Positions 1-64,000 of a DNA stretch of 64,000 nt are shown in pieces. The position numbers and the translations under genes are program-made. Each line of letters opens with the position of its first letter. Position 1 is the first letter of the stretch. The DNA is taken from positions 7,252 to 71,251 of the forward strand of contig DAIDMW010000002.1 of NCBI GenBank assembly GCA_027448785.1. Direction: 5' to 3'. This DNA is from Candidatus Colwellbacteria bacterium. Lineage in GTDB: Bacteria; Patescibacteriota; Minisyncoccia; UBA6257; Colwellbacteraceae. The notes below the pieces were generated by a model that had not been told where the DNA came from, did not search any database, and worked only from the letters and a program-made list of their open reading frames with translations.

Positions 1-956
1 AGAAGAGTAGCTTTAATCTCTGTCGGATGATGGCCGTAATCGTCGTAGACCGCCGCGCCGTTTATGGCCGCTCCCTTAAATTCAAACCTTCTCCAGGTCC
101 CGGAAAAGGACGAGAGTGATTTCAAAGCCGTCCGCTTGCCGATGCCGGCTATCTCTGCCACCGCAAGCGCGGCTTTGGCGTTTTCCAGATTGTGCTTTCC
201 CGGTACCAACAGTTTCAAACCGGCAAGATTTTCTTTTTCGTAATCGACAACTCGGCATGCGGCTTTTCTTACGACCGGCTTTATTTTCGGATTATTCGCG
301 TCAGTGACCAGATAATCGTTTTTTCCAAGCTTGGAAACAAACTCGCTGAACGCCTTCCGGATATCCTTCAAATCCTTATAGTAATCCAGGTGGTCGTTAT
401 CGATGTTGGTGATAACGATAATTTTCGGTTCCAAGTTAAGGAAAGAGCGACGGTATTCGCAGGCTTCGGCTATGAAATACTTCCCGCGCCCGGCAATCAG
501 GTTGCTTTTTGCATCTTTTAAAAGGCTGCCGACCACGACCGTCGGATCCTTTTTTGCATCCTTGAAGATCTTTCCGATCATCGCCGTAGTAGTAGTTTTG
601 CCGTGCGTGCCGGAAACGGCAATAGTAAAGTGCTTTTTCGAAACGGCGCCCAAAGCCTGCGGATAAGTGAGAAGAGGTATGCATAGTTTCCGGGCCATCG
701 TCAGTTCCGGATTATCATCCGGAATGGCAATGGTGTAGACGACCAAGTCGGCGTCGGATGGAACCTGAGAGGATTTCTGCCCGATATAAATCTTCGCTCC
801 GATTTTTCCAAGCTCCTCGGTTATGGGAGAGGACGCGCGATCCGAGCCGCTAACCTTTACTCCATTCTTCAGCATCATTCGCGCAATGGCCGAAATGCCG
901 ATGCCGCCAATGCCGATGAAGTGCGCTTTCTTTATTCTTTTAAAATCAATCTCCAT
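1..956 (-). CDS. murC: UDP-N-acetylmuramate--L-alanine ligase MurC (partial, C-terminus beyond window edge)
   Basis: Reverse-strand translation from the ATG at 956 gives MEIDFKRIKKAHFIGIGGIGISAIARMML...GTHGKTTTTAM..., the MurC N-terminal and P-loop signatures. The frame stays open to position 1. Confidence 0.85.
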   Translation of the reverse strand, partial: MEIDFKRIKKAHFIGIGGIGISAIARMMLKNGVKVSGSDRASSPITEELGKIGAKIYIGQKSSQVPSDADLVVYTIAIPDDNPELTMARKLCIPLLTYPQALGAVSKKHFTIAVSGTHGKTTTTAMIGKIFKDAKKDPTVVVGSLLKDAKSNLIAGRGKYFIAEACEYRRSFLNLEPKIIVITNIDNDHLDYYKDLKDIRKAFSEFVSKLGKNDYLVTDANNPKIKPVVRKAACRVVDYEKENLAGLKLLVPGKHNLENAKAALAVAEIAGIGKRTALKSLSSFSGTWRRFEFKGAAINGAAVYDDYGHHPTEIKATL

Positions 957-957
957 C

Positions 958-2364
958 TTATTTGCTTTTCCCCTCCAATATTCTTCCGACTTCTTTATTA
1001 AACTGGTTGCCGCGGTCGTACTCGTTCTTAAACATGCCGAAGCTGGCCGCCCCGGGCGAGAGAAGGATCAAGTCCCCTCTCCTCGCGACTTTCACCGCCT
1101 CCGCCACAGCTTCCTTCATGGAAGCAACCTCCGTGAAACGAGCATTCTTTTCTTCCAGCTCCTTCTTTATTATATCGGTAGCCGATCCGCGGAAAAGGAT
1201 CGTCTCCTTCGCGCATTTTTTTGCCAGCGTGGCCATTTTCGAAAATTCCAGGCGCTTGTCGTACCCTCCGGCCAGGAGTATTATCCTGCCTTTTTTGTCG
1301 GATAGAGCATTAAAGGCCGCGACTGTTGCATCCGGCGTCGTTGCGGTCGTGTCGTTGTAAAACTCAACGCCATTGCGTTTGCCGACAAACTCCAGCCGGC
1401 CGGCCAAGCCGGAGAAGCGGCGCAGAGCTTCCCTGACGGCTTTGGTCGGCAAGCCGTAAATCTTAGCAGCAGCCACCGCCGCCAAAGCGTTCTCCAGATT
1501 GGATTTCCCCAATATTTTCAGAGCGCTAGCCGGAGCAATAAGCTCGCGTTTTCCTCCGAGCTGGAAGTATATCTTTCCATCCTGCAGGTATGCGCCGTCC
1601 ATTTTTCCGATGGGCCGCAGCGAAAACCAGATCAGGCGCGCGCGCTTTTTTTTTATTCTCTTCCGCACCTCGGCGTTGTCGCGGTTTGCGATCAGAAAGT
1701 GATCGGCGTTCTGAAAAAGGAAGATGTTATCCTTGTCCCGGTAGTAAGCCTCCAGATTTGGGTACTTGTCCTGGTGGTCGATCAGAAGGTTGGTTAGAAC
1801 AGCGATTTGCGGGCTTTTCTCCGCCGTTCTAAATCCGCGCAACAGCCAGCTGGAAAGCTCGGCGACGACCACGTCTTTCTTCTTCAACTTGCCGAGATAC
1901 TTTAAAGGCGAAACGCCGATATTGCCGCAAAGAACCGCGCTTTTACCGGCCGCGCGGAACATCTCGTCAATCAAGGCCGATGTCGTGCTCTTGCCTCTGG
2001 TGCCAGTAACGCCTATCAAAAAATTACTCTCTTTTTCCAAAAAAATATTCCAATCGTTGATAATCGGCACTCCCATCCTTCGCGCCTCCTCAAGATAAGG
2101 AGAGGTGTCGGGCACGCTGGGGTTCTGAAAGACGACGTCAGCCGACCGGAAATCGCCAAACCTGTGCCGCCCCAAGACTAACTTCAAGTTCTTACGCTCT
2201 TTCAAGCGCTTCAATTGCGCTCCAAGTTCGGCTTCTGTTTTCAGATCGGTAACTAAAACTTCCCGCGCTCCGGCCTTGGAAAAGTAAAGCGCGGCCATGA
2301 TGCCGCTGCCATCACGATATCCGCCCAGACCCATGATTACGATTTTTTTGCCTCGATAATCCAT
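958..2364 (-). CDS. murD: UDP-N-acetylmuramoylalanine--D-glutamate ligase MurD
   Basis: 468-aa ORF. N-terminus reads KKIVIMGLGGYRDGSG and the P-loop reads GVTGTRGKSTT. Its stop lies 1 bp upstream of the murC start. Confidence 0.9.
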   Translation of the reverse strand: MDYRGKKIVIMGLGGYRDGSGIMAALYFSKAGAREVLVTDLKTEAELGAQLKRLKERKNLKLVLGRHRFGDFRSADVVFQNPSVPDTSPYLEEARRMGVPIINDWNIFLEKESNFLIGVTGTRGKSTTSALIDEMFRAAGKSAVLCGNIGVSPLKYLGKLKKKDVVVAELSSWLLRGFRTAEKSPQIAVLTNLLIDHQDKYPNLEAYYRDKDNIFLFQNADHFLIANRDNAEVRKRIKKKRARLIWFSLRPIGKMDGAYLQDGKIYFQLGGKRELIAPASALKILGKSNLENALAAVAAAKIYGLPTKAVREALRRFSGLAGRLEFVGKRNGVEFYNDTTATTPDATVAAFNALSDKKGRIILLAGGYDKRLEFSKMATLAKKCAKETILFRGSATDIIKKELEEKNARFTEVASMKEAVAEAVKVARRGDLILLSPGAASFGMFKNEYDRGNQFNKEVGRILEGKSK

Positions 2365-2396
2365 GTAATGCTTACGATACTCCCAAGGAGGAAAAA

Positions 2397-2570
2397 CTCA
2401 AAGAGCGAAAAAGCGCAGAGATAAAAGCGCAAAACTAAAAGCTAAAAGCGAAAAACAACGACTAAGGACTAGGGGTTAGGGACTGCGAATTAGGATTGCG
2501 GACTAAACCCTAATCCCCAGTCCCTAGTCCCTACATTAACTTTTGCGCTTTTAGCTTTGCGCTCTTAAGC
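2397..2570. repeat. Modular palindromic intergenic repeat, copy R1 (A-rich arm ...aaagcgcaaaactaaaagctaaaagcgaaaaac; T-rich arm ttttgcgcttttagctttgcgctctt; inner core gcggactaaaccctaatccccagtcc)
   Basis: Arms are near-perfect reverse complements. The 26-nt core at 2498-2523 recurs exactly at 63630-63655. Confidence 0.8.
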
Positions 2571-2873
2571 CGATATCTTCTCGATCTGCACCTCGGTGAA
2601 GTGCTGGCGGTGGGTGTTTTTAGTCCGCTTCCTAGTCTTGGAATGATAATGGAAAACCACCTCCTTGCGCGTGCGCCCCTGGCGCAGTATTACCGCCTCG
2701 GCCTTCGCTTTCAAATAAGGCATTCCGATCTTCACCTCTCCGCCATCGGCGAAAAGAAGCACCTTGTCAAAAGATACCTTGTCGCCGGCTGCTCCGGCCA
2801 GCTTCTCCACCTTAACCTTTGTTCCGGGTTCGGCTTTATACTGCTTTCCACCCGTCTCGATAATCGCGAACAT
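2565..2873 (-). CDS. rplU: 50S ribosomal protein L21
   Basis: 102 aa, MFAIIETGGKQYKAEPGTKVKVEKL..., a typical L21 sequence. Confidence 0.9.
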   Translation of the reverse strand: MFAIIETGGKQYKAEPGTKVKVEKLAGAAGDKVSFDKVLLFADGGEVKIGMPYLKAKAEAVILRQGRTRKEVVFHYHSKTRKRTKNTHRQHFTEVQIEKISA

Positions 2874-2916
2874 AACAAGGACAGTATAGCGGCTCGCCCG
2901 TTTGCCGTCAATCAGG

Positions 2917-3246
2917 CTAATTGAGCCGCACGAGCATTATTGAAAAGGCCAGAAAGAAGACCGACGAGGCTAAAGCGCCGGCTATCAGAAGGTAAGAGAG
3001 GAACTTAGCCGAACGGTAAAGAGCGGACGCCAAAAACCAGCTGCCGGCGGCAATCGCCAGGCCGGTAATGAAAATAAAAGACAGGGATTCCCAGCCGCCG
3101 GCCACCGCCAAACCGCTCAGAGTGTCGTATCTTATGACGAAAGGCCCGCTCTGGTCGCGCAGGGCGGATAGCGGCCAGCCGATAGCGATAAAAGTCAAAA
3201 GGAGGCTAAGAGCCGCCGCACCGACCAATTTCCTGTCATGCCACAT
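2917..3246 (-). CDS. Small integral membrane protein (about 4 TM), hypothetical
   Basis: Hydrophobic ORF. The annotated ORF start overlaps tRNA-Glu, so the start was moved to the MWHDRKL Met. Confidence 0.5.
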   Translation of the reverse strand: MWHDRKLVGAAALSLLLTFIAIGWPLSALRDQSGPFVIRYDTLSGLAVAGGWESLSFIFITGLAIAAGSWFLASALYRSAKFLSYLLIAGALASSVFFLAFSIMLVRLN

Positions 3247-3258
3247 TTTTTTTGATAG

Positions 3259-3333
3259 TACCGTTACCGGGATTCGAACCCGGGTTCCATGGCTGAGAAC
3301 CATGTGTCCTGGACCAGGCTAGACGATAACGGC
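3259..3333 (-). tRNA. tRNA-Glu (anticodon CTC)
   Basis: Hand-folded cloverleaf: acceptor gccgtta/taacggt; D-arm tcgtctagcctggtccaggac resembles E. coli tRNA-Glu; anticodon stem catgg/ccatg with loop ttCTCag; T-arm ccggg-ttcgaat-cccgg. No encoded CCA. Confidence 0.8.
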
Positions 3334-3390
3334 TGAAGCTTCCGCATTATACCAGATAGCTTAAAAAACGCCAGAGTTTCCGCACTTTAT

Positions 3391-4677
3391 CTATCCCCGC
3401 AGCCAGTGCCCGTACTGCCTGACCAGGAGTTTCGAGGCCTTTTCCGGCTCGGCCATTATCTCCAAAACGATTTTCTCCATCCGCGCCGACTGCGACCCCT
3501 TTATCAGGATCAAGTCTTTGGGTTTTATGAGATCCTGCACCTTCTTTTTCGCCTCATCAGCGGAGTCGAAACTCCAAACTGCCTCCTCCGGCAATCCTTT
3601 TTCAACCGCCCCCTTGGCGATGAATTTCGCTTTGACCCCGACCGTCACCAGGATGTTCACGGTTTCCGCCGCGACAGCTCCGGTGTCTTCGTGGGCGGAA
3701 GCCGTATATTTACCGAGCTCCGACATGTCGCCCAAGACGGCAATCTTCCGCGGGGCGGGAATCTCTTTTAATATCTCCAGCGCCGACCAGGTCGAAAGCG
3801 GAGAAGCGTTATAAGTATCGTCGATTATGTATGAATCTTTCACACCCGGCAGTATCCTCGCGCGTCCGCGCTCTCCGGGATAGCGGGCCAGCGCCTCCGA
3901 TATTTGAACCAGGTTCAATCCCTGGGATATCCCGACCGCCGCCGCCGCCGCGGCGGCGTACGCGTGCGGCTTCCCCAAAACTCCGTCGATACGCACCGGC
4001 ACGAAACCCCCTCCGTACTCCAGCTTGAAAACTATGCCGGTCGGCCGACCATCCTCGCTCTTGTTTTCAAATCCCGAGATCCGCATCGACGCCCCTTCCT
4101 TGAAGCCGAAGGTTATCACTTTTGACTTGGTTTTCTCCTTCATCTCGAAAACATACGGATCGTCATAGTTCAAAATAGCGAATCCGTTGCCGTTCAAGCT
4201 GCGCACCAAGCGCGATTTTTCCGTGGCCACCTCTTCGGCATCGTTGTAAAACTCGACATGGACGGGGACGGCGCCGACCGCGGTTACCACCGCCACCTCC
4301 GGGCGTACGATCTCCAGAAGATAACCGATATCCCCGGGGCGGTCGGCTCCGTACTCCAAAACTATCGCTTCGGGATAAGGAAGGCGGAAAATCAGCCAGA
4401 CAACAGCGCGACCAACGACTTTCAGCCAAAAAAACGCTCCGCCCGAAGAGCTGTAGTCGCCGATGATCGCGAGTGGCAGACCCAGCTCGCTATTGAGATT
4501 GCCGGCCGGCATCCTCGTCTTATACTTGGAATTTAAAACGGCAGCCGTTGCCAGCTTGGTCGAAGTTTTGCCGACGCTGCCCGTGATTCCCACCACCAGC
4601 GGATGGTATCTTCTAATCAGCGCCTTTGCCAGGCGCTTTAGCAGTTTTTGCAGTTTTTTCAAAGCCCAGTTTCTCAT
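3391..4677 (-). CDS. murF: UDP-MurNAc-tripeptide--D-Ala-D-Ala ligase MurF
   Basis: 428 aa. P-loop GITGSVGKTSTK and the MurF-type motif AGNLNSELGLPLAIIG. Confidence 0.8.
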   Translation of the reverse strand: MRNWALKKLQKLLKRLAKALIRRYHPLVVGITGSVGKTSTKLATAAVLNSKYKTRMPAGNLNSELGLPLAIIGDYSSSGGAFFWLKVVGRAVVWLIFRLPYPEAIVLEYGADRPGDIGYLLEIVRPEVAVVTAVGAVPVHVEFYNDAEEVATEKSRLVRSLNGNGFAILNYDDPYVFEMKEKTKSKVITFGFKEGASMRISGFENKSEDGRPTGIVFKLEYGGGFVPVRIDGVLGKPHAYAAAAAAAVGISQGLNLVQISEALARYPGERGRARILPGVKDSYIIDDTYNASPLSTWSALEILKEIPAPRKIAVLGDMSELGKYTASAHEDTGAVAAETVNILVTVGVKAKFIAKGAVEKGLPEEAVWSFDSADEAKKKVQDLIKPKDLILIKGSQSARMEKIVLEIMAEPEKASKLLVRQYGHWLRG

Positions 4678-4678
4678 T

Positions 4679-6334
4679 TTAAGGAACTAAGGTTGACGAA
4701 CTATTCATTGGATAGTTGTCCGGCGGCACATTATAGTAGTTCAGAATAAAGCTCGCTAGCTGCTGCCAATAAGGCACGACGATTCCGGAAAGCGGAGCTC
4801 CGGCCGGTTCGTAAAGCACGATCAAGGCGACGAATTTGGGGTTATGAGCCGGTGCGAAACCGATGTAGCTGTCGATGACTTGACTGGTGTATCCGCCGGT
4901 CTTCAGGTTCGGAACCTGCGCCGTTCCGCTTTTGCCGGCCACGTTGTATCCGGGTATCTCCGCCAGCTTTCCGTGCATCACATCGTGTTCCATCATCGTC
5001 ACCGTCTCATCGGCGGCGGTGGCGGAAATGACGCGGCGAACGACTTTCGGAGACTGATCGCCGTCCACGTACGGCTGCATCATCACACCGTGGTTGGCGA
5101 TGGTCGAGATCGCCTCAACCATGCGCATAGGCGTCGCTGAGACGCCTTGGCCGAAGCTGGCAGCGGCCCAATCGATCGGTTCGGTGTGCGTCCTGGTAAG
5201 CTGGTGCAGGCTGCCGACCACCTCGCCCGGAAGATCAATTCCGGTCTTAACGTTAAAACCGAATTTGTAAAGATAATTGAGGAAATTTTGGTTACCCAAC
5301 CTATTTTCCACGAATGCGGCTCCGATGTTTAGCGAGTCGGCGATGACCGTCGTCATGTTTGTCCAGCCGTGAGCCTTCTTGTCCCAGTCGAAAATCGTGT
5401 GCCCGTTCAGCACCAGCCGTCCACTGTCGTAATACTCGGTGCTGGTTTGTATAACTCCGGCATCCAACGCTGAAGACATCGTTACCGGCTTCATAATCGA
5501 TCCGGGCTCGAAAATACTCTGCACGGCCGGATCGATGAAAGAGTTGAGCGGGTACTGGCCGTAGCTGTTGGGGTTGAAGTCCGGCAGGTTGGCCAGGGCG
5601 AGAATGGCCCCCGTCTGCGGGTTTTCCACGATGAAGGTTCCGCCAGCCGCCTTGTGCTGGGTTATCGCTTCATTCAAGAGATACTCGGCCTGGGCCTGGA
5701 TGTTGCGGTCGATTGTCAGGTGAATATCCTTGCCGTCGACGGCCGAGGTAGCCACGCCGTTAGCCACCTCGCCGGGGGTTCCGGTCAAAGTCGCGTTATA
5801 ATATTTTTCCGCTCCGTACATTCCCACCGGCGGAGTGCTTTGGGATACATAGCCGACGACCTGGGAAGCCAAGGTGCCCAGCGGATAATACCGTCCCACT
5901 ATTTCGTTGACATAGACGCCCATCATCTTAGCGTTATCAACCGAGTCGGCCTGAGCCGAGGTCGCTCGCTTTATCAAGATAGAGTACATGGAGTTTTTAT
6001 TGCTTAAAACCTGCAGCAAATTGCCGGGAAGGTTGGTGCCGCCCAGAAGGTTGTCCAACTCGGCGGCGGTCGTGGTCGGGCTGACAATGTCTTTCGGCAC
6101 CGCGTAAATCTGCGGATAATCGCGGTTAATGGCCGCCGGTATCTCGTCGCCACTGCTATCGGTCAGATAAATGTTCCCGCGGTTGGGAATCGATGCCATC
6201 GACCACTTCGCGAGAGACGCCGCTTTGGCGCTATAATATCCGCCCTTGTGGAGCTGGATGTTATAAAGATTGAAACCTAAAATCGAGTATAAAACGCAGA
6301 AAGCTGCGATTAAGAACGTGATACGAAAGCCCAT
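4679..6334 (-). CDS. ftsI: Class B penicillin-binding protein / peptidoglycan transpeptidase FtsI
   Basis: 551 aa. N-terminal TM anchor, then the transpeptidase motifs SxxK (GSIMK), SLN and KSGT (AGKSGTAQ). Confidence 0.85.
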   Translation of the reverse strand: MGFRITFLIAAFCVLYSILGFNLYNIQLHKGGYYSAKAASLAKWSMASIPNRGNIYLTDSSGDEIPAAINRDYPQIYAVPKDIVSPTTTAAELDNLLGGTNLPGNLLQVLSNKNSMYSILIKRATSAQADSVDNAKMMGVYVNEIVGRYYPLGTLASQVVGYVSQSTPPVGMYGAEKYYNATLTGTPGEVANGVATSAVDGKDIHLTIDRNIQAQAEYLLNEAITQHKAAGGTFIVENPQTGAILALANLPDFNPNSYGQYPLNSFIDPAVQSIFEPGSIMKPVTMSSALDAGVIQTSTEYYDSGRLVLNGHTIFDWDKKAHGWTNMTTVIADSLNIGAAFVENRLGNQNFLNYLYKFGFNVKTGIDLPGEVVGSLHQLTRTHTEPIDWAAASFGQGVSATPMRMVEAISTIANHGVMMQPYVDGDQSPKVVRRVISATAADETVTMMEHDVMHGKLAEIPGYNVAGKSGTAQVPNLKTGGYTSQVIDSYIGFAPAHNPKFVALIVLYEPAGAPLSGIVVPYWQQLASFILNYYNVPPDNYPMNSSSTLVP

Positions 6335-6603
6335 TGTGGATTAACTTCTCTCACCAATCCATCCGCCGCGGCCAGATTCTTCAGATTGTTCGGATCGGTT
6401 ATTTTGTAGAATTGATCTTTCAGCTCAGCATTTTTCACCTGCGCATTCTGCACTGATTGCGTTAGGCTTGCGATATCCTGACTGACACTGACTGTTCTAG
6501 AATAAATAATTATGGTGAGTGAAGCAACACCGACCAGCAGGCCGCTGAGGATGATTATCAGCTTTAAGATTCCGCTGTCTTTGTTTGGTTGAATTACCGT
6601 CAT
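6310..6603 (-). CDS. FtsL-like / septum formation initiator family protein
   Basis: 97 aa with a single TM and a coiled-coil tail. It sits between rsmH and ftsI, the conserved dcw order. Confidence 0.6.
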   Translation of the reverse strand: MTVIQPNKDSGILKLIIILSGLLVGVASLTIIIYSRTVSVSQDIASLTQSVQNAQVKNAELKDQFYKITDPNNLKNLAAADGLVREVNPQWAFVSRS

Positions 6604-6624
6604 CTCTCTTTGCTTTCTTGTTTC

Positions 6625-7545
6625 TTATTCGACCTTTTTATTTTTCTTTCCGGTCATCCGCACCGCCCGCAGTTTGGCGGAGCGGCTGCGCGGATTATTC
6701 AAAACCTCGCTTCTTTTGGGGACGACCGGCTTCTTGTTGATTAATTCGGCCTCGCCGGATTTCTGCAGGTCACGGAAAGCGTTCTTCACCATCCGGTCTT
6801 CCAGGGAATGGAAAGAGATGACCGCCGCCCGGCCGTTAACGCCCATCACCTCCGGCAAATCGCTCAATAGGCGGCGCAGGTTGTCTAATTCTCCGTTAAC
6901 CGCGATGCGCAGCGCCTGGAAGACCCTGGTCGCCGGATTTATCTTCCGGTGCGCCGAGGCGGGCAGCGAACTGTAGACGATCTCGGTCAGCTCGCCGACG
7001 CGGAAAATCTTTCCCTTCTTACGGGCCTCGACGATCGCTTTGGCTATACGGCGGGAGAACCTTTCCTCTCCGTACTTCCAGAAGATCTCGGCCAATTCGG
7101 ATTCGGCGGCGCCGTTTACGATATCGGCGGCAGTCGCTCCATTAGTAGCGTCGTAACGCATATCAAGCTCTTCCTCAGGCTTAGCAAAACTAAAGCCTCG
7201 GCCGCTGGTTAGGTGCGCCGAAGAAAACCCTAGGTCTAGGAGAAGAACGTCGGCAAAGTCCGCTCCGGCGCCGCTTAGAATAGATCTGGCGTCGGCGTAA
7301 TTACCGCGCACCCAGGTCGCAGACAGCGACGGAAATCGCTCGGTTACCGCGGCTTTGGCCTCGGCCAGGTTGACTTCGTCCAAGTCGGCGGCGATAAACG
7401 TTCCCTGCCCTCCCATCTTCTCGGCGATAGCTAAGGCATGTCCCCCGCTTCCAACCGTTCCGTCAAAAACAGTTTCGCCCGGCTTCGGATCGAGGACGGC
7501 AACAGTTTCTTCTAGCAAAACCGGGATGTGCGCTGTTTCTTTCAT
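6625..7545 (-). CDS. rsmH: 16S rRNA (cytosine1402-N4)-methyltransferase RsmH (MraW)
   Basis: 306 aa, MKETAHIPVLLEETVAVL...FDGTVGSGGHA, the SAM-dependent methyltransferase signature of RsmH. Confidence 0.9.
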   Translation of the reverse strand: MKETAHIPVLLEETVAVLDPKPGETVFDGTVGSGGHALAIAEKMGGQGTFIAADLDEVNLAEAKAAVTERFPSLSATWVRGNYADARSILSGAGADFADVLLLDLGFSSAHLTSGRGFSFAKPEEELDMRYDATNGATAADIVNGAAESELAEIFWKYGEERFSRRIAKAIVEARKKGKIFRVGELTEIVYSSLPASAHRKINPATRVFQALRIAVNGELDNLRRLLSDLPEVMGVNGRAAVISFHSLEDRMVKNAFRDLQKSGEAELINKKPVVPKRSEVLNNPRSRSAKLRAVRMTGKKNKKVE

Positions 7546-7548
7546 AGG

Positions 7549-7980
7549 CTAAATTCCTAGTTCTCCCAACTTTTCGGCGATCTCGTCCCCCGCGCTCTCC
7601 GTCTTCTCACGGTACTTCTGCCATGCCGCCTCATCCCAGACCTCCACGCGGTTGTAGACGCCGATAACCTTCACGCTTTTACCCAAACCGGCGTATTTCC
7701 TGAGATAATCGGGAATAAGGATCCTTCCCTGCGAATCGAGCTCGGCGCTCGAGGCTCCGGAAAGCATCAGTCTAGCAAAAGCCCTGGAGTTTGCTTGGGC
7801 CAACGGCAAAGCGACGATCTTTTGCGCCAGCGCCTCCCAATCGGCTTCGGTAAAAACAAACAAACAGTGATCCAATCCCCTGGTTATGATGGCTCCGGAG
7901 GATATTTGGTTGCGGAACTTTGCCGGTACGGCGACCCGCCCTTTGGTATCCACTGAATGTTTGAATTCTCCGATAAACAT
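7549..7980 (-). CDS. mraZ: Transcriptional regulator MraZ
   Basis: MFIGEFKHSVDTKGRVAVPAKFR... matches the MraZ fold. The start is placed at the MFIGEF Met; the ORF continues upstream to 8004, where it overlaps DnaA box 1. Confidence 0.85.
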   Translation of the reverse strand: MFIGEFKHSVDTKGRVAVPAKFRNQISSGAIITRGLDHCLFVFTEADWEALAQKIVALPLAQANSRAFARLMLSGASSAELDSQGRILIPDYLRKYAGLGKSVKVIGVYNRVEVWDEAAWQKYREKTESAGDEIAEKLGELGI

Positions 7981-7994
7981 TAGGTTGATGTCAC

Positions 7995-8046
7995 TTATCC
8001 ACAAAAATTGGCTATTTTGGGGTAGTTATCCACACAGTTATCCACA
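7995..8046. promoter_or_regulatory. Cluster of three perfect DnaA boxes (TTATCCACA at 7995-8003, 8026-8034 and 8038-8046) upstream of mraZ
   Basis: Exact 9-mer consensus three times on the same strand within 52 bp. A weaker TTATCAACA lies at 8173-8181, followed by AT-rich DNA. Confidence 0.6.
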
Positions 8047-8298
8047 ATTCCCCACTTACATGTAAGTTTACCCATCCTAACCGCTTAAGTCAAAATACGG
8101 ACAAACGCCGGCCCGTACGGAAAAAAGCTTTTATTCAAAGGAAAAAATAAGCTTATAAGCGTATAGGAATAAGTTATCAACAGATTGGTACAAAAAAGGT
8201 TCTTCCCCACCTAGGAAAAAGAAAGCGTAAAAGGCAAAACGCGACCAGCTGTTAGTCGCCGGTTCTTTTGCGCTTTAAGTTTCGCGCTTTTTGTCGAA

Positions 8299-8373
8299 TG
8301 GTGGGCAATACTGGATTCGAACCAGTGACCCCTTGTGTGTGATACAAGTGCTCTGCCACTGAGCTAATTGCCC
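8299..8373 (-). tRNA. tRNA-Val (anticodon CAC), CCA encoded
   Basis: Cloverleaf: acceptor gggcaat/attgccc; D-arm gctcagtggcagagc; anticodon stem cttgt/acaag with loop atCACac; T-arm actgg-ttcgaat-ccagt; 3' CCA present. Confidence 0.8.
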
Positions 8374-8426
8374 CGCTGGAGATTAAAGACTAGTGACCAA
8401 CGCCAATCACCATAAAAACATTATAA

Positions 8427-8454
8427 ACCAAAAAGCGCCTTGGATAAAGGCGCT
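8427..8454 (-). terminator. Rho-independent terminator after rplL
   Basis: Hairpin agcgcctt-ggata-aaggcgct, followed on the minus strand by a T-run (tttttggttta). Confidence 0.6.
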
Positions 8455-8475
8455 TTCTTGGCAAAATTAAGTCTT

Positions 8476-8838
8476 TTACTGGATCTCAACGGTGGCGCCA
8501 GCCTCGGTCAGTTTTTGCTTCAACTCCTCGGCTTCTTCCTTTTTCAATCCTTCCTTGACTACCTTCGGGGCTCCGTCAACCAAATCCTTGGCCTCTTTTA
8601 AGCCGAGACCGGTAGCCTCGCGGACCACTTTGATGACGTTGATCTTCTGGTCACCGGCGGCCTGGAGCATGACATTGAAGGAGGTCTTCTCCTCGACGGC
8701 GGCTCCGGATGCGGCGGCTCCGGATGCGGCCGGCATGGCGGCGCTGATCCCGAACTTCTCCTCCATCGCCTTGACCAGCTCGGCCAATTCGACGACGCTC
8801 ATTTTTTCGATCTCCGATATAAACTTGTCCTTTTCCAT
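8476..8838 (-). CDS. rplL: 50S ribosomal protein L7/L12
   Basis: 120 aa, [30 protein letters not shown]... with an Ala-rich hinge and the C-terminal domain. Confidence 0.92.
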
Positions 8839-8862
8839 TTTGTTTGTTTTTTTAACTAACTT

Positions 8863-9351
8863 TTACGACTGCTTTGATTTTTCCTGCAGAATGTACATAA
8901 ACATCCTGAGAGGCGCGGTCATGGTTCCCATAACCTGAGCGAGAAGAACCTCCCGCGTGGGCAGCTGTCCAATCGCCATTACGGTCGCGGCGTCGAACTG
9001 CTGTTTTTTAGCAAGATCCAATCCTCCGAGGATCTTGAAGTTTCCCGATTCCTTGGAAAAACGATAGACTTTGCCGGCCACTGAGCTGATGTCATCATTG
9101 GCGAACACGGTACCGACCTGCGACTCGAACTCGGTCGGATCAAGGTCGATGCCCTTTTCCTGCAAGATGATGCGCAGCAGCCTCTTCTTGATTACGTCGA
9201 ATTCGGCTCCCGACTCTCGCAGCGATCTTTTAAGCGAACGAATCGCCTCGACTTTAGTCCCAGAAAAGTCGGCAAAGATGACGGAACCGGACGAAGCCAT
9301 TTTCTTCTTCCCTTCCTCCAGCGCTTCTTTTTTCTGCTCTTTTGTCTTCAT
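8863..9351 (-). CDS. rplJ: 50S ribosomal protein L10
   Basis: 162 aa, L10-like. Lies immediately upstream of rplL, the conserved gene order. Confidence 0.88.
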   Translation of the reverse strand: MKTKEQKKEALEEGKKKMASSGSVIFADFSGTKVEAIRSLKRSLRESGAEFDVIKKRLLRIILQEKGIDLDPTEFESQVGTVFANDDISSVAGKVYRFSKESGNFKILGGLDLAKKQQFDAATVMAIGQLPTREVLLAQVMGTMTAPLRMFMYILQEKSKQS

Positions 9352-9508
9352 AGAAAAATAAAAAACCGCGAATCCGCAGTTTCTAGATTATTTCCTCGGC
9401 GGGGCTTATCGACCTTCTGCTACCTGGTAGCAGAGCCTTGCCCGCTGTCTGCGGATTGCCTGTTAAATTTAAAGGAGGCGGCCGTTTTTGTCAAACGGAC
9501 GATGAGAC

Positions 9509-9682
9509 TTATTTTAGTTTTGCCTCCTTGTGCGCCGTACGCTTGCGGCAGCTGGAGCAGTATTTGACGTAACCCAGCTTCCTCTCCACCTGCTTCTTGT
9601 TTTTGCGGGTGTAATAGTTCATCTCCCCGCAAACGGAGCACTTCAGCCTTATTAAGTTTTCTGCCGCTTTCGACTGTGCCAT
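9509..9682 (-). CDS. rpmG: 50S ribosomal protein L33
   Basis: Not in the ORF track because it is shorter than 60 aa. Hand translation gives MAQSKAAENLIRLKCSVCGEMNYYTRKNKKQVERKLGYVKYCSSCRKRTAHKEAKLK, which has the L33 zinc-ribbon pattern. Confidence 0.85.
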   Translation of the reverse strand: MAQSKAAENLIRLKCSVCGEMNYYTRKNKKQVERKLGYVKYCSSCRKRTAHKEAKLK

Positions 9683-9740
9683 TTTATTTTTCGTTGATTA
9701 TTTTGCCCTCTTTTACGCCGGTCTCGGCAACGGGACAATG

Positions 9741-9813
9741 AGCCGATGGTCGGAATCGAACCGACGACCTACTCCTTACCATGGAGTCGCTCTGCCTACT
9801 GAGCTACATCGGC
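9741..9813 (-). tRNA. tRNA-Thr (anticodon GGT)
   Basis: Cloverleaf: acceptor gccgatg/catcggc; anticodon stem actcc/ggagt with loop atGGTaa; T-arm gtcgg-ttcgatt-ccgac. Confidence 0.8.
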
Positions 9814-9884
9814 TGGCGCGACATTGACCACTATACTTTGTTTTCTTGCTTTTGAAAACCGCGCTGCGGCCGTCGCTGTATCGG

Positions 9885-9957
9885 AGCCAGCGGTCGGAAT
9901 CGAACCGACGACCTACTGTTTACAAAACAGTTGCTCTGCCGGCTGAGCTACGCTGGC
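9885..9957 (-). tRNA. tRNA-Thr (anticodon TGT)
   Basis: Cloverleaf: acceptor gccagcg/cgctggc; anticodon stem actgt/acagt with loop ttTGTaa. Confidence 0.78.
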
Positions 9958-10002
9958 CTCTCCGCGTCCGCACAGTGGCGGTTAAGCTTTCGGCAAAGTC
10001 TG

Positions 10003-10086
10003 TGGGCAGGGAGGGATTCGAACCCCCGTAGCCGCTAGGGCGCCTGATTTACAGTCAGGTGCAATTGACCGCTCTGCCACCTGCCC
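10003..10086 (-). tRNA. tRNA-Tyr (anticodon GTA), type II with long variable arm
   Basis: Acceptor gggcagg/cctgccc; 3-bp D-stem; anticodon stem cctga/tcagg with loop ctGTAaa; variable arm cgccctagcggctac; T-arm ggggg-ttcgaat-ccctc. Confidence 0.8.
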
Positions 10087-10114
10087 AGCAAACACTAATG
10101 CGAAGCCGAGGAAA

Positions 10115-10378
10115 TTATAGCTTATTGTCGCTATTATTCAACTTCCGGCTGACGATATTGTCCGCCTTGAGTATCGCAACTTTCAGGCGGCGGAGCAGCT
10201 TGTCGTAAGATCGCTTGACCGCTTCGTCTATTTTTTCCAGATACGCGCTTTTGATAAGCCTCTGGCGAACCAGTCCCGATTCCTCATTAGCCTTGACCCT
10301 CGGCAATGCCGAAGCCAAAAGGTAAACCATCACTCCGAAAGCGATGATAAGAACTAGGTTGACGACAAAGCTGTACAT
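10115..10378 (-). CDS. Small membrane-anchored hypothetical protein
   Basis: 87 aa with an N-terminal TM helix and a charged C-terminal tail. No family recognised. Confidence 0.45.
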   Translation of the reverse strand: MYSFVVNLVLIIAFGVMVYLLASALPRVKANEESGLVRQRLIKSAYLEKIDEAVKRSYDKLLRRLKVAILKADNIVSRKLNNSDNKL

Positions 10379-10384
10379 TATGAA

Positions 10385-10831
10385 CTAAAGCTCGTAGCGG
10401 ATGAACCGTTCGATGGTTATATTCTCCCCCACCTTGGCGATAGTCTCTTTGACCAAGTCGCCGATCGTTGTTTTTTCGTTGCGGATGAACGGCTGCTCCA
10501 GAAGAGCCGGCGCGTCAGCTGGATCCATCGCGGCGATCTGCATGGCGATGTTATGCGCCAGCTCGCGGAATGGTTCTGATCGGCCGACAAAGTCGGTTTC
10601 GCAATGTATCTCCAGCATGACTCCAATCCGGTCGTTGTGGACATACGATTCGATGATTCCGGTCGTGGCGGCGCGGCTGGCCTTTTTTTCGGCGATGATA
10701 ACTCCTCGCTCCTTAATCAGTTCCAAAGCACGGTCAAAATCTCCGTTGGCCTCCTCCAGCGCTTTTTTGCAATCCATCACTCCGGCGCTGGTCATCTCCC
10801 TAAGTTTTTGAACGTCGCTAGCTTTGATCAT
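10385..10831 (-). CDS. tsf: Elongation factor Ts (short form, 148 aa)
   Basis: N-terminal UBA-like MIKASDVQKLREMTSAGVMDCKKALEEANGDFDRALELIKERG. Immediately downstream of rpsB, the conserved order. Confidence 0.85.
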   Translation of the reverse strand: MIKASDVQKLREMTSAGVMDCKKALEEANGDFDRALELIKERGVIIAEKKASRAATTGIIESYVHNDRIGVMLEIHCETDFVGRSEPFRELAHNIAMQIAAMDPADAPALLEQPFIRNEKTTIGDLVKETIAKVGENITIERFIRYEL

Positions 10832-10833
10832 TT

Positions 10834-11631
10834 TTATTGTTCGTTTTTTACTTCTTCTTGCTTGGCGGCCGATTCGAACTCCTTTCTGCCCTCCTTGATG
10901 GCGCGGCCGACAACCTCTATTACATTGTCTATCACCTGCACCGACTTGTCATTAACCGGAATGGCATAGTCGGCCAAATCAGGATTGGCGTTGGTGTTCA
11001 CAGTCGCAATGACGGCGACGCCGGCCTTCCTCGCCTCGCGGGCCGCTAGCGTATTATTTTTTAAATCGACTACGAAGGCGATTGTCGGTATCCGGTCGAG
11101 ATAAAAGAGGCCGTGGAAAAACTTGTCCAACCTCTCGAGTTCCTTCATAATGCTAAACCTTTCTTTCTTCGTGTATTTTTCTAGCCGTCCCCCTTCCTGA
11201 TCCTCCTTGAGCTTCCGGAGCTGTGAGATGCGCTGCGAAATGACACGGAAGTTGGTCAGAGTTCCCCCGAGCCACCTCTCGGTGACGTACGGCATCTGCA
11301 ACTCATCCGCCAGGCTCTTTACGGCGTTCTTGGCAGCTGGCGTCGTGCCGACGAAAAGAATGGTTCCGCCGCTCCTGGCTTTAGCTTTAAGAACTTCAGC
11401 GGCCTTATCCAGAGCTTCGACGGTCTTTTCCAAGTCGATAACCTCGACTCCCGAACGGGTCGCGACGATGTAGGGGCGCATCTTCGGATTGGTCCTAGAC
11501 TTGCTTAACCCGTAAAAGGCTCCGATTTCCATCAAGGATTTTATTCTTGCCTCCTCGGCTTCATTCAACTGCCTGGCGGGAGCTTCTTCTACAGCGGCAT
11601 TCTCTACCGCGTCTTCTAATATCTGATCCAT
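10834..11631 (-). CDS. rpsB: 30S ribosomal protein S2
   Basis: 265 aa, S2-like, with an acidic/basic C-terminal extension. Confidence 0.9.
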   Translation of the reverse strand: MDQILEDAVENAAVEEAPARQLNEAEEARIKSLMEIGAFYGLSKSRTNPKMRPYIVATRSGVEVIDLEKTVEALDKAAEVLKAKARSGGTILFVGTTPAAKNAVKSLADELQMPYVTERWLGGTLTNFRVISQRISQLRKLKEDQEGGRLEKYTKKERFSIMKELERLDKFFHGLFYLDRIPTIAFVVDLKNNTLAAREARKAGVAVIATVNTNANPDLADYAIPVNDKSVQVIDNVIEVVGRAIKEGRKEFESAAKQEEVKNEQ

Positions 11632-11648
11632 ACGGGCGAATTATAACT

Positions 11649-12332
11649 TTATTTTGCCTTGTGTTCAAGCCTCCACTTCTCAATCGCTCGGTGGTTGCCT
11701 GAAAGCAACTCCTTGGGCACCAGGTATTTTTTTCCCCTCCGGGTGAAAACCTCGGGCCGAGTGAACACCGGGACCCCTACCCCGTGGCGCATTTCTTCAA
11801 TCGACTCCCCTTTGCCGAGCACTCCCGGCAGGCGTCGCGATACCGCGTCTATAACCGCCATTGCCGGGACCTCGCCGCCGGTCAGAACGTACGGGCCGAT
11901 TGAAATTTCACTCACTTTCCATCCGGATTTTTTCAAAATAGGGACGAGACGGGCGTCGATTCCCTCATAATGGCCGCAGACGAAAATCAGGTGCTTTCGC
12001 CTCCTGGCCCACAAGTCGGCCGTTTTTTGATCGAATTGCTTTCCGCCGGCGGCGAAAACAACGACCTCGGTTTCGCTTTTTTTAGCGCTAGCCCCCAATG
12101 CTTTGGCAACACGATCCATCGCCGATACGAGCGGCTGGAGCATCAAGACCATTCCAGGGCCGCCGCCGTAAGGTCGGTCATCGACTTTCTTGTGCTTGCT
12201 TTCGGAAAATCCGCGCAAATCGTGGAGCCGTATTTTTATCAATTTATTCTTCTCCGCCCGACCGATAATCGACTCCTCCAAGTATCCTTTTATCGAATTC
12301 GGAAAAATGGTTATTACGTCGAAAGTTGTCAT
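11649..12332 (-). CDS. trmD: tRNA (guanine37-N1)-methyltransferase TrmD
   Basis: 227 aa, MTTFDVITIFP...DDRPYGGGPGMVL, the TrmD SPOUT-fold motifs. Confidence 0.9.
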   Translation of the reverse strand: MTTFDVITIFPNSIKGYLEESIIGRAEKNKLIKIRLHDLRGFSESKHKKVDDRPYGGGPGMVLMLQPLVSAMDRVAKALGASAKKSETEVVVFAAGGKQFDQKTADLWARRRKHLIFVCGHYEGIDARLVPILKKSGWKVSEISIGPYVLTGGEVPAMAVIDAVSRRLPGVLGKGESIEEMRHGVGVPVFTRPEVFTRRGKKYLVPKELLSGNHRAIEKWRLEHKAK

Positions 12333-12406
12333 TTTAAATTAAAGAAGCGGCCGCGGCTGCGCAAGATGTATTCAGCCGAGGCCGCCAACGCGCGCTTAGC
12401 CGCTTC

Positions 12407-12727
12407 TTAAGAAGTCGCTCCTCCGTACTCCTCGAAACCGTTCTCTTCGCGCCGATTTTCCGACGGCTTGCGGCCGCCCTCCGGTTCCTCGATCTTCAAA
12501 GTAACGCGAGCGTTGTTCTTAATGCCGACAATTCGTAATAAAGAACGGATCGCTTTCGCGGTGCTGCCGTCTCGGCCAATAACCTGTCCCATGTCCTGCG
12601 GACTTACTTTCAGGGTCAGTAAAACGCCCATTTCGTCTATTTTCCGATCGATCTTGACCTCTTCGGGATGATCAACGATAGACTTAATGATAAATTCAAG
12701 GAACTTCTCGTCAGCTTGATCTGCCAT
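12407..12727 (-). CDS. KH-domain RNA-binding protein (YlqC/UPF0109-like)
   Basis: KH motif VIGRDGSTAKAIRSLL. Sits between rpsP and trmD, as ylqC does in Firmicutes. Confidence 0.7.
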   Translation of the reverse strand: MADQADEKFLEFIIKSIVDHPEEVKIDRKIDEMGVLLTLKVSPQDMGQVIGRDGSTAKAIRSLLRIVGIKNNARVTLKIEEPEGGRKPSENRREENGFEEYGGATS

Positions 12728-12777
12728 GAGTTCTTCTGAGTTTTTTCGACCTTTGAGGCCTCTTATTCAGTAAAGCG

Positions 12778-13044
12778 TTACTCAGCAGCCCCTTTTTGCG
12801 GAGCCGCTTCTTTCTTAGGTTTGAACTTCCGTAAAACCATCTGAGCGGTTAGGGTCGGCTTGGCACCCTGGTTGATCCAGTACCGAGCTCTTTCGAGGTT
12901 GATATCCGAAGAGTTCGTGTGGGGATTGTACCACCCCAGATCCTCGACGAACTTTCCCTGGAGCTTGCTGCGCTTTTCTTGCACAACCAAACGAAAAGAG
13001 CGAGCGTGCTTCTTGCCGACGATTTTCAGTCTTATAGCCAACAT
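12778..13044 (-). CDS. rpsP: 30S ribosomal protein S16
   Basis: 88 aa, MLAIRLKIVGKKHARSFRLVV... Confidence 0.92.
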   Translation of the reverse strand: MLAIRLKIVGKKHARSFRLVVQEKRSKLQGKFVEDLGWYNPHTNSSDINLERARYWINQGAKPTLTAQMVLRKFKPKKEAAPQKGAAE

Positions 13045-13077
13045 GATTTTTCAATTATAGCAATCAGCGGTTCTTTG

Positions 13078-15201
13078 TCAAAGCTTGGCGGAAGTTTGCC
13101 CTTCCGGAGACAGCTTTAGCGAGAGGATGCGTGACGCTCCTTCGGGGGTCATTGTCACTCCGTAGAGGATGTCTGCCGCCTCCATAACAGCGCGATTATG
13201 AGTGACGATTATGAACTGTGTCTTGCGGGCAAACTTCTTGATCATCTCCCCTAAGCGGCGGGCGTTGCGCTCATCGAGGGTCGCGTCGATTTCGTCTAAA
13301 ACCAGGAAGGGCGGCGGACTGACCGAAATGAGGGCGAAGAGCGCGGCGATGGAAACCAAACTCTTCTCCCCGCCGGAAAGCGCTTCGAGGTTCTTGATGC
13401 GCTTCCGCGGCAGATCGATGTCTATCTCCACCCCCGGGACCCGGTCCGCCTCCGCTGCACCATTCTCGCCTAGACCGGTCTCGACTTTCTCCATGCTCAG
13501 ACGTCCGCTGCCTCCGTCAAACATTATCTTCATAAACTTATCGAACTCTTCGTTAATCGATTTGAATGCCGCGGAAAAGTTTTCGTGAATCTGGCCGTCC
13601 AGCTCTTTAATGAGCGTCTTTAGGTCGGCAATCGACTTTTCCAGATCGGAAACCTGGCTCACCAGAAACTCATGCCGAGCCTCTGTCTCCTCCGCCTCTT
13701 TCACCGTCCCTTGGTCGATATCCCCGATCGAGGCTAGTTCCTGACGGTAGCGCAAAATCTGGCGTTTAACCGCCTCGCGCTCCTCTTCCGGAAAACTTCC
13801 GACGCCTTCCTTTACCTCGCCGATGCTGCGCCCAGCCTCGGACAGCTCACGCGCAATCTCCTGGAGGCGAAACTCGAGTCTTTCCTTATTCAAAAGCAAA
13901 CGGTTCAACCGCTGAATGAAGGCCTCGGTTTCCCTTTTCTTCCCCTCAAGCGTCAAAAACGCCTGGCGGAACTTTTCGTTAAAATCACGAATGCCGGAGC
14001 TGAAACCCTCTTCATCTTTTTCCAGCTCAGCCATTCCTTTCTCAAGTTCGGCAATCTTTTCGGCGATAAGCCGTCTTTCTTCTCCGGTATCGGGGATCTC
14101 CTCGCGGCGCTCGTCGGTTTCCCTAAATAGCTCTGACAGCGATTCGAGTTTTCCCCGAACTGCCGCAAAGTCCTCCTCACGCAAGGCTTCGCCGATAAGG
14201 CGCTTAGCCTCGGCCACTATCTCTTTCAATCTGACGACATCGACTCCACCTTGGCGCGCGCCGATTTCCAGCCTCGCCTCGATTCGACCTAATTCTTTCT
14301 GCAACTCGCCTTTCTTGGCCAGTAAATCGTCCTTGCGCAGCTTGATGAATTTCAGCGACTCGGCCGCCGCCGGCTCCGAATTCTTGATACGGATCAACTC
14401 CTCTTCCGATGTTCTCTCTTCTTCTTTCTTCAGAGAGATTTCTCTCTCCACCTCCTGGCGTTCCTTCTCCAGCTCAGACAATTCGCGATTGATGCTCCAA
14501 ACTTGCCCGCCGTAAAAGCGATCTTCCAATTCTGTAAGCGACTGCATTATCGCTTCGCGATTTCGGTAGCGCGTCACCTGGCGCCGTAAAAAGCTAAGAT
14601 GCGGCTTGATCTCTTCGATCAGGGCCGCAGCTTTCTCCAGGTTATCCTCAGAGTTTTTCAGACGGCGTTCGGCTTCGGCTTTCTTCAAACGGAACTCCTT
14701 CAATCCTAGGATCTCTTCTATCATCACTCGGCGCTCCATCGGCAGCGAGCGGATGAAAATGTCGCTCTCCCCCTGATTGACCGTGGTGAGCCCGCGAGCG
14801 CCCAGCCGCGACTTGGCGAAAAAATCGATGATATCCTTCAGCCTGACTTCCGACTTATTTAAAAAAACCTGCGTAGTCCCGTCTCGGCTGATGCGGCGGG
14901 ACACTGAAACCTCATTGAAATCAACCGGAAAGAATCCGGTAGAGTTGTCGAAGAATAGCGTGGCCTGCGCCAGGCCGGCCCGCGACTTGTTCTGAGTGCC
15001 GGCAAAAATCAAATCTTCGGCGCGTCCGCTACGGAGGTTCTTCGCGTCGCGTTCTCCCAAAATCCAACGCAAGGCGTCAGTGATATTAGACTTGCCCGAG
15101 CCGTTCGGCCCGACTACGGCTATTATGTTGCCGTCGAGATCGAGAGTGATTTTATCGGCAAAGGACTTGAATCCCTGCAGCTCAAGGCGTTTAAGAAACA
15201 T
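13078..15201 (-). CDS. smc: SMC-family chromosome segregation ATPase, unusually short (707 aa)
   Basis: N-terminal head FKSFADKITLDLDGNIIAVVGPNGSGKSNITDALRWILGE; C-terminal signature LSGGEKSLVSIAALFA and Walker B LVLDEIDATLD. The middle is coiled-coil-like with no recognisable hinge. It follows rnc, the conserved rnc-smc arrangement. Confidence 0.8.
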   Translation of the reverse strand: MFLKRLELQGFKSFADKITLDLDGNIIAVVGPNGSGKSNITDALRWILGERDAKNLRSGRAEDLIFAGTQNKSRAGLAQATLFFDNSTGFFPVDFNEVSVSRRISRDGTTQVFLNKSEVRLKDIIDFFAKSRLGARGLTTVNQGESDIFIRSLPMERRVMIEEILGLKEFRLKKAEAERRLKNSEDNLEKAAALIEEIKPHLSFLRRQVTRYRNREAIMQSLTELEDRFYGGQVWSINRELSELEKERQEVEREISLKKEEERTSEEELIRIKNSEPAAAESLKFIKLRKDDLLAKKGELQKELGRIEARLEIGARQGGVDVVRLKEIVAEAKRLIGEALREEDFAAVRGKLESLSELFRETDERREEIPDTGEERRLIAEKIAELEKGMAELEKDEEGFSSGIRDFNEKFRQAFLTLEGKKRETEAFIQRLNRLLLNKERLEFRLQEIARELSEAGRSIGEVKEGVGSFPEEEREAVKRQILRYRQELASIGDIDQGTVKEAEETEARHEFLVSQVSDLEKSIADLKTLIKELDGQIHENFSAAFKSINEEFDKFMKIMFDGGSGRLSMEKVETGLGENGAAEADRVPGVEIDIDLPRKRIKNLEALSGGEKSLVSIAALFALISVSPPPFLVLDEIDATLDERNARRLGEMIKKFARKTQFIIVTHNRAVMEAADILYGVTMTPEGASRILSLKLSPEGQTSAKL

Positions 15202-15916
15202 GATTTTCGCTCTTCAATTCCATCAAAGCTTTTTCGGCGGCGCTGATCTCCGCTTCTTGTTTCGAACCTCCCTCGCCTTCGGACTGTAGCTCTTCTCCGA
15301 AGTACAATCCAACTTTAAACACCCTTTCGTGCGCCGGCCCACTTTCGGAAATCACTTTGTATGTCGGCGTAAGCTTCAACTTCTCCTGAGCGATCTCCTG
15401 CACCAAGCTCTTCGGATCCTTTCCGCCAGAACGCAAAACCTCTTCAATGTTGGGAAAAATGAATTTGGCGATGAACTGCTTGGCCGCGGCGAATCCGGCG
15501 TCCAGATAGACGGCGCCGATGATAGCCTCGACGGCATCTGCCATGATAGACTCGTGTCCCTTGGCTTTGCCGAACTCTTTCGCCTCCCCCTTCGAAACCA
15601 AAAGCTTGCCAGCCAAGCCAATCTGCTCAGCAACGCGCCCGAGCATCTTATAATTGACGAGCGCCGCGCGATAGGCGGTAAGTTCCCCCTCCTCTTTGTC
15701 GGGCAAAAGCTTGAAAAGCTCTTCGGTAACGACAAGCTCCAGCACCGCATCGCCCAAGAACTCCAAGCGCTCATTGTTGTCGTACTGCCAGCCGGGGTTT
15801 TCGTTAAGATAGGAGCGGTGCGTCAGCGCTTCCTGCAGCAGATCTTTATTATGAAAATCGGTTCCGATTTCCTTCTCCAGCTCACTCAAAAGATTCATCT
15901 TTTTTCTCAGAAACAT
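15191..15916 (-). CDS. rnc: Ribonuclease III
   Basis: 241 aa, RNase III signature [15 protein letters not shown], plus a C-terminal dsRBD. Confidence 0.92.
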
Positions 15917-16382
15917 TGTTATCCGGACTGCCCACAGGCGGGGTTTTCACGTCCGCGTTCGGATCGATCTGTCGGTAAATAGTGCCCAAGACCCCGTTGA
16001 TGAATTTGCTAGAGTTCTGCCCCCCGTAAGTTTTGGCCAACTCCACAGCTTCATTGATCGCCACCCTCGGCGGAACGTCCATCGTCTTCCCATAAATAAG
16101 CTCGTAAAGCCCGATGCGCAAAATATTGCGATCGATAAGTGAAAGTTTCTCCACCGGCCAATCCGGAGCGGCCATGCCGATTATCTTATTCAATTCATCA
16201 AACTTCCCCTGCACCCCTTCGGTCAGGGAGTAAACGTATTTAAAGTCCCGATCTTCGAACCCGGGTCCGAATTCGGCAACATTGCGATCGACTACCGCTT
16301 TTAACTCCTCCTGTCGATCGTAAAAATCCCATTCGTAGAGAGACTGCAAAACCAGTGATCTTCCTAGCGCTCGCGAAGCCAT
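15882..16382 (-). CDS. nusB: Transcription antitermination factor NusB
   Basis: 166 aa, NusB fold with a C-terminal extension. Confidence 0.8.
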
Positions 16383-16443
16383 GAGTTTTATTTTTTTATA
16401 GGTTCTGGTGTTAACGAGTCTGATTAAAGCTTGCTTTAACTCC

Positions 16444-16604
16444 TATTTTTCCGCGGACGAATAATAGCCGCAATGCCGGCAAGCGCGGTGCGGAAGCATC
16501 GGGAACTTGCATTTCGGACACTCCGACAGATTGGTCGGTTTGAGCGCCAGATGGCTGCGCCTTCTCCCCACTTTGGAAACGCTGTGATGGCTTGATCTTC
16601 CCAT
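16444..16604 (-). CDS. rpmF: 50S ribosomal protein L32, with an apparent 1-nt frameshift in this sequence
   Basis: From the ATG at 16604 the frame reads [14 protein letters not shown]. The L32 zinc-ribbon body [39 protein letters not shown] is in the +2 frame. Adding one G near 16558-16562 restores a canonical ...[11 protein letters not shown]... L32. Confidence 0.6.
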
Positions 16605-16737
16605 AGTTTTTAATCGATTAACGTTTTATGAGTATAGTTTTTGCCGGAGAAAAGTCAACTCGCCGGCCGCGCCACTGCCCTTATAATCAACAAGGCCGGC
16701 TGGACCTTATCCAGCCGGCTCTTTTTTTCGTAGTTAG

Positions 16738-16944
16738 TTAGTCGAACCTGTTTTCAGCGACGTGGCGCTTGATCTCTTCGGATAACAGTTTGACATGGCT
16801 TTCGTAGTCGGCCTCCAGCTTAGCCCAGAGGGCGCTGCAGTGCGAACAGCCGCTGGCAGTCTTAGCATAATCCTTCATCCGCCAGAGGCTGTCGGAGATC
16901 TCGGACATCTGGTGAACTAAATCGTGGTTCCAATCTTTAAGCAT
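16738..16944 (-). CDS. Hypothetical small protein (68 aa, CxHC motif)
   Basis: Isolated ORF between rpmF and palindromic repeat R2. No family recognised. Confidence 0.4.
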   Translation of the reverse strand: MLKDWNHDLVHQMSEISDSLWRMKDYAKTASGCSHCSALWAKLEADYESHVKLLSEEIKRHVAENRFD

Positions 16945-16978
16945 GAGAACATAATTGATTCGTTCGACCTTTAACTAA

Positions 16979-17199
16979 GTATAGCGCAAAGGAAGCGTAA
17001 AGATAAAAGCGCAAAGCGCAAAAGAACGAAAATTCTAAATCTGAAATACTAAATCTGAAACAAATTCGAAATTGTAAATAAGAAATCACAAACACGGACG
17101 TGTTTAGGAAGCGCAAAACTAAAAACTAAAAGCGAAAAACAACAATAGATCGTCAGTTGTTAATTCTTTTGCATTTTGCGCTTTTAGGTTTGCGCTTAT
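16979..17199. repeat. Modular palindromic intergenic repeat, copy R2
   Basis: Left arm aaagataaaagcgcaaagcgcaaaag...; right arm cttttgcattttgcgcttttaggtttgcgc. Inner motifs gaaacaaattcgaaatt and cacaaacacggacgtgtttagga are shared with R4 and R10. Confidence 0.8.
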
Positions 17200-18458
17200 T
17201 GTGGCTTCTCGGTGTTGTAAATGTCCTGGATCTGCGTGGAAGTCAGAGCAGCGTCAAATAATTTAGCCCTATCCAGCTCGCCACTCCAGAACTCGTGATA
17301 GCTCCCATAAAAATCGGCGCCGAAAGCAAGTGGATTAGTAGAACTATAGTTGATTGTCCCGCCGGGTAATGCGCCTTGCGCAACCAAGTTGCCGTTAACA
17401 TACAAGTATTGACCCGTCTCGGTAACGACATACGCTATAAAAGTCCAAGAGTTGAACGGAACGACATAAGAGGAATCGCCAATCCATTGCCATCCTCCAT
17501 TGGTAAAACTGACGCTCGCTCCAGGATTACAAGAAGGATTGAGCAGGATCCTCGGTCCCGGGTCGGCGGCCATTATATACATCCCCTCATTGCTTCCGCA
17601 GGAAGTTACCGGATCGATCCAAATAGTTTCGCTTAGCGGAGGGTTTATTTGGGTAGAGGTTGGTAGACTTATATAATCGTCGGTTCCGTCAAAAAGATAA
17701 CAATACCCTTTTACGCACCCTTGAACCTTATGAAACGGACCCGTACCCGTTGATGTCGCGTCACCTAAAATTCCATTATTATTTAAGCCAGACGAATCAA
17801 CCGTTACCGCTCCGACTCCAGACGCAAGATTATCAAACTCCCAACTACCAACTAAACCGTGTAAAAACGGCGTAAGCGCCAAGTCGTTGCCAACTTCATA
17901 AGTGGTCGGATCGACGCCGCCGTCAGCGGCGGCCGTCGCCTGGTACTTATTTGACTCAAAATAAGCCGTTAACTCGTAATTAGTGCCGTTGGTCGCGTAA
18001 GTATAATACTCTCCGCCGGTCGGCGAGTTTGTCGGATCGACCGGCAAAGCCGAGATCGGCGAACCGCCCGGAATTTGCGAGAGGTTGACCGGCATCCAGC
18101 CTGTGCCGTTCGTATTGAATAAGTTTTGCTGCGAAACGCAGTTGTAGGTCCAGCCCGTCGGTAGCGCCGGCAAACCTAAAGAGGAACAGGTCGAGGTCTG
18201 GCTGCCGGTCAGAGTCGGGTCGGGCAAGGAGACATAAACGACATCCGGCGATCCCAAACCCGTAGCGCCGGGGCCTTGGTAGATATACGAAGCGACAGCC
18301 TGGTTAATGGAACCTAAATCCCCTATCCGGCGCACGTCGCGCCCCTGTGCCAAAAGCTGCGCCGGATTTATCACCAAAACGACCGTCGCCGCCATAATGC
18401 CGATGAGAGTTATCGTTATCAAAAGCTCGACGAGAGTAAAAGAGTCTTGTGACCTCAT
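17196..18458 (-). CDS. Type IV pilin-like protein with a C-terminal LamG/concanavalin-like jelly-roll domain
   Basis: N-terminal prepilin-like segment SFTLVELLITITLIGIMAA. The C-terminal 200 aa (LVGSWEFDNL...GNGILGDA...FDGTDDYISLP...WTFIAYV...LYVNG...) is a LamG-like pattern. Lies outside the main pil cluster. Confidence 0.65.
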   Translation of the reverse strand: MRSQDSFTLVELLITITLIGIMAATVVLVINPAQLLAQGRDVRRIGDLGSINQAVASYIYQGPGATGLGSPDVVYVSLPDPTLTGSQTSTCSSLGLPALPTGWTYNCVSQQNLFNTNGTGWMPVNLSQIPGGSPISALPVDPTNSPTGGEYYTYATNGTNYELTAYFESNKYQATAAADGGVDPTTYEVGNDLALTPFLHGLVGSWEFDNLASGVGAVTVDSSGLNNNGILGDATSTGTGPFHKVQGCVKGYCYLFDGTDDYISLPTSTQINPPLSETIWIDPVTSCGSNEGMYIMAADPGPRILLNPSCNPGASVSFTNGGWQWIGDSSYVVPFNSWTFIAYVVTETGQYLYVNGNLVAQGALPGGTINYSSTNPLAFGADFYGSYHEFWSGELDRAKLFDAALTSTQIQDIYNTEKPQ

Positions 18459-20410
18459 CGGATGGCAAAACTGAACTTTCTCTTTAATTGGTTTATGATC
18501 GACGCTGCCTCCCTTTCCGCCTCCTCATCGCGCAACGTTTTATCCCATGCCTGAAAAACCAGGCGCAGGGTGAAGCGACGCTGGTCGTAATAGTCCGTGA
18601 CGTCGACGTCCCAAAGGTGCTCGGCCTTCGCGCGGTTTATCTCCTCCAATACGTCCCCCACGGGAACCGCGCTGTCGAATTCCAAAGAAAGGTCGCGGCT
18701 GATGGACGGATATTTAGGCAGCGCTCGGTATTCAAATTCCTCCGACGAGGCGTTTTTTATTTCTTCCAAATCCAGCTCCGCTACGGCGCGGCGGTCCCTG
18801 CCGTCAACCACACCGATGCGGCCGACGACGTTGTGGTCGATCTCAATCAAGGTCGATTCGCTCCCCGATGGGCGGAAAAATATTTCCGTTATCCCGAAGC
18901 TTAATAAAAGCTGGTTGACCACTCCTTTCAACGCGGGCGAAGCCGCCTTATCCTTGGAGCCGAAGCCGATCGTTAAATGAAAGCGCTCTCCGGCTGCACT
19001 AAAGACTTTTCCAACCTCGAAAATGCGCAGCTCGTCGAAGTGCCGAGAGTTGTCTTGCAGCGCCGCAAGCATGTAACTGGTCAGCTCTCCCCGCAAGTAT
19101 TTTTTGTCGCTGGCAATCGGGTTTTGGATCTCCAACAAGGTTTTCTCTTTCGGCGAAGAAGACCAGATCCAATCCGACGACGACCGGCCGAAAAAGGAAT
19201 AGGAATAGATTTCGCTGAACCCCAGATTGCGCAGGAAATCCCTGGTTCTCCTTTTGGCCACCAGTATATCGTCGGTTTCCGCGGGTTTCAGGGAGACGTG
19301 CGGGGGCCGCGACGGTATATTGTCGTACCCGTAGATGCGTCCCACTTCTTCGATCAGATCCTCCATTGTCTGCAGATCGCGGCGGAGAACCGGAGTCTGA
19401 ACGAGGAAGTCAAAGCGCTTGTTTTTGGATGTTAAAATCGCCATTCCCAGCTTCTTCAGTATCGCCGCCGCTTCATTCTTCCTAATGGAAACTCCGAGAA
19501 CGCTTGCCGCTTTTTCGGCGCTGAAGCCGATTATCTCGCTCTTGGCCGCCCTCGGATAATAATCGAGCGAGTCGATCACCTTCCCGCCGGCCAGCTCCTT
19601 TACCAAGTAAGCCGCGCGATTGGCGCAGTACTCCGCCAGCTCCGGACTGAGATCTCTCGAAAAGCGCGCCGAAGCATCGGTTACAAGGTTTAATCGTCTG
19701 GAAGTGGAATAAACCGACGGAGCCAGGAAGTTCGCCGATTCGATGACGATTTTTCTTGTCGAAGAGTCGATCTCCGCCTTTCTTCCCCCTTTTATTCCGG
19801 CAATCGCCAAAATTCCGTCTTTGTCGGCTATTACCAGATCGCCGGCGGACAGCTGGTATGTTTTTCCGTCCAAAGCTTCCATTCTTTCCCCGGCCTTGGC
19901 GCGGCGGACAATTATTTTTTTACTTTTGCCTTCTCCGGCAATTTTGTCGTAATCGAACGCATGCAGAGGCTGGCCGGTTTCGAGCATCGCGTAATTCATT
20001 ATATCGACGATCAAGCTGATCGGTCGCAAACCGCAAGTCTCCAGCCGCTTTTTCAGCCAAGCCGGAGAAGCCGATTTTTTTTCAAGAGAAAGAAGGACGG
20101 CGTCATACCTTGAGCAAAGCCCGGGATCCTCCACCTTAATCAAAAGGAGGTTGTTTCCGGATGGCACGTTGACCGCGCGGCCGAAACCGGCCGGAAGCGA
20201 AATCTTTATGTCAAAAATAGCCGACGCTTCCTTGGCTATGCCCCAGTGCGAAGCGGCATCGGCGTAGCGATTGGCCGGCAAAGAAATATCCAGGGCGTCT
20301 CCCTCCAATACCTCTGCCTCGAACGCCTTCAAATTAAGCTCTTCGACCAGTCTTTTTTTCGGCGGAAGCTGCGGTGCGAATTCTTTTAATAAAGAGTAGC
20401 TGAACTTCAT
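18455..20410 (-). CDS. pheT: Phenylalanine--tRNA ligase beta subunit (short, lacks N-terminal tRNA-binding OB domain)
   Basis: 651 aa. B3/4, B5 and anticodon-binding-like regions are present. Immediately downstream of pheS. Confidence 0.85.
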   Translation of the reverse strand: MKFSYSLLKEFAPQLPPKKRLVEELNLKAFEAEVLEGDALDISLPANRYADAASHWGIAKEASAIFDIKISLPAGFGRAVNVPSGNNLLLIKVEDPGLCSRYDAVLLSLEKKSASPAWLKKRLETCGLRPISLIVDIMNYAMLETGQPLHAFDYDKIAGEGKSKKIIVRRAKAGERMEALDGKTYQLSAGDLVIADKDGILAIAGIKGGRKAEIDSSTRKIVIESANFLAPSVYSTSRRLNLVTDASARFSRDLSPELAEYCANRAAYLVKELAGGKVIDSLDYYPRAAKSEIIGFSAEKAASVLGVSIRKNEAAAILKKLGMAILTSKNKRFDFLVQTPVLRRDLQTMEDLIEEVGRIYGYDNIPSRPPHVSLKPAETDDILVAKRRTRDFLRNLGFSEIYSYSFFGRSSSDWIWSSSPKEKTLLEIQNPIASDKKYLRGELTSYMLAALQDNSRHFDELRIFEVGKVFSAAGERFHLTIGFGSKDKAASPALKGVVNQLLLSFGITEIFFRPSGSESTLIEIDHNVVGRIGVVDGRDRRAVAELDLEEIKNASSEEFEYRALPKYPSISRDLSLEFDSAVPVGDVLEEINRAKAEHLWDVDVTDYYDQRRFTLRLVFQAWDKTLRDEEAEREAASIINQLKRKFSFAIR

Positions 20411-20413
20411 GTT

Positions 20414-21448
20414 TTAAAACTGGTTTATGATTCGCAGATCGTCGGAATAAAACAGTCTGATGTCCGGGATCTTGTATTTAAGCATAGCCAATCTTTCCAA
20501 GCCCACTCCGAAAGCGAATCCTTGCCATTCTTCTGGGTTGTATCCTGCAGCTTCGAAGACTTTCGGGTTGACCATCCCCGCCCCCATCACCTCCAACCAC
20601 TCGGATTTGCGGCTCTCGGCAATCGCCCGCAGGCTCTCGCTTTGTTTGCCTTTCCCTCCGACCAAGCGAACGTCGACTTCCAAGCTCGGCTCGGTGAACG
20701 GGAAGTAGCTGGGGCGGAACCTAAACTCGGTTTTCGGGCCGAACATTTTTTTCAAGAACTCCTCGATGACATACTTGAAATTAGCCAGGCCGATATCGCG
20801 TCCAACCATAAGCCCTTCCACTTGGTAAAAGTTGATTTCGTGGGAAGCGTCGGTCGCCTCGTAGCGGAAAACGCGGCCCGGGACGATTATCTGCAAGGGC
20901 GGAGTGTGCGTCTCCATGTAGCGAACCTGCATTGGACTGGTATGTGTGCGCAAAAGTTTGCGCGATCCTGAATCCTTTCCTCCCTTCAGCCAGAAGGTGT
21001 CCCACATCTCGCGCGCGGGATGGTTGGCGGGAATATTCAGGACGTCGAAATTATAATGCTCGGTCTCAACCTCCGGGCCGTCGATCACCGAAAAATTCAT
21101 CGAGGTAAAGATATCCACCACCTCCTTCTCCATCAACGTCAGCGGGTGCAGATGTCCGAAGGCGTGGCGGGCGCCCGGCCTGGTCAGATCAACCATCGCC
21201 TCCTCTTTAGAAGAAGCCAGCTCCTTTTCCTTGGACGCCATCATCTCTTCAATTTCTCGGCGCGCTTGCTGCAGCTCGGGAGCCGCTATTTTTCTCTCCT
21301 CAAGCGGAAGATCCTTCATCCCGCGCAGCATTAGCGCCAGTTCGCTTTTCCTGCCAACGTATTTGATACGCACGGCTTCCAGCTCTTTCAGATTATTGCA
21401 CGCTTCTATATCGATATATGCCTCCTGCTTGAGGGTTTCCGGATTCAT
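20414..21448 (-). CDS. pheS: Phenylalanine--tRNA ligase alpha subunit
   Basis: 344 aa with class II aaRS motifs (FRPSYFPFTEPS, GAGMVNP). Confidence 0.92.
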   Translation of the reverse strand: MNPETLKQEAYIDIEACNNLKELEAVRIKYVGRKSELALMLRGMKDLPLEERKIAAPELQQARREIEEMMASKEKELASSKEEAMVDLTRPGARHAFGHLHPLTLMEKEVVDIFTSMNFSVIDGPEVETEHYNFDVLNIPANHPAREMWDTFWLKGGKDSGSRKLLRTHTSPMQVRYMETHTPPLQIIVPGRVFRYEATDASHEINFYQVEGLMVGRDIGLANFKYVIEEFLKKMFGPKTEFRFRPSYFPFTEPSLEVDVRLVGGKGKQSESLRAIAESRKSEWLEVMGAGMVNPKVFEAAGYNPEEWQGFAFGVGLERLAMLKYKIPDIRLFYSDDLRIINQF

Positions 21449-21476
21449 ATTCTAAGTATCGATTAAAAAAAATTTT

Positions 21477-21503
21477 TTGACAATAAGCGATTTTAAATAT
21501 AAA
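21477..21503 (+). promoter_or_regulatory. Sigma70-type promoter for tRNA-fMet (perfect -35 TTGACA at 21477-21482; -10 TATAAA/TAAACT about 16 bp downstream)
   Basis: Sequence match 20-45 bp upstream of the tRNA 5' end. Confidence 0.5.
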
Positions 21504-21525
21504 CTGGAGGAGTTCCAAAAGACGC

Positions 21526-21596
21526 CGCGGGGTGGAGGAACGGTACCTCGTGAGGCCCATAACCTCAAGGAGCGGGTTCAATTCCCGCCCCCGCAA
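21526..21596 (+). tRNA. tRNA-Met, probably the initiator (anticodon CAT, C1:A72 mismatch)
   Basis: Cloverleaf: acceptor cgcgggg/ccccgca with unpaired C1-A72; D-stem gagg/cctc; anticodon stem tgagg/cctca with loop ccCATaa; T-arm gcggg-ttcaatt-cccgc. No CCA. Confidence 0.7.
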
Positions 21597-21665
21597 CAAA
21601 AAAAGCGCAAAACGAAAAGCGCAAAGCTTAAAACAAGATTTTTCAATTTTCGCTCTTTTGAGCTC
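21597..21665. repeat. Partial copy R3 of the palindromic repeat family (aaagcgcaaaacgaaaagcgcaaagcttaaaac ... ttttcgctcttttgagc)
   Basis: Shares the AAAGCGCAAA units. Directly abuts the 3' end of tRNA-fMet. Confidence 0.6.
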
Positions 21666-21697
21666 GCCGGCCTAGAAGCGCATCTATGGTAATTTCA

Positions 21698-21726
21698 GTT
21701 GAAAAAGAGGTTATGATTACGTATAT
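21698..21726 (+). promoter_or_regulatory. Sigma70-type promoter for tRNA-Met (-35 TTGAAA 21698-21703, 17-bp spacer, -10 TATATT 21721-21726)
   Basis: Good consensus spacing. The tRNA begins 11 nt after the -10 element. Confidence 0.55.
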
Positions 21727-21737
21727 TGTATTAGCCG

Positions 21738-21813
21738 GTCAGGGTAGCTCAGTTGGCAGAGCGAGGGAGTCATAACCCCTAGGTCGTGGGTTCGAGCCCC
21801 ACCCCTGGCACCA
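21738..21813 (+). tRNA. tRNA-Met (elongator-type; anticodon CAT, possibly Ile2 if lysidinylated), CCA encoded
   Basis: Acceptor gtcaggg/ccctggc; D-arm gctcagttggcagagc; anticodon loop gtCATaa; T-arm gtggg-ttcgagc-cccac; discriminator A plus CCA. Confidence 0.75.
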
Positions 21814-21824
21814 AAACAAAACGG

Positions 21825-21859
21825 CACGCGTCTGTAAGATGCGTGTTGTTTTGTTTTTT
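21825..21859 (+). terminator. Rho-independent terminator after tRNA-Met
   Basis: Hairpin cacgc-N11-gcgtg, followed by ttgttttgtttttt. Confidence 0.55.
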
Positions 21860-21985
21860 ATGGCAGTTGGCTCGAACCAGGAAGGTGTCGGGAAACCGGG
21901 AGGTTTCCTGTGGCGGAACACACAAACCGAGGGGTTTGTGGGAGTCCGCCGTCCGCCAACTAGCGGAGGCGGACGACGAGACGAC

Positions 21986-22008
21986 TTCGAGCCCCACCCC
22001 TGGCACCA
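21986..22008 (+). repeat. 23-bp exact duplicate of the tRNA-Met 3' end (ttcgagccccacccctggcacca; T-loop, acceptor 3' strand and CCA)
   Basis: Identical to 21791-21813. The two copies bracket a structured 172-bp spacer. Confidence 0.8.
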
Positions 22009-22208
22009 AAAAGCGCAAAGCTTAAAGCGCGAAATGCAAAATAACGAAAGCTCGAAATCATAATATCGAAATACGAAACAAATTCGAAATTACAAATTTT
22101 AAATCACAAACCCGTTTGTGTTTAGGATTTCGAATTTCGTGCTTCGAATTTGCCTAGCTGCTAGCCGTTGTTTTTAGCTTTTAGTTTTTAGTTTTGCGTT
22201 TTTCGCTG
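22008..22208. repeat. Modular palindromic intergenic repeat, copy R4
   Basis: Left arm aaaagcgcaaagcttaaagcgcgaaatgcaaaataacgaaagc; right arm gttgtttttagcttttagtttttagttttgcgtttttcgc. Inner motifs gaaacaaattcgaaattacaaat..cacaaacccgtttgtgtttagga and gcctagctgctagccg (the latter is the reverse complement of the R10 inner motif). Confidence 0.8.
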
Positions 22209-22221
22209 ATTGTCCTATAAT
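22194..22221 (+). promoter_or_regulatory. Candidate promoter for tRNA-Asp (-35 TTGCGT, 16-bp spacer, -10 TATAAT at 22216-22221)
   Basis: Perfect -10 hexamer 13 nt upstream of the tRNA start. The -35 is weak. Confidence 0.4.
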
Positions 22222-22234
22222 TGCCTTTGATCAA

Positions 22235-22309
22235 GCGGGCGTAGCTTAGCTGGCCTAAAGCGCTTCCCTGTCACGGAAGAGATCGCCGGTTCGAGTCCGG
22301 TCGCCCGCG
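22235..22309 (+). tRNA. tRNA-Asp (anticodon GTC)
   Basis: Acceptor gcgggcg/cgcccgc; D-arm gcttagctggcctaaagc; anticodon stem cttcc/ggaag with loop ctGTCac; T-arm gccgg-ttcgagt-ccggt. No CCA. Confidence 0.8.
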
Positions 22310-22496
22310 CAGCAATACCGGATAGGGCAACATTCTAAGTCCTGTGACGATCGTCACAAAATTTAAAATTTTTAAAGAATAAGAACGGAAATTATCCTTC
22401 TCCGCTCCTTTAGCTTATCAACAGCTGGCACTTGCTTTTATAGATGTTAGCGGTAAACTTAAGAACAGATTCTCCATAAGATTTTTTGTCGGCGGA

Positions 22497-22540
22497 GAGA
22501 AAAAAAGAAAAGCCATTGTGAGGATGGCTTTTCTTTTTAT
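22497..22540. terminator. Bidirectional rho-independent terminator downstream of gatA
   Basis: Hairpin aagccat-tgtgagg-atggctt, flanked by an A-run on the left and a T-run on the right. Confidence 0.6.
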
Positions 22541-22549
22541 TCCGCCAGG

Positions 22550-24001
22550 CTATAGCCTTTCGTAAAGGCGGCCTATGTCCAGAATATCCTTTTCCCGCCA
22601 GTGCTTGCCCATCAACTGGAAAGCAATCGGAAGTTTTCCTTCGCGCCCTCGCGCCGGGATCGAAATAGCTGGCAGCCCCGCTAAGTTGGCGGGGATAGTA
22701 AAGATATCCGAAAGATACATTTGCAAAGGGTCGCTAGCCTTCTCCCCTATCCTGAAAGCCGGCGTAGGCGTGACCGGAGTGAGCACCACGTCCACTTCTT
22801 TAAATGCCTCGTCAAAATCTTTCTTGATCAGACTGCGCGCTTTTTGCGCCTTGAGATAATAGGCGTCGTAATATCCGGCGGATAAGGCAAAAGTTCCAAG
22901 CAAAACCCTTCTTTTGGTCTCCGGCCCGAATCCGTAGCTGCGGTTATGCAAATAAAGATCCAGTAAACTCCGGCGTCCTGCGCGGGGCGGCGGCGAGTAG
23001 CGGAGGCCGTCATAGCGGGCCAGGTTCGTGCTAACCTCAGCCGGCATTATCAAATAATAAACAGCCACCGCATACTTAGTGTGCGGCAGAGAAATATTTT
23101 TAAAATTTATTTTGAGAGACTTTAAGTCCTCGACAACCTTCTCCATCTCCCGCCGAACTTCCGGATCCAATCCTTCGCCGAAATATTCGTCGGGAATGCC
23201 TATTTTTAATCCCCGTATCCTTTCCAAGTCGGGAACCGCGGTCAAATCGGAATAGTCGACATCGACGCTCGTCGAATCTTTCGGATCGATTCCGGCTATT
23301 GCTTGGAAAAGCATGGCCGCATCTTCGGCATTCTTGGCGATCGGACCTATTTGATCCAAAGAAGAAGCCATGGCGATAGCTCCGAATCTGGAAACGGCTC
23401 CGTATGTAGGCTTCAACCCGACCACTCCGCAGAAAGCCGCGGGCTCCCGGACCGAGCCGCCAGTGTCCGTGCCTAAAGCTCCGATAGCCAGATGCGCGGC
23501 AACCGCCGCCGCCGAGCCGCCGGACGAACCGCCAGCTACCCTTTCCAAATCGTGGGGATTGCGGGTAACGCCGAAAGCCGAGTTCTCGGTAGAGGAACCC
23601 ATTGCGAACTCATCCAAATTAGTCTTGCCTATAAAGATGGCTCCGTGTTTTTTCAACTTTGAAATCACCTCCGCGTCATAAGGTGCGTGATAGTTTTCCA
23701 AAATTTTCGAGGCGGCGGTGGCCGGCAATCCTTCGATCAAGATGTTGTCTTTTATAGCCAGCGGCACGCCGGCTAAAACTCCGGGGTCGTCTCCTTCCGC
23801 CAACCTAACATCAATCTTCGAGGCGGCTTCAAGAGCCTGATCGCGATGCAGGCTTAAGAAAGCATTCAGCTCCAAATTCTTCTCCTCGGCGAAATCAAAG
23901 AAAGACTTAGTAATTTCAAACGCGGAAAACGACTTGTTGAATAAGCCATCGCGGAGACTTTTAATTGTAAGATCTCTCAGGTTAAGCATTGCTTTCGCCA
24001 A
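22550..24001 (-). CDS. gatA: Glutamyl-tRNA(Gln)/Asp-tRNA(Asn) amidotransferase subunit A
   Basis: 483 aa with the amidase signature GGSSGGSAAAVAA. Overlaps gatC by 20 bp. Confidence 0.92.
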   Translation of the reverse strand: MAKAMLNLRDLTIKSLRDGLFNKSFSAFEITKSFFDFAEEKNLELNAFLSLHRDQALEAASKIDVRLAEGDDPGVLAGVPLAIKDNILIEGLPATAASKILENYHAPYDAEVISKLKKHGAIFIGKTNLDEFAMGSSTENSAFGVTRNPHDLERVAGGSSGGSAAAVAAHLAIGALGTDTGGSVREPAAFCGVVGLKPTYGAVSRFGAIAMASSLDQIGPIAKNAEDAAMLFQAIAGIDPKDSTSVDVDYSDLTAVPDLERIRGLKIGIPDEYFGEGLDPEVRREMEKVVEDLKSLKINFKNISLPHTKYAVAVYYLIMPAEVSTNLARYDGLRYSPPPRAGRRSLLDLYLHNRSYGFGPETKRRVLLGTFALSAGYYDAYYLKAQKARSLIKKDFDEAFKEVDVVLTPVTPTPAFRIGEKASDPLQMYLSDIFTIPANLAGLPAISIPARGREGKLPIAFQLMGKHWREKDILDIGRLYERL

Positions 24002-24275
24002 AAACCGGAGGCGTCTTCAGTGACTCCCCTTCTTCTGAGGAAAAACCCTCGCGCCCCAGCCCTTGGTATGACCAGCCGGCGGCATCGTCCCGGAAGCGGT
24101 TAACCAAGCTGGTTCCGCCGGACATCGGCTCAACCACTTCGGTTTTTAGCTCGTTTAGAACCTCAAAATAGCCGATTATCTCGCGCATACTGTCCAGCAA
24201 ACTAGCCTCTTCCCCTTCCAGTGAGACTCGAGCCAGTTCTGAAAGCTTTCTAATGTCGCTTTCCTTTAATTCCAT
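23982..24275 (-). CDS. gatC: Glu-tRNA(Gln) amidotransferase subunit C
   Basis: 97 aa, MELKESDIRKLSELARVSLEGEE..., GatC-like. Lies directly upstream of gatA. Confidence 0.8.
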   Translation of the reverse strand: MELKESDIRKLSELARVSLEGEEASLLDSMREIIGYFEVLNELKTEVVEPMSGGTSLVNRFRDDAAGWSYQGLGREGFSSEEGESLKTPPVFGESNA

Positions 24276-24320
24276 ATTCGCATCTTAGCACATCGCCAAG
24301 CCTTCCGGAACAGACGAGTT

Positions 24321-24361
24321 TAAAATAAAAGCGGCTTTCCTTATTTCAAGAAAAGCCGCTT
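24321..24361 (-). terminator. Rho-independent terminator after the orphan 173-aa gene
   Basis: Hairpin aagcggctt-N14-aagccgctt, followed by a T-run on the minus strand. Confidence 0.55.
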
Positions 24362-24401
24362 AGGACGATTGTTTTCCGACAGTGGAAGCAGGTTTCACAC
24401 T

Positions 24402-24923
24402 CTACCGCCTGCCCTTCGACTTGTATGAGCGTTGAGGTTGAGTTGAACGAGCAGCTCGCTGCCCAGCCAGAGGGAAGAGTTTGGTGATGGTTTCCGTGAG
24501 TTCGCTCGTCTCCTTGCTGGTAAAGCGCCTGATGGACTCGGAATCCCACTTGGGCTCGATCTGATCAAACCAGCTCGACACGCTCTCTTCCGAGACCGCT
24601 ACTCCCAAGTGACGTCCGATCCAGTACGGGACGAAGACCACCAGGTATTCAAAGATGTCCCCCGCCTTGTCGCCGGAGTAAGACGCCTGGAAGCCCGAGA
24701 GCTTCGAGGCCAAGATGACTCTCAACCCCTCCCAGCGATCGGAGACCGCCGAGTTGCCGAAAGAGTCGATTGCCGGACGCAGTCGGCGCTCTAGCCGCTC
24801 GATCCAGAATGCGATTCCGGTCTCGTGGTCCGAGTCCCGCATCTTTGCCCCCTCCTTACGTAAGAGCAGCGGGTATCTGTCGGTAAACGCGAATGGTTGA
24901 TGCTGAAGGGCCATTTTTCCCAA
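24402..24923 (-). CDS. Hypothetical protein (173 aa), orphan transcription unit
   Basis: Its own terminator lies downstream, and the tandem-repeat/hairpin region lies upstream. No family recognised from the sequence. Confidence 0.5.
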   Translation of the reverse strand: MGKMALQHQPFAFTDRYPLLLRKEGAKMRDSDHETGIAFWIERLERRLRPAIDSFGNSAVSDRWEGLRVILASKLSGFQASYSGDKAGDIFEYLVVFVPYWIGRHLGVAVSEESVSSWFDQIEPKWDSESIRRFTSKETSELTETITKLFPLAGQRAARSTQPQRSYKSKGRR

Positions 24924-25064
24924 GCCTCCTTTGGCTCAGATTGGACTTACATTGTATCACAGATTCGCGGACTGTGAAGTGGCCGCCTTCGACGCGACTA
25001 AGGGATTCTTCTCTGCTATTTCCGTATATCCTCGCCGCTTGTGGCGAGGTATCAACTTACAGTA

Positions 25065-25160
25065 ATCCTTCGCCGCGGCTCAGGATATTTTCGGCATATC
25101 CCCGCCGCGGCTCAGGATATTTTCGGCATATCCCCGCCGCGGCTCAGGATATTTTTATCT
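25065..25160. repeat. Tandem direct repeat, 32-bp unit ATCCCCGCCGCGGCTCAGGATATTTTCGGCAT x3 (copy 1 degenerate, copy 3 partial)
   Basis: Contiguous copies at 25065-25097, 25098-25129 and 25130-25156. Preceded by the related hairpin cctcgccgcttgtggcgagg (25029-25048). Confidence 0.85.
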
Positions 25161-25190
25161 ATTATTTCCACTTGCGACGATGTATTGCAG

Positions 25191-25226
25191 ATAAAAATAA
25201 AAAGGAGCCTCTCAGAGAGAGACTCC
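25191..25226 (-). terminator. Rho-independent terminator after the 3D-domain gene
   Basis: Hairpin ggagcctctc-aga-gagagactcc (9 of 10 bp), followed on the minus strand by tttttatttttat. Confidence 0.65.
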
Positions 25227-25236
25227 AGCCGAAAAA

Positions 25237-25875
25237 CTACTTGCACGGAATCGAACTCGGAACTCCCGTGGGAGCGGATTGCAAAATCCGAATCGCGATC
25301 GACTTGACCCCCCACTGCAAGGCGTCACCAGTAGTGGGAAACCAAATGTCGATTCTCCACCCCTTAATAGCTCCTCCGGTATCTTCCGCGTGGAAAATCA
25401 CTCCGGGGAACTGCGGGATCTCGACGTAAGATCCCAAAGGGATAAAGTTCGGATCAACAGCAATCTCACCCCAACGAGGTTGGGTCATCGTCGCTGTACA
25501 AGCGCCGGCAACTGAGGAATATCCTGTAGCTAGAACCTGGACGGTTCTGGACACGGGATATTCTGCCTGCACACTCTCCAGGGGTCTCGAGTTTGTTGCG
25601 GAATCTTCATCCGCTACTACGTGAGTCCGCTCCACCGAGACGATACGTCGAAAAGCGTTTTCGCGTAGGTCCGCGATAGCCTTTGATTGCATCGCGTGCG
25701 CGATTTTTACGATCGACTGATTTCCGACCGAAACTCGTGTCGTCTTCGGTCTGGAACCGAAACTGGAACCGGAAACAGAAGTCAGACCAATCGCCGCGGC
25801 GGCAATCAATCCAACGACTGCGCCGAGCTGCTTAATCCCCTTCTTCACTCGGGTTACCTCCTTGGCCCATGCCAA
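25237..25875 (-). CDS. 3D-domain protein (MltA-like cell-wall-binding / lytic transglycosylase fold), membrane-anchored
   Basis: N-terminal signal anchor. The C-terminus VLATGYSSVAGACTATMTQPRWGEIAVDPNFIPLGSYVEIPQFPGVIFHAEDTGGAIKGWRIDIWF matches the 3D-domain pattern (YabE/YuiC-like). Confidence 0.7.
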   Translation of the reverse strand: MAWAKEVTRVKKGIKQLGAVVGLIAAAAIGLTSVSGSSFGSRPKTTRVSVGNQSIVKIAHAMQSKAIADLRENAFRRIVSVERTHVVADEDSATNSRPLESVQAEYPVSRTVQVLATGYSSVAGACTATMTQPRWGEIAVDPNFIPLGSYVEIPQFPGVIFHAEDTGGAIKGWRIDIWFPTTGDALQWGVKSIAIRILQSAPTGVPSSIPCK

Positions 25876-25956
25876 ACTATTAAGGAACTAGAATCCTTAT
25901 AGCAGCAAAAAACCGCTTTGTCAAGTGCCGGAGCGGGTTTTTCGGCTTTTAGCCGC

Positions 25957-27993
25957 CTATTTTCCGGCCAGACTGAGAAACTCTTCTTCTCCAATCACCC
26001 GAATACCAAGTTCCCTGGCCTTTTGCAATTTCGATCCCGGATTTTCTCCGGCTACCACCAGCGTGGTTTGTTTGCCGACCGACTCGGAGACGTCCCCGCC
26101 GAGCGCCCTAATCCTCTCCTTCGCCTCTTCGCGGGGCATAGTTCCCAATGTCCCAGTCAGAACTATGATCTGTCCGGATAATTTCCCCTTCGCCGCTACC
26201 TTCATCGGCAGCAAGCGCACACCATTCCGCTCCAGTTTTTCCAGAAAATTCACATTGCGCTGGTCTTTAAACCATAAGGTTATGCTTTCCGCCACCTTCG
26301 GCCCTATGTCCGGAAGTTCCTCTAGGCCGCTGGTTCCCATCTCTTTAACTATTCCTGCCAGGTGGCTGATTTCTATTTCCTTCGCCCCCAGACGCCAGGC
26401 TAAAGCCGCGGCCAGCGTCTGAGCAGTCTCCTCACCAACGTGCAGGATGCCGAGGCTGTAAATTAGCCGCGGCAGTTCGACGGACTTCTTCTCCCCGATC
26501 TCCCCAACTATTTTTTCCGCGGATTTTTCGCCGAATCTTTCCAGGGCGGCGATATCGCCTTTCTGAAGGGAGAAGATGTCGGCCGCGTCGGAGATCAATC
26601 CCTCGTCTACGAATCTGTCCAAAGCTTTCGGCCCTAATCCACGGATATCGAAAGCCGATCTGGAAACCAAATGGCGCATCAGTTCGCGGTTCCGCGCGCC
26701 GCACTTAGGATTGGAGCAGCGGTAGAAAACCCCGACTTTTTCCACTTTGGAGCCGTCGACCGGGCAAGTCTCCGGCATTCGGAACTCTTTCTCCCTGCCG
26801 GTGCGCATTTTGGCCAGGACCGAAGTGATCTGCGGTATCACGTCCCCGGCGCGGCTGATCACGACCGTATCCCCGATTTTCAGGCCGAGCTTCCGAATCT
26901 GGTCCAAGTTGTGCAACGTCGCATGGGAAATTCTGACGCCGCCAACCTCGACCGGACGCAACTCCGCCACAGGTGTTAGCGTTCCCGTCCGCCCCACCTG
27001 GACCAGAATGTTTTGAACTATGGTAGTCGCCTCGCGCGGAGAGAATTTGTAGGCGATGGCCGCTCGCGGCGCCTTGCCGACAGCTCCCGCCTCTCCGTAA
27101 ATATCGTTGTCGTTAAGGATAATAACTATCCCGTCGATCTCATAATCAAGCTTCTCGCGGTGCTTTTCCCAGTAGTCGCGGAACTCGAAGACCTCCTCTA
27201 GCGACTGGACCAGGCGGTTGTTCGGATTGGTTTTGAAGCCCAGCTCCTTCAGCTTCTCATGCTCTTTCTCGTGCTTCGTTAAGTCGAATCCGCTAACAAT
27301 ATCATAAGCGAAAGAATCCAGTCTGCGGCCGGCGGTGACTTTCGGGTCGAGCTGGCGAACCGAACCGGCGGCGATGTTGCGCGGGTTGGCATAAGCCTTT
27401 GCTCCCGCTTTCTCCTGCTCGCGGTTGATGCGCTCAAACTCTTTCCTGCTTAAAAAAACTTCCCCGCGGACCACTAAGCGGCGCGGAATCTCTTTTTCTT
27501 TAACGGTCATTAAGGAAAGCGGGATGGGCTCGACGGTTTTCAAATTCTGAGTAACGTCTTCGCCGACAATACCATCCCCTCTGGTCGAACCCTGGACGAA
27601 AACGCCGCTCTCATAAACCAATTCGATGGCTAGTCCATCGATTTTTAGCTCTACGTAAAACTCCCGCTTAACCTTACGGTTCAAATAATTTTCCAGCCGC
27701 TCCAGCCAGGCTTGGACATCCTCTCTGCTGAAGGCGTCATTGAAAGAAAGCATCGTCTCCTCATGTCGGACCTTCTTAAACTCCTTAAGCGGCTTTCCGC
27801 CGACCCTTTGCGTAGGCGAATCAGAAGTTATTAAATCCGGATACTGGTTTTCTAGATCGAAAAGCTCTTTTTTCAAAGAGTCCAGAGCCGCGTCGGAAAT
27901 CAGAGATTTATTCAAAACGTGATAAGCGTAGCGGTCGCGATTTATCTCCTTTTTCAGCCTTTCTATTCTCTCCTTAGCCTGCTTTTTATCCAT
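25957..27993 (-). CDS. ligA: NAD-dependent DNA ligase LigA
   Basis: 678 aa. Adenylation motif KIDGLAIEL, Zn-finger cysteines, HhH and BRCT regions. Confidence 0.92.
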   Translation of the reverse strand: MDKKQAKERIERLKKEINRDRYAYHVLNKSLISDAALDSLKKELFDLENQYPDLITSDSPTQRVGGKPLKEFKKVRHEETMLSFNDAFSREDVQAWLERLENYLNRKVKREFYVELKIDGLAIELVYESGVFVQGSTRGDGIVGEDVTQNLKTVEPIPLSLMTVKEKEIPRRLVVRGEVFLSRKEFERINREQEKAGAKAYANPRNIAAGSVRQLDPKVTAGRRLDSFAYDIVSGFDLTKHEKEHEKLKELGFKTNPNNRLVQSLEEVFEFRDYWEKHREKLDYEIDGIVIILNDNDIYGEAGAVGKAPRAAIAYKFSPREATTIVQNILVQVGRTGTLTPVAELRPVEVGGVRISHATLHNLDQIRKLGLKIGDTVVISRAGDVIPQITSVLAKMRTGREKEFRMPETCPVDGSKVEKVGVFYRCSNPKCGARNRELMRHLVSRSAFDIRGLGPKALDRFVDEGLISDAADIFSLQKGDIAALERFGEKSAEKIVGEIGEKKSVELPRLIYSLGILHVGEETAQTLAAALAWRLGAKEIEISHLAGIVKEMGTSGLEELPDIGPKVAESITLWFKDQRNVNFLEKLERNGVRLLPMKVAAKGKLSGQIIVLTGTLGTMPREEAKERIRALGGDVSESVGKQTTLVVAGENPGSKLQKARELGIRVIGEEEFLSLAGK

Positions 27994-27997
27994 TATC

Positions 27998-28447
27998 TTA
28001 TTGGATCTGGCTCAGGGTTATCCGCAGAGACCTGGCGGTAGTACTGGCCACGTCCTGCCCGATTGAAACCCAGGTCTGGGAACCGTTAGTAGGATCCGAA
28101 GCTATACACTGCATCTTGTCCGAATAAAACGCATTGCTATTGTAATAAGTCGCGGGACTAGATCCACCGCAGGACAGCGTCCACGGACCGGTTATCGGAA
28201 CACTGCTACAGTTAACGGGAACGCAGCTTCCATCAGGCTGGGTGGTGTTGCAAAAATGGTAGTAAAGGATGCACTCGATCCCGGCATCGGCGGCGAAGAT
28301 AGCTTGAGCCGAAGCTTGGGCGTTCGTCACCTGGCGCAGCGAGTAAGACATAATAAGTCCGGCCAGCGTCGAGACCATCAGAATAACGCCGGCGATAACC
28401 AGCACGGTCAGTAAAAGCGTCTGTCCTTCTTGTTCTTTACGCATCAT
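27998..28447 (-). CDS. Pilin-like / pseudopilin-like secreted protein (Cys-rich)
   Basis: 149 aa with an N-terminal hydrophobic helix after EGQTLLLTVLVIAG. Lies last in the pilin gene run. Confidence 0.45.
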   Translation of the reverse strand: MMRKEQEGQTLLLTVLVIAGVILMVSTLAGLIMSYSLRQVTNAQASAQAIFAADAGIECILYYHFCNTTQPDGSCVPVNCSSVPITGPWTLSCGGSSPATYYNSNAFYSDKMQCIASDPTNGSQTWVSIGQDVASTTARSLRITLSQIQ

Positions 28448-29034
28448 TATTGATAATAATACAACCTCTGGCTGACCGTTGTCTCCAGGTTGAAGGGCGC
28501 GACGAAACCGAACGCCTCGTTCGCCGGATTAGTCCCTTGGACGGCTATGGTTATCCGCGGCGGAAAACTCCGGACGCCGCACCAGTTAGTCACGATGAAC
28601 TGAAGATTAGTAATATTCGTTCCCGCCGGCGTCATGGGCAAAGATTGGCCGCTATTAATAGTTTGCATTATCTGATTATTATTAGTCGTGGAATTTATTT
28701 GTCGGCTATAACTGACCGTCGTCGTAGCGCCAAAACCGTCCGTGTAGGTAAATTTTATGGATGGATACGGCGTCTGACAGTCGGTAAACGAACTTAGAGG
28801 AATATAGGTCCCTCCCTGCGGAACTTCAAAATTACTGGCGGTGCGCATCTCCCTCGCGATCTCCTCCACCGCCAGCGAAACGTTAGCAATCGTCGCGCTC
28901 TGGCCGGCCACTCCTCTTTCCGTCTGAACCGAGCGCAGGAAGATGCTCATCACCGTCACGATAACCGCGACGAATAAGGTCATCGCGACCACCATCTCGA
29001 TCAATGTAAAACCGTCGTTGTTTTTATTCATCAT
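28447..29034 (-). CDS. Minor type IV pilin (prepilin N-terminal methylation motif)
   Basis: Prepilin motif GFTLIEMVVAMTLFVAV. Confidence 0.75.
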   Translation of the reverse strand: MMNKNNDGFTLIEMVVAMTLFVAVIVTVMSIFLRSVQTERGVAGQSATIANVSLAVEEIAREMRTASNFEVPQGGTYIPLSSFTDCQTPYPSIKFTYTDGFGATTTVSYSRQINSTTNNNQIMQTINSGQSLPMTPAGTNITNLQFIVTNWCGVRSFPPRITIAVQGTNPANEAFGFVAPFNLETTVSQRLYYYQ

Positions 29035-29615
29035 CTCCAGTTTAGAAAATCTGTTGCGACGCTAACGACTCCATACCCGCCGGCCCTGGCCGAGGTAGGC
29101 CATATTACCGTGGAAATCGCCCTGATCTGGTTGTTGCCGGAATTGGGAGTATTGATATATTCCACCTGCACATATCTTCTATATATAGTGGACGTAGAAG
29201 TCCTCGTATATTGATACGCTCCTAAATCGTTTAGATAAAGAGTGGCGAGCTGATTATAAGTCGAAGAAGCGCTATTAAGATTGGTGAGGCCGGGGCCAAT
29301 GTCGGGACCGGTCGAGGTACTCGTGTAATCAACCTCGTATATCCCCGGCCCCACGCCGGCATTCCACGCGCCGCCCGTGCTGCCGCCGCTGTTTAGAGCG
29401 TTGCTATCCAAAATGTTCTTCGTGACCTCGATCCCCTCGGCGGCCAGATCGGCGGCAATAAACTGGTTGCCGACCGTCCTGCCCTCGTGTACCGCCCGGG
29501 CGATGACTCCGACGATCCCGACGATGGCAATTGTAAAAATGCCGATGGCGATTACCGACTCGACCAGTAGCTGTCCTTCCCTGTTATTTAAAATTTTAAT
29601 TATCTGGCTCTTCAT
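29031..29615 (-). CDS. Minor type IV pilin-like protein
   Basis: Pilin-like N-terminus REGQLLVESVIAIGIFTIAIVGIVG, with the +5 Glu. Confidence 0.6.
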   Translation of the reverse strand: MKSQIIKILNNREGQLLVESVIAIGIFTIAIVGIVGVIARAVHEGRTVGNQFIAADLAAEGIEVTKNILDSNALNSGGSTGGAWNAGVGPGIYEVDYTSTSTGPDIGPGLTNLNSASSTYNQLATLYLNDLGAYQYTRTSTSTIYRRYVQVEYINTPNSGNNQIRAISTVIWPTSARAGGYGVVSVATDFLNWR

Positions 29616-29616
29616 T

Positions 29617-30243
29617 TTAGTGCGGCGGCGGATTATAAGTTAAATCAATAAGCCCGGCAGCGTTTACCTCCACTCCTCTGGCTTCCTGATTGTCTATCGA
29701 AACTATATTCAGCACTATCGAATTGGTGCTGGTCGAACCGTCTATATACACCGCCGGATCGGGTGGAAGGAAAAATATGTTGCTGGAGCTGGCAAACTGC
29801 AGTGACTTATCCAGCGTCATTGAATTAAGGGTTCCTCCCATCGCCGAAGCGCTGGAGTTATACGTGGTGATAAACGGCAAAGCGCCGCAGGCGTAAAAGA
29901 TAAATGCGGCGGAAGACGATGCACTGACACGCACTCCGTACCCGCATTGCTGACCTGCTGGCATACTGCCTTGGTAAGCCACACTGTTGATGGATAAGGC
30001 GCGGGCGCGGGTCAGAAGGCCCTGCAGCTGCTGCTGGCTGGTAGACAGCAAGAACTCGCGCCGATTGGCGGGAGCCGAAGCGACGGCTATGCCGAGCAGG
30101 ATCGAGATGATAGTTATCGAAACCAGCAGCTCGATGAGGGTGAATCCTTCGGTTTTTCGGAACCGGTTGGTGTCCGGCCTTAATTTCCGCATTCGGCGGA
30201 GAAATAAATTAAATCTGCAAGCCGAAAAGCCTGAAGTAGCCAT
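29617..30243 (-). CDS. Type IV pilin / pseudopilin
   Basis: Prepilin motif EGFTLIELLVSITIISILLGIA. Confidence 0.75.
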   Translation of the reverse strand: MATSGFSACRFNLFLRRMRKLRPDTNRFRKTEGFTLIELLVSITIISILLGIAVASAPANRREFLLSTSQQQLQGLLTRARALSINSVAYQGSMPAGQQCGYGVRVSASSSAAFIFYACGALPFITTYNSSASAMGGTLNSMTLDKSLQFASSSNIFFLPPDPAVYIDGSTSTNSIVLNIVSIDNQEARGVEVNAAGLIDLTYNPPPH

Positions 30244-31162
30244 TAATAATATCGTAGCCGAAAAAGTACAGCAAGGTAATACCCAGAACTATGAACGGAG
30301 CGAACGGCAAGCGGCTCTTCATTTTTTCGCGCCCCAAAGCCATAAGGAAAAGGCTGATGATCGAGCCTAAAATAAACGCCAAGAGCAGAGCGATCGCCGA
30401 ATCAGGCCATCCCAAAAGCAGTCCTACCGCGCCCATCAGTTTAACATCGCCAAAACCCATCGCGCGTCCGCGGCTGCCGAAATGCAATATCCCCAGAAAA
30501 ACGACCCCGAAAACCACTCCGACCAAAGCGTTTATCCAGATATTCTGATTGAAGCCGAAAATCGGAGCATAGGCGCCAATGAACGAGCCGCGGATGCTTC
30601 CATCGACGAGGCCGAAGCCGGAATAAAAATATTTGAGAACGAGAGCGGCGGCTCCGAGAATAGCGAGAAAAATAGTCAATCCGTCGGGTATCATCTTAAA
30701 GCGCAGATCGACGGCGGCGATTAATAGCAAGGTGTAAAAAGCCATTATCCAGATTCCGGCAAGCGAAACGCTGCCGATCGCCGCCATATGTAGAGTGTGG
30801 TAAAAAGCGGCGTTGGCCGAATTTATGGGAAGCAGGCCCAATCCGGCAAAAATATCGGGATTGGCGGCAATAGTCATCCAAGGAACGGCGACCATAATCA
30901 ATCCGCTCAACAACTCCACCAGCGGATACTGCCAGGTCAGCCTAGCCTTGCAGCTGCGGCAGCGGCCGCGCTGGGCAGCGAAGCTCAAGAGCGGTACCAG
31001 CTCGTACCAGCGCAGAGTGCGGTTGCAGTGCGGACAATGCGACCGGCCGCCGGTATTTTTAAACAGGCTTTCCTTCGGGTCGTAGCGCAGGATGACGACG
31101 TTTAAAAAGCTGCCGATGGCGGCGCCGAGGATGAAGAGAAGGATATAAGTCAGGGTCGGCAC
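30209..31162 (-). CDS. pilD: Prepilin peptidase (A24 family) PilD
   Basis: 317 aa. N-terminal Zn-binding CPHC...CRSC and a polytopic membrane body typical of PilD/ComC. Confidence 0.85.
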   Translation of the reverse strand: MPTLTYILLFILGAAIGSFLNVVILRYDPKESLFKNTGGRSHCPHCNRTLRWYELVPLLSFAAQRGRCRSCKARLTWQYPLVELLSGLIMVAVPWMTIAANPDIFAGLGLLPINSANAAFYHTLHMAAIGSVSLAGIWIMAFYTLLLIAAVDLRFKMIPDGLTIFLAILGAAALVLKYFYSGFGLVDGSIRGSFIGAYAPIFGFNQNIWINALVGVVFGVVFLGILHFGSRGRAMGFGDVKLMGAVGLLLGWPDSAIALLLAFILGSIISLFLMALGREKMKSRLPFAPFIVLGITLLYFFGYDIINGYFRLFGLQI

Positions 31163-31180
31163 GGAAGATTTTTACCTAAA

Positions 31181-31654
31181 TTATTGAGGAGAGACGCAGT
31201 AAATATACGAACCTGTACTAGTTCCACACTGATAAGATCCGCATGGTTGTGGCGGATTAATTAATGATTGTGACATCTGATTAAGCACAGTATTATTAGT
31301 TTCTAATTTAGCCCCCAAAATATAAGACGTGGTTCCACTGGCGTCATAACAATACTGATAAGCCGGATCTGTTGGTGAAGGAATCGAAACATTTATTGCG
31401 GTTTTCATCTCACTTTGAAATCCAGGCCATGTAGTTGCAGTCGACGGATATTGTCCTTCCGCGTTATAGTAAAGTTCTAAATAATTCTGTATTGTCCGTA
31501 TATCAGATATCCTTTTAGAGTCTCGAGCAGATGCTAGAAAAGCAAAAGACCTGATGACAATGGTCGCCAAAATACCGATGATGGCGATGACGATCATCAT
31601 TTCGATGAGGGTAAAGCCCTCGTCTCCCCGCTTCTTGTTAAATAATTGCTTCAT
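31181..31654 (-). CDS. pilA: Major type IV pilin PilA-like
   Basis: Prepilin motif KRGDEGFTLIEMMIVIAIIGILATIV; 157 aa. Confidence 0.8.
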   Translation of the reverse strand: MKQLFNKKRGDEGFTLIEMMIVIAIIGILATIVIRSFAFLASARDSKRISDIRTIQNYLELYYNAEGQYPSTATTWPGFQSEMKTAINVSIPSPTDPAYQYCYDASGTTSYILGAKLETNNTVLNQMSQSLINPPQPCGSYQCGTSTGSYIYCVSPQ

Positions 31655-31747
31655 ATTGGATAACGTTGAATTTCCTTAATTTTAAAGCTTCGCTCGGAAT
31701 AAGCAACCACGGAGTTGTTGATAACTCAACCGGGCCGAGTCTAGGGA

Positions 31748-31853
31748 GTGCAAAACTTAAAGCGCAAAATAACGGAGCGCAAAGCTTAAAGCGCAAAATG
31801 CAAAAGAATTACGTTGTTATTTTTCATTTTTAGCTTTTCGCTTTGCGTTTTTT
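31748..31853. repeat. Modular palindromic intergenic repeat, copy R5
   Basis: Left arm caaaacttaaagcgcaaaataacggagcgcaaagcttaaagcgcaaaatgcaaaag; right arm ttatttttcatttttagcttttcgctttgcgtttttt. Confidence 0.75.
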
Positions 31854-33071
31854 CTACTGCTGGTTGATCGCCGAGACCAAGGAATAAATCGGGATAAGAA
31901 TCGAAGCAAAAAGTAGTCCGACCAATCCGCCGATAAAAATCATCATCAACGGCTGAATCATTTCCACGAGGTTGTTCACCGAGTCGTCCACTTCACGAGA
32001 ATAAAAAGTGGAGACCCGCATCAGAAGATCCTCAAGCTTTCCAGTAGATTCTCCGACCGCCACCATTTGGCCGACCAACATCGGGAAATAATCATATTCT
32101 CGGTTTAAAGCCTGAGAAAGCAGTTCTCCCTTGCGGATAGCGTCGGCTATGCGGCGCATCGCTTCTTCGTAAACGCGGCTGCCGATCGTTTTTCCCGTAA
32201 CCTCAATAGCCTGGGCGATCGGCACTCCTCCTTTAATCAGAACGGCCAGTGACTCGGAAAAGCGGGCAACGTACATTTCCTTCAGCATAGTGTTAAAGAT
32301 CGGTACCCGCAGAATAAACTCGTCGTAAACAATCCTTCCCTCCGGCGAATGGAAGTAGTCGAGGAAGAAGATAACCATGGCGACAATAACGATCAAGACG
32401 ACCCACCACCATTGGGCCATGAAGTTGCCTCCCACCAGAAGCCACTGGGTGATAAACGGCAGCTGCGCGCCTACCTGTTCAAAAGCCGAACCCAGCTGCG
32501 GCAGAACGGTCGTGCCCATAAACACCCCGACGAATAAGAAAAGCAGGATCATTATCACCGGATAAATCAAAGCGTTGCGGATCTTGTCGGCCAGCGAAAT
32601 GTTCTTCTCGATATAGTCGGCCAAGAATCCCATCACCTCTTCCACCCGTCCGGTCACCTCGCCGGATTGCAGCATGTTCACGTAGAACTCGGAAAAAACC
32701 GCGGTTTGCTTGCTTAGCGCCTGGGAGAGCGACAACCCCGAGGCGACATCCTCCTGGATGTTGATAATCGCTTCCTGCAGAATCGGATTGCGGGTCTGAC
32801 GGATCAGGGTTTTTAAGGCGTCCCCCAGCGGCACCTTGGCCTCCAGCAATGTGGCGAACTGCCTAGTGAAGACCATTAAATCCTTACCTTTGACGCGGTT
32901 GACCAATAAATAGAGCTCGTTATTGAATCCTTTTCGCTCCGCCTCGTTGATGCTCAGGATAAACAAACTATGGCTGGTCAGAATATTGATAGCCAACTTC
33001 TTATTCGGGGCTTCCACGAAGCCGACCTGCAATTCGCCGCTTTGGGTTCTGGCTTGGTATCTAAACTTCAT
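31854..33071 (-). CDS. pilC: Type IV pilus inner-membrane platform protein PilC (GspF family)
   Basis: 405 aa with two GspF repeats. Adjacent to pilT and pilB. Confidence 0.88.
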   Translation of the reverse strand: MKFRYQARTQSGELQVGFVEAPNKKLAINILTSHSLFILSINEAERKGFNNELYLLVNRVKGKDLMVFTRQFATLLEAKVPLGDALKTLIRQTRNPILQEAIINIQEDVASGLSLSQALSKQTAVFSEFYVNMLQSGEVTGRVEEVMGFLADYIEKNISLADKIRNALIYPVIMILLFLFVGVFMGTTVLPQLGSAFEQVGAQLPFITQWLLVGGNFMAQWWWVVLIVIVAMVIFFLDYFHSPEGRIVYDEFILRVPIFNTMLKEMYVARFSESLAVLIKGGVPIAQAIEVTGKTIGSRVYEEAMRRIADAIRKGELLSQALNREYDYFPMLVGQMVAVGESTGKLEDLLMRVSTFYSREVDDSVNNLVEMIQPLMMIFIGGLVGLLFASILIPIYSLVSAINQQ

Positions 33072-33088
33072 CTTTTAAACCGGCGGAA

Positions 33089-34159
33089 CTAAATTTTTTC
33101 GAGGAGTATCCGCAACTCTCCCGGATTAAGCGAGTACAGCTCCGCGTTTTCCAGCGACACCTCCTTGTTCTTCACTAGTTCGGCCAGCGAGCGGTTCATA
33201 TTGATCATCCCTTCCTGCAGGCTGGTCTCGATAACCAAGTCGATCTGGTAAACCTTGCGCTCTCGGATAAGGTTACGAATAGCAGAGTTCATCAACATTA
33301 TCTCGGTGGCCGGAACGCGGCCTCCGTCAATCCTCGGCACCAAGCGCTCGGAGACGATTCCGACCAGAGTGGCCGCCAGCTGCGAGGTTATCTGGCCCTG
33401 CTGGTCAACCGGAAAAGAGTCTATGATGCGGTCAATTGTCTGAGCGGCGGAGTTGGTGTGCAGCGTCGAAAAAACCAAGTGACCGGTTTCGGCCGCGGTC
33501 ATGGCGGTAGCGATGGATTCGCGGTCGCGCATCTCGCCGATCATAACCACGTCCGGGTCCTGGCGCAGGAGCGAACGCAGCGAACGGTGAAAGCTCGGGC
33601 TGTCGGTCGAGATCTCGCGCTGCGAGACGATACTGCGGTCCTGGACGAACAGGTACTCTATCGGGTCCTCGATGGTGATGATGTGCTCCATGCGGTTGTG
33701 GTTGATCTCATCGAGTAACGCCGCCAATGTCGTCGACTTACCTTGGCCAGCCGGCCCCACCACTAGAACAAAGCCTTGATTTAGTTTGGTAAAATCGTGG
33801 ACCACCGGCGGAAGACGCAGCTCTTCCACCGTTTTAATTTCCGCCGGAATAAGACGAAGGGCCGCGGCCATAAACCCACGCTGGAAAAAGACGTTGACGC
33901 GGAAGCGCGCCTTGTCCTCGAAAGAATAGGAAAAGTCGAGATCGCCGTACCTTAAAAGCTTTTCCTTCTGCTCGGGAGTGAGCATCGCCAGGACCAGCCC
34001 CTGAGTGTCTTCCGGAGTCAGAATCTGCTCGTTCTGCAACCCGACCAGGACTCCGTCTATCCTGAGAGTAGGCTTGCGGCCGACTGCAATATGCAGGTCT
34101 GAGGCGTTCTGCCTAGCCGCCGTCAGGAGTAAGTCTTTTAATTTCTGCGCGTAACCCAT
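33089..34159 (-). CDS. pilT: Twitching-motility / retraction ATPase PilT
   Basis: 356 aa, Walker A GPAGQGKSTTLAA, PilT-like N-terminus. Confidence 0.88.
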   Translation of the reverse strand: MGYAQKLKDLLLTAARQNASDLHIAVGRKPTLRIDGVLVGLQNEQILTPEDTQGLVLAMLTPEQKEKLLRYGDLDFSYSFEDKARFRVNVFFQRGFMAAALRLIPAEIKTVEELRLPPVVHDFTKLNQGFVLVVGPAGQGKSTTLAALLDEINHNRMEHIITIEDPIEYLFVQDRSIVSQREISTDSPSFHRSLRSLLRQDPDVVMIGEMRDRESIATAMTAAETGHLVFSTLHTNSAAQTIDRIIDSFPVDQQGQITSQLAATLVGIVSERLVPRIDGGRVPATEIMLMNSAIRNLIRERKVYQIDLVIETSLQEGMINMNRSLAELVKNKEVSLENAELYSLNPGELRILLEKI

Positions 34160-34182
34160 TTATGTCTTAATTTTATAAGGTT

Positions 34183-34300
34183 TAACGGTTGGTGGCTAGT
34201 GGATAAAAAAACCAAACTCAACGCCCTTATTATTAGGGTACTGAAATTTAGTGGTGGTGCTTAAATGTTTAGTATTTCGGATTTAGGATTTTAGATTTTT
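34183..34300. repeat. Divergent copy R6 of the intergenic repeat family (contains gatttaggattt / atttcggattt units) plus the 14-mer ggttggtggctagt
   Basis: Shares the gatttaggatttcgg motif with R8 and R10. The 14-mer at 34183-34196 recurs at 58988-59001. Confidence 0.55.
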
Positions 34301-34304
34301 GCCC

Positions 34305-36068
34305 CTAGGTCTCCACTGTCTCATTTAAAACCTCCTCGATCGAAACCACGCCCTGCATAGCTTTCAGAATGCCGTCCTGGCGCAGGCTGACCATTCCCTG
34401 CCGGCGCGACTCGGCGCGAACCTTGCTTTCGTCTCCGCCGCTTGTATTGATTATCTCCTCAAGCTCGCGGGTTGTTTTAAAGACCTCGAAAAGAGCGACG
34501 CGGCCCTGCGTCCCCTTGCCCTTGCAGGCCTGGCATCCGGGTGAATGGAAAACAGTGAACGGTCCCTCCGGCTGCAGGCCGGGGACTATCTGCGCGAATC
34601 TCACCAGCTCTTCCTTGGTCAGCTTGGCCAATTCCTTTCCGATCACCTCCTGAACATTAGCCGGAGCCTGGATCGGCTGCTTGCAGCTCTGGCAGAGCCG
34701 GCGCACCAGCCTCTGGGCAACCATTAGGTTAAGCGACGACGGCAGCAGAAATGGCTCAATCCCCATATCAATCAAGCGCGGAATGACGCCGACCGCGTCG
34801 TTGGTGTGCAGCGTCGAAAGGACGATATGTCCGGTCAAAGCCGCCTGAACAGCCAAGTCGGCCGTTTCGCGATCACGGATCTCGCCGACCATGATGATAT
34901 CCGGGTCCTGCCGGACAGCTTGTCGCAGTCCGGCGGCGAAGGTATAGCCTATCTCCGGACGGATTTGCGACTGATTGATGCCGTCGACGAAGTACTCAAC
35001 CGGATCTTCCATGCTCAAGATATTGACATCTTCCTTGTTCAGTATCTGCAACAAGGCGTAAAGAGTCGTCGTCTTACCGCTTCCAGTAGGACCGGTTATC
35101 AAAACCATGCCGAACGGCTTATTTATGCCGTCCTTTACCAGGTCGGCGTTGTGTCCGATAAGCCCTAAATCGTCGATGCTCTTCAATCCGACGGTTGGGT
35201 CAAGCACGCGGATAGCCATCTTCTCCCCTACCGGGGTCGGGAAGGTGGAGACTCGGTAATCAATATCTCGGCCGAAAATCAGAGTGCGGAATCTGCCGTC
35301 CTGCGGCACTCTGGTCTCGTCTATCTTCAAATCGGCCAGTATCTTGATGCGGGAGATTATTGGCTGGCCGAGCTCGATTGGCATCGCCGCGGTTTCCTGC
35401 AGAGCGCCATCGACGCGGAATCGAACGCGCAGGCGGTCGCGCTGCGGCTCGATATGGATGTCCGAAGCTCCCCTCTCCACCGCCTCCTTCAACGTCGAGG
35501 AAACGATACGGATGATGGGAGCCTCCTTGCTGCCGGCGACCTGCTCTTCCAAGTTTATGGTGCGCTGGGTGACGCTTAAGTTGCTCCCGGGCTTGATATT
35601 AAGGGAAGCCACCGCCTCCTGAATGACGGTCTGATACGGGGAATAGCGGCGCAGCGCCATCTCCAAGTCGGTCGGGGTTATGATGTACACTCCCAGACTG
35701 AAATTGTTCTGCTTGGCGATGAATCGCAGCGCCTCTTGCGCACGCGTATCGTCGGGATTGACCATTCCCACCACCAGCATTTGGTTGCTGAAGTTCAGCG
35801 GAACGAGTTGATAGGTGTCGGCCGTCTCCTCTGGTATGATCTTCAAGACCTCTGCCGAAATGGTCAGCGGATCGATCTTCTCGTAGGGAACGCCTAATAC
35901 CGCGCTTTTCGCCTTGGCCACCGCCGCCTCGTCGAGAATGCGCCTCAAATAGATGATCTGTTCCAGCGGCTGATTGCCCTGCTCGGCCTCGGTTAAAAGC
36001 TTCCGGGAAAGCTCCTCCGAAAACAATCCGCTTTTAACCAGTGAGTCTGCTAGCGCTCTGTTTTCCAT
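34305..36068 (-). CDS. pilB: Type IV pilus assembly ATPase PilB (GspE family)
   Basis: 587 aa, Walker A GPTGSGKTTTLYA, N-terminal GSPII domain. Confidence 0.9.
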   Translation of the reverse strand: MENRALADSLVKSGLFSEELSRKLLTEAEQGNQPLEQIIYLRRILDEAAVAKAKSAVLGVPYEKIDPLTISAEVLKIIPEETADTYQLVPLNFSNQMLVVGMVNPDDTRAQEALRFIAKQNNFSLGVYIITPTDLEMALRRYSPYQTVIQEAVASLNIKPGSNLSVTQRTINLEEQVAGSKEAPIIRIVSSTLKEAVERGASDIHIEPQRDRLRVRFRVDGALQETAAMPIELGQPIISRIKILADLKIDETRVPQDGRFRTLIFGRDIDYRVSTFPTPVGEKMAIRVLDPTVGLKSIDDLGLIGHNADLVKDGINKPFGMVLITGPTGSGKTTTLYALLQILNKEDVNILSMEDPVEYFVDGINQSQIRPEIGYTFAAGLRQAVRQDPDIIMVGEIRDRETADLAVQAALTGHIVLSTLHTNDAVGVIPRLIDMGIEPFLLPSSLNLMVAQRLVRRLCQSCKQPIQAPANVQEVIGKELAKLTKEELVRFAQIVPGLQPEGPFTVFHSPGCQACKGKGTQGRVALFEVFKTTRELEEIINTSGGDESKVRAESRRQGMVSLRQDGILKAMQGVVSIEEVLNETVET

Positions 36069-36074
36069 TGATCG

Positions 36075-36377
36075 TTAAAAAGGTTGGAAGGGATCCGGGC
36101 GCCCTAATGCCCCGATGCTTGGCGCTCCCGGTCCGCTAGTGGCGGTTATCATATGATAAACCTGCATGTTTTGTAGCGGAGTGACGTCGAGGTTGACGTT
36201 GTTGATCTGCGAGATGGAGGAAACATTGCCGGGAAGGACGCTTTCCACCAGCGGCGCCGGAGAGAAAAAGGCGAAGTAGGTTATGGCGAATAATCCGACC
36301 GCCACGGCGGATATGGTCAGAATAGTCACGATGTTCGATCCACGCTGTGCTTGCTGTTCTTCAACTACGATAGCCAT
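36075..36377 (-). CDS. Small membrane protein in the pil cluster (possibly PilP-like), hypothetical
   Basis: 100 aa with a single TM. Sits between pilO-like and pilB. Confidence 0.45.
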   Translation of the reverse strand: MAIVVEEQQAQRGSNIVTILTISAVAVGLFAITYFAFFSPAPLVESVLPGNVSSISQINNVNLDVTPLQNMQVYHMITATSGPGAPSIGALGRPDPFQPF

Positions 36378-36383
36378 TGTTTT

Positions 36384-37007
36384 TTATTGATTAGACGGAG
36401 TGGAAGTAGCCGACGATTGGTAATATGTGTTGATTGTCAGAGAGTAGCTCAGGACTGGCGCCGCAGTTTGACCCTTGGTGGCCGTCGTTCCCGGCTGTGT
36501 GCCGGCCGCGGCCGAGACGGAAAGCGACGACAGATCGAAAATCTGGATATTGTTGCTCAGAGAGTTAAGAAAGTTAATCAGGCTTTGATACGTTCCCGAG
36601 CATTGCAGGTTTATAGCAACCGTGCCGACGCCCTTGATGAGCGATCCGGCCGGCGGATAATTTATCGGCAAGTACTGGAAAGATATGGAGGAAAGCTGAA
36701 TATTATTGGCCGACGCCAGCCCCTGGATTTGGTTGATGATAGTCGGCACGTCGTCCTGGGGAGGCAGGATTGAAGAAATGGTCTGCTGCAGCTGCCCCAT
36801 GTTCTGATATTGGCTTTGGAGCTTGTTGACGTTCTGGTTGATGGCGGTTAACTGCTGCAGCAAGCTCTGGTTTCCGGAAACCTCGCCTCGCAGATTCTGG
36901 ACATTATTGAAAAGCGGAAGAAGCATCGAAGAATAAATAATAACCGCGCCCACTAGAAGAGCGATGCTGCCAATCAAGCTATAGAACCTTTTAGTTGAAG
37001 CGCTCAT
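36384..37007 (-). CDS. PilO-like pilus assembly protein
   Basis: 207 aa, single TM then coiled-coil then a C-terminal domain. Position after pilN-like. Confidence 0.6.
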   Translation of the reverse strand: MSASTKRFYSLIGSIALLVGAVIIYSSMLLPLFNNVQNLRGEVSGNQSLLQQLTAINQNVNKLQSQYQNMGQLQQTISSILPPQDDVPTIINQIQGLASANNIQLSSISFQYLPINYPPAGSLIKGVGTVAINLQCSGTYQSLINFLNSLSNNIQIFDLSSLSVSAAAGTQPGTTATKGQTAAPVLSYSLTINTYYQSSATSTPSNQ

Positions 37008-37621
37008 GGTGTGGTTGTCGTAGTGTTAATGAAATTGGGCGTAGAGGTCGAACTGGTGGCGCTGGCATAGCTGAAAATATTCGGATCCAACATCAGCTTC
37101 ACCGAGAAGGTCACCGCGTTGCCGCTGGCTTGCGAACTGCCTAAAACAACGCCTTTGATCTGTGGATTGCTTTGATACGCCTGCAGCTGGGACGCCAGAA
37201 CGGCGTAAGAGGCCGCCACTCCGCTTAAATCAACCTCGCTTTGCGGAACGCTAATTTTAGCTGAGGTGTAACTGACCTGGGGGCTGGTCGAGGAGGCCAG
37301 CAGCGGAAATATGTAAGTGGCGTTGACATGGTTTTTCAGAAGCTTCTGGATATTCACCACCTGCGAATAGAAGCCTACGACGTTCTTTTGGTTCGGATTG
37401 GCCGCAATCTGGTTGCTCAAATCCCGCACCTGCCCCTGCAAGGAGGAGAGTTGATTGTTAAGCATCGGCTGGTAGCCGAAAGCCAAGCCGAGATAGCTTA
37501 AGAGCACCGCCAGAAAAATCACCAGCATGGCGGTAAAAAATTTCCAAGGCCAGCCGACAGGAAGACGTTCCTGCGCCAGCTGCGCTTGGATGCCGGTTAG
37601 GTTGTTTGGATATTCTGGCAT
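37004..37621 (-). CDS. PilN-like pilus assembly protein
   Basis: 205 aa, single TM then coiled-coil. Follows pilM. Confidence 0.6.
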   Translation of the reverse strand: MPEYPNNLTGIQAQLAQERLPVGWPWKFFTAMLVIFLAVLLSYLGLAFGYQPMLNNQLSSLQGQVRDLSNQIAANPNQKNVVGFYSQVVNIQKLLKNHVNATYIFPLLASSTSPQVSYTSAKISVPQSEVDLSGVAASYAVLASQLQAYQSNPQIKGVVLGSSQASGNAVTFSVKLMLDPNIFSYASATSSTSTPNFINTTTTTP

Positions 37622-38742
37622 TAGCTAATGAATTGTCTTAATCCTAAACCGATGGCCACGGTGAGCGGGGCGCCGACTTCGGCCAGGAGCGGAGCGGCTT
37701 CCGGCGGAAATTCTATTCTTTTCCAGGGGTCGGCTTTTATAACCGGCAATCCCAGCTGCAGCGATGCATACTTTTCTATCCCCAACAAGTTTGCTCCGCC
37801 GCCGGCCAGTATCACTCTTTCCACCTTGCCGTTGTAATTTTTTTCGTAAATATCTTTCACCCGCTTTACTTCGCTAAGTATAACATCCAGGAAGGGCAGC
37901 ATCAAAGTGGATAAACCATACTCCCCTCCCTGTCCGAGCAATCCTTTCTGTTTTTTAAGATCCTCGGCTCGGCGCACGCTGACGCTTAATCCGTTAGCCA
38001 CGGCCTGCGTCAGGGAGCTGCCGGAAAAATCCGTCTGCGCGCTGTATTTCAACAATCCCTTTTCCGCCACGCCGATGGCGGTGGAACGCGCTCCGATATC
38101 GACCAAGAGAGTGGTGGTAGGATCGCCGGAAGTCAAAACTCGCGCCAAGCTAAGACCTTCGATTTCCAGCGCTTTCAAGGATAACCCGGCGGCGCGGAAA
38201 ACCGTTTGATACTTGTTCACCACTTCGTTCGGCACCGAGATCAGAAAAACCTGCTGTTTCCGAGCTCCCTTCTCGTCGGTGTACTCACCGACCGGAACCC
38301 AGTCGATAGCTACTTCATTCAGCGGCAGTGGTACAAAAACCTGTGCCTGGTAGCGCATCGCCTGGGCCAGCTCCTGCGGAGGAAGGAACGGAACGTCCAA
38401 GAGCGAGGTAAAGGCGGAAAACGAAGGGATGGAAGCGATCGCCGTTTTTGCCTGCGGCCTCATCTTATTTAGCAGCGTTTTTAAAAGTTCAGCCGTCTCG
38501 TTCTCCAACATTTTCAAGCTGCTGGTCTGGATAGCTGTGTTGAGGCGGTCCAAATGGCTATAGCTCTCGAGGATGCCGTAATTTTTCAAGCGCGGCAAGC
38601 CGCTGGTCGTCGAAGCTTCCAGCTCCACGGCCTTGATAGAGGCGGTTCCGATATCAACGCCGAGGAAGTTTCCCTCGGAGACGGCGCTAATCAGCCTTTT
38701 AAACGGGCGTAAATTTATCGACTGCAAGAATTTTTCAAACAT
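37621..38742 (-). CDS. pilM: Type IV pilus assembly protein PilM (actin-like ATPase)
   Basis: 373 aa, FLGVDIGTASIKAVEL, actin/FtsA-like fold signature. Confidence 0.85.
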   Translation of the reverse strand: MFEKFLQSINLRPFKRLISAVSEGNFLGVDIGTASIKAVELEASTTSGLPRLKNYGILESYSHLDRLNTAIQTSSLKMLENETAELLKTLLNKMRPQAKTAIASIPSFSAFTSLLDVPFLPPQELAQAMRYQAQVFVPLPLNEVAIDWVPVGEYTDEKGARKQQVFLISVPNEVVNKYQTVFRAAGLSLKALEIEGLSLARVLTSGDPTTTLLVDIGARSTAIGVAEKGLLKYSAQTDFSGSSLTQAVANGLSVSVRRAEDLKKQKGLLGQGGEYGLSTLMLPFLDVILSEVKRVKDIYEKNYNGKVERVILAGGGANLLGIEKYASLQLGLPVIKADPWKRIEFPPEAAPLLAEVGAPLTVAIGLGLRQFIS

Positions 38743-38782
38743 TTACGAATAAATTATACAACATAAAAAAGGAAATGGCAGA

Positions 38783-38872
38783 AAAAGCGCAAAATAAAAA
38801 CTAAAAGCGAAAAAGAAATAATAACGGACTACTTATCGTTGTTTTTCGCTTTTAGCTTTTAGTTTTGCGCTC
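38783..38872. repeat. Modular palindromic intergenic repeat, copy R7
   Basis: aaaagcgcaaaataaaaactaaaagcgaaaaag ... gtttttcgcttttagcttttagttttgcgctct. A near-perfect palindrome between the divergent pilM and comFC. Confidence 0.8.
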
Positions 38873-38874
38873 TA

Positions 38875-39606
38875 ATGTATAATGTAGTCATGCCCTCCTT
38901 TTGGAGTAAAGCCGGCGCCGGCGCTTTCGACCTTCTCTTTCCGCCGCTCTGCCCTGTTTGCCGCAAAGAGTTGACCGACCCCAAGGAAAAATCGCTATCT
39001 CTCTGCCTTTCCTGCTTCTCCTCTCTGGAAGTGAATGAAAACTTTTTTCGCATTCCGCTACCCTACCATCGGGAAAAATCCGGAGGAGTGTTTATTCTCG
39101 GCGCCGGCACCCGCTACGACTCCCCTTTCGCCGCCAAGATTATTCACTCCCTGAAATACGAGGACTGTTTTCTGCTGGCCAAGCCTCTGGCTGAACTTAT
39201 CTTCCGCCATTTGGAGCGCTCCGGATTGGCGCGGCTAATCGAGCGCGAAGAGTTTATAATCACTTCCGTTCCACTCCATCGCCGGCGCCTGATAGACCGG
39301 GGCTATAATCAAGCGGAGCTAATCGGGCGAGAACTATCTCTCTTAACCGGTCTGCCGATCGCCGATCTTCTTCTTCGTACGCGACCAACCATGGAACAGG
39401 CCAAAATCTCCGACCCCGAAGAAAGAATGAAAAATGCCAAAGGCTGCTTTTCGATAAACAGCAAATCAAAGTCTTCTCCTTCGGGAAAAAGGATACTGCT
39501 CGTCGACGATGTCTTCACAACCGGAGCCACTATGTTCGAGGCGGCAAAATGCCTATACCGATTCGGCGCGCGGCTGGTCGTCGGTCTCGCGGCAGCCAAA
39601 GCCTAA
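38875..39606 (+). CDS. comFC: Competence protein ComFC (phosphoribosyltransferase-like)
   Basis: N-terminal zinc-finger cysteines (CPVC...C..C) and the C-terminal PRTase motif LLVDDVFTTGATM. Confidence 0.85.
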   Translation: MYNVVMPSFWSKAGAGAFDLLFPPLCPVCRKELTDPKEKSLSLCLSCFSSLEVNENFFRIPLPYHREKSGGVFILGAGTRYDSPFAAKIIHSLKYEDCFLLAKPLAELIFRHLERSGLARLIEREEFIITSVPLHRRRLIDRGYNQAELIGRELSLLTGLPIADLLLRTRPTMEQAKISDPEERMKNAKGCFSINSKSKSSPSGKRILLVDDVFTTGATMFEAAKCLYRFGARLVVGLAAAKA

Positions 39607-39790
39607 AAATGCAAAACTAAAAGCTAAAAGCGAAAAAATAACGGCCAGGCAAGCGCAAGATTTAAAAGATCCGACGACTAACGACCTACCGTTATTTTAC
39701 GCTTTACGCTTTTCTCTTTGCGCTTTTAAATTTGTTTCGGCTTTCTGATTTAGGATTTCGGATTTTCGTTATTTTTCCTTTTGCGCTTAT
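39605..39790. repeat. Modular palindromic intergenic repeat, copy R8
   Basis: Left arm aaaatgcaaaactaaaagctaaaagcgaaaaaataacgg; right arm ccgttattttacgctttacgcttttctctttgcgcttttaaattt, plus the gatttaggatttcggatttt motif. Confidence 0.8.
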
Positions 39791-40635
39791 TTGTAGTAGA
39801 TCCTCCCTTGTATCCGCAGATCGACGTATTGGACATTTTTCCAAGCGGGATCCTTGAGCAGCGATTGCACGGCGCCGAAGTCATCGGAAGGATCGAAAAG
39901 CAGGCTGAAATAAATCTTTTTATTGTCGAGAGTTTTGAAATAAACCTCCTCGTAACTCAGGTTATCCAGATAAAGGACAGGGCGGGAAAAACCAAGCTTC
40001 TCCAAAAAAGCCGCGACGGCGAGGAGGTTTTTGTACTGCGCCGCGGGAAGCGTCGTCGAAAGCAGCGGAATGTTGGGGCGCGATGAATCGAGGACCTCCG
40101 GCGAAGTCGAAGAAGCGATGCTGGTTAAAGAAAAAGAAGTGCTCGAAGTGGCGGCAGACGCGTTGGAGGAGGTTGAAACGGCGCGGGAAAAAGCCCTCCC
40201 GCTCTGATCCGTCCAATAGCAAGAGCCCGATGCGGTAAAGCACCACAGCAAGGTTTTCGGGCGCTCGCTGACTTTGACCACCACGCGGCGGCTGAAGAAA
40301 TTTCTCTCGATCTCCAGCCCGGATAGGCCGGGCATGAATTTCAGCGCAGCCCCGCTTACCTGCGCCGATCCGCCCCACGACCATATGTTGGTCAGTCCGA
40401 GCCAGCCGCTTAATCCTCCGTGCCGCAACAATTCCGCATCGACGGCTGAAATAATGGTAGCCGAAGAGACCGCGGAGTTTCCCGAAACCGAGACGTTTTG
40501 CACGGTAAACAGGGGGAAGTGGAAAATGAACGAAAAAAATCCGATAAAAAGGAGAATTGCCGCGCCGGAGGCGGCGTAAATTTTCACTCTTTTTAGAAAA
40601 AGCTCCTTCTCCCTCGTCCGGCTCTGATAGCGCAT
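39787..40635 (-). CDS. FtsQ/DivIB-like cell division protein (POTRA-containing), tentative
   Basis: 282 aa with an N-terminal TM. The segment LFTVQNVSVSGNSAVSSATIISA resembles the POTRA start of FtsQ. Low sequence certainty. Confidence 0.45.
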   Translation of the reverse strand: MRYQSRTREKELFLKRVKIYAASGAAILLFIGFFSFIFHFPLFTVQNVSVSGNSAVSSATIISAVDAELLRHGGLSGWLGLTNIWSWGGSAQVSGAALKFMPGLSGLEIERNFFSRRVVVKVSERPKTLLWCFTASGSCYWTDQSGRAFSRAVSTSSNASAATSSTSFSLTSIASSTSPEVLDSSRPNIPLLSTTLPAAQYKNLLAVAAFLEKLGFSRPVLYLDNLSYEEVYFKTLDNKKIYFSLLFDPSDDFGAVQSLLKDPAWKNVQYVDLRIQGRIYYK

Positions 40636-40641
40636 ATCCCT

Positions 40642-42030
40642 TTATTTGTCAGATGGTTTGATAACATCCTTTCCCACGAATTCGCGCAGGACTTCCGGGA
40701 CAATTATATTCCCTTCCTTGGTCTGGTAATTTTCGATGATGGCGATAAGCACCCGCGGGCTAGGCAGAGCGGTGTTGTTCAGCATGTAAGCGAACTTCTT
40801 CTCCCCTTCCGCATCGGTGTAACGGACATTAAGTCTTCTGGCCTGCCAATCCAGGAAGTTGCTGGCCGATCCGGTTTCAGCCCACCTATTCATTCCTGGA
40901 AGCCAAGCCTCGATGTCGAAAGCGCGATATTTCCCGGGACTCATATCCCCGGTGCAAATCTGTAGCCTGCGGTACGGCAGGCCAAGCTCCTCATGCATCT
41001 CGCCAGAGATATTGGTCATTTCGTCCTGGAGCTTGTTGGCTTTCTCCACGTCGGCTTCGGCGACCGCGACCTGTTCGACTTTCATAAACTCATGAACGCG
41101 ATACAATCCCTTGACATCTTTGCTATAACTGCCTATTTCGCTCCGGTAGCACTGGCTGTATCCGCAAACCTTAATCGGCAGATCCTCGACCGGCAGCGTT
41201 TCGTTAGCGAAGTAAGCCAAAAGCGAAGGCTCGGCCGTACCGACCAAGAACTTCTTCTCGCCGCTGAACTCTCCGGTCGCCTCTTTGTCCGAGGTGGCCA
41301 CCTGATAGATCTCGTCCACCGCCGAATCGTAAGTCAGCCCCTTGAAGTATCCACTGCCGAAAAGAGCGAATCCTTTGACCAGCGTCGGCGGAATCATCGG
41401 GTTGAATCCTTTCTGCACCATCTTCCGTAGGGCGTACATCATGATTCCCATCGTGAGAAGCACTCCGTCGTTTTTAACATAATAGCCGCGGAATCCTCCG
41501 ACCTTCGTTCCGCGGTCGAAATCGAGGATGTCGAGATGCTTGCTTATTTCAATGTGACTTTTGGGCTCAAAATCGAATTTTTTCGGCTCGCCCCATCGGA
41601 AAATCTCCTTATTGTCCTCTTCCCCTTTACCGATCGGCGTGTCGGGAGAAGGAACAGTCGGCACCTTGGCCATCAGCTCGTCGAATCTTTCTTTGACCTC
41701 GTCTAGCTTCCCCAAGTCTGGTTCGCGCAGCGCTCGGCCCTTCTCGATCAACTCCTTCCTCTCTTTCTCGTCCTTCGCCTTGGCAATCTCGTCGTTTAAA
41801 TCGTTCTTCTGCTGGTTGAAAGATTCTGATTCGCGCAGCAGAGATAGGCGCTCCTGGTCTGCCCGCAAAAGCTCGTCTAAATCGAGATTGATTCTCTTGT
41901 TCTTGATGGCCTCCTTTACCTCGTCGGCGTGTTCCCTGATGAATTTTATATCCAGCATCTTGTTTATTTTTGTAAATTTGTGCTTTTTTTCTCCGGCCGG
42001 AAGTGTCGGCGCAGGCGATTTTTTATTCAT
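40642..42030 (-). CDS. serS: Serine--tRNA ligase
   Basis: 462 aa. N-terminal coiled-coil MLDIKFIREHADEV plus class II catalytic motifs. Confidence 0.9.
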   Translation of the reverse strand: MNKKSPAPTLPAGEKKHKFTKINKMLDIKFIREHADEVKEAIKNKRINLDLDELLRADQERLSLLRESESFNQQKNDLNDEIAKAKDEKERKELIEKGRALREPDLGKLDEVKERFDELMAKVPTVPSPDTPIGKGEEDNKEIFRWGEPKKFDFEPKSHIEISKHLDILDFDRGTKVGGFRGYYVKNDGVLLTMGIMMYALRKMVQKGFNPMIPPTLVKGFALFGSGYFKGLTYDSAVDEIYQVATSDKEATGEFSGEKKFLVGTAEPSLLAYFANETLPVEDLPIKVCGYSQCYRSEIGSYSKDVKGLYRVHEFMKVEQVAVAEADVEKANKLQDEMTNISGEMHEELGLPYRRLQICTGDMSPGKYRAFDIEAWLPGMNRWAETGSASNFLDWQARRLNVRYTDAEGEKKFAYMLNNTALPSPRVLIAIIENYQTKEGNIIVPEVLREFVGKDVIKPSDK

Positions 42031-42164
42031 TAATTATTACTCTCCTTGCCTCTTAAAATCAATCGCCACAAAAACCGTTTTTTGACAAAACCGATGCCTT
42101 GGCCTAACGTCTCTATACCCTTAATCGGGATGGATTTGAACCTCTATAAAAGGAGAGTGATCAG

Positions 42165-43109
42165 ATGCGCCACGGTCGCCGTTCCGGCTCCTGCTGGGTT
42201 TCATGGCTTCTCTCAGCCGTTCTACTCCTCGCCATATCGTTCACTTACGATTGGGGACACGCGTCTCAAATACTGTTTGCCTACGAACGGAACGAGCTTC
42301 AAAGCGCCCGGAGCGAAATCGACCAAAACCACGTGAAAATCGGAGAGTTGCAGCAAGCAATCGCCCAACTCTCAATTGAACTGGCCCAGGAGACGAAAGC
42401 CGCCAAAGAGCTGCGGCAGCAGCTGAGCAAGCTCCAGGCTACCAAAGCCTCCGACCCTCCGGCCGGAGTAATCTTCTACCAGGGCAACACCTCTTCAAAG
42501 GAAGTGGCGATTACCATCGACGACGCCTTCGTGCCGTCGCTGGTAGAAAAAGCTTTGGGCATCCTCGCAAGTAATCGCGCGACAGCCACTTTTTTCCCGG
42601 TTGGCCGCATGATCTCGGCCGACCCAGGAATATTCCGCCAAGCGGTCAAAGACGGCATTCAGCTCGGCAATCACACCTACGACCACGAATGGCTGACGCA
42701 GCTAACCCCTTCGCAGATTACCGCTCAGATCGATGGGTGGCAGAACGCAATCGACCAGGCGCTCGGGTATCACTACGACACTGTGTGGTTCCGGCCGCCG
42801 GGAATGGCTGGCTTCACCAGCCGGCAGCTCGACAAGAAGTACGGGCCGATCGTCGGCAAATACGACTTAAACGTTGCGCTTTGGGACGTAGATACCTACA
42901 CCGGCATCTATAAGTCCAAGGGGCTAAACGTCGCGCCGTCTGTCGTCGCCGATTACGTCCTGTCGCACGCCCACCCCGGCAGCGTCATTCTTATGCATTT
43001 CGATACTCCGGACATCGCGGCCCTGCCGGCGATTCTCCAAGGACTCGAAGCCAAGGGCCTAAAACCAGTGACGCTCTCCAAGTTGTACAACTACTCTCCC
43101 ACAAAATAA
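42165..43109 (+). CDS. Polysaccharide/peptidoglycan deacetylase (NodB homology domain), membrane-anchored
   Basis: NodB motifs VAITIDDAF, NHTYDHEWL and LMHF, behind an N-terminal TM and coiled-coil. Confidence 0.85.
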   Translation: MRHGRRSGSCWVSWLLSAVLLLAISFTYDWGHASQILFAYERNELQSARSEIDQNHVKIGELQQAIAQLSIELAQETKAAKELRQQLSKLQATKASDPPAGVIFYQGNTSSKEVAITIDDAFVPSLVEKALGILASNRATATFFPVGRMISADPGIFRQAVKDGIQLGNHTYDHEWLTQLTPSQITAQIDGWQNAIDQALGYHYDTVWFRPPGMAGFTSRQLDKKYGPIVGKYDLNVALWDVDTYTGIYKSKGLNVAPSVVADYVLSHAHPGSVILMHFDTPDIAALPAILQGLEAKGLKPVTLSKLYNYSPTK

Positions 43110-43123
43110 GAGAGGACTTAAAA

Positions 43124-43157
43124 GCCCGAGGCATTCCGCCCCGGGCCTTTCTTTTTT
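43124..43157 (+). terminator. Rho-independent terminator after the deacetylase gene
   Basis: Hairpin gcccgagg-N7-ccccgggc, then ctttcttttttat. Confidence 0.55.
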
Positions 43158-43172
43158 ATCCTATGATTCTTA

Positions 43173-44621
43173 TCAGCTTTTCTTCTTAAGAAGCGGAAAG
43201 AAGACCGTCTCCCTGACCGGACGATCCATGAGGACGGCGAACAACCTCTCGGACATACCAAAACCTCCCGTCGGAGGCATACCGTACTCCAATGCCTCTA
43301 GAAAATCCTCATCCAGCATCTGCGCCTCGACATCGCCCTTGGCGCGCAGCTTCATCTGTTCCTCAAATCTCTCTCGTTCGTCCACCGGATCGTTCGCTTC
43401 GGAAAAACCCTTGCCGAGCTCGGTTCCGCAAGCGACGACCTGAAATCTTTCAACCTTGTCCGGCTCCCCTTCTTTTCTTTTGGCCAGCGGCTCGATATCG
43501 ACTGGCGGGTCGATTAAAAAGCAGGGTTGAACCAGCTTCGGGCGAGCCGTTTTCTTAAAAAGCAGGTCGATCAGCCGGCCGCGGCCGTGCTGTTTGGTCG
43601 CCTCGAGTTTCAACTCTTTCGCTTTGGCGAACAACTCATCCTCGGTCGCATACTTCAAATCCAATCCGGTCCCTTCTTTGAAGATCTCGTAATAGTCGAC
43701 GACCGGCCACTTCTTCCCCCAATCGATCTCCGCTCCTTTCCAAACGGTAGTAAGCGATCCTGTTGATTCCTGAATGGCGCGCTTATACATCCTCTCGACA
43801 AATTCCATCAGCTCTCGGTAGTCGGAGTAAGCCCAATAAAACTCCATCTGAGTGTAATCCTGAAGATGTTCAGCATCGATTCCCTCGTTGCGGAAGATCC
43901 TGCCGATCTCGAAAACTTTTTCGTATCCTCCGACCAATAATTTCTTCAGCGATATCTCCAAAGAGATGCGCAAATAAAAATCCGTCTGCAGCGCCTTATG
44001 CCTGGTGACGAACGGTTCCGCCTCGGCCCCTCCGGGGACCGCTTCTAACACCGGCGTCTCCACCTCGGTGAACCCGCTGTTTTTCATAAAATCACGGACC
44101 GCTCCCCAGAATCGGTCTTTCTTCCGAAAAAGCTCGCGCAGCTCGGGGTCGGTCATCAAATCCAGATACCTCTGTCTGAGCTTTAACTCTATGTCATGCA
44201 GGCCGTAAAAGTCCGTCGGGATCGGTCGCAGAGATTTGACCGCCATTTTTAGCCCGGAAACCTCCAGGCTTTTTTCGCCGCGCTTGGTCGTAAAAGGTTT
44301 TCCAGAAGCCTCGATGAAGTCTCCGCGATCAAGGTTATCGCGCCAAAACTCCAGTTCAGCGAAGGTCTCGGCGCGCAATACCAGCTGGATCGTTCCGCTT
44401 TCGTCTTCGAGGTCCAAAAAAACCACCCCGCCCTGGTCGCGGATAGCGCGGATTCTGCCGATCAAGGATATCTTCCTGCCGGATTCAGCCAAGTTTGGAA
44501 AATCCTGAAGAGCTTGGCTTATCGGGAAATCTCGTCGCACGCGCGCCGGATAGGGATCCTCTCCCCTTTCTTTTATCCTCTGTAGTTTTCTTTTTCGTTC
44601 TTCGATCAGCGCGTCTAACAT
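43173..44621 (-). CDS. lysS: Lysine--tRNA ligase (class II)
   Basis: 482 aa with an N-terminal OB anticodon-binding domain and a class II core. Confidence 0.9.
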   Translation of the reverse strand: MLDALIEERKRKLQRIKERGEDPYPARVRRDFPISQALQDFPNLAESGRKISLIGRIRAIRDQGGVVFLDLEDESGTIQLVLRAETFAELEFWRDNLDRGDFIEASGKPFTTKRGEKSLEVSGLKMAVKSLRPIPTDFYGLHDIELKLRQRYLDLMTDPELRELFRKKDRFWGAVRDFMKNSGFTEVETPVLEAVPGGAEAEPFVTRHKALQTDFYLRISLEISLKKLLVGGYEKVFEIGRIFRNEGIDAEHLQDYTQMEFYWAYSDYRELMEFVERMYKRAIQESTGSLTTVWKGAEIDWGKKWPVVDYYEIFKEGTGLDLKYATEDELFAKAKELKLEATKQHGRGRLIDLLFKKTARPKLVQPCFLIDPPVDIEPLAKRKEGEPDKVERFQVVACGTELGKGFSEANDPVDERERFEEQMKLRAKGDVEAQMLDEDFLEALEYGMPPTGGFGMSERLFAVLMDRPVRETVFFPLLKKKS

Positions 44622-44639
44622 TTGCGAAATGATTAACTA

Positions 44640-45098
44640 TTACTCAATTTTGGACACAACGTACTCCACGCTGCCGGAAGGCGTTTCCACGGTAATCGAA
44701 TCACCCACTTTATGCCCTAAAAGCTCGCGTCCCAGCGGCGATTCATTGGAGATGAATCCCTCCTCCGGCTTGGCCTCGCTCCGTCCGCCTATGAAGAAGC
44801 GCATATTCTTGCCGTCGCGGATCACTTCGACGGTAGAGCCGACGGTCACGATCCCGGAGCTTTTCTCCCCCTTTTTAATAATAACCGACTCCTTGATAAT
44901 ACCCTCCAGCTCGTCGATCCGGCGCTCCACGCGGTGCTGCTCTTCCTTGGCCTCCGCGTACTCCGAGTTCTCCGACAAATCGCCCAGCTCTTTGGCTTTT
45001 TTCAAGCGTTCCGCCACCTCGAGCCTGGCAGTTCCCTTTAATTCACCCAACTCTAACTTTAGCTCCTTCAATCTCTCCTCAGTCAAGAAATAGCTCAT
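44640..45098 (-). CDS. greA: Transcription elongation factor GreA
   Basis: 152 aa, MSYFLTEERLKELKLEL...DLSENSEYAEAKEEQ. Confidence 0.92.
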   Translation of the reverse strand: MSYFLTEERLKELKLELGELKGTARLEVAERLKKAKELGDLSENSEYAEAKEEQHRVERRIDELEGIIKESVIIKKGEKSSGIVTVGSTVEVIRDGKNMRFFIGGRSEAKPEEGFISNESPLGRELLGHKVGDSITVETPSGSVEYVVSKIE

Positions 45099-45109
45099 TG
45101 TTTTTTATT

Positions 45110-45817
45110 TTATTTATAGGCTCCGGCTAAAAGCCATATTTTTATTTTTACCGCATCCCAAAGCGGAGCGCTACTGCTTTTCCCGCCTGCCGCATCACCG
45201 CGCCGATCCAAGATTACTTCTCCGATCCTGATTCCGTTTTTATCCGCGATTCCCAAAGCCTCTAAACCCGCTCCTCTGCCCTTTAGGCGCGTCTTCGGAA
45301 ATACGATCTCGGCCGCCGCTCCGGTGAAGCACTGGAAGCCGCTTAAGCCGTTCCGCACTTTCCTGGTAACCAGAGCGTGTGCCGCTTTTTTCCAAAAGGA
45401 GGACGGAAGGCTGATTAAAAATCCCAGCGCTCCGTCACTTGCCTCCACGCCGGGGTAGCCGACAACCGCTCCGAAACCGGCGCGGAAGTGCTCTAATAGC
45501 CTCGGGAGTTCCTTAAAGTCAATCTCTGAGTCCAGGTCCAGCCACATGCGATACTGTCCGGTGGCGGAGAGCATCCCTTTTTTCAGTACTTCTCCCCAAC
45601 CGGCATCCGGCCGTTCCAGTAGATTCAAGTTCTTTACAAAAGAAGCGAAGCGTCGGACGATATCCGTAGTCGCATCATTCGAGCCGCGGTCGACGACCAG
45701 AATCTCGTAGCTATAATCTCCGGCCGACAGCCGGCGGTCGATTTCTAGCAAGGCGAGCGGAATTCTCTTGGCTTCGTTCAGTGTTGGGATTATTACCGAA
45801 AGGCGCGGAGAATCCAT
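45110..45817 (-). CDS. Family 2 glycosyltransferase (DPM1-like)
   Basis: N-terminus LSVIIPTLNEAKRIP ... ILVVDRGSNDAT, the GT-A DxD-type pattern. Confidence 0.75.
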   Translation of the reverse strand: MDSPRLSVIIPTLNEAKRIPLALLEIDRRLSAGDYSYEILVVDRGSNDATTDIVRRFASFVKNLNLLERPDAGWGEVLKKGMLSATGQYRMWLDLDSEIDFKELPRLLEHFRAGFGAVVGYPGVEASDGALGFLISLPSSFWKKAAHALVTRKVRNGLSGFQCFTGAAAEIVFPKTRLKGRGAGLEALGIADKNGIRIGEVILDRRGDAAGGKSSSAPLWDAVKIKIWLLAGAYK

Positions 45818-45824
45818 CGAAAGA

Positions 45825-46253
45825 TTAACGCTTCTTCCACTGCGGAGCCCGACGGGCTTTGCGCAACCCGTATTTCTTCCTTTCCACCGCTCGGTCGTCG
45901 CGGGTGAGATACCCTAACCCTTTAAGCGTGCCGCGGAAGTCCGGATTGAACTTGATGATGGCCCGAGCTAAGCCGAGGGTTACCGCCTCAGCCTGTCCAG
46001 TTATCCCTCCGCCGCGAACGGAAACCTTAACGACTGGACGGGACTTCTCTCCGAACACGCTAAGCGGAGCCAAAGCCGCGTTGCGCATTCGCAGCACGGG
46101 GAAAAACTCCTCGATTTCCTTGTTGTTGACTTTAGTGGAAAACTTCTCGTCTCCCAAAGGATAAATGCGAACTCTCGCTACCGCCGTTTTGCGGCGACCG
46201 ACTCCCTCGAAATATTTATTTTCTTTAGCTGAAACTTTACTCATTGTCTTCAA
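45825..46253 (-). CDS. rpsI: 30S ribosomal protein S9
   Basis: 142 aa, C-terminal ...GLRKARRAPQWKKR. Confidence 0.92.
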   Translation of the reverse strand: MKTMSKVSAKENKYFEGVGRRKTAVARVRIYPLGDEKFSTKVNNKEIEEFFPVLRMRNAALAPLSVFGEKSRPVVKVSVRGGGITGQAEAVTLGLARAIIKFNPDFRGTLKGLGYLTRDDRAVERKKYGLRKARRAPQWKKR

Positions 46254-46602
46254 TAACTAACATTTTTAAACGGCGGCTAGCCAGCGTGTTCTTCGGCAAC
46301 ATACCGCGGACCGCTCTCTTTAAAATCCAGGCCGGATTCTTCGCAAAAACCTCGCGGTAGCTCTTGGTCTTCAAATGGCCGACGTAGCCGGTGTGGTGGT
46401 GGTAAACCTTCTGCGACTCCTTGCGGCCGGTCACCTTCAAACCGCGGACGTTCTTCACGACCACCTTATTCTCTCCGACCAGGCGTGGATCATAGCCGGC
46501 GGAATCCTTACCCTGCAGCACGCGTGCTATTTCCGTAGCCAAGCGTCCCAGAGTTTTTCCTTTAGCGTCGATGTTATAAGTCATGGTTTTAGACGAATTC
46601 AA
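46237..46602 (-). CDS. rplM: 50S ribosomal protein L13
   Basis: 121 aa, L13-like. Upstream of rpsI, the conserved pair. Confidence 0.9.
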   Translation of the reverse strand: MNSSKTMTYNIDAKGKTLGRLATEIARVLQGKDSAGYDPRLVGENKVVVKNVRGLKVTGRKESQKVYHHHTGYVGHLKTKSYREVFAKNPAWILKRAVRGMLPKNTLASRRLKMLVIEDNE

Positions 46603-46939
46603 TAATCGCCTTCTTGGCTGCGTCTCTTTTCCTGACGACCGCAGTCTTCACGATGCGCAGATATCCCCCTTTGCGATCAGCGTATTTGGGAGCGATTTCG
46701 TGGTAAAGCTTGAAGGCCGACTTTTCCGGCAAGCGGCTTAACAGGGTCTTCATAGCATTTAAGTCCTGCTTCTTCGCAGTCGTGACCAATTTCTCGACCT
46801 TAGGCTTAATCTCCTTGGCGCGAGCCTCGGTCGTCGAAATACGCCCGTTTTGTATCAGGTTTGACATCAAGCCGTTGACGAAGCTGCGCCTCCGGCCGGT
46901 TATTCTGCCGAATTTTCTTCCTTTCTGTAAATGCCTCAT
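46589..46939 (-). CDS. rplQ: 50S ribosomal protein L17
   Basis: 116 aa, MRHLQKGRKFGRITGRRRSF... Confidence 0.92.
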   Translation of the reverse strand: MRHLQKGRKFGRITGRRRSFVNGLMSNLIQNGRISTTEARAKEIKPKVEKLVTTAKKQDLNAMKTLLSRLPEKSAFKLYHEIAPKYADRKGGYLRIVKTAVVRKRDAAKKAIIEFV

Positions 46940-47682
46940 TTTGCTTTTTTCTTGCCGGCCGCCTTCTCCTTTATCGGCTCTTCCTCCTTAATGTCAATCT
47001 CGGAAATCTTCTGGAAGTGATCCAATAAGATGCTCGTCGCCTTGTGCAAGGCATGGGACGGAGTAATGGTCCCGTCGGTTTCGATCAAAACAGTCAGGCG
47101 GTTATAGTCCGTGCGATCACCGACGCGCATGTTTTCCACCGAAAAGTTGACTTTGCGGATCGGTGAAAACAGGGCATCCAAAGCGATGGTGCCAACCGGA
47201 AGCTTCTCCCGCTCGATCGACTCAACCGGCACATATCCGATTCCCTTCTCGACGGTTAGCTCGATGTCCAGCTCGGCGCTCTTGGTGGTCAAAGTCGCCA
47301 GAACCAGCTCCGGGTTCTGTATCTCAACCTCGGCATTACCCTTGATATCGCCGGCAGTCACCTCGCCCTCGCCCTTAGCCTTCAAAGACAGGACCTGCGG
47401 CTCCTCACCGTGGAAGCGGAAGCGCGCTTTCTTCAGGTTCAAGCAAATCTGAACCACATCCTCGGCCACTCCAGGAATAGTAGAAAACTCGTGGCTTACC
47501 CCTTTGATTTTGGCGCGGGTCACAGCCGCTCCGGGGAACGAAGAAAGAAGAACTCGGCGCAGGGCGTTGCCGACGGTTGTTCCATAGCCGCGGTAAAGAC
47601 CTTCAATGGCGAAAGTTCCGCTAAGCTCGTCCTCCTCCAGACGCTTTATTTTTACATTGTCGCTTAAGTAGGTTGTCTCCAT
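46936..47682 (-). CDS. rpoA: DNA-directed RNA polymerase alpha subunit, N-terminal domain only (no alpha-CTD)
   Basis: alpha-NTD motifs GTTVGNALRRVLLSS. The start is placed at METTYLS (the ORF track extends to 47751). The protein ends in a short Lys-rich tail right after the NTD, so the ~80-aa alpha-CTD is absent. Confidence 0.85.
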   Translation of the reverse strand: METTYLSDNVKIKRLEEDELSGTFAIEGLYRGYGTTVGNALRRVLLSSFPGAAVTRAKIKGVSHEFSTIPGVAEDVVQICLNLKKARFRFHGEEPQVLSLKAKGEGEVTAGDIKGNAEVEIQNPELVLATLTTKSAELDIELTVEKGIGYVPVESIEREKLPVGTIALDALFSPIRKVNFSVENMRVGDRTDYNRLTVLIETDGTITPSHALHKATSILLDHFQKISEIDIKEEEPIKEKAAGKKKAK

Positions 47683-47686
47683 AAAA

Positions 47687-48298
47687 TTATTTTGAATAAT
47701 AATCGACGACTGCTCCGACATCAACCGGCAAGTCGACGTCGCGTGGCTCACCGCTGACTTCGGCCTCGAGGTTGTTTACGTTTAATTTTATCCACTCCGG
47801 TGCCTCGTATCCCTTCATTTTCTCCGCCACTACGGAAAAATACTTGTTGGTCGCGGACTCGGGACGAACCTTAACCGCGTCCCCCTGGCGCAAAACCAAA
47901 GACGGGGTACTGACGCGGCGGCCGTTAACCAAGAAGTGTCCGTGCGTAACTAGATGCCTGGAAACGGAACGGCTGGGAGCGAAACCGGCGCGGTAGACGA
48001 CGTTATCCACTCTTCTTTCCAGAAGATTTAACACGCCCGCGGCCCCAGCTTTGCCCTCGCTCGCCGCTTCCTTGAAGACGTTGCGCAACTGATTGTCCCG
48101 CAAACCATAAATAAAGCGAATTTTCTGCTTTTCGCGCATCTGCGATCCGTATTCTTTGAGCTTCTTGAAGCGCTTGCCGTGAGCTCCGGGAGCGTACGGC
48201 TTCCTGGTCAAAGCGCACTTCGGCGAATTGCATCGATCCCCTTTGATCGAGAGCTTGGTGCCTAGACTTCTTTCTTTTTTCTCTAAAACGCGCTGCAT
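47687..48298 (-). CDS. rpsD: 30S ribosomal protein S4
   Basis: 203 aa with the Zn-ribbon CNSPKC. Confidence 0.92.
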   Translation of the reverse strand: MQRVLEKKERSLGTKLSIKGDRCNSPKCALTRKPYAPGAHGKRFKKLKEYGSQMREKQKIRFIYGLRDNQLRNVFKEAASEGKAGAAGVLNLLERRVDNVVYRAGFAPSRSVSRHLVTHGHFLVNGRRVSTPSLVLRQGDAVKVRPESATNKYFSVVAEKMKGYEAPEWIKLNVNNLEAEVSGEPRDVDLPVDVGAVVDYYSK

Positions 48299-48311
48299 GT
48301 TTTTGTAGTAA

Positions 48312-48746
48312 TTAAACTCGCCTGACTTTCGGAGACTTCGGGCCGTTGTGCGGTATCGGAGTCACGTCCTTGATCGAGACGATGTTGAAATTATGGTTTA
48401 AAAGCGACCTAACCGCCGAATCCCTTCCGCCGCCCACGCCGGAGACATAGACCTCGACATTGACCGGGCCGGTTTTTTCGACTTTTTCCGCCAGAGCCGC
48501 GACTATCTTGGAGGCGGCGAACGGCGTAGCCTTCTTCGGGCCGGAGAAACCGAGCGAGCCGGCTGTCGCCCAAGCGACGACGGCGCCGCGGTTGTCGGTG
48601 ATGCTGATGATGGTGTTGTTGTAGGAAGCGCTGATATAAACGCGGCCGTTCTCGACCTTGCGCTTCTGCGACTTCCCCGAAGACTTGGCCGTAGTTTCGG
48701 CTTTAGTTTCGTCGGTTTTTGGCTTAACAATCCTGGTCTTTCCCAT
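48312..48746 (-). CDS. rpsK: 30S ribosomal protein S11
   Basis: 144 aa, S11-like. Confidence 0.92.
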   Translation of the reverse strand: MGKTRIVKPKTDETKAETTAKSSGKSQKRKVENGRVYISASYNNTIISITDNRGAVVAWATAGSLGFSGPKKATPFAASKIVAALAEKVEKTGPVNVEVYVSGVGGGRDSAVRSLLNHNFNIVSIKDVTPIPHNGPKSPKVRRV

Positions 48747-48756
48747 TTCTTTATCC

Positions 48757-49140
48757 TTATTTCAGCTCAACCTTGCGACGGCCGCTACCGGCGGTCTTGC
48801 GGACATTGCCGCGAACCGTGCGGGAGTTAGTTTTCGTCCTCTGGCCGTGAACCGGGAGCTTTTTGATGTGGCGCATTCCACGATACGACTTAATGTCCTT
48901 CAACCTCTCGATGTTCTGCTTAATGGTCTGGCGCAGTACTCCCTCGACCCGAAAATTTTTATCGATCTCGGCCTGAAGCTTCGCCACCTCGGCCTGGTCC
49001 AAATCCTTCGCCAGCTTGTCTGGGTTAACGCCAGCGGCCTGTAAAATATTAGCGGCCGAAAACTGACCGACGCCGTAGATGCTGGTCAGCGAGATTCTTA
49101 TCTTTTTATTGTCCGGAATGTTGACTCCTATGATTCTCAT
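48757..49140 (-). CDS. rpsM: 30S ribosomal protein S13
   Basis: 127 aa, MRIIGVNIPDNKKIRISLTSIYGVG. Confidence 0.92.
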   Translation of the reverse strand: MRIIGVNIPDNKKIRISLTSIYGVGQFSAANILQAAGVNPDKLAKDLDQAEVAKLQAEIDKNFRVEGVLRQTIKQNIERLKDIKSYRGMRHIKKLPVHGQRTKTNSRTVRGNVRKTAGSGRRKVELK

Positions 49141-49143
49141 AAC

Positions 49144-49260
49144 TTATCCCTGCCTTTGCTTGTGCTTCGGATTCTTGCTGCAAATCACGTAAACCCGCCC
49201 CTTCCGGCGGACGACGCGACAATCTTTGCAAACTGTTTTTACCGAAGCTCTTACTTTCAT
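49144..49260 (-). CDS. rpmJ: 50S ribosomal protein L36
   Basis: Hand translation gives [38 protein letters not shown] (38 aa). Absent from the ORF track because of its length. Confidence 0.88.
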
Positions 49261-49265
49261 TTTGA

Positions 49266-49463
49266 CTATAATCTTCGCACTATCCTGCCTCGAGTGTCGC
49301 TCGCCGAGCCGACCTCGACCCGCACCCGTTCTCCCGGAAGGACTTTAATGCGGTTCATCCGCATCCTTCCCGAGACGTAGGCGAGAAGCTCGTGGCCGTC
49401 GTCCAACTTAACTCGAAAAGTGGCGCTGGGCAACGCCTCTATGACTACCCCATCAACTGTCAT
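49266..49463 (-). CDS. infA: Translation initiation factor IF-1
   Basis: [51 protein letters not shown]... The start is placed at the MTVDG Met; the ORF track extends it to 49505. Confidence 0.88.
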
Positions 49464-49491
49464 ATCAAGCCTGCGAATATTATCATAGGGG

Positions 49492-51063
49492 CTAGTTCGT
49501 GTCAATCATTATCTTGCTCTGGTCGGCCGGAACCCTGGAAACCCAGAAGGGCCAGAATTTGATTTGGCTAGATTGCAGTCCTTGTATACCGACGATCGCC
49601 TGCCGCAGCTGGTCCTGGCTCATCCCGGATATTTTCTGCCGGAATGCAGACAGGTCGAAGGCTGGTTCCCACATCGACTGGAAGGTGATCGGAACGGTCA
49701 TCGTATCGTGTTTCCAGTCAACCTGCGGAGTTCCGTAGGTCACCGAATACTTCTTGACCTGCAAGTTGACCTTGGAAGTGTCGGCCAGCTGGCTGGCCAT
49801 GGCGGTCACCAAGTCGTTTTCGCTGAAGCCGATCGCCTGATAGGAACCGTAAGCCGTCACCGCAAACTGACCGTTGCCGTTCGGGATATCGGCCACGTTA
49901 TACTTGGTCACCTGGAAGCTGCTGGATCCGGATATCAGTTTCTCGCTCGAGTTTTGTAAAGCTATCTCCGAAGTGATGGCGTTCTGCAAGGCCGAAGCGA
50001 TCGAAGACGTGGCCTGAGCAATATCGCTCTGCGTCGGAACGCTAGCCTGGCCGATGAAGCCGCCGCTCATCGCCTGGGTCGACTTTGCGTAAAATCCCTG
50101 GTAGCGCTGAGTTCCGGCGAATCCGGCGAAGTGGAACACTTGGCCGGCTGGCAGATTATACTGGCTGCCCGGCTGGTCAGCCGTCACCGAAGCGGTGATT
50201 TGCGAAGGGACGAGAGCTCCTCCCGACATCGTTCCGCCCGGAACGGTTATCGTCTTATCCAGCCGGAAGATGATTCCGTCGGCATTGACCAAGCGGGTGG
50301 TTCTAACCAGCGTCTGCGGCCTGGTATTAAAGTTGTTGTAAATCACCACCGTCCCCGTCGCGTAGGTCTGCACGTACTTCGAACCGCTCGCTGGGAAAAC
50401 CTGGGTCATCGTCTTGTCTTCGGAGAAAAGTTTTCCGGGAATGGTGACCTGGTTGCTACCGACGGAAATCTGCGTCTGGCCAGTTGAGACCACCAGCTCG
50501 CCGGTGAAATTCCAGGGAGTCTGCTGGAAATTAAGCGTTACGGCGGCGCTCGGCAAGATCTCAGCGCAGTAATAAACCGCGGCCCCCAGAAGTGCCAGGA
50601 ATATTACCCACTTTGCGATTTTCTTTCCGCGGGTCCCTTGTTTTCTTCGACGCGGCTCCGGGCCCACTTCTTCCGGCTCTTCTCCGCCTTTTTCCCCGCC
50701 GTCTCTCCCGCCATCCGCCGGCCCGTAGTTTTCCACCAGCACCGGAGCCTTGGCAAGTTTTCGCGGCAAGATATCGACGACCTGCCTGGCCGGCTGCGAG
50801 TAAAAAGAGTTGCCGGCGCGGATGCCGACCAGCGAAGCCATCGCCAGAATCTCCTCATCCACCGATTCGATGCTGATTTCTTTGCCCAGAGACTTCGCTT
50901 GGTTATACAGTTCCAAAAGTTCACTCGCCTCTTTCACCAAAGAAGCGCCGCGAGGAATATAAATAATGACGTTGGTATTTTTAACCTTCGCCAGCTGCTT
51001 TAAGACCGTCTCTAGCGAGTCGCTCTTATTGATATGTATTTTCTTGCTTACGCCATCAGCCAT
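49492..51063 (-). CDS. Hypothetical bitopic membrane protein (523 aa): cytoplasmic N-domain, Gly/Glu/Pro-rich linker, TM, large extracytoplasmic domain
   Basis: A TM helix (IAKWVIFLALLGAAVYYCAEIL) follows a basic linker. No family recognised. Confidence 0.55.
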   Translation of the reverse strand: MADGVSKKIHINKSDSLETVLKQLAKVKNTNVIIYIPRGASLVKEASELLELYNQAKSLGKEISIESVDEEILAMASLVGIRAGNSFYSQPARQVVDILPRKLAKAPVLVENYGPADGGRDGGEKGGEEPEEVGPEPRRRKQGTRGKKIAKWVIFLALLGAAVYYCAEILPSAAVTLNFQQTPWNFTGELVVSTGQTQISVGSNQVTIPGKLFSEDKTMTQVFPASGSKYVQTYATGTVVIYNNFNTRPQTLVRTTRLVNADGIIFRLDKTITVPGGTMSGGALVPSQITASVTADQPGSQYNLPAGQVFHFAGFAGTQRYQGFYAKSTQAMSGGFIGQASVPTQSDIAQATSSIASALQNAITSEIALQNSSEKLISGSSSFQVTKYNVADIPNGNGQFAVTAYGSYQAIGFSENDLVTAMASQLADTSKVNLQVKKYSVTYGTPQVDWKHDTMTVPITFQSMWEPAFDLSAFRQKISGMSQDQLRQAIVGIQGLQSSQIKFWPFWVSRVPADQSKIMIDTN

Positions 51064-51959
51064 TTTATTCTTTGCAATGTTTTTTCGCTGAACTCCTCGC
51101 GGGCGGCGACATTCTCGTCCGCGAACAACAGGCTTATATCCGCCTCCTCTGGTTTTTTGAGCAGCAGCCGACGCCCGTCCGCGGCCACTCTTTTTTCATA
51201 AACCCATTCCGGCAGCTGGAACGAAGCGCGGTAGAATGCCGGCAGGCGCTTATACTCGTTCAATGCTTCCTTGTAATTGTGTAGGTTCGCCGCCAATCCT
51301 CTTTGGAACTCCTCCAAGGATGAAGTGAATGATCTTTCTATCGTCCGGCGTGCTTCTTCGCTCACTTCATTATTAATATAACGCAAATAAATTTCCCTGT
51401 TAACTTCCGCATCCGTTGCCAGCTCTTTTCCCATTTCCTGCAAAACGCTATTCAGCCCCCACGGCCAGCTGCTTAGCCTTTTGGTTCCATTGGGAGACGC
51501 AAAATAAAAATAAGTGGCGCTGTCCCCGCTTTCTAAAAACAACGCCGGCTTTTTCTGCGATAAACCTGTAAGGTACGCTCGAACCGCCCCTGGTTCGAGT
51601 ATGGCCGCGGCTTCTTCCGGCAAATGATCGCGGTCGGCAACCGTCAGGTACGTTTTTATCTTGAATGGTTTTTTTAAATCCAACAGTTCCTCGATCCGGA
51701 AAATCTGTTTTTTATTAGATTCCGCGCCCAGGATTCTTGCATCAGCCAAGACTAAATCAAGCTCGTCTATTCCCAGCTCATTGGCCCAGGCCGCCCTGTT
51801 TTCTTCGAAAAATTTCCAGACCGATTGCGAAACCAGATTAATAATTCCGACTTCATCCATCTCTATCTCTGGTTCGAGCGAGTTCTCCCAAAAAACGGTC
51901 TGCGCGACCTCGGGCCCTAATTCGACAATTTTTTTTTCCTTTCCGTTCTCCTCTTTCAT
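51048..51959 (-). CDS. Hypothetical cytoplasmic protein (303 aa)
   Basis: Long ORF co-oriented with its neighbours and overlapping them, between alaS and the 523-aa gene. No family recognised. Confidence 0.5.
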   Translation of the reverse strand: MKEENGKEKKIVELGPEVAQTVFWENSLEPEIEMDEVGIINLVSQSVWKFFEENRAAWANELGIDELDLVLADARILGAESNKKQIFRIEELLDLKKPFKIKTYLTVADRDHLPEEAAAILEPGAVRAYLTGLSQKKPALFLESGDSATYFYFASPNGTKRLSSWPWGLNSVLQEMGKELATDAEVNREIYLRYINNEVSEEARRTIERSFTSSLEEFQRGLAANLHNYKEALNEYKRLPAFYRASFQLPEWVYEKRVAADGRRLLLKKPEEADISLLFADENVAAREEFSEKTLQRIKWLMA

Positions 51960-51967
51960 CCTTTGTT

Positions 51968-53887
51968 TTACGAAACCCTTGCCCTGATCCTTCTAATTCC
52001 GGCCGCGACCGCTTCTTCTTTAACGACCTCGAACTGGCCGATTTCCCCGGTGCGCCCGACGTGCGGCCCTCCGCAGAACTCGATGGAAAACGCCTCACTG
52101 AATTTCGGATCACCCGGAGCGGCGTTTTTCGGTCCGATGGAATAAACCGAAACGATATCCGGATACTTCTGCCCGAACTCGTGCTCGGCTCCCAACTTTT
52201 CCGCTTCTTCCTTCGACATCTCGCTTCGTACCACCGGCAAGTCTTCGCTGATTTTTTCATTGACAATCTTTTCCACCTCCCTCTTCTGTTCCTCGGTCAT
52301 CTTCCCGCTGTAAGAAAAATCCATTCGTAGTCTTTCCGCGGTGATATTGCTCCCTCGCTGCTTAACCTCCGGACCTAAAACCATCTGTAAGGCTTTCAAG
52401 AGAAGGTGATGGGCGGTATGCAGCCTGGTCGTTTCCGCCGAACGATCGGCCAATCCACCTTTAAAAACTCCGGCCGAAGCGGTGCGGGAAAGCTCGCGGT
52501 GTTTTTTAAACTCTTCCTCAAAGGCCTCGCGGTCCACACTAATTCCGCGATCCTTTGCCATCTCCTCCGTAAGTTCCAATGGAAATCCATAACTTTGATA
52601 AAGGTCGAAGGCGTCCTGGCTAGTAATTTTTCCATCCTTGGCGCGAACCTCGAACTCTTTGATTCCCGAAGCCAAGGTAGTTCGAAACTTTTTTTCCTCT
52701 TTTTCAATTTCACTAAGTATAAATTCTGCCTTTCCCGCTAATCCGGGATACTTTGGTATATATTTTTCAATAAATCGCTGAGCAACTAACGACAAGGTGC
52801 TTTGATTAGAAACAATGCCCTGTTTTGCGCCTAATCCGTCCCCAAACCTGACTGCGCGCCTAATTAAACGCCTGACAAGATATCCGCGTCCAACGTTGGA
52901 TGGCACAACTTCGTCTCCGATCAGAAATACGGCTGCTCTCATATGATCTAATACAACTCTGAACGCCCTTTCATTTCCTTCATAAGTTTTCCTACTACCT
53001 GCTTCTAAATCTTTTTTTGCGCTTTCAAATATATCGATATTAAAAACGTCCGGATCGTCGTTGCTAGCCGCGGCGATTCTTTCCAATCCCCCGCCGAAAT
53101 CAACATTGCGCTGCGTTAGTTTCTCAAACGAGCCGTCCTCTTTCTTTATATATTCCATAAAGACCGAGTTGCCGATCTCAAGGAAGCGTCCGCAGTCGCA
53201 GTTCGGATGACACTCTTTCCCGAATTTCGGGTCATGGGGTGTTTGAAAATCGTAGAAAACCTCAGAGTCCGGACCACCCGGTTCTCCCGCCGGCATCTTG
53301 GCCGGCACTCCCGCGCGACTCCACCAGTTCTTCCGCACGTCGTAAGAGAAAATGCGACCGCCTTGCATTCCCAGCTCGCTTCCTTTCTCGTTCGACTCAA
53401 GCGCAACGTATTTCGCTTCTATTCCCTTGTCGGCGAATAATTTTTTCCAAATGGATATCGACTCCTCGTCCGCCGGGATGCCGGTCATCGAATCCCCGGC
53501 AAAAACGGTAACGTAAAGCCTATGGGGATCCAAACCCGCTCCTCCTTCTTCCTGGCTCTTCGTCAAAAATTCAAAGATCCACGGCAGCTGTTCCTGCTTG
53601 AAGTAGTCGCCAAACGACCAGTTGCCGAGCATCTCGAAAAACGTCGTGTGCCGATTGTCTCCGACCTCCTCGATATCCTCCGCCCGGAAGCACTTCTGCG
53701 AGTCGGTCACCCGCTTGCCATGCGGATGCGGCCGGCCTAAAAGAAACGGCAAAAGAGGTTGCATGCCGCTGCCGGTAAAAAGAGTGGTTGGATCGTTTTC
53801 CGGAACCAAAGACGAGGAAGGAATCTCTTTGTGACCTCTCTCTTTATAGAAAGACAAAAACTTTTCGCGCAATTCCTGCGTTCGCAT
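51968..53887 (-). CDS. alaS: Alanine--tRNA ligase (short form lacking C-Ala domain)
   Basis: 639 aa. AlaS N-terminus MRTQELREKFLSFYKERGH; editing-domain HxxxH (HTAHHLL) and CGGPH motifs. Confidence 0.88.
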   Translation of the reverse strand: MRTQELREKFLSFYKERGHKEIPSSSLVPENDPTTLFTGSGMQPLLPFLLGRPHPHGKRVTDSQKCFRAEDIEEVGDNRHTTFFEMLGNWSFGDYFKQEQLPWIFEFLTKSQEEGGAGLDPHRLYVTVFAGDSMTGIPADEESISIWKKLFADKGIEAKYVALESNEKGSELGMQGGRIFSYDVRKNWWSRAGVPAKMPAGEPGGPDSEVFYDFQTPHDPKFGKECHPNCDCGRFLEIGNSVFMEYIKKEDGSFEKLTQRNVDFGGGLERIAAASNDDPDVFNIDIFESAKKDLEAGSRKTYEGNERAFRVVLDHMRAAVFLIGDEVVPSNVGRGYLVRRLIRRAVRFGDGLGAKQGIVSNQSTLSLVAQRFIEKYIPKYPGLAGKAEFILSEIEKEEKKFRTTLASGIKEFEVRAKDGKITSQDAFDLYQSYGFPLELTEEMAKDRGISVDREAFEEEFKKHRELSRTASAGVFKGGLADRSAETTRLHTAHHLLLKALQMVLGPEVKQRGSNITAERLRMDFSYSGKMTEEQKREVEKIVNEKISEDLPVVRSEMSKEEAEKLGAEHEFGQKYPDIVSVYSIGPKNAAPGDPKFSEAFSIEFCGGPHVGRTGEIGQFEVVKEEAVAAGIRRIRARVS

Positions 53888-53922
53888 GAGTTGATATTAA
53901 CACATGAGATATACTGGGAAAA

Positions 53923-55170
53923 CTACCACTGAAGGATAACTTCTCCGTTTCCGCCAGATCCCGGCGTATAACTCGAAGTATATGCGCCTCCGCCACCACC
54001 ACCGGGTTGAGAGCCGTTCACTCCGTTAGGAGAAGAAGACGTTCCAGCAGCCCCACCCGCACCACCAGCTGGTACGTTGCCGTAGCCAGGAGACGCTGAA
54101 TACGGAGCCGGATTAACATAGTTTTGGTAAGTAAATATTCCAGGTTGAACACCTGTAATCGATGCAGCGCCCGACCCTGCGTTCGCATAATTAATATTTC
54201 CGCCACCATTCTGTCCAGGGAAGGAAATAATAACATATGTTCCGGATGCCGCAGCCGCTGAGCCAGCATATAAACCACCATTGGCTGATACTGTATTTCC
54301 TCCAAAAGAAACCGAAGATGCAGAGCCGCTACTTGCCCCTGCAGTTGCACCAGTTCCGACGACAACCGAGACAGACCCCCCTGGAGTTACTGGAAGCCAG
54401 CCGGCAGTAAAAGCAGATGAAGCTCCCCCATACCCCGCAGCTCCCCAAGCACCAGATCCACCACCACCCCATTCATAGAACCATATTCTAGTTACCCCGC
54501 TCGGCACCGTCCATGTATAAGTTCCAGGAGTGGCAAAAGTCGCTGTTCCAGTAGCTGGGTTAGTGGCCGCCGTCGTCTGTACCGTCCCGTCAGGGAAGGT
54601 AATGCCTCCGGAAGTGACGTCCAAACCGTTGGCCATGTAGACTTCTCCGGAAGAGTCGTTGATTTGCATGGGACGAAGGCTGTTCCATCCTCCGTATTGG
54701 TTGCCTGAGGCGGTAAGGAGGAACCAGGTATTTGTTCCGTCATTCCTCCACATGGCTCCATAGTTGCCAGCGATCATTCGAATCTGGCCGTCTCCAGAAG
54801 CGAGGGTTGATTGTAATTCTCCTGTTGTAACCAAGTTTCCATTGACTGTAACTGTAGCTCCTGAAATTAAACTGGTTGTTCCGATTCCGACTCCTCCTGT
54901 TGGAGAGATAATTAAATTTCCCGAAGGTGAAAGAGAGGTAATGTCTGTGTTGGCTCCGGAGGCGGCTGCTCCGAGGTTTAGGCGGGCCTGCGAAGTTGAT
55001 GATGCGGCAGTCCCCCCGTTTACTATAGTTATTGGTGTTAGCGATTCAGTCGGCGGAGAACTAGCGGGATTAGTCCAGGCTTGTGCGATGTTGTAACTCA
55101 AAATCAGCGACGAACCGAATAAAAGCAAGATAATTGGTATGGCTATGTGATATTTAAAATTTTTAAACAT
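53923..55170 (-). CDS. Secreted protein resembling a phage tail fibre, with a Gly/Ser/Ala-rich C-terminal region
   Basis: Signal peptide. Motifs TDITSLSPSGNLIISPTGGVGIGTTSLISGATVTVNGNL and GGITFPDGTVQTTA are typical of tail-fibre/collar-like proteins. The C-terminus carries GGGG(S/A)G runs. Confidence 0.6.
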   Translation of the reverse strand: MFKNFKYHIAIPIILLLFGSSLILSYNIAQAWTNPASSPPTESLTPITIVNGGTAASSTSQARLNLGAAASGANTDITSLSPSGNLIISPTGGVGIGTTSLISGATVTVNGNLVTTGELQSTLASGDGQIRMIAGNYGAMWRNDGTNTWFLLTASGNQYGGWNSLRPMQINDSSGEVYMANGLDVTSGGITFPDGTVQTTAATNPATGTATFATPGTYTWTVPSGVTRIWFYEWGGGGSGAWGAAGYGGASSAFTAGWLPVTPGGSVSVVVGTGATAGASSGSASSVSFGGNTVSANGGLYAGSAAAASGTYVIISFPGQNGGGNINYANAGSGAASITGVQPGIFTYQNYVNPAPYSASPGYGNVPAGGAGGAAGTSSSPNGVNGSQPGGGGGGAYTSSYTPGSGGNGEVILQW

Positions 55171-55184
55171 AATATTTTTTAATT

Positions 55185-55817
55185 TTACATTGCCGTCGTC
55201 TGCACCGTCCCGTCAGGGAAAGTGATACCTCCAGAGGTGATGTCTAGACCGTTGCCCATATACACTTCTCCTGTGGAGTCGTTGATATAGAAAGGCCTCA
55301 AACTGTTCCAGCTGCCATATTGATCTCCGGAGTTGGTGAATAATAGGTAGGTGTTGGCGCCGTCATTCCTCCACATGGCTCCATAGTTGCCGGCGATCAT
55401 TCGAATCTGGCCATAACCTGAACCCAAGGTGGACTGGAGTTCTCCGCTAGCCGCGATGTTGCCGTTAACCGTGACTAATGCTCCTGTTCCCAGACTGGTT
55501 GTTCCGATTCCCACGCCTCCAGTTGGAGAGATGATGAGATTCCCTGATGGTGAAAGAGAGGTAATGTCGGAGTTGGCGCCAGAGGCGGCGGTACCTAAGT
55601 CGGATAAAGCTTGCGGCACTGTGCTGGCCTGAGTTCCGCCTAAGGTGATTACGATAGGCCCAGGTTGGCCGTTCGGAGCGGTTTGTGAAGGATTGGACCA
55701 GGCCATAGCCACACCGGAAGACAATCCAAAAAAAACAGCTAGCGAAAAAGATAAAATGTACAAGCGATCAATCGAGATAAAAAATATATTAGTTTTATAC
55801 AATTGGCGCCCAGACAT
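55185..55817 (-). CDS. Secreted protein resembling a phage tail fibre, short paralog of the upstream gene
   Basis: About 70% identical to the first 200 aa of 53923-55170 (SDITSLSPSGNLIISPTGGVGIGTTSLGTGALVTVNGNI...GGITFPDGTVQTTAM). Confidence 0.6.
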   Translation of the reverse strand: MSGRQLYKTNIFFISIDRLYILSFSLAVFFGLSSGVAMAWSNPSQTAPNGQPGPIVITLGGTQASTVPQALSDLGTAASGANSDITSLSPSGNLIISPTGGVGIGTTSLGTGALVTVNGNIAASGELQSTLGSGYGQIRMIAGNYGAMWRNDGANTYLLFTNSGDQYGSWNSLRPFYINDSTGEVYMGNGLDITSGGITFPDGTVQTTAM

Positions 55818-55898
55818 ACGTTAATTAATTATCAAAGAACCAAAAACGGTTGTCAACGCAATTATGAAGACAACGGACCGATATTATCAGCCCGCTGT

Positions 55899-55945
55899 CT
55901 TTAGTTTTATTTTTAATTTTACGCTTTAAGCTTTGCGCTCTTAAT
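55899..55945. repeat. Partial copy R9 of the intergenic repeat family (T-rich arm ttttaattttacgctttaagctttgcgctctt)
   Basis: Same arm motif as R1 (ttttgcgcttttagctttgcgctctt). Lies at the rpoD 3' end. Confidence 0.55.
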
Positions 55946-57272
55946 ACTCCGCCAGCTTCCGCGCCTTCTCGTGCTCGCGGATCTTCTGGATCGCCTTCGC
56001 CTCAATTTGTCTGATTCTTTCTCTGGTAACGTTAAACACCTTTCCAACCTCTTCCAACGTGTGCGTGGCGCCATCCTTAAGCCCGAAACGCATCTCGAGT
56101 ATCTGTCGCTCGCGCTCGGTTAATTCGCCGACGATCTCGTTAATCTGATCTCTTAACAACTCGTAAGAGGCCTTCTGTTCCGGTGTCAGGCTCTTCTCGT
56201 CTTTAATCAAATCACCGAGCATCGACTTCTCGTCCTCGCCTCCGATCGGCGACTCCAACGAAACGACCTCCTGCGAGATCTTTTGTATGTTGCGAACCTT
56301 ATCGACATCCATACTCATCTCGATAGCAATCTCCTCGGTCAAGGGTTCGCGCCCCAACTCCTGCGATAAACGCCTCTTGACCTGGGTGTACTTGGAAATC
56401 GTCTCGATCATATGGACCGGAATGCGGATCGTCCTAGACTGGTCGGCCAAGGCGCGTGTAATTGCCTGCCTGATCCACCAAGTGGCGTAAGTCGAAAACT
56501 TAAAGCCCTTGCGGTAGTCGAACTTCTCCACCGCACGGAAAAGTCCGATATTTCCCTCCTGAATCAAGTCGGAAATACTTAAAGGCCCGCGGTTCACATA
56601 TCTTTTAGCAATGGAAACCACCAGTCTTAAGTTCGCTTTGATAAGCCTTTGCCTGGCACCCTCGTCGCCGCGCAGGATTCTCTTTGCCAATTCTTTTTCT
56701 TCGTCGGAAGTCAGAAGAGGCGTCCGTCCGATCTCTCGCAGGTACATCTGGACGTTGTCGGAAACCGGCTCGGTGATGTGCGTCGCCTCCATCAGCTCTT
56801 TCTCGCTTACTTCATCGGACGGAGTTTGGATAAGGGAATCCACGTAAACAACCTTGATATTCTCGCTCTCCAAGCGATCGTAAATTTCTTCCAAAAAAGC
56901 CGGATCGGTCTCGATTCTCGGGAAGTAGTTCAAAATTTCCAAATCAGTGACAAAGCCCTTGCTACGTCCGCGCGAAAGGACCTCGTCGAGCATCTCCTCA
57001 TGCTGCGCGTCGAGCTCGGGCTTTTTAACGCGCTTCGCCGCGGACGGCGCGCGTTTGGCTGGTGCCGCTTTTTTCTTTTTTACGGTTTTAACAACCGCCT
57101 TTTTGGCGGTCTTTTTCTTCGGGCTGGGTTTTACCGCTTTCTTCACATTAGGCTTCTTCGCCGGAGCCTTCTTTATTTTGGCGCGCTTAATTCTAAGCTT
57201 GCCGTAGTGCCTTTTGGCCTGCGTTTTCTTTGGCATTTTTGGTATTTTGAATTTTTTTTGAGATTTCGTCAA
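55941..57272 (-). CDS. rpoD: RNA polymerase sigma-70 factor RpoD with a lysine-rich basic N-terminal extension
   Basis: Regions 2-4 are conserved ([13 protein letters not shown]...; ...[23 protein letters not shown]). The N-terminal ~90 aa are AKK/KKA-rich instead of the acidic region 1.1. Confidence 0.88.
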
Positions 57273-58962
57273 ATTTTTTCAGAGCGGCGACAAGCTCGTC
57301 GTCGTCCTCTCCCTCTTCAAGCGAAGCGATTGTTTTGGCCAGCTCGTTCTTCTCGTTTGCCAGGAATTCAATTTCCAACTCCTGAAGCAGCGCTCGGAAC
57401 TCCGCCTCCAGCCTCTCTTCGTCTCCCAGCAGGTCGGACTCCAGTCCGCCTCGCAGGGAGATAAGGTTTAAAAGGCCTCTAATCTCCAAAGATGGGCTCG
57501 CTCCTTTTTCGGAAAGCGCAAGGTAAGCCGCGCGATACTTTTCGGGCAAGTAATCGGTAAACGTCCCGATGCTGTTTCTCAGATTCTCTTTTTCGCCCGC
57601 CAATCCGAGAAGTCGCAGAGAGATAAGCTCTAATCGGTTTTCCGGCTTCGGTTCGGCGGGGACGGCTGCAGTGTCCGGCGCAAATATTACTTTCTCGTTT
57701 TCTCCCAACTTAATCTTTTCCATCTCCTCAAACAGTTCTCGCTCGCCCACCCCGGTTCGGTGCGACAGCTCCCGGATCCAAAAAGAACGGTCGATCGGGC
57801 TCCAGATCCGGCCAATCTTATCGAGAACCGCGCGAATAGCCAGCTTGCTTGGAGTCCCTTGCTTACCTAAATAGCGGTTAAAAACAAAGTTCATAGCCGG
57901 CTCAGCGTTCCTTACTGCCTCCGCCGCAGCGCCGGGTTTTTTCTCCACCAGTTCCGCTGCGTCCTTGCACTCTCCCCAGCTGGCAACCGAAGCAGTGAAG
58001 TCGTTAGTCGCCGCAAGGTCGATCGCCTTTTCGACAGCCAGCTTGCCGGCCTCGTCGTTATCGAAGCCGATCACCAGCTTGTCGGTCGTTTTGCGCAACG
58101 CGCGCAGATGCTCGGCGGTCAAGGCTGTTCCGGAAGTAGCAACCGCGTTGCGAATGCCATCCTGCCAGCACATTAAAAAATCCATCTGCCCCTCCAGGAG
58201 CGTCGCATACCCGCTTTCGCGGATTTCTTTCTTGCTTTTCCAGAATCCGTACAGAAGCTTGGACTTGGCAAAGATCGGCGTCTCGGGACTGTTAACATAC
58301 TTGCCGACCTCGGGCCGCTCCAGCTCGGGAAGAATGCGGCCGGTAAAGCCGACGATCTTGCCGAAATGGTTGTGAATCGGAAACATTATCCGTCCGCGGA
58401 AGCGATCGATGTACTTGCCGCTGTCGGTGCGGAAAGATAATCCGGACCGCACGATGTCCGCCAGCTCGAACTTGCGCTCGATCAGGTTTACGGTCAGCGC
58501 GTCGAAACTTTCCGGCGCGAAACCGATCTCGAACTCCTCGATCGTATCCATTGAAAGCTTTCTCCCCTCGAGGTACTTCAGCGCGCGGTTGGAGGCGGCC
58601 AAATTATCCTTGAAAAAATCCGCGGCGGCGCGCTGAATGTCATAAAGCACGCCAAACTGCCTCTCCTCAGCTGGAGTGTATCTTTTTAGATCAACGTGGG
58701 CCTTCTCGGCCAGGATACGCAGAGCCTCATAGAATTCGACGTTCTCGTAGAGGGAAACGAATTTCACAACGTCGCCTCCGGCGTTGCAGCCGAAACAATG
58801 CCAGATCTGCCTCTCCGGAGAAACGATGAGAGAAGGGGTTTTTTCAGCATGAAAAGGGCAGATTCCCTTGAAATTCTTGCCGGCCGGCTTCAATTCGATG
58901 TACCCCTTGATGACATCGACTATATCCAGCTTTTCTTTTATTTCCTCGAGCGGAGACGCCAT
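57193..58962 (-). CDS. dnaG: DNA primase DnaG
   Basis: 589 aa. Zn-ribbon [25 protein letters not shown] and a TOPRIM domain ([17 protein letters not shown]). Confidence 0.9.
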
Positions 58963-59083
58963 TTCGCCCTTATAATACCAAACCTAGGGTTGGTGGCTAG
59001 TATCGCTTAATTTTCCCGCTACCCTGTCAAACTCGCTTATCAACTTTTACTAATCATCTCGGCCTGATCGGCCGGAATGTTTA

Positions 59084-59125
59084 GTAAAATAAAAAACTAC
59101 CGCTTCTGGATATACCTTCCGCAAG
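59084..59125 (-). terminator. Candidate terminator downstream of ddl
   Basis: Imperfect hairpin ccgcttctgg...ccgcaagcgg, followed on the minus strand by tagttttttatttt. Confidence 0.4.
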
Positions 59126-59154
59126 CGGCGAGGTGTTGTGGATGAAATAAAAAA

Positions 59155-60120
59155 CTATTCGCGTTCGGCCACCTCCTCCTTTTTAAGCGCCTGCTCTACC
59201 AAAACGTCCAGAAGCCGCGGGAAACTTATTCCGGACGCTTCGGCCGCTTTGGGGAAAAGACTATTTTTGGTCAGCCCGGGAACGGTGTTGATCTCCAATA
59301 TATAAAGCCGTCCGTCCGAGGCAAGGATGAAATCGCTCCGCGAAAAACCGCAGGCGCCTATCGCCTTATGGGCGCGCAGCGCTCCCTGTTGTATCTCTTC
59401 TATGACAGCGAGCAGGTCGGACATAATGCGCTCTTCGGAAGCGCCAACGGAATATTTAGACTGGTAATCGAAAAACTCTCCAGTCAAAGGAAGTATCTGA
59501 AGCGGTTCCAAAGCCACAACCTTCTCCCCCATCTCTAAAACCGATCCGGCAAACTCCTGTCCGTCAATATATTCCTGAACAATCGCCTCGCGGCCGAACT
59601 GCAAAGCCTTCTCTACCGCCGGCCACACCTCCTCCGCCCTCCGAACCAGACTAACGCCGAAAGACGATCCTTGGTTGGCCGGTTTAATGATTAGCGGGAG
59701 ATCTATGGAAATATTCAGGGGATACCCGCCGCGCCAATCCGCGTCTTGCCGGTTAATCACCTCGAAGCGCGGAACATTTAACCCGACTGCCTGGAACAGC
59801 CTGTAAGAAAGTATCTTGTTCATCCCCAGAGCGCTGGCCAAGACGCCGCTGCCAGTATAAGGGAGGCTTAATCTTTCCAAAAACTTCTGGACCGTTCCGT
59901 CCTCGCCGTATTTCCCATGCAAAGCGATAAAAGCAAGATCAACCTGCCTCGCCAGCTCTTCTGGATCGACCGGCCAACTTCCGTCTCTCTTGATATGCAC
60001 CGGAATCGCCTCGTATTTTTCCGGAGAAAGTTCCGCCAAGACCCTCTTTCCGCTTTCAACCGATACCTCGTGTTCCAACGAAGGCCCGCCGAATAAAACA
60101 GCAATTCTAAGTTTTTTCAC
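59155..60120 (-). CDS. ddl: D-alanine--D-alanine ligase
   Basis: 321 aa, MKKLRIAVLFGGPSLEHEVS..., ATP-grasp fold. Confidence 0.9.
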   Translation of the reverse strand: MKKLRIAVLFGGPSLEHEVSVESGKRVLAELSPEKYEAIPVHIKRDGSWPVDPEELARQVDLAFIALHGKYGEDGTVQKFLERLSLPYTGSGVLASALGMNKILSYRLFQAVGLNVPRFEVINRQDADWRGGYPLNISIDLPLIIKPANQGSSFGVSLVRRAEEVWPAVEKALQFGREAIVQEYIDGQEFAGSVLEMGEKVVALEPLQILPLTGEFFDYQSKYSVGASEERIMSDLLAVIEEIQQGALRAHKAIGACGFSRSDFILASDGRLYILEINTVPGLTKNSLFPKAAEASGISFPRLLDVLVEQALKKEEVAERE

Positions 60121-60184
60121 CGTTTAAAGTATAGTTTAGCGGCCGAGTTCAAAGCAAACGCGTTCGAACGCTTTTACCGAATAT

Positions 60185-60634
60185 TTATTCGACGGATCTG
60201 GCCACTTTCCAGCCATCCAAACCGAAATACAATCCTGCGTTCAAATAACGCAAAACAAGCAGCGCAGCCGCGTAAATAATATGCTGGTCGACTAGAAATC
60301 CGTTCGGAACCAAGGGTAAGCTGTTCGCGGCAAAATAATAGAGAAGCATCATGATCGCTCCGAGAAGCGAAGCGATTCTCAACCAGAAGCCGAAGATTAG
60401 CGCAAGGCCGATCAGCATCAACCCCCATTCGTTAGCCACGTTCACCAGACCTATGAGAAGCGGATGGGCTAAGAAGGAATAAAAGCCACTGAAAGTCTTC
60501 GCGCTTTCAAGGAAGCTGGTGGCCGTCCACGAAGCGTTGAGTATCTTGGTTATACCGGCATAAAAGAACAGCCAGCCGAGAAGAATCCTCAAGACAGCGA
60601 CCGCTGTCTTCTGCGACTTGCTTAAATTAAGCAT
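60185..60634 (-). CDS. DoxX-family membrane protein
   Basis: 149 aa with four TM helices and the DoxX-like pattern LRILLGWLFFYAGITK. Confidence 0.6.
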   Translation of the reverse strand: MLNLSKSQKTAVAVLRILLGWLFFYAGITKILNASWTATSFLESAKTFSGFYSFLAHPLLIGLVNVANEWGLMLIGLALIFGFWLRIASLLGAIMMLLYYFAANSLPLVPNGFLVDQHIIYAAALLVLRYLNAGLYFGLDGWKVARSVE

Positions 60635-60654
60635 ATCAATTTAAGCATAACTCA

Positions 60655-60872
60655 AAGAAGCGCAAAATAAAAAGCTAAAAGCGAAAAACAACGGCTAGTA
60701 GCTAGCCAAATCCTAAACTTTAAATCCGAAATCCTAAACAAACTCCAATTTACAAATTCCAAATACGAAACACGAATGGGTTTGTAATTTGAGATTTGAT
60801 ATTTCGAATTTGTTTCGGATTTCGATATTAGGATTTCCGATGTTTTGCCTTTTTCGCTTTTAGTTTTGCGCT
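60655..60872. repeat. Modular palindromic intergenic repeat, copy R10 (largest, with a nested inner palindrome)
   Basis: Left arm aaagaagcgcaaaataaaaagctaaaagcgaaaaacaacggctagtagctagcc; inner palindrome ccgaaatcctaaacaaa...gaaacacgaatgggtttgtaa...atttcgaatttgtttcggatttcg; right arm ttttgcctttttcgcttttagttttgcgcttct. Confidence 0.85.
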
Positions 60873-60875
60873 TCT

Positions 60876-62879
60876 CTATCTTTTTACCCTCAGCGCCAAG
60901 GCATTGAAAACGACGATTATCGAACTCAAACTCATAAGCAGCGCTCCCCACTCCGGACGAAGAAAGATTCCCCATGGAGACAAAACTCCGGCCGCTATCG
61001 GAATGGCCAGCGCATTGTATCCCGCCGCCCACGCCAAATTTTCCATCATCTTGCGCATAGTTCTTTTACTTAGCCTCAGCAAGTAAAGAACTCCTCGCAA
61101 ATCACTCTCGGCTAAGATGGCATCGGCCGACTCTATGGCGACCTGCGTCCCTCCACCAATTGCCACACCAACATCTGCCTGCTTAAGGCTTGGGGCGTCG
61201 TTCACGCCGTCTCCGACCATCGCTACTAAATTTCCTTTATCCTGCAGCTGCTGAACGATTGACATTTTATTTTCCGGCAAGACCCCGGCAAAATAGAGAT
61301 CGATGCCGAGCGCGGATGCCGCGCGTGCGGCCGCCTCTTCATTATCCCCGGTAATCATCGCTGTTTTAATGCCCATCCGCTTAACGGTCGAAATAACCTC
61401 TTTCGCCTCAGGCCGCAACTCGTCGGCCATCGCCAATATTCCCAGAATTTCTTTTTTGTTCGCCACCCAAGCTAGGCTCTTGCCCTGCCCTGTCAGGCTA
61501 TTGGCCGCATCTTTCCAGGCCGCCACGTCCAGGCCGACGTCCTTAATATATTCCTCGTTGCCGACGAAAATGATTTGGCCTAAAACCTCTCCGCTCCCTC
61601 CCTTGCCGGCAATTGACTGGTAATTATTGGCCGGGCCGAAACTCATGCCTCTGCTGCTTGCCGCTCTGACGATAGCCATGGCGATGAAGTGCATCGAGTT
61701 TACCTCGATCGACGCCGCGGCGCGCAGCACTTCTCCCTCGCTCGTTGTTCTGTTCGGCACGATATCCGTTACCGTAAACTCACCGCTGGTGAGCGTTCCG
61801 GTCTTGTCGAAAACCAGATAGGTTAGCTTGTTCAGCTTTTCGACGGCCTGACCGTCTTTGATCACCACTCCGTTTTTCGCCGCCAGCGAAGTAGCGATCG
61901 TGGTAACCGTGGGAATGGCCAAACCCAAAGCGTGCGGACAAGCGATAACGACGACCGTTATCGCTAGAGTAAGAGCAAACAGCGTCCCATGCGGAGAAAT
62001 AAGATTCCAAAATATAAAAGTCAAAACCCCTCCGCCTAAAGCGGCAATGGTCAGGTAGTTTGCGGCACGATCCGCTAATCTTTCTATTTTCGGACGCGAG
62101 TTCTGCGCCTGTTCGACTAAAGCGGCGACCTGAGCCAAAAAAGTTTCGCCGCCGGCGCGGTTAACCTTGATCGTCAGCGAACCATCATAGTTGACGCTAC
62201 CGCCAATCACTTCGGCGCCGACATCTTTTTTAACTGGCTTTGATTCGCCGGTTAAAAGCGCCTCGCTCACCGACGAAGAACCTCCGACGACTGCCCCGTC
62301 GGCGGGTATTTTTTCGCCCGGGCGCACCATTATCCTGTCTCCTTTGTGCAGGTTAAAACTATCGACGTCTATCACTGAAGAGTCTGAAACAAGATGTGCC
62401 CTCGGAGGAGTCAAGCTCAGCAGTTCGCCGAGGATGCTGCTTGTTCCGCTTACTGCCTTCATTTCTAGCCAATGCCCAAAAAGTAAAATCACTACCAAAG
62501 TCGAGATCTCCCAGTAAAAATCCGGGCCAAAAAAAAGAAAAGTGCTGCCAACGGAGAAAAAGTATCCGGACGCGACCGCCACCGCAACCAAAGTCATCAT
62601 TCCGTAATTCCGCGATTTTAATTCAGAGAATGCTCCGAAAAAAAACGGCCAGCCGCCGTATCCGACGACCAGCGAAGAAAGCGCGAAAGAAATATACGCC
62701 GCGTAGCTGGGCTGGAAAGAAAAACGCAAAGCCTCCTGCACGACCGGCGCCAGCAAAACCACCGGCAAAGACAAGACTAAAGAAATGACAAATCTCTTCT
62801 TAAAATCCTCGGCCATCATCGCATGATGGTTGTGATGGGAGGCGTGACCGATACTTGCAGCCTGTACATTCATCTCCAT
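60876..62879 (-). CDS. P1B-type heavy-metal ATPase, CopB-like (CPH motif, His-rich N-terminus, no HMA domain)
   Basis: 667 aa. TM6 CPH ([10 protein letters not shown]), [13 protein letters not shown], and N-terminal HASHHNHH. Confidence 0.85.
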
Positions 62880-62902
62880 GCCTTTATTATAGCGCGCCAG
62901 TT

Positions 62903-62990
62903 AAGAGCGCAAAGCTTAAAGTGCAAAGCGCAAAAGAACGATCCTAACGAAACGAGTTATTGTTTTTCGCTTTTAGCTTTTAGTTTTGCT
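62903..62990. repeat. Modular palindromic intergenic repeat, copy R11
   Basis: agagcgcaaagcttaaagtgcaaagcgcaaaagaacg ... ttgtttttcgcttttagcttttagttttgctct. Confidence 0.8.
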
Positions 62991-62993
62991 CTA

Positions 62994-63527
62994 TCAGAAT
63001 TCCAGTCCCTCCTCCGCATGCTTTCCCTCCTGGTAGGGATGTTTAATTTCGCGCATTTCGGTAACCAAGTCGGCTAGGTCGATGACGTCTTGATCGGCGT
63101 CGCGGCCGGTAAGAAGAAGATGAAATTTTTTAACTTTCTGCAGTTCTTTTACCTCGGCTAAATCCTTCAACACCTCCTCTTTAGAAATAAGTCCCAATTT
63201 CAACGCCACATTGAACTCGTCGGCGATAATAAGATAGTAGCGCAGCGAGCGCGCTGAATCCATCACGCCTTTCCAGGTGTTCTGTGCCGCTTCTTGGTGC
63301 TCCTCGAAAGGCAGTTTGTCACCTAGGATGCCGACGAAGCCCTTGCCGCCTTTAATAATCTTGAACCATTCGCCGAAAGCTGGCGCGACCTTGTCTTCTC
63401 CCGAGATCCACGGCCCCTTGATGAACTGATACATCACCGCCCGCTTGCCATCGCCAATGGCTCGCAAAGCTTGGCCCAAGGCTGCCGTCGTTTTTCCCTT
63501 TCCATTGCCGGTAAAAACTACGATCAT
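62994..63527 (-). CDS. ATP:cob(I)alamin adenosyltransferase (CobA/CobO/BtuR family)
   Basis: 177 aa. P-loop VFTGNGKGKTTAALG and the IADEF motif. Confidence 0.8.
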   Translation of the reverse strand: MIVVFTGNGKGKTTAALGQALRAIGDGKRAVMYQFIKGPWISGEDKVAPAFGEWFKIIKGGKGFVGILGDKLPFEEHQEAAQNTWKGVMDSARSLRYYLIIADEFNVALKLGLISKEEVLKDLAEVKELQKVKKFHLLLTGRDADQDVIDLADLVTEMREIKHPYQEGKHAEEGLEF

Positions 63528-63547
63528 TTAAAGAAGTATAGAGGAGA

Positions 63548-63706
63548 AAGCGAAAAGCACAAAACAAAGAAGTGTAAAGTTCAAAGCTAAAAGCGAAAAA
63601 CACTTGCTAGGGACTACGAATGACGGATGGCGGACTAAACCCTAATCCCCAGTCCTTAATCCCCACTTTAACTTTTGCGCTTTTCGTTTTGCGCTTTTAA
63701 TTTTGC
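63548..63706. repeat. Modular palindromic intergenic repeat, copy R12 (homologous to R1, same 26-nt core)
   Basis: ...caaagctaaaagcgaaaaacacttgctagggactacgaatgacggatggcggactaaaccctaatccccagtcc...acttttgcgcttttcgttttgcgcttttaattttgcg. The core at 63630-63655 is identical to 2498-2523. Confidence 0.85.
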
Positions 63707-63707
63707 G

Positions 63708-63971
63708 TTATAAACAGAGTCCCCAGCCGCAGTTCGGACAGGTTTTGCATCCTTCTTTGTTAATGAGCTCGGTCTGGCACTTCGGGCAGAACTTGATATC
63801 GTGGGTGATCTCGCTCTCGCTTATCCCGTTCACCACCGTCGCCTGCAGATCCGCGCCCGGCGTCTGATAGATGACCGGTCCTTCGGCTTTAACGTCCTCG
63901 ATTTGTTTCAGCTCTTCCTCCCCTCCCTTGGCCGGCTTCTCTTCCTTGGTTTTTGTTCCGGCAACGAGCAC
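63708..63971 (-). CDS. Small zinc-ribbon protein (CPKC...CPNC), hypothetical
   Basis: 87 aa from a GTG start. The ORF may extend beyond 63971 toward the window edge. Confidence 0.45.
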   Translation of the reverse strand: MLVAGTKTKEEKPAKGGEEELKQIEDVKAEGPVIYQTPGADLQATVVNGISESEITHDIKFCPKCQTELINKEGCKTCPNCGWGLCL

Positions 63972-64000
63972 CTGGTTCTGGATAGAACTGTCGCGGAAGA

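Follow-up and report, generated by a model that had tools for sequence, protein, structure and literature searches.

The stretch of DNA analysed here, 64,000 nt from a small Patescibacteria (CPR) genome (the window), carries long palindromic repeats of one kind at many of its operon boundaries. Are these repeats transcription signals of the host, or do they form a family that spreads in its own right? The origin of the window agrees with its gene content and named homologues, which are those of Patescibacteria. A sequence-only reading had listed at least 12 dispersed copies; these were recovered together with a further one, R13, giving 13 hairpin-forming heptamer-unit repeats of 47 to 221 nt, all of them intergenic (Table 1). 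Their lengths sum to 1,703 bp, or 2.7% of the window, slightly below the first estimate of roughly 3%. Ten of the 12 original sites are foldback elements and two, R6 and R9, are single arms; R6 also had to be trimmed from 34183-34300 to its last 33 nt, the only part that belongs to the element. The motifs occur far above chance: AAAGCGCAAA matches 17 times in the window against 0.49 expected, and the 19-mer arm, with 3 or fewer mismatches, 24 times against 0.11. The elements are dispersed at about 1 per 3 kb in this lineage, and the relative SKS1.bin112 holds about 100 arrays in 117 kb of loci that were chosen by 19-mer match. The dispersed, modular, palindromic family at transcription-unit boundaries is real.

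Table 1. Repeats of the window: organization, surroundings and folding.
Element	Position	Organization	Surroundings	Folding
R1	2397-2570	A-arm ~2397-2456; junction AAAAACAACG; nested G cassette ~2463-2533 (GGGACTA/CCCTAGT heptamers); T-arm 2540-2570	T-arm overlaps rplU stop codon at 2565	MFE -68/-76 kcal/mol, z about -9
R13	8196-8298	simple element	abuts tRNA-Val 3' end (8299-8373, minus strand)	z -1.7/-2.2
R2	16979-17199	A-arm; C-type AAATxxx heptamer run (17029-17092); second A-arm (17115-17139); loop; T-arm	T-arm overlaps stop codon of gene 17196-18458	z -6.2/-4.4
R3	21598-21665	short, weak pairing	begins at tRNA-Met 3' end	z -2.3/-0.5
R4	22008-22208	A-arm; C cassette (~22060-22150, centre CACAAACCCGTTTGTG); GC hairpin GCCTAGCTGCTAGCC (22152-22166); T-arm	begins directly past an unannotated RNA-like region with a CCA end	z -4.7 on plus strand
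R5	31748-31853	simple element	T-arm abuts pilC stop codon (31854)	z -5.3/-3.5
R6	34268-34300	half element: GGATTTn heptamer run	beside pilB stop codon	no fold
R7	38783-38872	simple 90-nt hairpin	between divergent starts of pilM (minus) and comF (plus); TGTATAAT boxes immediately outside each end	z -9.3/-9.6
R8	39605-39790	A-arm; 50-nt centre; T-arm; extra GGATTTn run	convergent genes, both stop codons overlapped	
R9	55899-55945	half element: T-arm only	overlaps rpoD stop codon (55941)	no fold
R10	60655-60872	A-arm; GC hairpin GGCTAGTAGCTAGCC (60693-60707); C cassette (60708-60842); T-arm	T-arm end 4 nt from stop codon of P-type ATPase gene	z -7.8/-8.4
R11	62903-62990	simple, loosely matched arms	end 4 nt from stop codon of cobA-like gene	z -4.0/-1.6
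R12	63548-63706	A-arms; G cassette with 28-nt core (63610-63637, minus strand); T-arm	T-arm end 2 nt from next stop codon	

The arms and the inner modules are built of tandem 7-nt units; the 11-, 14- and 20-nt arm units described previously resolve into such heptamers. TRF returned periods of 7 and 14 on the elements, and their autocorrelation at lags 7 and 14 reaches 0.516 and 0.455, compared to 0.268 and 0.237 in other intergenic DNA. Among the parsed units, 329 of 573 are exactly 7 nt long. The overall plan has three parts, an A-rich heptamer arm (units AAAAGCG, AAAAGCT, AAAACTA and similar), a centre and a complementary T-rich arm, with the sequence ...AAC AACG at the junction between arm and centre. 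In some elements the centre is just a short loop; in others it consists of nested cassettes, singly or several together. These cassettes are heptamer palindromes themselves and fall into three types, named here the G cassette, the C cassette and the small GC hairpin. The G cassette carries a conserved asymmetric 28-nt core, TAGTCCGCCATCCATCATTCGCAGTCCC, flanked by GGGACTA/CCCTAGT units and present in 14 copies on both strands. The 26-nt core previously noticed in R1 and R12 is indeed an exact match. The other inner modules said to be shared held in part: GAAACAAATTCGAAATT is exact in both R2 and R4, while GATTTAGGATTTCGGATTT and GGCTAG(C/T)AGCTAGCC each have one exact copy and an approximate second. 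Of 52 adjacent array pairs from the different phyla, 50 have the A-arm first and the T-arm second, the order that a single palindromic family inserted either way round should show. The heptamer principle, like the likeness to STRR/SDR repeats considered below, is absent from the sequence-only reading.

The proposed location at transcription-unit boundaries was borne out. The median distance from the array edge is 6 nt to a stop codon versus 42 nt to a start codon: elements begin at, or a few nt away from, the stop codon of a gene or the 3' end of a tRNA, and some 40 nt remain free between their other end and the following start codon. Of the 13 convergent gaps 8 contain arrays, as do 3 of the 10 divergent ones. 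The claim that they fill almost every gap longer than 80 bp was overstated, since 13 of 23 such gaps hold one (hand count from the gap list) and several others contain ordinary terminators of the A-run/GC-hairpin/T-run type. The position fits a terminator slot. The elements could accordingly be primarily host-functional, bidirectional intrinsic terminators or insulators, in which a hairpin with an A-rich 5' and a U-rich 3' side halts RNA polymerase on both sides of an operon boundary; their repetition would then result from common function and slippage. Starts at stop codons or tRNA 3' ends, ends just upstream of promoter-like -10 boxes and the higher occupancy of convergent gaps all speak for this reading, which we nevertheless consider unlikely, repetition included. 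The convergent/divergent contrast is not significant on these counts, the same genome uses compact terminators elsewhere, and R7, like the elements of the 3 of 10 divergent gaps overall, lies between two promoters, where no termination is needed.

The promoter-proximal ends bear on another possibility, a role at the DNA level in which the phased A/T tracts would be putative protein-binding platforms. They could be contacted by the RNA polymerase alpha subunit at adjacent promoters, in the manner of UP elements, or by nucleoid proteins, or could act as uptake signals of the type IV pilus/ComF competence system. At R7 (on both sides), R11 and R12 a -10 box comes directly after a T-arm, and a start codon follows 6-10 nt past the box; copies are orientation-independent, and PilB/T/C/M and ComF are encoded in the window. 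However, the spacing between arm and -10 box is not fixed, and the inner cassettes are not A/T tracts. Moreover, the 10-mer AAAGCGCAAA is intergenic in 16 of its 17 matches, whereas known uptake sequences are frequent inside genes too. We regard such a role as improbable.

Folding into hairpins, which had been predicted for the listed copies, is clear for R1, R2, R7 and R10 (z -4.4 to -9.6), of moderate strength or less and often unequal on the two strands for R4, R5, R8, R11 and R12 (z -1.6 to -5.3), weak for R3 and not found for the single T-rich arms R6 and R9; these z-scores derive from mononucleotide shuffles, a control that makes periodic sequence look better than it is. The 3' arm is U-rich. 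R4 and R10 each have a small GC hairpin immediately before the T-arm in the direction of transcription, followed by TTGTTTTTCGCTTTT, as intrinsic terminators would require. Only these small hairpins, that of R10 by scan and that of R4 read by eye, fit the terminator consensus. In two scans the terminator-like sites overall did not clearly exceed the shuffled expectation, with 21 against 18.3, and 24 against 13.8 (sd 4.0). Against a primary role in termination, the single arms cannot fold, fold energy shows no consistent gain on the transcribed strand, and the six G cores located between co-oriented genes are equally divided (3 sense, 3 antisense to the flanking genes). Hairpin or terminator activity appears plausible from the sequence and is probably secondary. 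Rfam covariance models matched no family, either in the window (none at gathering score or E<5) or in 10 loci from other phyla (none at E<1). That search returned only weak miRNA-precursor-like hairpin matches.

All sequences used for comparison are metagenome assemblies, and many contigs end within elements. Chimeric joins at low-complexity sequence, that is, an assembly or binning artefact, are nonetheless extremely unlikely as an explanation, because the same elements are found at the same sites, fully spanned, in at least 8 independent assemblies with flanks 99.6-100% identical. Between close relatives the position is kept while units, loops and cassettes change. R8 lacks 7 nt (one unit) in L124, where it is spanned by flanks 99.6% identical, and R7 has an 11-nt loop deletion in L127 (spanned, flanks 99.8% identical). 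R1 in L142 has gained 7 nt together with a matched T/A double insertion. L131, L012 and L132 differ from the window by swapped cassettes: a G cassette occupies the R7 site of L131 and is absent from R7 in the window, and at R12 the window has a G cassette where L012 has a C cassette. Further swaps in L141, L143 and L123, among the most striking, lie at contig ends and are unspanned. L132 also has a half-array resembling R6. Unit gain and loss, loop deletion and cassette replacement at fixed sites support the conclusion that the family behaves as mobile or unstable DNA, as had been suggested. A divergent gap lacking an element (42031-42164) is conserved in the same relatives.

Exact gain or loss of 7-nt units between near-identical strains would also be produced by local simple-sequence repeats, with slippage expanding the A/T tracts of ordinary terminators site by site and no common descent. 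Other heptamer dialects do occur in related genomes, and among the long SSRs of prokaryotes, heptanucleotide repeats are given as the most frequent class (Mrazek 2007, as cited in PMC4679880). This explanation is already disfavoured and in our judgement very improbable: non-periodic sequence is common to different loci and phyla (the 28-nt G core, the 40-nt arm extension, the whole composite architecture), and one site has both filled and empty alleles. All four pil/comF sites are occupied in L132, at 72-84% nucleotide identity, and this persistence could equally mean that the position is functionally required. The phyletic pattern is sporadic: relatives at 51-74% PilM identity mostly lack A/T heptamer arrays, only L115 having them, and some show other heptamer palindromes or plain hairpins; in L108 the site upstream of pilM holds a plain A-run/hairpin/T-run, as a terminator function would predict.

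The most interesting aspect of the family is its presence across four phyla. Near-identical versions were found in at least three other bacterial phyla, Planctomycetota, Atribacterota and Omnitrophota, in loci picked by 19-mer match, so that their element content is biased upward. Among the matches listed, the 19-mer is followed by CATAATTCAAAA in 29 of 83 loci from non-relatives. The arm with a 20-nt extension also occurs in Atribacterota and Omnitrophota, and homologous composite copies in Planctomycetota. One of these, from Phycisphaerae (L066), aligns with the whole arm and C-cassette layout of R4 and R10, and the gene next to it is planctomycetal. The orthologous planctomycete site is filled by the Patescibacteria-type family in L066 and L152-154, is empty in L155, L156 and L158 (a 20-27-nt gap), and holds an unrelated heptamer palindrome in L157. 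In both filled types the stop codon is supplied by the element. The direct repeat AGTAA borders the L066 copy and no other. That the composite element lies between adjacent, co-oriented genes which in relatives are 20-27 nt apart is a further argument against terminators as the primary nature of the family.

On balance, we lean towards non-autonomous, mobile foldback repeats, resembling STRR hairpins with nested small dispersed repeats, that land or persist at gene 3' ends. New copies of such mobile foldback repeats would originate when an element inserts, or recombines ectopically, into the 3' end of a gene, and would be tolerated there because the arms carry TAA stops and because promoters and coding sequence are left intact. 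Pairing would survive slippage because the arms are periodic. Once transcribed, a 30-100-bp hairpin with a U-rich 3' arm would probably attenuate transcription or protect the 3' end in both directions, a by-product that the host may exploit and not the family's reason for existing.

Several known systems share features with these repeats. Integron attC sites and CRISPR were rejected on the irregular spacing and the housekeeping nature of the flanking genes (murD, rplU, pheST, rpoD, pil). The labels REP/BIME, Correia and MITE, offered at first, did not hold. REP/BIME sequences of Enterobacteria and Pseudomonas are likewise extragenic mosaic palindromes at gene 3' ends that form hairpins when transcribed and are linked to mRNA stabilisation and termination. 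However, they consist of a 20-40-nt REP unit with a conserved head; here a heptamer lattice has variable-length arms and much longer stems, with neither a conserved REP head nor alternating REP units. No RAYT (Y1 HUH) transposase was found among the Pfam-annotated genes of the 64 kb and related fragments, nor any transposase or other candidate enzyme in the gene lists of the ~64 kb and related loci. MITEs and the Correia elements of Neisseria are also short, non-coding, dispersed sequences with inverted-repeat ends and presence/absence polymorphism, able to affect transcription. The arms found here are inverted only in a loose, register-tolerant sense, lengths are irregular, termini are not fixed and target-site duplication is not consistent (the flanks of R1, R7 and R11 have no shared direct repeat), and no matching IS element was seen in the 64 kb and related loci. 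Eukaryotic foldback (FB) elements have long, hairpin-forming inverted arms of variable-number short tandem repeats, uneven in length; they are kilobase-scale and some are protein-coding, and the likeness of the arms is only an analogy. Bidirectional Rho-independent terminators share the A-tract, hairpin and T-tract right after stop codons, but their stem is short and GC-rich, whereas the stems here are A/U-rich, 30-100 bp long and carry a GC clamp every 7 nt, and some copies occupy places that call for no terminator.

Heptamer arrays in distant phyla have a precedent in the TAACTGA repeats, intergenic in Beggiatoaceae, cyanobacteria and Bacteroidetes, whose units hold stop codons and for which horizontal spread is suspected, without a known mechanism (MacGregor 2015, PMC4679880). 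Those repeats are direct and lie shortly before start codons, with a single inverted case in that genome (PMC4679880); the window type, also a cross-phylum intergenic array with stop codons, is inverted and follows stops. The closest known kind is the cyanobacterial STRR/SDR type, which the repeats resemble. STRR are tandem 7-bp units, intergenic, dispersed and often hairpin-forming, and tandem 7-nt units with lag-7 autocorrelation place the present family nearer to them than to REP/BIME or classical MITEs. STRR arrays can form hairpins; their function is unsettled, transcript stability or translational coupling having been proposed (PMC2670836). In contrast to STRR of heterocystous cyanobacteria, the present repeats belong to Patescibacteria, with related forms in Planctomycetota, Omnitrophota and Atribacterota, have arms of A/T-tract heptamers and are organised as strict nested palindromes tied to stop codons. 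L131 carries a (GGGGACT)4 run, on the opposite strand (CCCCAGT)n, which we take to be STRR1. The SDR of Nostoc/Anabaena, for which we know of no enzyme, reportedly have a core of ~21-28 nt in both orientations, nested in heptamer/hairpin contexts, and are said to show insertion polymorphism among relatives. The 28-nt G core likewise occurs in both orientations within heptamer/hairpin contexts and is polymorphic between close relatives, but its sequence is unrelated, its phylum is another, and the heptamer arms around it are part of a larger composite that extends across phyla.

The organising feature of the heptamer-built hairpin repeats of the window (R1-R13), overlooked in the sequence-only reading, is a 7-nt lattice. 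Tandem Repeats Finder reports a period of 7 or 14 in almost all elements. At lags of 7 and 14 their self-identity is 0.516 and 0.455, whereas intergenic DNA free of elements gives 0.268 and 0.237. Each element runs from A-arm heptamers through a junction ending in AAAAACAACG to a centre, and from there through CGTTGTTTTTC to T-arm heptamers. Units such as AAAAGCG, AAAGCGC, AAAAGCT and AAAACTA, repeated in tandem, make up the arms. The centre is either a short loop or at least one nested cassette, and in R4 and R10 it includes a small GC hairpin, GGCTAGYRGCTAGCC. Cassettes are themselves heptameric: the C module consists of AAATCCN, AAATTCG and AAATCAC units mirrored by GGATTTN, and the G module of GGGACTA, GGGATTA and GGGGTTA units mirrored by CCCTAAC and CCCTAGT. 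The earlier expectation that the repeats fold into hairpins held for R1, R2, R7 and R10, which form long imperfect hairpins as single strands (z -4.4 to -9.6 against mononucleotide shuffles). Folding of R4, R5, R8, R11 and R12 is less good and often uneven between strands (z -1.6 to -5.3); R3 folds weakly, and the single arms R6 and R9 give no fold.

Repeats of the kind described by the sequence-only reading are present at all 12 of its sites, and a listing of all gaps of at least 55 nt added a thirteenth copy, R13. The arm motif AAAGCGCAAA is indeed over-represented (17 occurrences, 0.49 expected), and the 19-mer AAAGCTAAAAGCGAAAAAC, allowing up to three mismatches, occurs 24 times in the window where 0.11 would be expected. 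The inner motifs that had been quoted are all present, two of them as a single exact occurrence each. Together the elements sum to 1,703 bp, or 2.7% of the window, close to the 3% first estimated; their GC content is 36%. The statement that almost every intergenic gap longer than 80 bp carries one was too broad, since by our own count from the gap listing 23 gaps exceed 80 nt and 13 of these hold an element. Element-free gaps often hold ordinary terminators made of an A-run, a GC hairpin and a T-run.

Coordinates of repeats and other features in the window
Feature	Position	Description
R1	2397-2570	nested G cassette
R2		nested C cassette
R4	22008-22208	nested C cassette
R5		10-20-nt loop
R7	38783-38872	10-20-nt loop
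R8	39605-39790	
R10	60655-60872	nested C cassette
R11		10-20-nt loop
R12	63548-63706	nested G cassette
R13	8196-8298	10-20-nt loop
Element-free gaps, examples	8374-8475, 24276-24401, 25876-25956, 43110-43172	ordinary terminators
Element-free divergent gap	42031-42164	
SMC	13078-15201	707 aa
PheT	18455-20410	651 aa
Structured intergenic segment	21860-22007 (+)	~148 nt, between tRNA-Met and R4
32-nt tandem repeat	25071-25155	2.7 copies, within 313-nt gap 24924-25236
TATAAT/TATACT boxes	38753-38760, 38878-38892, 62880-62891, 63528-63545	some with upstream TG

The window has a GC content of 52% and tight operons, with nearly all genes on the minus strand. It encodes murD/murF, a PBP, a short SMC, pheS/pheT, gatA, ligA, comF, rpoD and ribosomal proteins, as well as a type IV pilus cluster (pilB/T/C/M). 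The closest named homologues of ComF belong to 'Patescibacteria group bacterium' MAGs, and the same region was recovered in several independent assemblies at 99.6-100% identity. The sequence is therefore that of a CPR/Patescibacteria genome, and a chimeric contig was ruled out. In the SMC protein the head domains match and much of the coiled coil is missing, and PheT is without the N-terminal part of its profile; short SMC and PheT proteins are typical of reduced CPR genomes. The segment preceding R4 ends in TTCGAGCCCCACCCCTGGCACCA, folds as a multi-stem structure (MFE -71.3 kcal/mol, z -4.0) and is conserved in two comparison loci (L147, L148). It received no ARAGORN call and no Rfam match even at E<5, and may represent a divergent SRP-like or tRNA-like small RNA of CPR bacteria.

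The elements are anchored at gene 3' ends. Of the 13 copies in the window, 12 abut or overlap a stop codon or the 3' end of a tRNA or other RNA. When positions were computed from crude mechanical ORF calls on the window and 15 loci of the close relative SKS1.bin112, complete elements were found to occupy 8 of 13 convergent, 24 of 57 tandem and 3 of 10 divergent gaps; in the same set the median distance from array edge to adjacent stop codon was 6 nt, and 42 nt to an adjacent start codon. This position, the U-rich 3' arm and the orientation with transcription of GC hairpin plus T-arm in R4 and R10 all fit a putative role in terminating transcription or protecting 3' ends, which is plausible. 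Scans for consensus promoters and terminators gave 21 terminator-like sites against 18.3 in shuffled sequence, and 24 against 13.8 (sd 4.0) in a second scan, a surplus over chance that is not clear-cut in either case. Several points weigh against termination as the primary reason for the elements, however: R7, flanked by the starts of the divergent genes pilM and comF, where no transcript has to end; other divergent gaps that also carry elements; and the existence of single-arm copies. Nor does the transcribed strand show a clear bias: judged by the asymmetry between G-U and A-C pairs, a test for RNA-level selection, it folds better in five elements and worse in three. The non-palindromic 28-nt core of the G cassette, TAGTCCGCCATCCATCATTCGCAGTCCC, is equally indifferent to strand, being sense in three and antisense in three of the six copies between co-oriented genes, and is thus under no RNA-strand constraint. 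Counting the window and its relatives together, 14 copies of this core were found, in either strand orientation and with a variable number of flanking heptamers. Slippage could not make it at many sites, and it must therefore be copied.

The distal end of the elements halts just short of promoter-like boxes. At pilM, comF, the P-type ATPase gene and the cobA-like gene, a TATAAT/TATACT box precedes the ATG by 6-10 nt, a spacing that suggests mRNAs with a very short leader or none; for comF the probable start is the second ATG (38890). On an Atribacterota contig (L002), a 6S RNA gene (2898-3133, 81 bits) has an element about 130 nt upstream of it, at 2678-2764.

Turnover between strains is rapid, as seen in comparison sequences that are all metagenome assemblies. 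In contigs spanning the sites in near-identical strains, R8 has lost one 7-nt unit (L124, flanks 99.6% identical), R7 has an 11-nt loop deletion (L127, flanks 99.8% identical) and L125, L138 and L144 show single substitutions. Swaps at contig ends are less secure: R1 in L141 and L143 (two independent assemblies, flanks 99.7-99.9%) and R12 in L123. In relatives with 85-90% flank identity, element interiors are replaced. R1 in L142 has one extra heptamer together with a matched T/A double insertion that preserves pairing; in L131, R7 has acquired a G cassette with (GGGGACT)4 and R8 a C cassette. In L012, which is syntenic with window 56.7-63.6 kb, R10 is without its C cassette, R12 carries a C cassette instead of the G cassette of the window, and R11 exceeds the window copy by about 34 nt, split into blocks of 8 and 26 nt. 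At 72-84% identity (L132), all four pil/comF sites are still occupied, with different centres. The element-free divergent gap is well conserved in the same relatives. Elsewhere in the window, the 32-nt unit CGCCGCGGCTCAGGATATTTTCGGCATATCCC forms a perfect tandem repeat, of which the near-identical strain L147 lacks one full copy.

Related elements are found in other phyla. An exact 19-mer scan of one genome per species returned at least 107 loci; those from other phyla, being picked by the 19-mer, are biased toward elements. Among the matches listed, about 18 come from SKS1.bin112, a minority are chance matches inside genes of Vibrio, Photorhabdus and others, and most of the rest belong to Atribacterota, with a single-cell genome and at least 15 MAGs, to Omnitrophota, to Planctomycetota or to other CPR groups. 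Directly after the 19-mer, 29 of the 83 non-relative loci among these matches carry exactly CATAATTCAAAA, and several more a close variant of it. A Phycisphaerae element (L066) aligns to R4 and R10 over the full composite of A-arm, C cassette including CGAAATCCGAAACAAATTTGAAATT, and T-arm; the adjoining gene has homologues 87-94% identical, named from Planctomycetota only. Copies in Atribacterota are enclosed by extra heptamer layers such as TAGTCGT/TAGTGAA and AGCGTAT. In L001, L026, L076, L084 and other Atribacterota loci, outer palindromic TAGTCGT/TAGTGAA, AGCGTAT/AGCGTTT and CAATTGAC-like layers surround the A/T-arm element, a nesting order that is the reverse of the window's. Arms run A-then-T in 50 pairs and T-then-A in 2 among the loci from other phyla, as expected of a single palindromic family in either insertion orientation, so that this order is no evidence of function per se. 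CPR relatives at 51-74% PilM identity are mostly without this 'dialect', with A/T heptamer arrays in L115 only. Their equivalent gaps hold a plain hairpin (L108), heptamer palindromes AATTTTC/GAAAATT (L109-L114), TAGAATT/TAGGATT and (GAGAATT)7 (L120), or CTAGAAC/CTGGAAC and GTAGTTG/CTACTCA (L121). In 2.9 million viral contigs the 19-mer was found once and (GGGGACT)3 four times, a rarity that makes phage carriage unlikely.

Presence/absence polymorphism was observed between a planctomycete nucleotide-sugar dehydrogenase gene and the next glycosyltransferase gene, whose proteins are 90-100% identical across the loci compared. Three loci (L155, L156, L158) have an empty gap of 20-27 nt. Four others (L066, L152-154) carry a 235-nt composite of AAAAGCN units and C cassette, and L157 an unrelated 225-nt heptamer palindrome with arms GCTAAAG/CACTTTAG and TCCAGTY units. 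In both filled states the dehydrogenase has an altered C-terminus and its TAA stop lies within the first arm unit. These alleles show insertion or replacement at the gene 3' end, inside one operon as judged from relatives; a copy inserted within an operon also argues against termination as the primary reason for the elements. Elements would abut stop codons because their arms, rich in TAA in several frames, make landing near a gene end harmless. Some long ORFs appear to run into the A-arm, gaining Lys/Ala/Ser/Glu-rich tails before its TAA, and are consistent with such harmless landing. The 19-mer lies within stop-free stretches of 350-1000 codons in L011, L054, L027, L092, L058 and L078. No consistent target-site duplication was found among the elements, AGTAA flanking the L066 copy only. 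In L155 and L158, the roughly 30 nt surrounding the stop codon of the dehydrogenase gene include an A-rich tail, AAAAAGCAGTAAAGTAAAATAGAGAAATCGATAT, with the sequence AGTAAAGTAA, in which the AGTAA flanking the filled allele occurs twice; this pair could be a remnant or footprint, or chance.

Taken together, the elements are best read as a family of non-autonomous foldback repeats, mobile or recombining, of the STRR/SDR kind, which takes its name from the short tandemly repeated repetitive sequences of cyanobacteria and the small dispersed repeats of Nostoc and Anabaena. Their periodicity, nesting, 3'-end anchoring, fast turnover, cross-phylum homology and presence/absence polymorphism are directly shown; how copies move and what role they have once in place is inferred. 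The window and the comparison loci revealed no enzyme, no fixed ends and no consistent target duplication. The filled and empty alleles fit the mobile-element-like spread proposed by the sequence-only reading, but the REP/BIME and Correia/MITE labels attached to it each miss a defining feature, as do attC and CRISPR. Gene content, spacing and the confinement of the elements to intergenic DNA led us to reject the attC/integron, CRISPR and DNA-uptake-sequence readings. An Rfam check gave no family match for the elements: at the gathering score and at permissive E-values, the window and 10 loci from other phyla returned only tRNAs, 6S RNA and weak miRNA-like hairpins. Whether the elements are viewed as mobile repeats or as terminators, their periodic arms can pair in any 7-nt-shifted register, and slippage can leave the hairpin intact. 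A possible transfer route would be DNA uptake by CPR cells through natural transformation, with subsequent recombination via the periodic arms. We propose only tentatively, and consider rather unlikely, that the elements form a distinct hairpin ('foldback') mobile class on a 7-nt lattice, preferring gene 3' ends, supplying its own stop codon, nesting in the loops of its own kind and moved among at least four phyla (Patescibacteria, Planctomycetota, Omnitrophota, Atribacterota). If this were true, the cyanobacterial STRR/SDR repeats would be members of this wider family.

The elements offer a tractable comparative system, with filled, empty and replaced alleles at one site, 7-nt slippage events and a traceable 28-nt core, and they bear on the spread of tiny non-coding elements without an obvious transposase and on gene flow between CPR bacteria and other phyla. 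They also affect annotation, in that they break assemblies and change stop codons as well as C-termini. Should transcription indeed end in them, the elements would represent an unusual type of terminator, one that propagates itself. In the literature we found no account of such elements for Atribacterota or CPR, and nothing relevant on CCCCAGT.

Heptamer repeats of the STRR kind have been known in cyanobacteria since 1990, and we know of no accepted origin or function for them. Elhai's small dispersed repeats are with STRR the closest match, and are reportedly nested in heptamer arrays. The STRR hairpins are likewise built of 7-bp units, and their function is unknown (PMC2670836). An STRR-like design is now seen in a CPR genome that is streamlined and has little non-coding DNA; here it comes with nested cassettes, turnover at the strain level and copies in unrelated phyla that are nearly identical. 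This spread resembles that of the TAACTGA repeats, one heptamer spread across phyla, but those are direct repeats before start codons (MacGregor 2015, PMC4679880).
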